29,823 nt of DNA from Planctomycetota bacterium. GTDB taxonomy: Bacteria; Planctomycetota; SZUA-567; H5-PLA8. The notes beneath the pieces were generated by a model. It worked only from the letters and a program-made list of their open reading frames with translations, had not been told where the DNA came from and did no database searches. Where the stretch lies: NCBI GenBank assembly GCA_045863855.1, contig BTVV01000075.1, positions 1 through 29,823 of the forward strand. Direction: 5' to 3'. The position numbers and the translations under genes were made by a program. Shown piece by piece: positions 1 to 29,823 of this stretch. Position 1 is the stretch's first letter. The number at the start of each line of letters is the position of its first letter.

Positions 1-1
1 G

Positions 2-895
2 CATTTCCAGGACGAGTACCTGCGGGATCTGCAGCCGGAGTCCTGGGTGCCGGCGGCGTACAAGGGCAAGCCCTACAACATCTTCGAGACCGGGGGCACG
101 ACGGGCATGCCGAAGCAGCGGATCGGCTGGAACGACTACAAGGTCGATTACTCCGAGTTCAGCGACAAAATCTCGGACGCCCATTTCCCGAGGGGCGGGG
201 CGTGGCTGATGATGGGTCCGACCGGGCCGCGGCGGCTGCGGCTGGCGATCGAGCATCTGGCCAACGTGCGCGGCGGCTCGTGCTTCCACGTCGATCTCGA
301 TCCGCGCTGGGTCGTCAAGCTGCTGGGCAAGCAGGACGTCGAGACGGCGAACCGCTACAAGGATCACGTGATCGATCAGGCGGTGACGATTCTGAAACAC
401 CGCACGGTGAACTGCCTGTTCACGACGCCAAAGCTGCTCGAGGCGCTGGGCGAGCGGATCAACGTGCCGGGTGTGGGGATCAAGGGCGTCTTTTGCGGCG
501 GGACGAGCATGACGCCGCAGATGGTGCGCTTCTTGAGCGAGGAAGTGCTCGAGAATAAGGCACGCTTCGTGCCGACCTACGGAAATACGCTGATGGGCTT
601 GGCGTGCAGCCGTCCGCTGGAGCCGGCGGATAAGTGGAGCGCGACGTACTACGCGCCTCAGCCGCGCGCGATGCTGCGCGTGGTCGAGCCGAAAGACACG
701 ACGCGCGAGGTTTCGTACGGTCAATACGGGCGCGTCGAGCTGACGACACTGACCAAAGAACTGTTCATGCCGCGCTTTCTGGAGCGCGACGAGGCGATCC
801 GGCGCGAGCCGTGCGCGCTGTATCCGTGGGACGGCGTCGGCGACGTGCGCCCGTTCGGGGCGCTGGAGAAGAAGGTCGTGGAAGGCGTGTACTAA
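2..895 (+). CDS. Atypical ANL-family adenylating enzyme (EhpF-like / LuxE-like acyl-activating protein), 5'-truncated
   Basis: The frame is open from the window edge (HFQDEYLRDLQPESWVPAAY...). It has a P-loop-like ETGGTTGMPK, YGNT (variant of YGxTE) and GRVELTTL...RFLERD (variant of RYxTGD). It ends at VVEGVY with no C-terminal ANL subdomain. The stop overlaps the next start (TAATG, 893-897). Confidence 0.7.
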   Translation, partial: HFQDEYLRDLQPESWVPAAYKGKPYNIFETGGTTGMPKQRIGWNDYKVDYSEFSDKISDAHFPRGGAWLMMGPTGPRRLRLAIEHLANVRGGSCFHVDLDPRWVVKLLGKQDVETANRYKDHVIDQAVTILKHRTVNCLFTTPKLLEALGERINVPGVGIKGVFCGGTSMTPQMVRFLSEEVLENKARFVPTYGNTLMGLACSRPLEPADKWSATYYAPQPRAMLRVVEPKDTTREVSYGQYGRVELTTLTKELFMPRFLERDEAIRREPCALYPWDGVGDVRPFGALEKKVVEGVY

Positions 896-2331
896 TGAGC
901 CTGCCGCATATCCCTGTTTTGCGCTTCGGATCCGCGTACGAGAGCCTCGACACGAGCGAGGTGAAAGACTGCCGCACGGGCACGGTCTTGGCGAAGCTGA
1001 GCATCGCCAACGCGGGGCTGGTGCGGCGCGATCTGCAGACGCGGCAGCGCGGGGCGTTCGAGGCGCTGCAGCGCGTGCCGATGGCGCGGTTGCTCGAGAT
1101 TTGCGCGAAGGCCGGCGAACACTTCATGCGTTCGACGCTGCCGCTGGGTGCCGCACATTCGCAAAGCGCCGACGAATACGTGCGGATGTTGAGCGCCACG
1201 AGCGGGCTGCCGCACGCGATGTGCCGCCGGAACATGGAGAAAATCAACCACGTCCTGACGCGCATGCCCGAAATTTTGAAGGGACTCACGCGCGGGCTGG
1301 AATTGAGCGTGCTTGACGGCGGCATGGGCGAGCAGAGCGGGGTGCCGGTCTGCTACGTGCCGCAGAGCCAGGCGCTGGGCATCGTGCTTCCGAGCAATTC
1401 GCCGGGGGTGCATTCGCTTTGGGCGCCGTCGATCGCGTTGAAGACGCCGCTGGCGCTGAAGCCCGGGCGCGAGGAACCGTGGACGCCCTACCGGTTGCTG
1501 CAGGCGTTCCTCGCCGCCGGCTGTCCGGCGGAAGCGCTGGGCTTTTATCCGTGCGATCACGACGGCGCGGAGGCGATACTGCGGCTGTGCGGGAGGGGGA
1601 TGCTTTTCGGCGACGCGAAGACGACGGCGCGTTACGCGAGCAACCCGGGCATTCAGTTGCACGGTCCGGGGTTCAGCAAGGTGCTGATCGGCGCGGATCA
1701 GGCGGAGCGCTGGCAGGACCACTTGGATGTGATCGTGGAATCGATCGTCGCCAACGGCGGGCGCAGTTGCGTGAACGCGTCGGCGGTGGTGACGGCGAAG
1801 CACGGCCGCGCACTGGCGGAGGCGCTGGCGGAGCGGCTGGGTCCGCTGAGTCCGAAGGCGGCGGACGATCCGGAGGCGGCGTTGAGCGCGTTCGCGAATC
1901 GAGCGTTCGCGGAGTCCATCGACGACGCGATCGAAGAGGGCTTGAAGACGCCCGGCGCCGAGGACCTGACGGCGCGCTATCGGCAGGGGCCGCGCCGGGT
2001 AGTCTTCGAGGGCGCAACGTACCTGCGGCCGACGGTGATCTGGTGCTCGAGCTTCGAGCATCCGCTGGCGAACCGCGAGTATCTGTTCCCGTATGCAAGT
2101 GTGGTGGAGGTTCCGCAGGAGCGGATGCTGGAGCAGATCGGCCCGTCGCTAGCAGTGACGGCGCTGACGAAGGATGAGGCGTTCCGGCGCGAGTTGGTGC
2201 TTTGCGCGCAGATCGACCGATTGAATCTGGGCCCGGTGCCGACGGGGCATGTGCGTTGGGACCAGCCGCATGAAGGGAACCTGTTCGAGTTTTTGTACCA
2301 CCGGCGCGCGATTCAGCGGGTGGAAGCGTGA
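895..2331 (+). CDS. Aldehyde dehydrogenase superfamily protein, probably acyl-reductase/acylating type (478 aa)
   Basis: Start placed at ATG 895, coupled to the upstream stop, rather than 634. Motifs: PSNSP, LKPGREEP, catalytic-Cys region GGRSCVNAS and NREYLFP. HGPGFSK sits where hydrolytic ALDHs have ELGGK. Confidence 0.85.
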   Translation: MSLPHIPVLRFGSAYESLDTSEVKDCRTGTVLAKLSIANAGLVRRDLQTRQRGAFEALQRVPMARLLEICAKAGEHFMRSTLPLGAAHSQSADEYVRMLSATSGLPHAMCRRNMEKINHVLTRMPEILKGLTRGLELSVLDGGMGEQSGVPVCYVPQSQALGIVLPSNSPGVHSLWAPSIALKTPLALKPGREEPWTPYRLLQAFLAAGCPAEALGFYPCDHDGAEAILRLCGRGMLFGDAKTTARYASNPGIQLHGPGFSKVLIGADQAERWQDHLDVIVESIVANGGRSCVNASAVVTAKHGRALAEALAERLGPLSPKAADDPEAALSAFANRAFAESIDDAIEEGLKTPGAEDLTARYRQGPRRVVFEGATYLRPTVIWCSSFEHPLANREYLFPYASVVEVPQERMLEQIGPSLAVTALTKDEAFRRELVLCAQIDRLNLGPVPTGHVRWDQPHEGNLFEFLYHRRAIQRVEA

Positions 2332-2399
2332 AGGAACGGTCCGGTACGCGACATCTGGAGTAAGGAGGCCCGTCCTGGGCACGGGCTTGGAGCAGCGGC

Positions 2400-3581
2400 A
2401 TGACGGCAGCGCCGACCGGATTCGATTACCTGCCTCGCACGCGTGTGGTGTATGGGCAAGGCGCACTGGCGCGGGTGGGCGAGTTGACGCGCGAACAGGG
2501 CGTCTCGCGCGTGATGTTGGTTACCGATCCGGGAGTGGTCAAAGCCGGGCATGCGGAACGCGCCCTGCGCAGCCTTGAGACCGCGGGCCTGCACGTCACG
2601 CGTTTCGAGCGTGTCAAAGAGAATCCCACCACGCGCGAAGTGGACGAATGCCTGGCGGCGGCCAAGGACGCGCGCATCGACGGGCTGGTCGGGTTGGGCG
2701 GGGGGAGTGCGATGGACACCGCCAAGGGCTGCAATTTTTTATTCACCAATGGCGGACGGATGCAGGATTACTGGGGCGTCGGCAAGGCGACTCGGGAGAT
2801 GCTCCCGCTGGTCTGCATTCCGACGACGGCCGGCACGGGAAGCGAATGCCAATCGTTTGCACTGATCGCGGATGCCGAGTCGCACCAGAAGATGGCCTGC
2901 GGCGATCCGAAGGCTTCGGCGCGAGTGGCGATCCTGGACCCTGAATTGACGCTTTCGCAGCCGCGGCATGTGGCGGCGAACACGGGCATCGATGCGCTGA
3001 CGCATGCGGTGGAGTCGGCGGTGACGAACCGGCGCAACGAACTTTCGTGGCTCTTCGCTCGGGAAGCGTTCGTGCGCGGGCGTTCGGCGTTGCCGGCGGT
3101 GCTGTCGCATCCGGAGGATGTCACCGCGCGCGGGCGGATGCAGTGGGCGGCGGCGCTGGCCGGCATGGCGATCGAGAACAGCATGCTGGGCGCGGCGCAT
3201 TCGGCGGCCAATCCGCTGACGGCGCACTACGGGATCGTCCACGGGCAGGCGGTGGGTGCGATGCTGCCGCATGTGGTGCGCTTTAACGCTCGGGACGAGG
3301 CGTCGCGCGCGATATACGCCGAGTTGGCGGTAACGGCCGAAGTGGTGGAGACCGGGCGGGACCCCGCCACCGCGGTGGCGGCCTTGATCCGCTGCCTGGA
3401 AGAGCTGCTAGACCGCTGCGCCGTGCCTCGTGCCCTGGAAGCGTATGGCGTGGAACGCGCGAAGCTGCCGACGCTTGCGCGCGAAGCCGCGGGGCAGTGG
3501 ACGGCGCAGTTCAATCCGCGCCCGATCGCGGCGCCCGATTTTCTGAAGCTTTACGAGGCGGCCTATTCCGGTCAGGCCTGA
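2400..3581 (+). CDS. Iron-containing alcohol dehydrogenase
   Basis: Motifs GLGGGSAMDTAK, IPTTAGTGSE, ILDPELT, GIDALTHAVES and the metal-binding His residues in AAHSAANPL...HG. GGAG RBS upstream. Confidence 0.93.
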   Translation: MTAAPTGFDYLPRTRVVYGQGALARVGELTREQGVSRVMLVTDPGVVKAGHAERALRSLETAGLHVTRFERVKENPTTREVDECLAAAKDARIDGLVGLGGGSAMDTAKGCNFLFTNGGRMQDYWGVGKATREMLPLVCIPTTAGTGSECQSFALIADAESHQKMACGDPKASARVAILDPELTLSQPRHVAANTGIDALTHAVESAVTNRRNELSWLFAREAFVRGRSALPAVLSHPEDVTARGRMQWAAALAGMAIENSMLGAAHSAANPLTAHYGIVHGQAVGAMLPHVVRFNARDEASRAIYAELAVTAEVVETGRDPATAVAALIRCLEELLDRCAVPRALEAYGVERAKLPTLAREAAGQWTAQFNPRPIAAPDFLKLYEAAYSGQA

Positions 3582-3600
3582 CTCGCGGGGAAGGTCCGAG

Positions 3601-4833
3601 ATGCGCGGTATTATAACGGTGCTCCTCATTGTGGGATTGGCGGTGACGGGAGGGTTGATCCTCCGTTCGGGACAGCCCGACGCCGAGCGCTTGGAGCAAT
3701 TGCGCCAGGAAGTTCGAGAGCGCAAGGCGCGCGCCATCGCTCCGGTGACGCCGGCGCCGCAGGCGATCTGGCCGATGTACCGCCACGACCGCGGACTCTT
3801 GGGGCGCACCGGGGAGGCACTCGAGACGCCGTTGACGCTGCGCTGGAGCTTCAAGACCGGCGGCCCGGTGAAGTCTTCTGCGGCGGTGCTGGGCGACCGG
3901 GTTTATGTGGGCAGCAACGACAACCACTTGTACGCGCTCGAATTTTCGACGGGGCGCGAGATCTGGAAATTCAAGACCGGCGGCGCGGTGGAGTCGTCCC
4001 CGCTGCTTTCGAAAGGTCGAGTCTATTTCGGCTCCGAAGACGGCAAGCTGTACGCGCTCGAGGCGGCGGATGGAAAACTCGCCTGGTCGTTCGAGACGCA
4101 AGGCAAGGTGCTTGGCGCTCCGAATTACGCGCCGCGACTGGATATTCCCGGCGACTGGATCGTCTTCGGCAGCTACGACAACAGCGTGTATGCGGTGGAC
4201 GCCTTGACGGGTAAGGAAGGCTGGCGCTGCGAGATGAATAACTACATCAATGGCGCGCCGGCCGTGGCGGGCGAACATGCGGTTTTCGGCGACTGCGACG
4301 GGAAGCTTTCGCACGTGAGCCTGCGCAACGGCGCGGTGGAGCGGCAGGTGGAGGTGGGCGCGCCCATCGCCGCATCGCCCGCAGTGCTGGGCGACCGCGC
4401 GTATTTCGGGCATTACGGCAACGAATTTGTTTGCGCCGACCTGAAGACCGGGCAGCGCGTGTGGACTTATAAGGATGAGGATTTTCCGTATTTCAGCAGT
4501 CCGGCGGTGGGCGGAAACAGGGTGGTGTTTGGTGGCCGCGACAAACGGTTGCATGCGCTGAATCTCGAGAGTGGGGAGCGGCAGTGGGTCTTCGCGACGC
4601 GCGGACGCGTAGACAGCGCGCCGGTGATCACGGGAGACGGCAAGGTGGTCGTGGGTTCGAACGACGGCCGGCTGTACGTGGTCGGGCTCGAGACTGGAAC
4701 CGAAGTCTGGAGTTACGAGATCGGCGATTCGATTTCTGCTTCGCCGGCGGTGGTGGCCGGATGCGTAATCGTCGGTTCGGAGGACGGGTCGGTCTACGCG
4801 TTCGGGCCGGATCAGAAGGAGGCGCGGCCATGA
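3601..4833 (+). CDS. Membrane-anchored PQQ-binding-like (BamB-type) beta-propeller repeat protein
   Basis: An N-terminal hydrophobic helix (IITVLLIVGLAVTGGLIL) is followed by WPMYRHD and about 8 ~40-aa repeats of the form W-x-F-x-T-x-G...SSP...VYxGSxDGxLYAL...G. Confidence 0.88.
   Translation: MRGIITVLLIVGLAVTGGLILRSGQPDAERLEQLRQEVRERKARAIAPVTPAPQAIWPMYRHDRGLLGRTGEALETPLTLRWSFKTGGPVKSSAAVLGDRVYVGSNDNHLYALEFSTGREIWKFKTGGAVESSPLLSKGRVYFGSEDGKLYALEAADGKLAWSFETQGKVLGAPNYAPRLDIPGDWIVFGSYDNSVYAVDALTGKEGWRCEMNNYINGAPAVAGEHAVFGDCDGKLSHVSLRNGAVERQVEVGAPIAASPAVLGDRAYFGHYGNEFVCADLKTGQRVWTYKDEDFPYFSSPAVGGNRVVFGGRDKRLHALNLESGERQWVFATRGRVDSAPVITGDGKVVVGSNDGRLYVVGLETGTEVWSYEIGDSISASPAVVAGCVIVGSEDGSVYAFGPDQKEARP
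3844..4100 (+). repeat. Intragenic 120-bp repeat units (beta-propeller blades)
   Basis: tggagcttcaagaccggcggcccggtgaagtc (3844) matches tggaaattcaagaccggcggcgcggtggagtc (3964). tgtacgcgctcga also recurs 120 bp apart (3929, 4049). Confidence 0.75.
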
Positions 4834-6170
4834 GCACCGAAGCGCGCCCGGCGCCCGGCGCGCCGCAATCTCCGGATGCGACCGAAGCGGGCAACTACTT
4901 CGTCAGCAATTACCCTCCGTTTTCGTGCTGGAGCGAATCGCACTTGGGCGACGCGCGCGCGGCGCTGGCGCGGCCGCCGGCACCAGGCACGGAACTGGGC
5001 ATCTACCTGCACATTCCATTTTGCCGCAAGCGCTGCCACTTCTGCTATTTCAAGGTCTATACGGAAAAGAATTCCACGGAGATCAAGCGTTACCTCGACG
5101 CGGCGCTGCGCGAACTGGAGCATTACGGGAAGCAGCCGTTCGTGGGCGGTCGGAAACCGAGCTTCGTGTATTTCGGGGGCGGCACGCCGTCGTATTTGTC
5201 GGCCGATCAGTTGCGTTACCTGACCGATGGCATGCGTAAGCTGTTGCCTTGGGATCGAGTACAAGAGGTGACCTTCGAGTGCGAGCCAGGGACGCTCACG
5301 GAAGCCAAGCTCAAGGTCATTAAGGAGCTTGGCGTCACGCGGCTCTCGCTTGGCGTGGAGCACTTCGACGATCACATCCTGGAAGTGAACGGGCGGGCGC
5401 ACCGCGGGGCGGAGATCGCGCGCGCGTACGAGTTCGCGCGGAGCCTCGATTTTCCGCAGCTTAATATCGACCTGATCGCGGGGATGGTCGAAGAGACCGA
5501 AGCGAAGTGGGAAATGGCGGTGGGCCGGGCGCTGGAGCTGGCTCCAGACAGCGTCACGATTTACCAGATGGAAGTGCCCTACAACACGACGATCTACAAG
5601 CAGATGAAGAGCGAGGGCAAGCTGACGGCTCCGGTGGCCGATTGGCCGACCAAACGGCGCTGGGTGGACGAGGCGTTCAAGCGTTTCGAGGCGGCGGGGT
5701 ACACCGTCGCCAGCGCATACACAGTGGTCAAGGATCCGGCGCGGACGAAGTTCCGTTACCGCGATTATCTTTGGGCAGGCGCCGATCTGATTGGCGTGGG
5801 CGTGGCCTCGTTCGGACATATCGGCGGCACGCACCTGCAGAATCTTTCCGATTTCGAGTCGTACCTGGCAAAGCTGGATGCGGGCGAGCCGCCGCTGTGG
5901 CGCGCGCTGACGCCGACGGCCGAAGAGCGTTTCGTGCGCGAGTGGATCCTGCAGCTCAAGCTGGGCCGCGTGCGCGCTTCGTATTTCCAACAGAAGTTCG
6001 GCGTCGATCCGCGCGTGCGTTTCAAGACGGAGTTGGCGGATCTGGAGCGCCGGGGATTGTTTGAAGTGGCGGGCGACGAAGTGAAGGTAGCGCGAGCGGG
6101 CTTGCTGCAGGTGGACCGCCTGCTGCATGAGTTCTTTTTGCCGCAGCACCGGAACATTCGGTACACGTAG
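4830..6170 (+). CDS. HemN-like (coproporphyrinogen III oxidase family) radical SAM protein (446 aa)
   Basis: ATGA overlap with the upstream stop. CxxxCxxC motif in YLHIPFCRKRCHFCYF, plus YFGGGTPS, TRLSLGVE, NIDLIAG and GVGVASFG. Confidence 0.9.
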   Translation: MSTEARPAPGAPQSPDATEAGNYFVSNYPPFSCWSESHLGDARAALARPPAPGTELGIYLHIPFCRKRCHFCYFKVYTEKNSTEIKRYLDAALRELEHYGKQPFVGGRKPSFVYFGGGTPSYLSADQLRYLTDGMRKLLPWDRVQEVTFECEPGTLTEAKLKVIKELGVTRLSLGVEHFDDHILEVNGRAHRGAEIARAYEFARSLDFPQLNIDLIAGMVEETEAKWEMAVGRALELAPDSVTIYQMEVPYNTTIYKQMKSEGKLTAPVADWPTKRRWVDEAFKRFEAAGYTVASAYTVVKDPARTKFRYRDYLWAGADLIGVGVASFGHIGGTHLQNLSDFESYLAKLDAGEPPLWRALTPTAEERFVREWILQLKLGRVRASYFQQKFGVDPRVRFKTELADLERRGLFEVAGDEVKVARAGLLQVDRLLHEFFLPQHRNIRYT

Positions 6171-6178
6171 GAGGCGGC

Positions 6179-6742
6179 ATGGCGGATCGACCTTCGACGA
6201 CTTCGTTGCCCGCGCTGCGCTTCCTGCTTGCGCCGCTAGCTGATTTTTGCGCCGCGGACGGACGCGCGCTTCCGCTGCTGGAGGAATGCGCCGGGGAGGA
6301 GGTTCCCGAGCCGTACCGCGGCCTGCTGGTCCACAACGGCGACATGACGCCGACGCTGGAGCGGTATCACGGGGATACGCTGCATCTGCGTATCCTGGGC
6401 AAGCGCATGCAGAGCGACCGCTTGGCGCGGCAGGTGCTGCTGCTGACCGATGCGACCGAGCGTCCGGTGGAGTACGGCGCCATCGAGATCCGCCTCGATC
6501 GCTTCGAGGCGGCGGCGCGCGAAGAGATCGAAGCCTGCCGCAAGCCCTTGGGCGCGATCCTGCGCGACCGGAACATTCCGCACAGCAGCCGGCCCACGGC
6601 TTACTTTCGCGTTGCGGGCGACCGATTCGTCTGCGACGCGCTGAACGTGGCGGGAACGCCCAAGCTGTACGGTAGGCGCAATACGCTGCGCGACGAGCAA
6701 GGCCGCACGCTGGCGGAGATCGTCGAGATTCTTCCGCTGTGA
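6179..6742 (+). CDS. Chorismate pyruvate-lyase-like protein (UbiC / Rv2949c / DUF98 fold)
   Basis: The pattern LLVHNGDMTPTLE...RQVLL...VEYG...PLGAIL...YGRRNTL...IVEILP parallels the chorismate-lyase fold (LL.TDGS.T..L, R.V.L, PLG.LL, R.Y, I.E.F). GGAGG RBS. Confidence 0.6.
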   Translation: MADRPSTTSLPALRFLLAPLADFCAADGRALPLLEECAGEEVPEPYRGLLVHNGDMTPTLERYHGDTLHLRILGKRMQSDRLARQVLLLTDATERPVEYGAIEIRLDRFEAAAREEIEACRKPLGAILRDRNIPHSSRPTAYFRVAGDRFVCDALNVAGTPKLYGRRNTLRDEQGRTLAEIVEILPL

Positions 6743-6763
6743 GGCCAAGTTGGGGAGAGGGAT

Positions 6764-8050
6764 ATGACGCCATCCGGGACGTACGAAACGATCGTGGTCG
6801 GCGGAGGCCCGGCGGGCAGCACGGCGGCGGCGCTGCTAGCCGAGAAGGGCCGCAAGGTCCTGCTGCTGGAGAAGAGCCGGTTTCCGCGCTACCACATCGG
6901 GGAGTCGCTGATTCCATTTTGTTACTTCACGCTCAAGCGCCTGGGCCTGATCGAGAAGCTGGATAAGAGCGGGTTTACGGTCGACAAGTACAGCGTGCAG
7001 TTCGTGAGCACGAACGGGAAGCTGTCGCAGCCGTTCTACTTCGATGAGCATCTGGATCATCCGTGTTCCCACACGTGGCAGGTCTGGCGTCAGGATTTCG
7101 ACCGGATGCTTTTGGCCAATGCGCGCGAGAAGGGCGCCGAAGTGCGCGAGGGCTGGCAGGTCAAGGAAGTGCTGGAGGATAGCGGACGTACGGTGGGCGT
7201 GCGCGTGCTGGACGAGGCGGGCACGGAACACGAGTTCCGTGCGCCGATGACGATCGACGCGACCGGACGCGACGCTCTGAGCGTCGCGCGGCGCGGCTGG
7301 CGCGTACGCGATCCTTACCTGAATAAGATCGCCGTGTGGACCTATTACAAAGGTGCGACCCGGCCACCGGGCAAAGATGGCGGTGCGACGATCGTGGCCT
7401 TCGTTCCGGAGCGAGGCTGGTTTTGGTGGATTCCGCTGGCACACGACACGGTGAGCGTGGGCGTGGTCGCGGAGAAGGACTACTTGTTCCGGGAGACACG
7501 GGATCTGGCGCAGGTCTTCGCGCAGGAAGTGAAGCAGAACCGCTGGATCGAGGAGCATCTTGCGGCGGGAACGCCTTCGGGCGAGTTCCGTACGACGGGC
7601 GAATTTTCGTACCGCTCGAAGTATTGCGCGGCGGATGGCCTGCTGCTGGCTGGGGACGCGTTCGCGTTCCTCGATCCTGTTTTCAGTTCGGGCGTATTTC
7701 TGGCACTGAAGGGCGGCGAAATGGCGGCGGACGCGGTTGACGCGGCGTTGAGCGCCGGGGACGTTTCGGCCGCGCGATTCGCGGCGTATTCCGAAGCGTA
7801 CTGCCACGGGCTGGAGTCGATGCGGCAATTGGTGTACGCGTTCTACGACGTGAATTTCCATTTCCGGGATCTGTTTTCGAAGTACCCGGAGACCCGCGGG
7901 GCGCTGACGGACTGCCTGATCGGCGATCTGCACCGCGATTACAAGCCGCTCTTCGACAAGGTTAAAGAGTTCGCGAGCGTGCCGGCGCCGCTTGCGCATG
8001 GCCGCCCGCTGATCGGTGCGGAAGGGAGCGCGTGCGCGTCGCCCAGTTGA
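6764..8050 (+). CDS. Flavin-dependent halogenase-like NAD(P)/FAD oxidoreductase
   Basis: GGGPAG FAD motif, FPRYHIGESL, Lys75 in GFTVDKYSVQF, the WxWxIP signature (WFWWIP, residues 219-224) and GDAFAFLDPVFSSG. Confidence 0.8.
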   Translation: MTPSGTYETIVVGGGPAGSTAAALLAEKGRKVLLLEKSRFPRYHIGESLIPFCYFTLKRLGLIEKLDKSGFTVDKYSVQFVSTNGKLSQPFYFDEHLDHPCSHTWQVWRQDFDRMLLANAREKGAEVREGWQVKEVLEDSGRTVGVRVLDEAGTEHEFRAPMTIDATGRDALSVARRGWRVRDPYLNKIAVWTYYKGATRPPGKDGGATIVAFVPERGWFWWIPLAHDTVSVGVVAEKDYLFRETRDLAQVFAQEVKQNRWIEEHLAAGTPSGEFRTTGEFSYRSKYCAADGLLLAGDAFAFLDPVFSSGVFLALKGGEMAADAVDAALSAGDVSAARFAAYSEAYCHGLESMRQLVYAFYDVNFHFRDLFSKYPETRGALTDCLIGDLHRDYKPLFDKVKEFASVPAPLAHGRPLIGAEGSACASPS

Positions 8051-9336
8051 CTCCTGGCGCGGGCGGGATGTTCTGCGGGAGCTGCCTGCGGGATAACACG
8101 CTCGTGCGCGAACTGCGCCGCCTTGGGCATGAGGCGCTGATGGTGCCGCTGTACATGCCCCTGCAGGTGGACGAGGAAGATACGAGCGCGGGCACGCCCG
8201 TGTTCTTCGGCGGGATACACGTGTACCTCCAGCAGAAGTCCGGTCTGGGCAGCAAGCTGCCCGGCCTGATCGACCGCTGGCTGGCCGATCCCGCGGTGTT
8301 GCGCTGGGCGGCGGGGCTTTCGAGCAAAACGTCGCCCGCGGTGCTGGGCGAGTTGACCGTTTCGATGCTGCGCGGAGAGGACGGCCGGCAGGCGCACGAA
8401 TTGGCACGGTTGACGGAATGGTTGTCCGGCCAGCCGCGATTCGACGCGATCTGCCTTTCTAACGCGCTGTTGCTGGGCATGGCGCGGCGACTGCACGCGC
8501 AATTGGGCGTGCCGGTGTTCTGCACGCTCCACGGCGAAGACTACTTTCTCGATTCGCTGCCTGAGCCGCATCGCGGCACAGCATGGGCGTTGCTGCGCGA
8601 ACGCGCGGCGGAGATCGAAGGCTTTATTCCCGTGAGCGCGTATTACGGCGATGCGATGCGCGCGCGGCTGGACTTGCCGGCGGGCCGGTTTCATCCGGTG
8701 CATAACGGGATCGACCTGACCGGCTACGAGGCCGCGCCCGCGGCGCCGGAAGCGCCGGCGATCGGATACCTTGCGCGGTTCAGCCCCGAGAAGGGCCTGG
8801 CGACGCTGGTGGAAGCCTTCGCGCTCCTGCATCGGCGCATGCCGAACGTGCGTCTGAGGCTGGGCGGGAGCATGAGCCCCGCGGACGAGCCGTTTGTGAA
8901 GGCACTGCGGGCGGACTTGCGCGCACGCGGGCTGGATGCGCAGGTTTCGCTGCATCCGAATCTGACGCGTACCGAGAAGATCGCCTTCTTGCAATCGCTT
9001 TCGGTGCTTTCGGTGCCGGCGACGTACGGCGAAGCGTTCGGCTTGTACGTGTTGGAGGCTCTGGCATGTGGGGTGCCGGTGGTTCAACCGCGCCACGGGG
9101 CCTTCCCGGAGTTGCTGGAGAAGACCGGCGGCGGCATCCTATGCGCGCCGGATAACCCCGCCGCGCTGAGTACCGAGTTGGAAGCGCTGCTGCGGGATCC
9201 CAAGCGGGCGCGCGGACTGGGAGCGGAAGGCCGGGTGCGGGTGCGCGAGGCCTTTAGCGTGGAACGTATGGCGCGCGAGGTGCTCGCGGTATACGAACGA
9301 ACGGCGGCGGCAAAGGGTACTTCGCATGGCCAGTGA
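8032..9336 (+). CDS. Glycosyltransferase family 4 (GT-B, retaining)
   Basis: VHNGID, ARFSPEKG and the E-x7-E motif EAFGLYVLEALACGVPVV. N-terminal GAGGMFCGSCLRDN. GTG start overlaps the halogenase 3' end. Confidence 0.9.
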   Translation: MRVAQLTPGAGGMFCGSCLRDNTLVRELRRLGHEALMVPLYMPLQVDEEDTSAGTPVFFGGIHVYLQQKSGLGSKLPGLIDRWLADPAVLRWAAGLSSKTSPAVLGELTVSMLRGEDGRQAHELARLTEWLSGQPRFDAICLSNALLLGMARRLHAQLGVPVFCTLHGEDYFLDSLPEPHRGTAWALLRERAAEIEGFIPVSAYYGDAMRARLDLPAGRFHPVHNGIDLTGYEAAPAAPEAPAIGYLARFSPEKGLATLVEAFALLHRRMPNVRLRLGGSMSPADEPFVKALRADLRARGLDAQVSLHPNLTRTEKIAFLQSLSVLSVPATYGEAFGLYVLEALACGVPVVQPRHGAFPELLEKTGGGILCAPDNPAALSTELEALLRDPKRARGLGAEGRVRVREAFSVERMAREVLAVYERTAAAKGTSHGQ

Positions 9337-9748
9337 ATTTAAGGTGACGCGGCGGGTGGAATTCGGCGAGACGGATGCGGCTGGGATCATGCATTTCTCG
9401 AACTTTTTCCGGTTCATGGAGACGGCCGAACATGCCTTCTTTCGGTCGCTGGGGTTCTCGATTCATCCGCGCGAGCAGGACGGCGCTGTGGGCTGGCCGC
9501 GCGTGCAGGCGAGTTGCGAATACCGCAAGCCGCTGCGCTTCGAGGACGAGGTGGAGATCCACCTGCGCGTGCTGGAAAAGCGGGAGCGAGTGCTGCGGTA
9601 CGAGTTTGTGTTCCGGAAAGGCGGCGAGGAGGCCGCGCGCGGCCAGCTTGCCGTGGCGTGCGTGCGCAAACAGCCGGACGGCACGTTGAAGGCGGTGCCC
9701 ATTCCGGCCGAGATCGCGGCGCGCATCGAGCCGGCCGCGGGCGGATGA
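9326..9748 (+). CDS. Hot-dog-fold acyl-CoA thioesterase (4HBT/YbgC family)
   Basis: RRVEFGETDAAGIMHFSNFFRFME with Asp17, and CEYRKPLRFED. 140 aa. Confidence 0.9.
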   Translation: MASEFKVTRRVEFGETDAAGIMHFSNFFRFMETAEHAFFRSLGFSIHPREQDGAVGWPRVQASCEYRKPLRFEDEVEIHLRVLEKRERVLRYEFVFRKGGEEAARGQLAVACVRKQPDGTLKAVPIPAEIAARIEPAAGG

Positions 9749-9783
9749 ATTCCGCTCTTCATGCAACCAGGAGAGTCATTGCG

Positions 9784-10353
9784 ATGCCACCCGAACAGTC
9801 GATTTCCGGCGGAAGCAGTTGGCTGTTGTACGCGCTGCTGACCGTGGCTTCGTGGGGCCTGTACGGCGCCTTCCTGCATACGGGCCAGTTGGCGATGAAG
9901 GATCCCGAGAACGGGCGCTACAAAGCGTTTCTGCTCGTGGGCGTAGCGTACTTCCTGACGGCGGTTCTCGCGCCGCTGGCGATTCTTTGGTTCAACAAGG
10001 TCGAGCTGAAGTCTATCACGCAGCCGGGCATGCTGTGGTCGCTTTTCGCGGGCATTGTGGGTGCGCTCGGCGCGTTCTGCGTGCTGCTCTCGCTGGGCGC
10101 GGGCGGCAAACCGATCTTCGTGATGAGCGTTGTTTTCGCCGGCGCGCCGGTGGTCAACGCGCTGTACTCGATCGTCACGCATCCACCGGACGGAGGCTGG
10201 AGCAGCGTGAAGCCGCAGTTCTGGCTGGGGATCGTGCTGGCGGCATCGGGCGGGGCGCTGGTTTCTCTTTATAAGCCTCCACCGCCTAAGGCTCCGTCGG
10301 CGCAGACTGCGCCGAGCGTGCCCAGCGGCGCTCCGGCGCCCGGCGCTTCGTGA
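9784..10353 (+). CDS. Small multi-pass membrane protein (DMT/EamA-like)
   Basis: About 5 hydrophobic segments (WLLYALLTVASWG..., LWSLFAGIVGALGAFCVLL, GAPVVNAL, GIVLAASGGALV) and a Pro-rich tail. AGGAG lies 10 nt before ATG 9784; an alternative coupled start is ATG 9745. Confidence 0.7.
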   Translation: MPPEQSISGGSSWLLYALLTVASWGLYGAFLHTGQLAMKDPENGRYKAFLLVGVAYFLTAVLAPLAILWFNKVELKSITQPGMLWSLFAGIVGALGAFCVLLSLGAGGKPIFVMSVVFAGAPVVNALYSIVTHPPDGGWSSVKPQFWLGIVLAASGGALVSLYKPPPPKAPSAQTAPSVPSGAPAPGAS

Positions 10354-11657
10354 GCGCGTACGCGATGGATACCTCCGCCGCACCGGACGACCGGCTGGAA
10401 CTGGAGCGGACGCAACTCGAACGATTGCGCGTCTTGCTGGCGGCGTTGCAGCCGGCGAATGCGTTTTATGGCAAGAAGCTGAGCGGACTCAAGCTGGACG
10501 GTTCACTCGCTGAATTCATGGCGAAAGCGCCCTTTACCTTAAAGCGTGAGTTAATCGAAGATCAGCAGGCGCACGGTCCATTCGGCTCGAACCTGACGTA
10601 CCCGTTGGAACGCTATACGCGCTTTCATCAGACCAGCGGCAGCATGGGCCGGCCGATGCGCTGGCTGGATACAGCGGAGGATTGGCAGGCGCTGCTGGAG
10701 TGCTGGAAGCGCGTTTTCGCGGCGGCTCATGTAGGCGCTTCGGACCGCGTATTCTTCGCGTTCTCGTTCGGGCCGTTCCTGGGCTTCTGGACCGCGTTCG
10801 AAGCCGCGCTTCAACTTGGTTGCATGTGCATTCCCGGAGGCGGGATGAGCAGCCAAGCGCGGCTGCAGGCGATCCTCGAGAACGAAGCCACGGTGCTGTG
10901 CTGTACGCCCACGTACGCTCTGCGTCTGGCGGAAGTGGCGCGCGAGGAAGGCTTGCGGATGGAGCGCTCGCGGGTGCGAACAATTCTGGTGGCGGGCGAA
11001 CCGGGCGGTTCGGCGCCGGCCACGCGTCTGCGTATCGAGCAACACTGGCCGGGCGCGCGCGTGTACGATCATCACGGCATGACGGAAGTGGGCCCGGTGA
11101 GCTACGCATGCCCCGCGCGTTCGGACGTGCTGCATGTGATCGAGGAGGCGTACCTCGCCGAAGTGGTGGATCCGCAAAGCGGAAGGGCGGCAACGCCGGG
11201 CAAGCCCGGCGAGCTGGTGCTGACGACTCTCCTGCGCACGGGCTCCCCGTTGCTGCGCTACCGTACGGGCGATTGGGTTCAGGCGGCCACCGTTTCGCCG
11301 TGTCCATGCGGAAGCGTGGAACTGGCGCTCGAAGGCGGTATCCTGGGCCGCACCGACGACATGGTGGTGGTGCGCGGGGTGAATGTGTACCCGAGCGCGG
11401 TGGACGAGGTGGTGCGTTCTTGCGGTGAAGTGGCCGAATACCGGGTGAGCGTATACGAGTCGCGCGGCATGACCGAGATCAAGGTGACGATCGAACCGGA
11501 TTCGAAATGCGCAGACGCTCAAGGATTGGCGCGGCGTTTGGAAGAACGGCTGCGCGAAGCGTTCCATTTGCGCGTACCCGTCGATACGGTCTCGAACGGC
11601 GCGCTGCCTCGGTTCGAAATGAAGGCCAAGCGCTGGGCGCGCCGGGATGCGGAATAG
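10350..11657 (+). CDS. Phenylacetate-CoA ligase family (PaaK-like) aryl/acyl-CoA ligase
   Basis: ANL motifs TSGSMG, GEPGG, HHGMTEVG, RYRTGD, GRTDDM...RGVNVYPS and C-terminal KAKR. GTGA overlap with the upstream stop. Confidence 0.9.
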   Translation: MSAYAMDTSAAPDDRLELERTQLERLRVLLAALQPANAFYGKKLSGLKLDGSLAEFMAKAPFTLKRELIEDQQAHGPFGSNLTYPLERYTRFHQTSGSMGRPMRWLDTAEDWQALLECWKRVFAAAHVGASDRVFFAFSFGPFLGFWTAFEAALQLGCMCIPGGGMSSQARLQAILENEATVLCCTPTYALRLAEVAREEGLRMERSRVRTILVAGEPGGSAPATRLRIEQHWPGARVYDHHGMTEVGPVSYACPARSDVLHVIEEAYLAEVVDPQSGRAATPGKPGELVLTTLLRTGSPLLRYRTGDWVQAATVSPCPCGSVELALEGGILGRTDDMVVVRGVNVYPSAVDEVVRSCGEVAEYRVSVYESRGMTEIKVTIEPDSKCADAQGLARRLEERLREAFHLRVPVDTVSNGALPRFEMKAKRWARRDAE

Positions 11658-11663
11658 ACGGCC

Positions 11664-12377
11664 ATGAGCGAGCAGGCGGGTAACGCTGCGTTGATGGAAT
11701 TGGAGCGCGTCGGCAAAGCGTACACGCCGCCGGCCGGCGGCGCTCCGGTGAGCGTGCTGCGTGGTATTGACCTGCGCATCGGTGCTGGAGAGTCGGTGGC
11801 CATCGTGGGGCCATCCGGTTCGGGCAAGAGTACGCTGCTGAATATCCTCGGTACGCTGGACCGGCCCTCGGAAGGGCGCGTGCGGCTGAACGGTGAGGAC
11901 CTCGCGGCATTGGACGACGAACAGCTCGCGCGCATTCGCAGCCGCAAGATCGGTTTTATCTTTCAAGCGCATCACTTATTGCCGCAGTGTTCGGTGCTGG
12001 AAAACGTGCTGCTTCCCACGCTCGTTCCGGGATTGGCGACGAACGGCGCCGAAGCGCGCGCGAAGGAACTGCTTGGAAGGGTCGGATTGTCCGAGCGGAT
12101 CGGCCACCGGCCGGGCGAGCTTTCGGGCGGCGAATGCCAGCGTGTGGCGGTGGTTCGGGCGTTGATCAACCAGCCCGTGGCGGTGCTGGCCGACGAGCCG
12201 ACAGGCGCGCTGGACGGCGAGCACGCCGATCGGCTCGCGGATTTGCTGGTCGAATTGAACCGCGATTTGGGCTTGACGCTGGTCGCGGTTACGCACGCGC
12301 CGGCGCTGGCGGCGCGCATGGGCCGGGTGCTGGAATTGCGCGGCGGGCAGCTACGGCCGGCGGATCGAACGTCATGA
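11664..12377 (+). CDS. ABC transporter ATP-binding protein (LolD/MacB-type)
   Basis: Walker A GPSGSGKST, IGFIFQ, signature LSGGECQRVA, Walker B LADEPTG and VTH. Confidence 0.95.
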   Translation: MSEQAGNAALMELERVGKAYTPPAGGAPVSVLRGIDLRIGAGESVAIVGPSGSGKSTLLNILGTLDRPSEGRVRLNGEDLAALDDEQLARIRSRKIGFIFQAHHLLPQCSVLENVLLPTLVPGLATNGAEARAKELLGRVGLSERIGHRPGELSGGECQRVAVVRALINQPVAVLADEPTGALDGEHADRLADLLVELNRDLGLTLVAVTHAPALAARMGRVLELRGGQLRPADRTS

Positions 12378-15300
12378 ATTTCGCCACGCTGGTGCGGCGG
12401 AGTTTGCGCTATCACGGCCGCGCGCAAGCGGGGGTCATGCTGGGTGCGGCGGTGGGGAGCGCGGTGCTGGTCGGCGCGCTGCTGGTCGGCGATTCGGTTC
12501 GATACACGTTGAAGCAGATGGCCGCGGCGCGGCTGGGGCCGGTGGACTATGCGCTGGTGGGCGGCGACCGGCTTTTTCGAGAAGGACTGAGCGCCGACAT
12601 GGCCAGAAGCACCGGAGGCCGCGCGGCTCCGGTGCTGCTTGTTCCGGGCACGGCCGCGCGTTCCGATGGCGCCGCGCGCGCCAACCGAGTGCAGGTGCTC
12701 GGCACGGATTGGCGGTTCTGGGACCTGAGCCAAATTCCGGACCCGTTCGATTCCAAACCGCATCCATTCGTGGCGCCGGCGCCCGAAGTCGTATGGCTGA
12801 ACGAGCGGCTGGCCAATCATTTAAAGGCGAACGTAGGCGACGAAGTCGTTCTGCGGGTGCAGAAGCCGAGCCTCTTTTCGCGCGATGCGCCACTTGCTCC
12901 GGAAGAAGATTCGAGCGTAGCCCTGCGCCTTAAGGTGGGTGCCGTGGCCGGCGACGCACAGTTCGGGCGGTTCGGCCTGCAGGCCAGCCAGGTGCCTCCG
13001 TTCACCGCCTTCGTGCCGCTGCGACTGCTGCAGACGAAACTGGACGCGCCACGGCGCGCCAACCTGCTGCTGCTGGACGCCGACGGCTTGCCGCTTGAGC
13101 GCGTGCAGGCGGCGCTTGCCGAATCCTGGAGTCTCGACGACGCGGGGTTGAGCGTGCGCGAAACGCCGGAGGGCGGCTGGGAATTGCGTTCGGCGCATGT
13201 CTTCTTCGATGCCGCAGTTCGCGATGCGGCATTGGGCGTCGAGACGAATCCGGCCCCGCGTGGCGTGCTGACGTACCTCGTGAACGAGATTCGATTCGGG
13301 GAGCATACGGTTCCGTACAGCATGGTCACGGCGCTGGAAGGCGACCCGGCGCCGGCCGATTTGCGCCCCGACGAGATCGTCGTGAACGCTTGGCTGGCCG
13401 AGGATTTGGGATGCAAGCCGGGCGACAGGATCGAGCTTGCTTATTTCGTGGTCGGGCCGATGCGTACGCTGGTGGAGGAATCTGCGGAGTTCAAGGTGCG
13501 GTCGATCGTCCCTCTTTCTGGAGCGGCCGCGGATGCTACGATGATGCCTGACTTTCCAGGATTGAAGGACAGCGCGTCCTGCCGCGAATGGGATCCGGGC
13601 TTTCCGCTGAAGGTCGACAAGATCCGGGACCGCGACGAAGAATACTGGGACGCGCATAAAGGCACGCCCAAAGCGTTTATCTCGTTGGCGGCGGGCCGAT
13701 CCTTGTGGCAAAGCCGCTTCGGCGATTTGACCGCTGTTCGATACGGCGGCGATACATCGGCCGAAGATCTGGATGTCGCCTTGCGTGCACGGCTGACGCC
13801 GGCGCTCGTGGGACTTACCTTCGAAGCCGTGTCTGAGAGAGCGGCGCGTGCAAGCGCGGAGGCGCTCGACTTTGGACCGCTCTTTCTGGGCTTCAGTTTC
13901 TTTCTTATTTCCTCGGCGTTGCTGCTGTTGGGCCTGCTTTTCGGTTTTGCGCTCGAACGGCGCACGGAGGAGATCGGAATACTTTTGGCACTCGGATTTC
14001 CGCGCGCCTGGGTGCGGCGCATGTTGTTGACGGAAGGCGCGGCGGTAGCGCTGCTGGGCGGCGTGCTGGGCGCCGCGGCAGGCGCGGCGTATGCGCGCGC
14101 GATGCTGTACGGGCTATCCACCGCGTGGCAAGATGCCGTCGGCACCGGGACGCTCTATTATCACGCCGAGCCGCTCACCTGGGTGCTGGGACTGAGCGTA
14201 TCCACGGCGCTGGCGGTGTTGTCGGTGGCGTTCGTATTGCGCCGCCAGAGCTGCCGTTCCGCGCGGGAGTTGCTTTCGCACGGCGCGGGATTGGCCCTCT
14301 CGGCCAATGGCGGAACGAGTCGGCTTACTTGGGGGGTAGCGCTGGGCGGAATCTTCGGTGCTGCCGCGCTGGCGTTTGTTTTTTGGGGCCGGCGCGATCC
14401 GGCCGCGGCGGGCGTTTTTTTCGGCGCGGGCGCGTTGCTGCTTTCGTCGGGCATCGCGGGCTGCGGACTGGCGCTGCGCGGTCTCGGCTCGTCGGCCGCG
14501 CGATTCTCGCTGGGGCGGCTGGCCTTACTGGGCATGGCGCGGCGTCCGGGGCGGAGTTTGGCGACCGTGGGGCTGTTGGCTTCGGGGTCCTTCCTGGTGG
14601 CCGCGGTGGGTGCGTTTCGACTCGATGCGGACCAAGGCGCGCAAGAGCGCCATTCGGGTACGGGCGGCTTCACGTTTTACGGCGAGAGTGCGTTTGCCGT
14701 GGTGCATGACCTGAGTTCGAAAGACGGCCGGCGCATGTACGCGCTGGACGACGAATACATGGCCGACGTGAGCTGGGTTCCGTTTCGCCTGCAGCCGGGC
14801 GACGAAGCGAGTTGTTTGAATTTGAATCGCGCGCAGGCGCCGCAGGTGCTGGGCGCGCCGGTGCAGGCACTGGCCGAGCGCCAGGCGTTTGCGTTTGCGG
14901 AGGTCATGCCGGGCCGTGAGGCGGCCGGAAGCCCCTGGACCTTGCTCGAAGCGGAAGAGCCGGACGGCGCAATTCCGGCTATGGTCGATCAGAACTCGCT
15001 GCTCTGGGCCTTAGGCAAGCAGGTGGGCCAGACGCTGACGCTCACCAACGAGCGCGGCCAAGCGTTCACCGTTCGCGTAGTGGCCGCCTTGGCTCCGAGT
15101 GTTCTTCAAGGCAGCGTAATCTTGAGTGAGCAGGCATTCATGAAACAGTACCCTACGGTTTCCGGATATCGAATATTTCTGGTGGACGCACCGTTTAACC
15201 GTCAGGATACCCTCTTGGCGTATCTGTCGCGCCAGTTGCAGGATACGGGCATGGAACTGATGCCCGCGGCGCGGCGGCTGGCCGAGTTCAATGCCGTGCA

Positions 15301-15682
15301 GAATACCTACCTGTCCACATTTCAGGTGCTGGGCGGATTGGGGTTGATGCTAGGCAGTTTGGGACTGGGTGTGGTTGTGCTTCGTAACGTACTGGAACGG
15401 CGCGGCGAATTGGGCGTGATGCGCGCGGTCGGGTTCCCGTCGGCCGTCCTGGGCAAGGTGCTGTTGGGCGAGCACGCGGCGCTGTTGTCAGCGGGTTTGG
15501 GGTGCGGGTTATGCGCAGCGGCACTGGCGGTATGGCCCGCGCTGCACGGAAGTTCCGCCGCCTTGCCCGTCTCGCTGCTGGCGACGCTGGCCGCTGTTTG
15601 GTTGCTGGGCTTACTGGTGACTTGGGCCGCCACGCGCGCCGCCTTGAGCGGCGAACCGCTGGCCGCACTGCGCCAGGAGTAA
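12374..15682 (+). CDS. ABC transporter permease, duplicated FtsX/MacB-type (~1102 aa)
   Basis: Start at the ATGA overlap (12374), not 11987. Two FtsX-like motifs (ERRTEEIGILLALGF and ERRGELGVMRAVGF), two large extracytoplasmic domains and multiple TM helices. Confidence 0.88.
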   Translation: MNFATLVRRSLRYHGRAQAGVMLGAAVGSAVLVGALLVGDSVRYTLKQMAAARLGPVDYALVGGDRLFREGLSADMARSTGGRAAPVLLVPGTAARSDGAARANRVQVLGTDWRFWDLSQIPDPFDSKPHPFVAPAPEVVWLNERLANHLKANVGDEVVLRVQKPSLFSRDAPLAPEEDSSVALRLKVGAVAGDAQFGRFGLQASQVPPFTAFVPLRLLQTKLDAPRRANLLLLDADGLPLERVQAALAESWSLDDAGLSVRETPEGGWELRSAHVFFDAAVRDAALGVETNPAPRGVLTYLVNEIRFGEHTVPYSMVTALEGDPAPADLRPDEIVVNAWLAEDLGCKPGDRIELAYFVVGPMRTLVEESAEFKVRSIVPLSGAAADATMMPDFPGLKDSASCREWDPGFPLKVDKIRDRDEEYWDAHKGTPKAFISLAAGRSLWQSRFGDLTAVRYGGDTSAEDLDVALRARLTPALVGLTFEAVSERAARASAEALDFGPLFLGFSFFLISSALLLLGLLFGFALERRTEEIGILLALGFPRAWVRRMLLTEGAAVALLGGVLGAAAGAAYARAMLYGLSTAWQDAVGTGTLYYHAEPLTWVLGLSVSTALAVLSVAFVLRRQSCRSARELLSHGAGLALSANGGTSRLTWGVALGGIFGAAALAFVFWGRRDPAAAGVFFGAGALLLSSGIAGCGLALRGLGSSAARFSLGRLALLGMARRPGRSLATVGLLASGSFLVAAVGAFRLDADQGAQERHSGTGGFTFYGESAFAVVHDLSSKDGRRMYALDDEYMADVSWVPFRLQPGDEASCLNLNRAQAPQVLGAPVQALAERQAFAFAEVMPGREAAGSPWTLLEAEEPDGAIPAMVDQNSLLWALGKQVGQTLTLTNERGQAFTVRVVAALAPSVLQGSVILSEQAFMKQYPTVSGYRIFLVDAPFNRQDTLLAYLSRQLQDTGMELMPAARRLAEFNAVQNTYLSTFQVLGGLGLMLGSLGLGVVVLRNVLERRGELGVMRAVGFPSAVLGKVLLGEHAALLSAGLGCGLCAAALAVWPALHGSSAALPVSLLATLAAVWLLGLLVTWAATRAALSGEPLAALRQE

Positions 15683-15704
15683 GTCGTAAAGGAGGCATGT
15701 AACG

Positions 15705-16343
15705 ATGCGCACGATCTGGATCTGTTGTCTGGCCGCGTGGGCGTGCGGGTGGGCGATGGCCGGCGAACCCGAAGCCCACAAGGACGATTTACAGCAAGCG
15801 GAACTTGGACCCCTTCCCGAGCGCTTCATGGTATTAGGCGGCACTTGGACGGTAGCCGCGGAAGGCGAGAACAAGTATCTGGAACTGGCGCCGCATCCGC
15901 TGGAGTCGCATTGCGTGCTCTTCGGTCCGACGCTGGCTGCCGGCGGCATCGTGTCGGGGCGCATCCAAAGCACCCAAAAGGGGCGACGGAGCTTCCCCTC
16001 GTTCGGCTTCGGATTGGGTGGCGTCACGGGGTTCATGCTGCGGTTTTCGCCCGCCAAGGGCAAGCTGGAACTTCTGCTGGATCAGCAACCGTTGGCGGAA
16101 GCGGACGCGCCCGAATGGAAGAGCGGTTCGTGGATGCGGCTTAAGTTTCAGGTGCGCAAGGGCGAAGGCGAGACGTGGATACTGGAAGGCAAGGCTTGGG
16201 CGGACGGCCAAGCGGAACCCGAAAACTGGTCCATCAAGCATGAATCGAAGGAAGCGCCGCCTGCGGGCCGAGCGGGGCTATGGGGTATGCCCTATGCGGG
16301 CACGCCGATTCGATTCGACGATCTGGATGTCCGCGCGCCGTGA
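15705..16343 (+). CDS. Exported hypothetical protein, likely beta-sandwich (LamG/DUF1080-like)
   Basis: Signal peptide (MRTIWICCLAAWACGWAMA) and strong AAAGGAGG RBS. Beta-rich pattern W.RLKFQV, GKAW...EP.W, GRAGLWG...IRFDDL.V. Confidence 0.65.
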   Translation: MRTIWICCLAAWACGWAMAGEPEAHKDDLQQAELGPLPERFMVLGGTWTVAAEGENKYLELAPHPLESHCVLFGPTLAAGGIVSGRIQSTQKGRRSFPSFGFGLGGVTGFMLRFSPAKGKLELLLDQQPLAEADAPEWKSGSWMRLKFQVRKGEGETWILEGKAWADGQAEPENWSIKHESKEAPPAGRAGLWGMPYAGTPIRFDDLDVRAP

Positions 16344-16346
16344 ATA

Positions 16347-16727
16347 TCAGACCGGCCCGCCGCCGCCCCCGCGCAGCAAGGCAATCAGGGCGAGAATGGC
16401 CATAAAGACGCTGGGCGCCAAATAGATCAAGCCGATGTTTTTGGCCCGGTCGCCGCCCTTCGCGCCGATGCTGTTCACGTGGTAAATGGCCAGAAACGAA
16501 TAGTTAATGCCCACAACGATGCCGATGGTGAAACTCGCCATCAGGTGCTCCGTCGAAGTCATCACGTAACAGACGCAACAGATCCAACCCAAGAAGAGCA
16601 AGGTTTGGATCAGATCGTTGCGAGTCCAATTAAAAAAGAGTTCCGCGAAGGTGCGCTTGGGTGGCAGAGGCTGACCGGCGGTAGAAGGGCTGGCCGGTTC
16701 GGACTGATTCTCGCTCATGGCGCTCAT
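16347..16727 (-). CDS. Hypothetical membrane protein (~3 TM)
   Basis: 126-aa ORF with three hydrophobic segments. It fills the gap between convergent and divergent neighbours. Confidence 0.65.
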   Translation of the reverse strand: MSAMSENQSEPASPSTAGQPLPPKRTFAELFFNWTRNDLIQTLLFLGWICCVCYVMTSTEHLMASFTIGIVVGINYSFLAIYHVNSIGAKGGDRAKNIGLIYLAPSVFMAILALIALLRGGGGGPV

Positions 16728-16967
16728 AATAACGCATTTTTCCCGAAATCGACCAGTGCCGGAAGTTCTTCATTTCGAATGCACGGATGCAAACGCAAAA
16801 GCGTACCCCTCAGTCGGTATGACCTTTGCATTGCCCGCTCTTCGGGGTGTGAGGGACAGCGCGACAAGTCGAAATGGGGTAGCGCTGGCGGGAATCCCCA
16901 CACGGGTTCGTTCGACAGGCAAACAATGGGTGTTCATCGAACACCCCAGCAAGCGGAGCGCGATGCC

Positions 16968-17531
16968 ATGACAAGAATGGCCGAGTCCCTCCTGATCGAA
17001 TCTTTCCGGAGCGGGAACCGGGAGGTGTTCGCTCAGTTGTTCGAGGCGCACCAGCGCAGAGTCGTTCGCCTGGCCATGCACGTGTTACGCAGAGAAGAAG
17101 CCGCTCAGGATGTCGCCCAAGAGGTGTTCATCCGCACCTACGAAGAGTTGCCGCACTGGCGTGGCGAAGCGCGGCTGAGCACTTGGCTGTACCGCACGAC
17201 GCTGAACGTCTGCTTCGAGCGGATTCGCAGCGAGGAACGCCAGCGGCGGCTGAAGGACCGCTGCGCCGGGGATACGCCTGGCGTATCGCCGGAGCATGAT
17301 GCGCTGGAAAGCGAGGCGCTGAAGGCGATCGAAATCGCGGTGCGGCGCCTGCCGCGCCAGCAGCGCATGATCTTCGTGCTCAAGCAATACAACGAACTGC
17401 GCTTTAACGACATCGCGCGGCAGCTTTCGATCACGGAAGGCGGCGCCAAGGCCAGCTATCACAAGGCGTTGACCGCGCTGCGCACGATGCTGCGTCCGTG
17501 GGCTCCGGCGGCGATGGCAGCGACGGCGTAA
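16968..17531 (+). CDS. ECF-family RNA polymerase sigma-70 factor
   Basis: Region 2 (AQDVAQEVFIR...STWLYRTTLN) and region 4 (LPRQQRMIFVL...FNDIARQLSITEGGAKASYHKA). GGAG precedes ATG 16968; alternative start 16926. Confidence 0.9.
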   Translation: MTRMAESLLIESFRSGNREVFAQLFEAHQRRVVRLAMHVLRREEAAQDVAQEVFIRTYEELPHWRGEARLSTWLYRTTLNVCFERIRSEERQRRLKDRCAGDTPGVSPEHDALESEALKAIEIAVRRLPRQQRMIFVLKQYNELRFNDIARQLSITEGGAKASYHKALTALRTMLRPWAPAAMAATA

Positions 17532-17540
17532 GCCGGCCGT

Positions 17541-20500
17541 TCAGCCAGCCAGGAAGGTGCCCGAGGCGGGGGCGTAGTCGAGCTGAACCGTATGCTCGAC
17601 ATGCCCGTCGAAGGCGTCGTCGTGGCTGACCACGATGAGCTGCTCGAAGCGCGAAATGCGCTGTGCGTCGACGACGGCGGCGGCCAGCAGTTGGCGCGAC
17701 TCCGCGTCCAGGCCGTAGGTCGGTTCGTCGAAAATGCACAGGCCGGTCGAACTGAATTGCTGCACCAGTGCGATCTGCAGGGCGAGCACTGCCTTGATCT
17801 TCTGGCCGCCGGAAAGCATCGCGAAGCGGCGCAGGCCGCTGGAGGTCGCGACGCTGAGTTCGTAGGTTTCGTGGTTCCAGATCAATTGGCCCGGGTCGTG
17901 GGGCGAGAGCGCGTGGTACAGGCGCTGCCCGCGTTCGGTAACGGCGCGCACAAGCTGCTGGGCGACGCGGGGACCGGCGTCGCGCAGGATGCGCCGCGCG
18001 TCGTCGATCAGATCGCGCTGCGCTTCGATCAGTTCGTGCCGTTCGATCTGCCCGCGCAGGGACTCCTGGGCTTTGCGCCGCAACTCGAGCCTGCGCAGAG
18101 CCTCTTCAAGCTGCTGTCGGTCGCGCAAGAGTTCGCTCTCCACGGCGCCGAATTGCTGCGTCTGATCGAGGAGTTCGTTGCGCGCGATCTCGTGTGCGGC
18201 CGGATCGTAGGACTCCTGCGCGGCGTCGCGCGCTTTGAGCGCCAGATCGGCCGCGCGTTTGGCTCGTTCCAGCACGCCCGCGGCCACGGCCAGATCGGCG
18301 CGCGCCTGGCCCAGCCGGGCGGCCTCGGGTCCGGCGGCGAGATGCGTGCGCTGCGCTTCGGCGGTCTCGTTCAGCGTGCGCTGCGCCTCGGCGTCACGCG
18401 CATCCAGCCCGGCGATATCGGCTTGGCGGCGAGCCAAGTCTTCGATGGCCTTGACCAGGCGTTCGGTCTCGGCCAGCGCTTCGTGGACCGCGCGCTGCTG
18501 GGCTTGCAGCTTCTCGCGGCGCTGGGCTAAGTCGGAATGACGATCCTCCAGCGCCTGCGTCTCCTGCTCCAACCGCTGCTCTTCGAGTTCGCGCTGGCGC
18601 TGGCGTTCGGCCAGCGTAACGCGCCGCCGATCGAGCCGGTCTTTCCAGCGCCGCGCGGGTTCGGCAGCGGCCCGCGTGAGCGCCTCGAAGGCTTCGGCCA
18701 CATGCGGCGCGGCGGCCAGCGCTTCCCAAGGCTGCTCGCCCGGCGGGGGCAGGTCAGGCAGACGCGGCAGGGCGGGCAGGCGGTCTTCGTCGGCGCTTAG
18801 CGCGTGGGCCAGTCGTTCGAAGGCCTGGCGCGGTTCGATATGTCGCGCGACGAGCGCTTGGCGCTCCAGTTCTTCCAGCGCATTCTGAGCCTGGATGCGC
18901 CAATTCTCGGAGGCTTTCACTTCTTGCTCGGCCTCAAGCACGTTTCGCTCGTCGGCGGCGTACGCTTCCTCGGCGGCCTGCGCGGCCTGCGCGACAGCAT
19001 CGAATGCTTCGTCGAGTTGGACTTCGCTGAGCACCAGTTTGCCCCGATCGAATTGCCGGCAGCGTTCGGCGAGAAGCGGGCACTGCTGGCTCAGTTCCAG
19101 GCGTTTGGCGAGTTCGCGGCGCGCGGCATGGCGTTCTTCGGCGCGCGCCCATTCTTCGCGGGCTTGGTCGCGCAGGGCGCGGGAGCGGTCGCGCGCGGCG
19201 GTGGCTCGGATGTAAATCTCGGGGTCGAAGGCGGCCAGCGCGCGGTTGGCGTCGGCAGCTTGGCGCCCGGCCGCTTGCGCGCTCTGGGCGGCGACCTCTA
19301 ATAAAGTGACCCAGCGTTCGACCTGGCTGAGTGCGAGTTGCAGTTCCGCATCGGGCGCGGAGAGCCGTTCGGGCGCGGACGCGGCTTCGGCGGCGTCGAA
19401 GGCTTGGCGGCGCGAATCGACATGGGCTTCGCGCGCGGCCAGCGCCTCGGCGCGGCGGTCGAGGTCTTCGCGGAGTTCGCGCGCTTGGCGGTCGGACTCC
19501 TGGGCGCGCGTTTCGGCCGCGACTTTGCGCTGCTGAAGCAGGCTGAGTTGTTCGCGCCAGCGTTCGTACTCGGTCCTGCGCGCGGCGATCTCTGCGCGGG
19601 TCTGCTCGGCTTGCTTGTAACGCGCGTGATCGGCGGCAGTCGAGTCGAGCATCTTGCGCGCTTCCTCGGAGCGGTGAAGCAGTTCACGCTTCGCGACGAC
19701 GGTTTGGTCGGCGTGTTCCAGATCCTTGCGCGCTTGGAGCAGCGCCTGTGCGGTTTGGGTGACGGCTTGCGCGCGGCGGTCCCATTCGGCGAGCTTGGCG
19801 CGCGCGTCCTGCAACGCGCGGCGGCGGGTTTCGAGCTGGTCTTCGGCTTGCGCGAGGCGTTCCTGCAGGCGCGCGGACTCCTGCTCGGCGCCTTCGGTCA
19901 TCTCGATCCGCGCGCGGGCGGCTTTGATTTCGCCTTCCACTTCACGCAGGATCAGTTCCAGCCGGTCGCGCGGGTCTTTCAGCTCCTGCTGGCATTGCTG
20001 GTAAATCTCGACTTCGAGGATCGGTGCGAAGTAGCGGCGAGCCTCGGCGGGCGAAAGCTCGTACGGGTCGAGAAAGCGGCCCTGCCGCACGCCGACGAGC
20101 TTGCGGAAATGGCTGGGCAGCGCGCCGGCGTCGTCCAGTCCAAAGGCGCCGGCCAGGAAGCGGCGCACTTCGTCTTCGGTCTCATGCGTGACGAAGCCGC
20201 TTTCGTCGCGCACGGTCCAGCGCAGACGGCTGGCCTTTCCGATGCCGCGGCGGACGCGGTACAGGCCATCGGCGGTGGCGAGTTCGATCTCGATCTCGCC
20301 CTCGGCCGCGCCGTTGCGGACAAAGACGGTTTCGAGTTCGACGCGAGAACCGGTTTCAGGCGGACAATCGAAGAGCGCGTAGCCCAGCGCTTCGATGACG
20401 GTCGATTTGCCCGCGCCGTTGCGTCCGGCGATGCGGTTGAGGCCGCGCTCCAGACGCAGCGTCAAGCCTTGACCCTCCGGCCCCGTTCCGAACGATTTGA

Positions 20501-20597
20501 CGTTGAGCAGGCGGACGCTGCGGATCCAGACGCCGCTTGCGCCTCCGGCGGCATCCAGCTCGGCGGCTTGGGGTGCGGGGGATTCGGCGGCGTTCAT
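17541..20597 (-). CDS. sbcC: SbcC/Rad50-like SMC-family ATPase
   Basis: Walker A GRNGAGKST, Q-loop VRQG, long coiled coil, central CPLLAERC, signature LSGGQ, Walker B IFDEPT and H-loop VSHD. Adjacent to an Mre11-like gene. Confidence 0.88.
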   Translation of the reverse strand: MNAAESPAPQAAELDAAGGASGVWIRSVRLLNVKSFGTGPEGQGLTLRLERGLNRIAGRNGAGKSTVIEALGYALFDCPPETGSRVELETVFVRNGAAEGEIEIELATADGLYRVRRGIGKASRLRWTVRDESGFVTHETEDEVRRFLAGAFGLDDAGALPSHFRKLVGVRQGRFLDPYELSPAEARRYFAPILEVEIYQQCQQELKDPRDRLELILREVEGEIKAARARIEMTEGAEQESARLQERLAQAEDQLETRRRALQDARAKLAEWDRRAQAVTQTAQALLQARKDLEHADQTVVAKRELLHRSEEARKMLDSTAADHARYKQAEQTRAEIAARRTEYERWREQLSLLQQRKVAAETRAQESDRQARELREDLDRRAEALAAREAHVDSRRQAFDAAEAASAPERLSAPDAELQLALSQVERWVTLLEVAAQSAQAAGRQAADANRALAAFDPEIYIRATAARDRSRALRDQAREEWARAEERHAARRELAKRLELSQQCPLLAERCRQFDRGKLVLSEVQLDEAFDAVAQAAQAAEEAYAADERNVLEAEQEVKASENWRIQAQNALEELERQALVARHIEPRQAFERLAHALSADEDRLPALPRLPDLPPPGEQPWEALAAAPHVAEAFEALTRAAAEPARRWKDRLDRRRVTLAERQRQRELEEQRLEQETQALEDRHSDLAQRREKLQAQQRAVHEALAETERLVKAIEDLARRQADIAGLDARDAEAQRTLNETAEAQRTHLAAGPEAARLGQARADLAVAAGVLERAKRAADLALKARDAAQESYDPAAHEIARNELLDQTQQFGAVESELLRDRQQLEEALRRLELRRKAQESLRGQIERHELIEAQRDLIDDARRILRDAGPRVAQQLVRAVTERGQRLYHALSPHDPGQLIWNHETYELSVATSSGLRRFAMLSGGQKIKAVLALQIALVQQFSSTGLCIFDEPTYGLDAESRQLLAAAVVDAQRISRFEQLIVVSHDDAFDGHVEHTVQLDYAPASGTFLAG

Positions 20598-20600
20598 GGC

Positions 20601-21920
20601 TTACACCGAACGCCTGGCGCGGGCCATGGCGCCGGGAAGCGCCGAGGTTTCGAGCGCTTCGAGCACCGCTTCGCCGCCCGCACGCTGGGAAACCAGACGC
20701 TTGAGCTGCACGAACAGCTCGGCCGTCTCGGCTACGCGGTCTTCGAGGCCTTCGGGCGGACGCTCTTGCAGCATCTCTTCCAGCGCCAGGCGTTCGATCT
20801 GGGCGGTAGTCAGGCCCTCGAGGCTGCGCCCCGTGGCGGGACGGCCGGTGAAGAGTTCGAGCTTCTCCAGGTTGACTTCGACGCCCGCGATGCCCGCCGC
20901 GTCGGCCAACTGCTCCGCAAGCGTGAGCGGCTCCAGCGTGATCCGGCCGATGTTGAGTTGTCCGGTCAGGTACAGGCGCACGACGGCTTCGGGCGGCGGC
21001 GGATCGGAAGCCAGGAGCTTCAGCGCCGCGTGCGCGATGGCCTCGTCGCCAGCCTTGAGTTTGTTTCCGAACGGCGTGACGTCGAGTTCGCGCTTCAGCA
21101 CCGGGCGGCGCGGGCATTCGCGAATGGCGGCGTCGGCCAGGACCAATCCGGGCAACGCTTCGGGATCGATGACCACTTCGGCCCAGCCGCGCGGCCCCGG
21201 CGCGTCGGCTTCGTCGAGCCGGCAGTTCTCCGGTGAGCCCGGGTTGATCGCCCACGGGCGGCCGTCTTCGGCGCGGTGGATCATCGGCTTATGTATGTGG
21301 CCGAGCGCCAAGTACACGATTTTGGCCTGGAGTAGCTTGAGCGTCTCGTGCTGGAAACCGCCGCCTTCGCCGACGAAGTACTCGGGGCCCGCGTGAAGCA
21401 TCATCACGGTGGGCATGCGATCATCGGGCAGCGCGGCGGCGATGGCCGCGACACGGCGATCGGTGCCCGCACCCAGATAACCGGCGCCTACGAATCGAAC
21501 GCCTTCCAGTTCGACGTATGCGCCTTCCAGCAACTCCGCGGAATACGGCTTCAGCAGCGGTCCTTCCGCGGTGAAAGGCGTCGCCAGGAGCGTAAGCAGG
21601 CCTTCTTCAGCCAGATAACGAACCCAGGTGGGACGCGGCACGCCGAGTACCTGGCGATCGTGGTTGCCTTCGATCGCCAGCACCGGGATGCGAGCCTTCT
21701 TGAGCGGGCGCAGAACCTGCTCGGCTTGGCGCAAGACCGGCGGCGGAATTTGAGGCGCGTCGAAGAGGTCGCCGGCCAGGAGCATCACGTCGGCGCGCCA
21801 CTCGCGCGCGCGGGCGGCGAGGCATTCGAAGGCGGCGGCGAAATCGGAGTCGGGCAAGCGGCCGTTGAGGCGGCGGCGGCCCAGATGCAAGTCGGCTCCG
21901 TGGAGGATTCGCAACGCCAT
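20601..21920 (-). CDS. sbcD: SbcD/Mre11-like DNA repair nuclease (metallophosphoesterase)
   Basis: Motifs ADLHLG, GDLFD, GNHD, LH, LGHIH and NPGSPE. Confidence 0.9.
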   Translation of the reverse strand: MALRILHGADLHLGRRRLNGRLPDSDFAAAFECLAARAREWRADVMLLAGDLFDAPQIPPPVLRQAEQVLRPLKKARIPVLAIEGNHDRQVLGVPRPTWVRYLAEEGLLTLLATPFTAEGPLLKPYSAELLEGAYVELEGVRFVGAGYLGAGTDRRVAAIAAALPDDRMPTVMMLHAGPEYFVGEGGGFQHETLKLLQAKIVYLALGHIHKPMIHRAEDGRPWAINPGSPENCRLDEADAPGPRGWAEVVIDPEALPGLVLADAAIRECPRRPVLKRELDVTPFGNKLKAGDEAIAHAALKLLASDPPPPEAVVRLYLTGQLNIGRITLEPLTLAEQLADAAGIAGVEVNLEKLELFTGRPATGRSLEGLTTAQIERLALEEMLQERPPEGLEDRVAETAELFVQLKRLVSQRAGGEAVLEALETSALPGAMARARRSV

Positions 21921-22083
21921 GCCTGCCCTCGCGATCCCCCCGGATTACGCAGGCTCCAAGATTCAGTATTTTGGTGGGGAATGCAAGCCTATATGATCGC
22001 CGCAGAAAAGGATCGGATGCAGAGCAGGCGCGTTGGCGTGACGAAGCTTGAAATCAACGCTGAAATCGTCGCGCAAATAGGCG

Positions 22084-22112
22084 TTGACATGCGCGCGGCG
22101 CAGGGCTAGGTT
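22084..22112 (+). promoter_or_regulatory. Sigma70-type promoter for the ffs-dnaX operon
   Basis: Perfect TTGACA (22084-22089), a 17-bp spacer, then TAGGTT (22107-22112), within an intergenic region. Confidence 0.7.
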
Positions 22113-22114
22113 GA

Positions 22115-22131
22115 TTGGCATAAGGAGTGCG
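22115..22131 (+). promoter_or_regulatory. Putative sigma54 -24/-12 site
   Basis: TTGGCATAAGGAGTGCG has GG(22117-18)-N10-GC(22129-30) and is close to the consensus TGGCAC-N5-TTGC. Confidence 0.45.
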
Positions 22132-22214
22132 AGAAGCGGCGGAAAATGAACCTCGAATCGCACACCTTAAATTCTGTAAGCTGTTTGAAATGAATCAGTT
22201 GTGGGCGGGCGCAG

Positions 22215-22330
22215 CTTGAGTCCGGGGCCAGGCCTCATGCAACGGGGTGGGGCCAACCTGGTCAGGGCGAAAGCAGCAGCCATAAGTCTTTACCTCCGTG
22301 TGCCGTGGGTCACCTGGCCTCGGGCTCAAG
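22215..22330 (+). ncRNA. ffs: Signal recognition particle RNA (4.5S-type S domain); ends approximate, stem may extend to 22191-22355
   Basis: Conserved helix-8 core GGTCAGG-GC-GAAA-GC-AGCAGCC (22260-22281). Closing stem cttgagtccggggccagg / cctggcctcgggctcaag. Typical position upstream of dnaX. Confidence 0.9.
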
Positions 22331-22483
22331 AAGCGCCGCAGCTCCGCTGACTTCACCCTTGTCCGACTGGACAGGGTCGCACGATCCAAAGCCGTCTAAA
22401 ACCTTGGGAACGCAGGGGCCGTAAGCCTTTGCGCGGGTGGCGTATTGTCTCGAATCGGCAGGCCCTGAGCATGGGGAACGCGT

Positions 22484-24517
22484 ATGGCCGCCAAACGAAG
22501 TAAGGCCGCCGCTAAGACCGAAGCAGAGGGCTCCACGGGCGCATACGTGGTCTTCGCGCGGCGCTTTCGACCTCAGACCTTTGCGGATGTCGTCGGACAG
22601 CAGACGGTGACTCATGCCCTGCGGCACGCGCTGAAGTCCGGGCGGCTGGCCCAGGCGTACTTGCTGACCGGCCCGCGGGGCGTGGGCAAGACGAGCCTCG
22701 CGCGCATCTTCGCGAAAGCGTTGAACTGTCTGGCCGGTTCGGGCCCCGCGGAGGAGCCTTGCAACGCCTGCGACGCGTGCGTCTCGATTCAGGACGGCAG
22801 CGCGCTGGACGTAATCGAGATGGACGCGGCGACCAACCGCGGCATCGCGGATGTCCAGAAGCTGCGCGACAGCGTGGGGCTCTCGCCTTCGCAACTACGC
22901 ACCAAGCTGTACATCGTCGACGAAGTGCACATGCTCACCTCCGAAGCCTGGAACGCGTTCCTCAAGACGCTGGAAGAGCCGCCGCCGCACGTGAAGTTCG
23001 TTTTCGCGACGACGGACCCGGACAAGATTCCCGAGACGATCCTTTCGCGCTGCCAGCGATTCGATCTGCGGCGCATTTCGCTGGGCGAGATCGTAAAGCG
23101 CTTGCAGCAGATCTGCGAGGCCGACGGGATCGCGGCGCCGGTCTCGGCGCTGGAGCGGATTGCCGGACTGGCCAAGGGCGGCTTACGCGACGCGGAGAGC
23201 TTGCTGGACCTGGCGGTCAACCTCGGCGAGGGCCAGGTGGACGACGCGGTGGTGCGGCAGATCAGCGGCGCGGCGCCGGACGAATTGCTTTTCGCGATCC
23301 TGCATGCCTGTGCCGAAGGGCGCGTGGCCGACGCGCTGACGCAGGCGGGCGGCGCACTGGAAGCAGGGGCCGATCCCGACGATCTGTTGGTGGAACTGGT
23401 CGGGCGGTTGCGCGGCACGCTGCTGCTGCAGACCTGCGGCGGGGATTCGGCGCTGCTGGAAGGCCAGAGCCACCTCAAGGCGAGCTACGCGGAATTGGCG
23501 GGCAAACTGAGCCAGGACCAGGTGCTGATGCTGGTGCAGCTTTTCTCCGCGGCGCGGCGGCAAGTGCGCGACGCGGCACAGGCGCGGCTGCCGCTGGAGA
23601 TGGCGCTGATTCGCGCGTCGCGCGTGAGCGAACTGGTGGACTTGGGCAAGCTGGTGACGGCGGTGGAGCAGGGCGCCGCAGGTGGACCTACAGCGCGTGC
23701 GCCCTCAAGCGCCGGTGCGCGGGGGGATCCCCGCCCAAACTCCGCAGGCCGCCCGGCGGGTACGGTTGAATCCCGCCCGGCGGCCATCTCGAACGCGCCT
23801 CGGGCGATGCCTTCGAACGCGAGCGCCGGTGCGGCGCCATCGGCTGCGGGCGGCGGGGCGGAGTATCCGGAGCGCTGGGGCGAAGTGCTCGCCGGAATTC
23901 GCGCTCGATCCGGAGGCGCGCTGCTGGCCAGCGCGCTGGCGCATGCCTGGCCGATCCGGCTCGACGCGGCGGGCACGACGCTGGAATTGGGTTTCACGCC
24001 GGCCAAGGCTTTCTACCGCGAATCGGTGGAACGCCCCGACCGGCAGGAAGCGCTGCAAGCGGTGCTTGAGAGCGTCTTCGGGCGCGCGGTGGCGGTAGCT
24101 TGCGTGCGCGGCGAAGAGCGGCCGTCGCATCTGGGTGCATGCCCAGCTCCGGCAGGCGCGGTTGCACATCCGCCGCCGGCCACGGCGCCGGCCGAAGCTG
24201 CGGCGCGGAAGGCCGAGCCGGCCCGTGAGGAAGAAGAGTTCCACGACGAAGGCGCGCTGCCGTTGCCGAGCGCGCCGGCGGCGGAATCGAACGCGAGTGA
24301 CGACGACGCGGGCGAACCGGAGGACGATTCGGACGATCTGGGTCCTGGCGGAGCGCATCCGGTGCGCCCCGCGGCCGAGTCCATCAACCTGCCGGCCGCG
24401 GGACCGCTGGTGGACGCCGAAGCGGCCAAATCGCATCCGCTGGTGGAATTGGTGGTGAAGCGTTTTCGTGGCCGCGTGGCCGACGTGCGCGCGGCGAACC
24501 GCCGGCGGGAACCGTAA
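22484..24517 (+). CDS. dnaX: DNA polymerase III subunit gamma/tau
   Basis: ARRFRPQTFADVVGQ, Walker A GPRGVGKTS, CNACDAC, DEVHML, FLKTLEEPP, TILSRCQRF and GGLRDA. Confidence 0.97.
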   Translation: MAAKRSKAAAKTEAEGSTGAYVVFARRFRPQTFADVVGQQTVTHALRHALKSGRLAQAYLLTGPRGVGKTSLARIFAKALNCLAGSGPAEEPCNACDACVSIQDGSALDVIEMDAATNRGIADVQKLRDSVGLSPSQLRTKLYIVDEVHMLTSEAWNAFLKTLEEPPPHVKFVFATTDPDKIPETILSRCQRFDLRRISLGEIVKRLQQICEADGIAAPVSALERIAGLAKGGLRDAESLLDLAVNLGEGQVDDAVVRQISGAAPDELLFAILHACAEGRVADALTQAGGALEAGADPDDLLVELVGRLRGTLLLQTCGGDSALLEGQSHLKASYAELAGKLSQDQVLMLVQLFSAARRQVRDAAQARLPLEMALIRASRVSELVDLGKLVTAVEQGAAGGPTARAPSSAGARGDPRPNSAGRPAGTVESRPAAISNAPRAMPSNASAGAAPSAAGGGAEYPERWGEVLAGIRARSGGALLASALAHAWPIRLDAAGTTLELGFTPAKAFYRESVERPDRQEALQAVLESVFGRAVAVACVRGEERPSHLGACPAPAGAVAHPPPATAPAEAAARKAEPAREEEEFHDEGALPLPSAPAAESNASDDDAGEPEDDSDDLGPGGAHPVRPAAESINLPAAGPLVDAEAAKSHPLVELVVKRFRGRVADVRAANRRREP

Positions 24518-24541
24518 GCCGCGTGTGCGAAGGGGCCGAAC

Positions 24542-24868
24542 ATGTTGGGCAATTTGGGCGACATGATGAAGTTGATGGGCCAGGCGGGCCAGATCAAGAA
24601 AAACATGGCCGAGATGCAGGAGCGCGCCAAGCGTCGCGTCGTGGAAGGCAGTTCGGGCGGCGGACTGGTGAAGGTTCGGGCCAACGGGATCGGTGAAGTG
24701 CTCTCGGTGGAGATCGATCCCGAGGCGCTGAAGGATTCGGAGAGTCTGGGCCCGCTGATCGCGGCCGCGACGAATGCCGCGCTGCGCGGCGGGCGCGAAG
24801 CGATGCTCGAGGAAACCAAGCAGGCGCTGGGCGGCATGGAGCTGCCGCCGGGCCTGCTTCCGGGATAA
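24542..24868 (+). CDS. ybaB: YbaB/EbfC family nucleoid-associated protein
   Basis: 108 aa with VEGSSGGGLVKV.ANG...IDP and LIAAATNAA. Lies between dnaX and recR. Confidence 0.93.
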   Translation: MLGNLGDMMKLMGQAGQIKKNMAEMQERAKRRVVEGSSGGGLVKVRANGIGEVLSVEIDPEALKDSESLGPLIAAATNAALRGGREAMLEETKQALGGMELPPGLLPG

Positions 24869-24891
24869 CGGCCGGTAGGAGTGCCTACGCC

Positions 24892-25524
24892 TTGGGACGT
24901 AAAGCCCCCGCGCCCCCGCCGCCTCCGGCGGACAGTTTCGAGCGGCTGATCCACGAACTGGAGAAGCTTCCGGGCGTGGGGCGGCGTTCGGCCGAGCGCA
25001 TGGCGTATCACCTGCTCGAGCAGTCCCGGGAAGAAGCGCTGGCCCTGGCGCTGGCGATCCGCGACGTGAAGAGCAAGCTGCGCCCGTGCTCGGTCTGCGG
25101 GAATCTGACCGAGGCGGAGCAGTGTGCGTTCTGCGCCGATCCGCGGCGCGACGACGCGGCGATCTGCGTCGTGGAGTGGCCGCGCGAGATTCGGGCGGTC
25201 GAGAAGAGCGGGCAGTTTCGTGGGCGCTATCACGTGCTGATGGGCCGCCTGAGCCCGCTTGCGGGAGTGGGTCCGGAAGATCTGCGGATCGCCGCGTTGC
25301 TGCAGCGGTCGCACGACGCCGAATTGCAGGAAGTGGTGCTGGCCACCAGCCCGACGCTGGAAGGCGACGCCACCGCCTCGTACTTGACCGAGAAACTGCA
25401 CGCGGAAGCGCCGAAGGTGAAGATCACGCGCTTGGCGCGCGGAGTGCCGACCGGGAGCGATTTGAGCTTCGCGCAATCGGGCGCGATCGGGGACGCCTTC
25501 AAGGGCCGTACGGAAATGCGCTGA
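24892..25524 (+). CDS. recR: Recombination mediator RecR
   Basis: HhH LPGVGRRSAERMAY, C4 zinc finger CSVCGN...CAFC, and Toprim YHVLMG, EGDATA, TRLARGVP. TTG start after AGGAG. Confidence 0.96.
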   Translation: MGRKAPAPPPPPADSFERLIHELEKLPGVGRRSAERMAYHLLEQSREEALALALAIRDVKSKLRPCSVCGNLTEAEQCAFCADPRRDDAAICVVEWPREIRAVEKSGQFRGRYHVLMGRLSPLAGVGPEDLRIAALLQRSHDAELQEVVLATSPTLEGDATASYLTEKLHAEAPKVKITRLARGVPTGSDLSFAQSGAIGDAFKGRTEMR

Positions 25525-25564
25525 GCCCCCGTTTGGGGAGGCCGCGCCGGAGATGAGGTGAAGC

Positions 25565-27145
25565 ATGCAACCGTCCATGCAACTGTCCCATCGGATGGAA
25601 CAGAAGATCATCATGACGCGCCAGATGATCCAGTCCATCGAGATGTTGCAGTTGCCGTTGATGGATTTGCAGCAGTCGATCACCGCGGAGTTGGAAGCGA
25701 ATCCCTGGCTGGAACCAACGGAGATGGGCGTGGAGTCGCAGACGGAACAGGCCGAGGAGCGCGAAGAAGGCGAAGGCGTGGACGGCGAGGACGGCGAAGT
25801 CAGCCTGCCTCCGGAATCGGATTCGGCCTTGGATACGTACGCGGACGATGAGCGCTTCGCGCAGCCCGAAGCCGTGGAAGCCGAAGCCGCCGCTCCACCC
25901 GATGTGGAAGACCCGCGGCTGGCGCGCATGGAAGCGCTGTTGGAGGAATGGAACGATCCTCGCACGCGCAGCGACAGCGGCTTCTCGCACCGGGCCGGAG
26001 AGGACGACGCCAAGCTCGAAGCGATGCGCAACACCGCCGCTCCCAACACCAGCCTGGAAGAGCATCTGCTGGAGCAGCTTCATTTCTCCAAAGAAGACGA
26101 GAACATGAAAGAACTGGCCGAGGTGATCATCGGATCGCTGGATGAGCACGGGATGCTGAAGCTCGCGCCGATGGATCTGTTTTACCGCAGCGAGGGGGGC
26201 GTGCGCGTAGCGGCCCTCGACCGGGAGGTGAGCCAGGAGGAAGCGGATCTGGCGCTGATGCTGGTTCAATCGTTCGATCCTGCGGGCGTGGGGGCGCGTA
26301 GCCTGCAAGAATGTCTGCTCTTGCAGTTGCGGCGCCTGCCGGGCGACACCTCATTCGAAGAACAGTTGATTACGAAGCATCTCGACGACATCAGCCACAA
26401 CCGGCTGCCGAAGATCGCCAAGGACTTGGGCGTGAGCGTGGAGAAGGTGAAGGAGGGGGTGGATCACATTTCCCACCTTAATCCCAATCCGGGCCGGAGC
26501 TTCGGCGGGACGCGTCCGCAGTACGTCGTTCCCGACGTGGCCGTGGAAGAGATCGAAGGCAAGTACGTGATCAACATCAACGAACATTACCTGCCGAGCC
26601 TGCGCATTTCGGCGGAACAACTGGAGCTGCTGCGCAGCGAGCCCAAAGATTCGCAGACGCGCGAATACCTGATGAATAAAGTCGGCAGCGCGGTCTGGCT
26701 GATGGAGTCGGTGATTCAGCGGCGCAATACGCTATACCGCATTACCGAGCAGATCGTGGACATCCAGAAGGCATTTCTCGAACACGGTCCATCGCATCTG
26801 AAGCCGCTGATGATGCAGGAAGTCGCCGAGCGGATCGGGATGCACGTATCCACCGTTTCGCGCGCGCTGGCGGGTAAGTACATCCAGACGCCGCAGGGTC
26901 TGTTCGCGATGAAGTATTTCTTCACCGGGGGCTTCAGCACGGGCGACGGCGAGAGCGAATCGAACCGTGCGATCATGCTCAAGATCAAGGATATGTGCGA
27001 CAAAGAGGATAAGTCGGAGCCGCTTTCGGATCAGGAGATCGTCAAGCGCCTGGAGAGCGAAGGCATCGAGATTGCGCGCCGGACGGTGGCGAAATACCGC
27101 GAAAAGCTGAGCATCCCGTCCAGCCGCCAGCGCAAGACCTACTGA
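25565..27145 (+). CDS. rpoN: RNA polymerase sigma-54 factor
   Basis: Gln/Leu-rich region I (QMIQSIEMLQLP...ELEANP), DPAGVGARSLQECL, MHVSTVSR and the RpoN box ARRTVAKYRE. Confidence 0.97.
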   Translation: MQPSMQLSHRMEQKIIMTRQMIQSIEMLQLPLMDLQQSITAELEANPWLEPTEMGVESQTEQAEEREEGEGVDGEDGEVSLPPESDSALDTYADDERFAQPEAVEAEAAAPPDVEDPRLARMEALLEEWNDPRTRSDSGFSHRAGEDDAKLEAMRNTAAPNTSLEEHLLEQLHFSKEDENMKELAEVIIGSLDEHGMLKLAPMDLFYRSEGGVRVAALDREVSQEEADLALMLVQSFDPAGVGARSLQECLLLQLRRLPGDTSFEEQLITKHLDDISHNRLPKIAKDLGVSVEKVKEGVDHISHLNPNPGRSFGGTRPQYVVPDVAVEEIEGKYVININEHYLPSLRISAEQLELLRSEPKDSQTREYLMNKVGSAVWLMESVIQRRNTLYRITEQIVDIQKAFLEHGPSHLKPLMMQEVAERIGMHVSTVSRALAGKYIQTPQGLFAMKYFFTGGFSTGDGESESNRAIMLKIKDMCDKEDKSEPLSDQEIVKRLESEGIEIARRTVAKYREKLSIPSSRQRKTY

Positions 27146-27161
27146 CCGAATCGGATCGCTC

Positions 27162-27626
27162 ATGTTCGAACTGCGGGCCGCGCGCATTCCCGAGGACCTC
27201 GATACGGTCCGGCTTCTTTTCCGCGAGTATGCGGCGGGGCTGGGCGTCGATCTGAGCTTTCAGGGATTCGAAGACGAGTTGCGGACGCTGCCGGGCAAGT
27301 ACGCGCCGCCCTCGGGATGCTTGTTGCTGGCGTGGGACGGCGCGGAAGCCGCTGGCTGCGTGGCGCTGCGCGCGCTGGAGCCGGGCGTCTGCGAAATGAA
27401 GCGGCTTTTCGTGCGGCCGGCGTACCGCGGGCGCAAGCTGGGGCGTAAGCTGTCCGAAGCGATCCTGAGCGCCGGACGCAAAGCGGGCTACGCGCGGATG
27501 CGCCTCGATACGCTGGCTCACATGGCCGAAGCGCGCGCGCTTTACGTGGCGCTGGGGTTTGTCGAGATTCCCGCGTACTACGTCAATCCGAATCCCAGCG
27601 CCGTGTATTACGAACGGGCGCTGTGA
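27162..27626 (+). CDS. GNAT family N-acetyltransferase
   Basis: CEMKRLFVRPAYRGRKLGR acetyl-CoA motif, RLDTL and LYVALGF. Confidence 0.92.
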   Translation: MFELRAARIPEDLDTVRLLFREYAAGLGVDLSFQGFEDELRTLPGKYAPPSGCLLLAWDGAEAAGCVALRALEPGVCEMKRLFVRPAYRGRKLGRKLSEAILSAGRKAGYARMRLDTLAHMAEARALYVALGFVEIPAYYVNPNPSAVYYERAL

Positions 27627-27729
27627 CACGCAACCCCACGACTTGCCGAGGTGAGCGCCGCTGCGAGAGATGCTCGAGGCGGCAGATGGCGGTACAGCAA
27701 TTCGGAAAATGCTCTAACCTATTCATGCC

Positions 27730-28503
27730 ATGAACGAATTGCCTTCCAACCCCACGGCTGATCGCTGTGCGCGTTGCGCGCGGGATCTGGCGGGTGAACT
27801 TCCCGTGCGCCTTCCGGATGCGCGGTCGTATTGCGCGTCGTGTTGCGACCGCATGGCGACCGAACAGTTCGAATTGGAGACGGGCGAGCCGTTCACGAAG
27901 TGGATCGAGAAGCATCCCCGGCTGGAGATGCGGCACACGCCGATGGAGATCGCCTTGCGGCGCGTGCTGTTTTTCGCGCCGCTGGTGGCCGCGGTCTTGA
28001 GCCTGTTGCTGGCCGGGTACGGCGTGTATCGCATCGCGAATCCGCCAGTGGTCGCGCCGTCCGCTCCGGCCCTACCGGACACACCGCGCCAGCCGCGCCC
28101 GCAGCCGGCGAGCGGCTGGAGCTTCCTGGGCCTGGGACTGGTCTCCGTGGCCGCGTTCTCGTACTTCTCTTTGCGCCAGTTGCGCGGTTATCTGCGTGCG
28201 GCGGGCTTTTCGCTTACGCTGGAGAACGGCCGCTTTACGTTGCGCCACGGCGCGCACGAGGAAGCCTTCGGAATCGAGGAAGTGACGCAGTCGTGCGTGG
28301 TTCGCCCGGGCACGGTCGGCGCGCTGGAAGGCGCGCTGGGCCTCAAGGACGGGCGGATGCTGACGCTCGACACGTGCCTGACCGACCTGCACGCGCTGGG
28401 CGTCGTGATGGACCTGCGCTTTCGCGAGGATTTTCCGCCCAGCCAGGAAGAGCAATGGCAGGAACGGCGCGACAAGCTGCGCAAGATCCGGGGGCTCGAG
28501 TGA
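27730..28503 (+). CDS. Hypothetical membrane protein with N-terminal putative zinc finger
   Basis: CARC...YCASCC, two hydrophobic segments flanking a Pro-rich linker, and a soluble C-terminal domain. Confidence 0.65.
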   Translation: MNELPSNPTADRCARCARDLAGELPVRLPDARSYCASCCDRMATEQFELETGEPFTKWIEKHPRLEMRHTPMEIALRRVLFFAPLVAAVLSLLLAGYGVYRIANPPVVAPSAPALPDTPRQPRPQPASGWSFLGLGLVSVAAFSYFSLRQLRGYLRAAGFSLTLENGRFTLRHGAHEEAFGIEEVTQSCVVRPGTVGALEGALGLKDGRMLTLDTCLTDLHALGVVMDLRFREDFPPSQEEQWQERRDKLRKIRGLE

Positions 28504-29183
28504 GCGTGCCAGCGCAGATATTGGACAGCGGGACGTTGCGCTTGCGCACGAGTCCCGAAGCTGGGGCTTGCTTGAGCGAACTCAGCGCCGGCGGCGCCTC
28601 CTTGGAATTCTTCGCGCCGCTCGAGCCCGAGCGCGGCGGTTACCGATTCTCGCTCGACGCGGGCGAACCGTTACGCGGGCGGCGGGAGGCGTTTCGTGCG
28701 CGCGGTTCCGACGGGCGCACGTTCGTCGAGTACGAGACGGACCTCGAGCCCAGCCTGACGCTGCAAACGCGCTATACGCTGATCGACGATCTGATCTTCG
28801 TGCGGCACAAGGTCGAGAACTCTGGCTCGGAGCCCGTGCCGCTGGCGCCTTGGACCTGCGCCGCTTGGCGGCGCGAGGCGCTGGGCGGCGACGCGCGGTT
28901 GCACTTAAAGCAGCCCGATGGCAATTGGACGGTGCGTGCGCTTCCGGCCGTGGGCGAGATGCTCGAGTTTCGAGAATTCGAACGCCCGGCCGGTGTGTGG
29001 GCGCTGGAAGGGCAGGGATCGCGCCGGCGGATCGAGGAATCGTTCTCGATCGATTTCGTGACGCTCGTGCGGATCAGGACCGGCAGGGATGCGATCGAGT
29101 TGGAACTTCATTTCGCGCCGCACGCGCTGAAGCCCGGAACGTGCCGGGTGCTGGACACGGCTTGGCAGTTCGCGACCGCTTGA
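28500..29183 (+). CDS. Hypothetical protein (possible galactose-mutarotase-like beta-sandwich)
   Basis: GTGA overlap with the upstream stop. Pattern PEAGACLSEL, RHKVENSG.EP, LELHF and LKPG...L...W resembles aldose-epimerase-like folds. Confidence 0.55.
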   Translation: MSVPAQILDSGTLRLRTSPEAGACLSELSAGGASLEFFAPLEPERGGYRFSLDAGEPLRGRREAFRARGSDGRTFVEYETDLEPSLTLQTRYTLIDDLIFVRHKVENSGSEPVPLAPWTCAAWRREALGGDARLHLKQPDGNWTVRALPAVGEMLEFREFERPAGVWALEGQGSRRRIEESFSIDFVTLVRIRTGRDAIELELHFAPHALKPGTCRVLDTAWQFATA

Positions 29184-29187
29184 AGGC

Positions 29188-29823
29188 CTAGGATTTGGCG
29201 GGCGCCGCTTCCAAGCGCAGGCTGGGAACATGCCCGTGCAGGCTCCAGGCAAGCACGATGGATTCGGCCAGGAACCCGCCGATCAACCCGCCGGTCCCCA
29301 GTACGGCGCCGTGGATGCCGACCCATGGCGAGAGGAGCATCAACGCGACGATGCCGACAATGCGCGCCACCGAACTGGTGAAGTACGAGACGGTGCGCTT
29401 ATGCAAGACTGCCAGTCCCTGGTAGTACGCGCGGAGCGTCACCACCAGCGGACAGAAGACCATGACCGAGAGTCCGTCGCGGGCTTCTTCGAGCACCGCG
29501 CCTTCGAGCCCCATCAGCGTCTGGAGGATCGTGCCGGAAAGCGGGGTCCAAAACAACAGGGCCATGAGCGCCGTGATACCGGTGCAGAGTAGCGTGGCGA
29601 AGTGCGGCAAATGCGCCAGCACGCGGGGTTGTTCGCGAAACGCGGTCGCATGGGAACGCAGGTCGTTGAGCCAGCCGTAAAAGACTTGCGAGACGCTGAA
29701 CGCGATGCCGAAGCCGGCCAGGACCACCTCGGGCCGTTCTTCGCGCGCCAGGAACCATTGAATCATGGGGCGGCTGGCCAGCATGAAGGCGCCGTTCCAG
29801 GCCAGCGGCAGGTACAACGTGCC
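29188..29823 (-). CDS. MATE/ANKH-like membrane transporter, C-terminal part (start lies beyond the window)
   Basis: The frame is open to the window edge. YLPLA...RPMIQWFLAR...EVVLAGFGIA, RAYYQG and multiple TM helices. Confidence 0.65.
   Translation of the reverse strand, partial: GTLYLPLAWNGAFMLASRPMIQWFLAREERPEVVLAGFGIAFSVSQVFYGWLNDLRSHATAFREQPRVLAHLPHFATLLCTGITALMALLFWTPLSGTILQTLMGLEGAVLEEARDGLSVMVFCPLVVTLRAYYQGLAVLHKRTVSYFTSSVARIVGIVALMLLSPWVGIHGAVLGTGGLIGGFLAESIVLAWSLHGHVPSLRLEAAPAKS

Follow-up and report, generated by a model that had tools for sequence, protein, structure and literature searches.

The window analysed here, a 29,823-nucleotide stretch of planctomycete DNA lying at the start of contig C75, opens with a tight run of genes whose families point to aromatic chemistry (Table 1), and the locus raises the question of what these genes make together and where the product acts. 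It was originally predicted to be a carrier-protein-free biosynthesis and export operon, and the operon indeed has neither an ACP motif nor room for an ACP.

The operon and its upstream continuation

The fourteen co-oriented genes proposed originally are real: there are fourteen plus-strand open reading frames within positions 2..16343, all verified in the sequence, and the successive gaps from A to N are -1, 68, 19, -4, 8, 21, -19, -11, -4, -4, 6, -4 and 22 nt (range -19 to 68). The junctions named in the original prediction are all present (TAATG at 893-897, ATGA at 4830, overlaps at 8032 and 9326, GTGA at 10350 and ATGA at 12374), there is an additional ATGA junction at 9745, and profile and structure searches uphold the family labels. 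RNA-library contigs of related strains span several of the gene junctions, and may derive from DNA. The operon was also expected to continue to the left, and we confirm that it extends onto contig C104, which in reversed orientation carries the missing upstream part: the N-terminus of gene A, an SSF symporter, and four PQQ-repeat beta-propellers (u1-u4), all with signal peptides. C104 is collinear with genome G002 at 92-93% identity. The gene set includes an importer as well as three periplasmic propellers dedicated to it, all of which were overlooked previously.

Table 1. Features of the operon in the window and on contig C104.
Feature	Position	Strand	Assignment
Assembly tip	1..240 (approximate)		Version of gene A belonging to a different organism, ~70% identical
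A	2..895	+	EhpF/GriC-type aryl-acid adenylase, 3' part
B	895..2331	+	ALDH-fold acyl-adenylate reductase, GriD/EhpG type
C	2400..3581	+	Iron-containing alcohol dehydrogenase (PF00465, E 1e-51)
D	3601..4833	+	Exported or membrane-anchored PQQ-repeat beta-propeller (PF13570, PF13360)
E	4830..6170	+	Class C (HemN-like) radical SAM enzyme, a predicted C-methyltransferase
F	6179..6742	+	Chorismate pyruvate-lyase fold (DUF98/Rv2949c/UbiC), predicted 4-hydroxybenzoate source
G	6764..8050	+	Flavin-dependent halogenase-like protein, CndH/Bmp2/PltA/CmlS group
H	8032..9336	+	GT4 glycosyltransferase, conserved N-terminal CxxC; common to sister redox operons
I	9326..9748	+	4HBT/YbgC-type hot-dog thioesterase
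J	9745..10353	+	Small EamA/DMT-like membrane protein, predicted exporter
K	10350..11657	+	PaaK-family ligase; product a CoA thioester or direct ester/amide
L	11664..12377	+	LolD/MacB-type ABC ATPase
M	12374..15682	+	Duplicated FtsX/MacB permease, 1102 aa; also in sister operons
N	15705..16343	+	Exported 212-aa protein, like the u3 C-terminal domain
SSF symporter	C104, upstream of gene A		Sodium:solute symporter, 534 aa
Propellers	C104, upstream of SSF, in order		u4 (561 aa), u3 (791 aa), u2 (463 aa), u1 (442 aa)

The extreme left end of the window is a foreign assembly tip rather than the host's allele of gene A. Across 164 nt its identity to C104 is 70.7%, whereas C104 and G002 agree at nearly every letter. 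Identity between the window and G002 per 60 nt is 0.58-0.80 up to position 240 and at least 0.88 beyond it, and DNA contigs of sequencing runs X2 and X3 have C104-type sequence ahead of position 185. The host's own 5' part of gene A is on C104.

Conservation and sister operons

The original prediction named co-occurrence in other genomes as a check, and the genes do recur as a set in many members of the Planctomycetes and Verrucomicrobia. In a phylum survey of 161 genomes (31 with the cluster and 130 without), A and E are present in an identical set of 31, and G is present in all 31. A and E lie 1-5 Mb apart in three genomes (G093, G074 and G167), yet all are retained. A second survey covered 50 of 80 E-bearing, mostly verrucomicrobial genomes, with A present in 48 and G in 45. 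Identity of the set across phyla is 50-70%, and its aromatic and envelope genes are intermixed in many arrangements that vary with family and phylum. The profile is like that of a housekeeping-like, mostly single-copy pathway.

The glycosyltransferase, ABC and propeller part of the operon is also found without the aromatic enzymes, near electron-transfer genes, which is new relative to the original prediction. Orthologues of H are present in four of five tested genomes lacking the aromatic core. Three of these, from three families (G098, G171 and G127), have H beside propellers, a NapH-like membrane polyferredoxin, a GltD-like oxidoreductase and a fused NuoEF, with D, L and M as further companions in two of the three; in the fourth (G183), the contig breaks off at H and the visible part has no redox genes. 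One further locus (L077) contains both the aromatic and the redox/envelope modules, and the NapH-like partner is absent from the window's genome. The electron-transfer genes of these sister operons suggest a redox role for the operon, and also that H may have a substrate other than the aromatic product.

Assignments of the aromatic and envelope genes

Gene F has no Pfam match, and its structure model (pLDDT 93) aligns with AF1396 (Z 15.9, rmsd 2.4, 142 aligned) and with UbiC 1FW9 (Z 11.3, rmsd 3.4, 137 aligned); Atlas neighbours also back this fold, which is common to UTRA ligand-binding domains too. K has stronger matches to CoA ligases (HCL, E 1e-52; PaaK, 3e-49) than to NatL2 or AjiA1 (E 1e-29 to 1e-31). 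F and K are an optional pair, both present in the same 23 of the 31 cluster genomes, and I is retained in loci without them, so a linear route through CoA would call for some other ligase, unless K has a different function. All eight genomes lacking F and K have the symporter in the cluster, compared with 15 of the 23 that have the pair, a weak contrast (p 0.062, with kin that are not independent). A benzoate-CoA ligase scores over the cut-off in three of five tested genomes without F and K, but not in the other two, nor in any of five genomes with the pair.

Among the ring-tailoring genes, E has a CxxxCxxC motif, and YFGGGTPS in 106/106 aligned sequences. Its nearest structures are HemN and NocN, and it scores under the cut-offs of all three of the HemN, HemW and ChuW models. 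G has GxGxxG (74/74), Lys75 (73/74), the Ile-Pro of WxWxIP (74/74) and an FxDPxxSxG-type motif, and its best NCBIfam model is CmlS. These motifs do not prove halogenation, because QhpG, a hydroxylase, is described as also keeping two Trp in a halogenase-type channel (PMC7876137). No flavin reductase gene is present within the operon.

Full-length A is 359 aa in G002, and EhpF is its sole solved homologue in the PDB (E 1.8e-31); plasmid homologues of 34-39% identity are annotated as 'arylcarboxylate reductase' or 'phenazine biosynthesis protein'. In B, Cys292 and His256 are invariant (27/27 aligned), with His256 at the position of the Glu in hydrolytic ALDHs, and the general-base Glu is absent. 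B is 31% identical over its full length to an ALDH encoded next to a homologue of A within a DAHP-synthase/PabB cluster of Streptomyces, and A/B homologues elsewhere have chorismate-branch genes as neighbours. Neither A nor B has a LuxE or LuxC Pfam match, and C is under the cut-off of every NCBIfam equivalog model. GriC/GriD are described as reducing an aryl acid via its adenylate (PMC10179220). The operon resembles the carrier-free aryl-carboxylate reductases GriC/GriD (grixazone) and EhpF/EhpG (griseoluteic acid) in having an adjacent adenylase and ALDH-fold reductase, but 3,4-AHBA or phenazine core genes are absent from the loci, A and B are joined to an Fe-ADH, radical SAM, halogenase, GT4, transporters and propellers, and the set is conserved across phyla.

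Of the envelope genes, D has orthologues with hydrophobic N-termini and is found within 59 of 80 E loci. J is conserved, with only an EamA match under the cut-off (E 0.022), and N has no family match; a lectin-like fold for N is a guess. Propellers u3 and u4 have many invariant polar residues. The structures most like the u4 model are BamB and tetrathionate hydrolase, not quinoprotein dehydrogenases, and u4 has no vicinal Cys pair. It is present in 26 of the 31 cluster genomes. The propeller family overall is independent of the pathway, since u4 occurs alone in four genomes that lack the pathway and there are strong propeller matches in 28 of the 130 non-cluster genomes.

A proposed route and its alternatives

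The reading we favour, tentatively and from sequence comparisons, is that the operon makes or salvages, with no carrier protein, a derivative of 4-hydroxybenzoate that is halogenated and reduced and would serve a redox module in the periplasm, as a cofactor-like compound more than an antibiotic. F would convert chorismate to 4-hydroxybenzoate and K would activate the acid, most simply as a CoA thioester; strains lacking both would take up the acid through the SSF symporter and rely on a different aryl-CoA ligase. G may then halogenate and E methylate the tethered ring with no carrier protein, after which I would free the acid, A adenylate it, B reduce the adenylate to the aldehyde and C the aldehyde to a benzyl alcohol. 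Export could be by J and/or L-M, possibly once glycosylated by H, and u3, u4 and D may bind or oxidise the product, a putative redox cofactor or mediator, in the periplasm. The strict co-occurrence of the genes, the importer in genomes without F and K, and the redox sister operons speak for this reading; the UTRA-like fold of F, the QhpG precedent for G, the nearest structures of u4 and the missing NapH-like partner speak against it. From the chemistry proposed originally, the carrier-free system, lyase fold, halogenase motifs and GriC/GriD-type pair stand, and the reactions, their order and the product are still predictions; the literature searched assigns no product to this gene set.

An ordinary exported secondary metabolite, such as a halo-hydroxybenzyl glycoside acting as a signal, toxin or surface decoration with propellers that only bind or scaffold, is a less probable explanation. 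We note that it is near the view taken in the original prediction. Every enzyme family is typical of natural-product clusters; in the TraDIS supplements for P. limnophila, COG0635, COG1541, COG0644 and COG1454 are absent, and non-essential status is given to five COG1520 genes. There is also a planctomycete example, 3,5-dibromo-p-anisic acid from the proposed lyase-halogenase pair baaAB of Planctomycetales strain 10988, in which, as with F and G, a chorismate-lyase-like gene and a flavin halogenase occur together, in baaAB adjoining (10.1101/723874). As described, baa differs from the operon, although BaaA/B may still prove the same as F/G: BaaB is likened to Bmp5 (about 44%) whereas G is of the CndH/Bmp2/PltA type, and the section describing baa mentions none of the reductase, radical SAM, glycosyltransferase or propeller genes found here (10.1101/723874). 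Bmp5, of the bmp5/bmp6 pair that offers a parallel alongside baaAB, is without WxWxIP. Strict co-retention after chromosomal dispersal, such identity across phyla, a dedicated importer in most de novo producers and redox sister operons would all be unusual for such a metabolite.

In a lipid pathway, a rather unlikely reading, F and K would provide an optional 4-hydroxybenzoylation (K as ester ligase), G would resemble CmlS in chlorinating the alpha-carbon of an acyl chain, a long-chain hydroxy acid would be the substrate reduced by A/B/C, and H with L-M would make and export a glycolipid, with alichondrichlorin as an intermediate or shunt product. That compound, from a Planctomycetaceae strain, is reported as a C-25 4-hydroxybenzoate ester of a 2-chloro-3-hydroxy long-chain acid (PMC11848864), and its structure is in favour, as are the CmlS match of G, the similarity of K to NatL2 (described as forming esters without CoA; PMC7204872) and AjiA1, the reported long-chain diols of P. 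limnophila (PMC3035269), and the fact that F and K are lost together while I stays, which this reading explains. Against it, A and B fall in the aryl-acid reductase group with no Lux-type matches, K is nearer to CoA ligases than to NatL2, and PfaA-type synthases do not follow the cluster (10/31 versus 22/130). Two independent modules that are only co-regulated, one aromatic (A, B, C, E, F, G, I, J, K and SSF) and one for the envelope (D, H, L, M and propellers), would account for H, D, L and M being found without aromatic genes and for the distance of H from the others in several dispersed genomes, but this is improbable given their interleaving and the frequency of D in E loci. Still less credible is a catabolic or detoxifying route, in which C and B would oxidise an aromatic alcohol or aldehyde brought in from outside and A or K would activate it; a PaaK-like ligase, an ALDH fold, an alcohol dehydrogenase and an importer are all present, but the lyase fold, halogenase, radical SAM, glycosyltransferase and exporter belong to biosynthesis, the general base is missing from B, and there are no recurrent ring-cleavage genes in 80 loci. 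Phenazine tailoring is very hard to credit in spite of the EhpF homology and the reported adjacency of ehpF-ehpG in phenazine operons (PMC11278526). The loci have no recurrent phz genes, and PF03284 has matches in none of five cluster genomes, a search in which the control was silent too.

Several known systems offer parallels. The mycobacterial p-HBAD/phenolic glycolipid pathway (Rv2949c, FadD22, glycosyltransferases and ABC export) shares a DUF98-type lyase, aryl ligase, glycosyltransferase and exporter with the operon, which differs in having no PKS/ACP and in its halogenase, radical SAM, aryl reductase and importer. Mycofactocin and PQQ are small redox cofactors, with radical SAM, flavoprotein and glycosyl tailoring and dehydrogenase-fold clients, and some genomes hold clients without the pathway. 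The operon would be similar in its redox-cofactor tailoring logic, its putative client proteins and the occurrence of clients alone, but no precursor peptide was found in it, its predicted product is chorismate-derived, and its propellers are without quinoprotein hallmarks; PqqC has matches in none of five genomes, with the control silent too. White-rot fungi run a redox cycle of chlorinated anisyl alcohol in which the reducing step is intracellular and the oxidising step extracellular. The enzymes are unrelated to those here, and the analogy is only in a halogenated 4-hydroxybenzoate-derived alcohol following the same course. By our favoured reading, the operon is predicted to hand its product to proteins of its own beyond the inner membrane, where the compound may act as an electron carrier.

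Operon extent and distribution of its genes

The fourteen genes (A–N) form one co-oriented plus-strand run that spans 2–16343, successive genes being separated by −19 to 68 nt. All junctions named in the original prediction are present in the sequence. The proposal that the operon extends to the left of the window also held, as upstream genes are seen both in G002 (same genus) and on the genome's own contig C104, which is 92–93% identical to G002. These are four PQQ-repeat propellers (u1–u4) and an SSF symporter, which add to A–N to give a unit of at least 19 genes; a small DUF3311 gene precedes the symporter in G001. The window covers contig C75 from its start to base 29,823, and its bases 1–240 (compared with C104:1–400) are a foreign, low-depth allele of the adenylase gene A joined on by the assembler, the real gene spanning C104 to C75. 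Because these first ~240 bases are foreign, the full G002 copy served as the query for gene A. The nearest named homologues are from Planctomycetota and Verrucomicrobiota, which suggests a planctomycete as the source of the genome.

No riboswitch or other RNA was found in the operon or in six upstream loci, and elsewhere there is only the SRP RNA. The promoter scan (1 promoter-like site, 2.1 expected) and the terminator scan (24 terminator-like sites, 15.8 expected, sd 4.1) were uninformative, and the RNA runs X15–X18 gave contigs only of 93–95%-like strains or short pieces, which cannot show transcription. The ECF sigma factor downstream, whose true start is probably near 16970, is a possible regulator.

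Coordinates of flanking genes, sister operons and related loci
Feature	Location	Strand	Remark
Gene H (GT4)	window 8032–9336	+	
ECF sigma factor	window 16479–17531	+	3′ of gene N; syntenic in G002, G007
SbcC/SbcD-like pair	window 17541–21920	−	housekeeping, outside the finding
SRP RNA	window 22226–22322	+	housekeeping, outside the finding
dnaX-ybaB-recR-rpoN	window 22484–27145	+	housekeeping, outside the finding
Sister operons	L175, L176 (G098); L177, L178 (G171); L179 (G127); L077:11900-16500		
Second E-G paralogue pair	G000 C84:1335-2627 and C77:1373-2590; L108:9290-11845; L109:9324-12128; L110; L111		41–43% identity
PfaA-type PUFA synthase	G000 C76:11621-17899		window's genome; unlinked to cluster
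Second EhpF-like subfamily	e.g. G137:C1:3463372, G066:C1:3685588		
Streptomyces plasmid clusters	L173:8953-18296; L172:5856-12077		
Thiolase 5′ of K	L132:3524-4705		G186
F adjoining SSF symporter	L181; G180:C2:2722080-2724614		G180
u4 paralogues	L148–L156		

Co-occurrence of the genes, the check proposed with the original prediction, was borne out in 161 genomes spread evenly over the phylum. Gene A has matches in 46 of these at E 1e-20, comprising 31 close (E below 1e-100) and 15 distant (32–37% identity), and the radical SAM gene E is matched in exactly the 31 genomes of the close group. The halogenase-like gene G is matched in 39, including all 31, with the other eight at 1e-63 to 1e-70, and co-presence of A, E and G persists in genomes with megabases between A and E. 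The distant A matches represent a second EhpF-like subfamily in 15 genomes that lack E, including six of the eight members of one family. Within the window's own family, gene order starting at A is conserved as far as L in G001, M in G004 and G012, and N in G002 and G007. F and G without the upstream genes alongside are seen in five other genomes.

The lyase-fold gene F is matched in 23 genomes, and orthologues of the ligase gene K are in the same 23. Matches to K total 42, of which 22 orthologues are at E 1e-110 or better and one, a fragment at the end of a contig, is 55% identical; the other 19 are at 38–43% and include two cluster genomes without F. The eight genomes lacking F and K keep the remaining genes in varied order, and all eight have the SSF symporter, as do 15 of the 23 with F and K and one outside the cluster (p 0.062, with kin not independent). 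The propeller u4 is in 26 of the 31 cluster genomes and four others, a count made with eight candidates scored per genome, and which missed G167 even though its locus has u4.

Of 539 matches to E beyond the phylum, the best 80 are mostly in Verrucomicrobiota, with Acidobacteriota and Armatimonadota, and these often truncated loci contain F (72), D (59), G (47), H (28), I (26), J (18), K (18) and A (6). When entire genomes are considered for the first 50 carriers of E, A is in 48 and G in 45, with no negative control set beside them. Among ORFs of at least 100 aa, to which gene-family clustering of the loci was confined, no further recurrent accessory genes were found in the 80 loci, barring shadow ORFs and sporadic inserts. 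The V. spinosum supplementary files gave no match and the TraDIS supplements have no product names, both being for strains that may or may not carry the cluster.

Predicted aromatic enzymes

No name was returned by Pfam or NCBIfam for F, J or N. A predicted model of F (pLDDT 93) has the chorismate-lyase fold (UbiC/Rv2949c/DUF98) by comparison with the DUF98 protein AF1396 (Z 15.9, rmsd 2.4, 142 aligned) and UbiC (1FW9; Z 11.3, rmsd 3.4, 137 aligned); UTRA domains score Z 9–12.6, overlapping the UbiC score. Residues R84, P123-L124-G125, R166 and E183 are invariant in 40 of 40 sequences and are putative counterparts of the product-binding Arg, Glu and PLG of UbiC. There is no match of F to PF04345 or PF01947 at E up to 5, and only 11–19% of members carry these in the Atlas clusters neighboring F. 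The same two families, neither of which F itself matches, gave no substitute lyase in five genomes lacking F and K. The ligase K is nearest to HCL and PaaK, then NatL2/AjiA1, and scores 173 bits against a cut-off of 646 for the PaaK phenylacetate-CoA ligase equivalog; its product may be a CoA thioester or an ester. A benzoate-CoA ligase is over its cut-off in three of five genomes without F and K versus none of five with both. We note that a thiolase lies directly 5′ of K in one genome, and that F adjoins the SSF symporter in another.

The sole solved homologue of A is EhpF, and its homologues on plasmids carry annotations as 'arylcarboxylate reductase' or phenazine protein. One of these lies in an A-ALDH-DAHP synthase-PabB cluster, the ALDH of which is 31% identical to B over its full length, and another, an 'arylcarboxylate reductase', is amid futalosine-pathway genes; both arrangements are on Streptomyces plasmids. 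The ALDH-fold reductase B has Cys292 and His256 in 27 of 27 sequences, so that the catalytic Cys is kept and His256 takes the place of the ALDH general-base Glu. C is an Fe-ADH. In the operon the EhpF-type adenylase is immediately 5′ of the ALDH-fold gene, the arrangement seen in GriC/GriD and EhpF/EhpG; GriC/GriD is described as reducing an aryl acid through its adenylate (PMC10179220). For A and B, reduction of an aryl acid with ATP and NAD(P)H is a prediction.

Lys75 of G, present in 73 of 74 sequences, lines up with a Lys in 8ZOP, 5BUL and PltA, with an offset of one residue in 3E1T, and so matches the active-site Lys that is catalytic in flavin-dependent halogenases. Halogenases of this type usually act on a tethered substrate. 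The GxGxxG, WxWxIP and Fx.Px.Sx.G motifs reported for flavin-dependent halogenases (PMC8407142) are all kept, and G is flavin-dependent halogenase-like, with halogenation a prediction from sequence given that the hydroxylase QhpG is reported to have the same fold (PMC7876137). That the pathway is free of carrier proteins was supported, with no ACP motif in window 1–16400 or C104 1–10200 and gaps of at most 68 nt; the carrier protein in the cluster that marks variant B halogenases is accordingly not seen. E is a class C (HemN-like) radical SAM protein with CxxxCxxC, the HemN-type domain layout and no B12 domain, and scores below the equivalog cut-offs for HemN (179 of 325 bits), HemW (168 of 205) and ChuW (184 of 400).

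E and G also have a second pair of paralogues, which lie side by side in G096 and G134 but apart in G000 and G002, and this pairing suggests that E and G act together. Among the neighbors of this pair are a Fer4_5+TPR protein and a B12 radical SAM in G096, a luciferase-like-ACP fusion and Rrf2 in G134, and Rrf2 and NorB in G002.

Envelope genes and sister operons

The glycosyltransferase H (GT4), with no match among plasmids, has a conserved N-terminal CxxC (residues 15–18), unusual for a glycosyltransferase and possibly a metal or redox site. I is a 4HBT thioesterase, J is weakly EamA-like, and L-M is a MacB/LolCDE-type ABC transporter. The exported PQQ-repeat beta-propeller u4 resembles BamB or tetrathionate hydrolase and is without quinoprotein hallmarks: its consensus has no CC (vicinal Cys pair), and it scores 33 bits against TIGR03075 and TIGR04528 (cut-offs 480 and 650). 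Profile and fold searches with u3 and u4 found only generic propellers, and pqqC was in none of five genomes, with the control silent too. There are also u4 paralogues of up to about 1700 aa, some standing alone and some multidomain, among them those in four genomes of one family that lack the pathway. As possible clients of the system, TIGR02604 PVC dehydrogenases were discarded, none being over the cut-off in the window's genome, as were PQQ-repeat proteins as a whole, many propeller-rich genomes having no core genes.

Orthologues of H are in four of five tested propeller-rich genomes without A, E, F or K. In three of these (G098, G171 and G127) H is with propellers, a NapH-like membrane polyferredoxin, a fused NuoEF and a GltD-like NAD(P)H oxidoreductase, and G098 and G171 additionally have an NHL propeller and D, L and M; in G183, H is at a contig end with no redox genes in view. 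In the verrucomicrobial locus L077, genes of NHL, propeller and NapH-like type come next after D-E-F-G-H-I-J. Nothing NapH-like or NHL was matched in the window's genome, where NuoEF matches are generic only. From these operons holding H and propellers (some with D, L and M) without aromatic enzymes, we therefore conclude that the envelope half is a separate module, its alternative partner being an NAD(P)H-to-membrane electron wire in three genomes picked for many propellers. The G098 operon is followed by B12 radical SAM, squalene-cyclase-like and polyprenyl-synthase genes.

Proposed route, alternatives and significance

Two activating enzymes and an intervening thioesterase are most simply accommodated by a route for which we infer every step. 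F would yield 4-hydroxybenzoate, which K would tether to CoA; G would halogenate and E methylate the tethered ring, and I would release the modified acid. A, B and C would then convert acid to alcohol for export by J or L-M, perhaps after glycosylation by H.

By analogy, the profile of the system (mostly single copy, kept after dispersal, with optional de novo entry and an importer) resembles those of vitamins and cofactors. Periplasmic redox use of the product is indicated by the dedicated exported propellers together with the redox sister operons, a role supported by gene context which we favor tentatively, as a real possibility; but u4 is like BamB or tetrathionate hydrolase and stands alone in one family, and neither a flavin reductase nor an electron acceptor is in the operon. 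A more specific and unlikely form of redox use is a diffusible trans-membrane shuttle, unknown in bacteria, in which an alcohol/acid cycle replaces the electron wire. The halogenated, methylated aryl alcohol would be exported and oxidized in the periplasm by the propellers u3, u4 and D, and the acid would return through the SSF symporter to be re-reduced by A, B and C, a step consuming ATP and two NAD(P)H, with F, K, G, E and I only building the carrier. This loop would stand in for the wire of NuoEF, GltD-like and NapH-like proteins by which the sister operons supply the H-D-L-M-propeller module, and, if true, would account for the importer kept by producers and for the loss of F and K.

An ordinary exported halo-aryl glycoside is a rather unlikely alternative product of the same genes. 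That they make a benzoylated, chlorinated lipid such as alichondrichlorin (described in PMC11848864), for which NatL2 (PMC7204872) offers a precedent, is distinctly unlikely: the reductase is of aryl type, and there is no linkage to a PfaA-type synthase, found in 10 of 31 cluster genomes and 22 of 130 others with two candidates scored per genome, although a heterocyst-glycolipid or PUFA-synthase-linked glycolipid pathway would be expected to show it. It is improbable that the operon joins two unrelated modules, and catabolism is very improbable. Phenazine tailoring is scarcely credible. The phzA/B core was in none of five genomes, in a search whose control gave no match either.

The operon as a whole can be likened to GriC/GriD, to a bmp/baa-type lyase-halogenase entry and to p-HBAD-like glycosylation and export, and as a system is a member of none. 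G is of WxWxIP type, unlike Bmp5 of the brominated hydroxybenzoate clusters. BaaA was not found among the named homologues, and baaAB may or may not be identical to F and G; the comparison of BaaB with Bmp5 in a preprint (10.1101/723874) argues against identity. In the searched text of a 2025 review of planctomycete metabolites (PMC12078418), chorismate, radical SAM and PQQ are not mentioned. No description of the cluster was found in the literature searched, the scope of which did not include subscription papers and MIBiG, and such papers may bear on novelty. The enzymes are from known families, and the novelty is in the system as a whole, which is real, widespread and apparently undescribed, with plausible chemistry.

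Cultured carriers of cluster genes exist (Gimesia-labelled F homologues and Verrucomicrobium sp. BvORR034), and direct testing is therefore feasible. About a fifth of the sampled phylum genomes (31 of 161) have the pathway, which also extends across Verrucomicrobiota and is exemplified in Acidobacteriota and Armatimonadota; as it contains no PKS/NRPS core, it offers cluster finders nothing to detect. Were the product a cofactor or shuttle, some of the many 'PQQ-like' PVC propellers would gain their first function, and a chorismate-derived, halogenated redox carrier would be added to those known. Were it a metabolite or lipid, the pathway would be a candidate origin for organohalogens that occur naturally in soils, fresh water and the sea, and for compounds of planctomycetes that have no known pathway.
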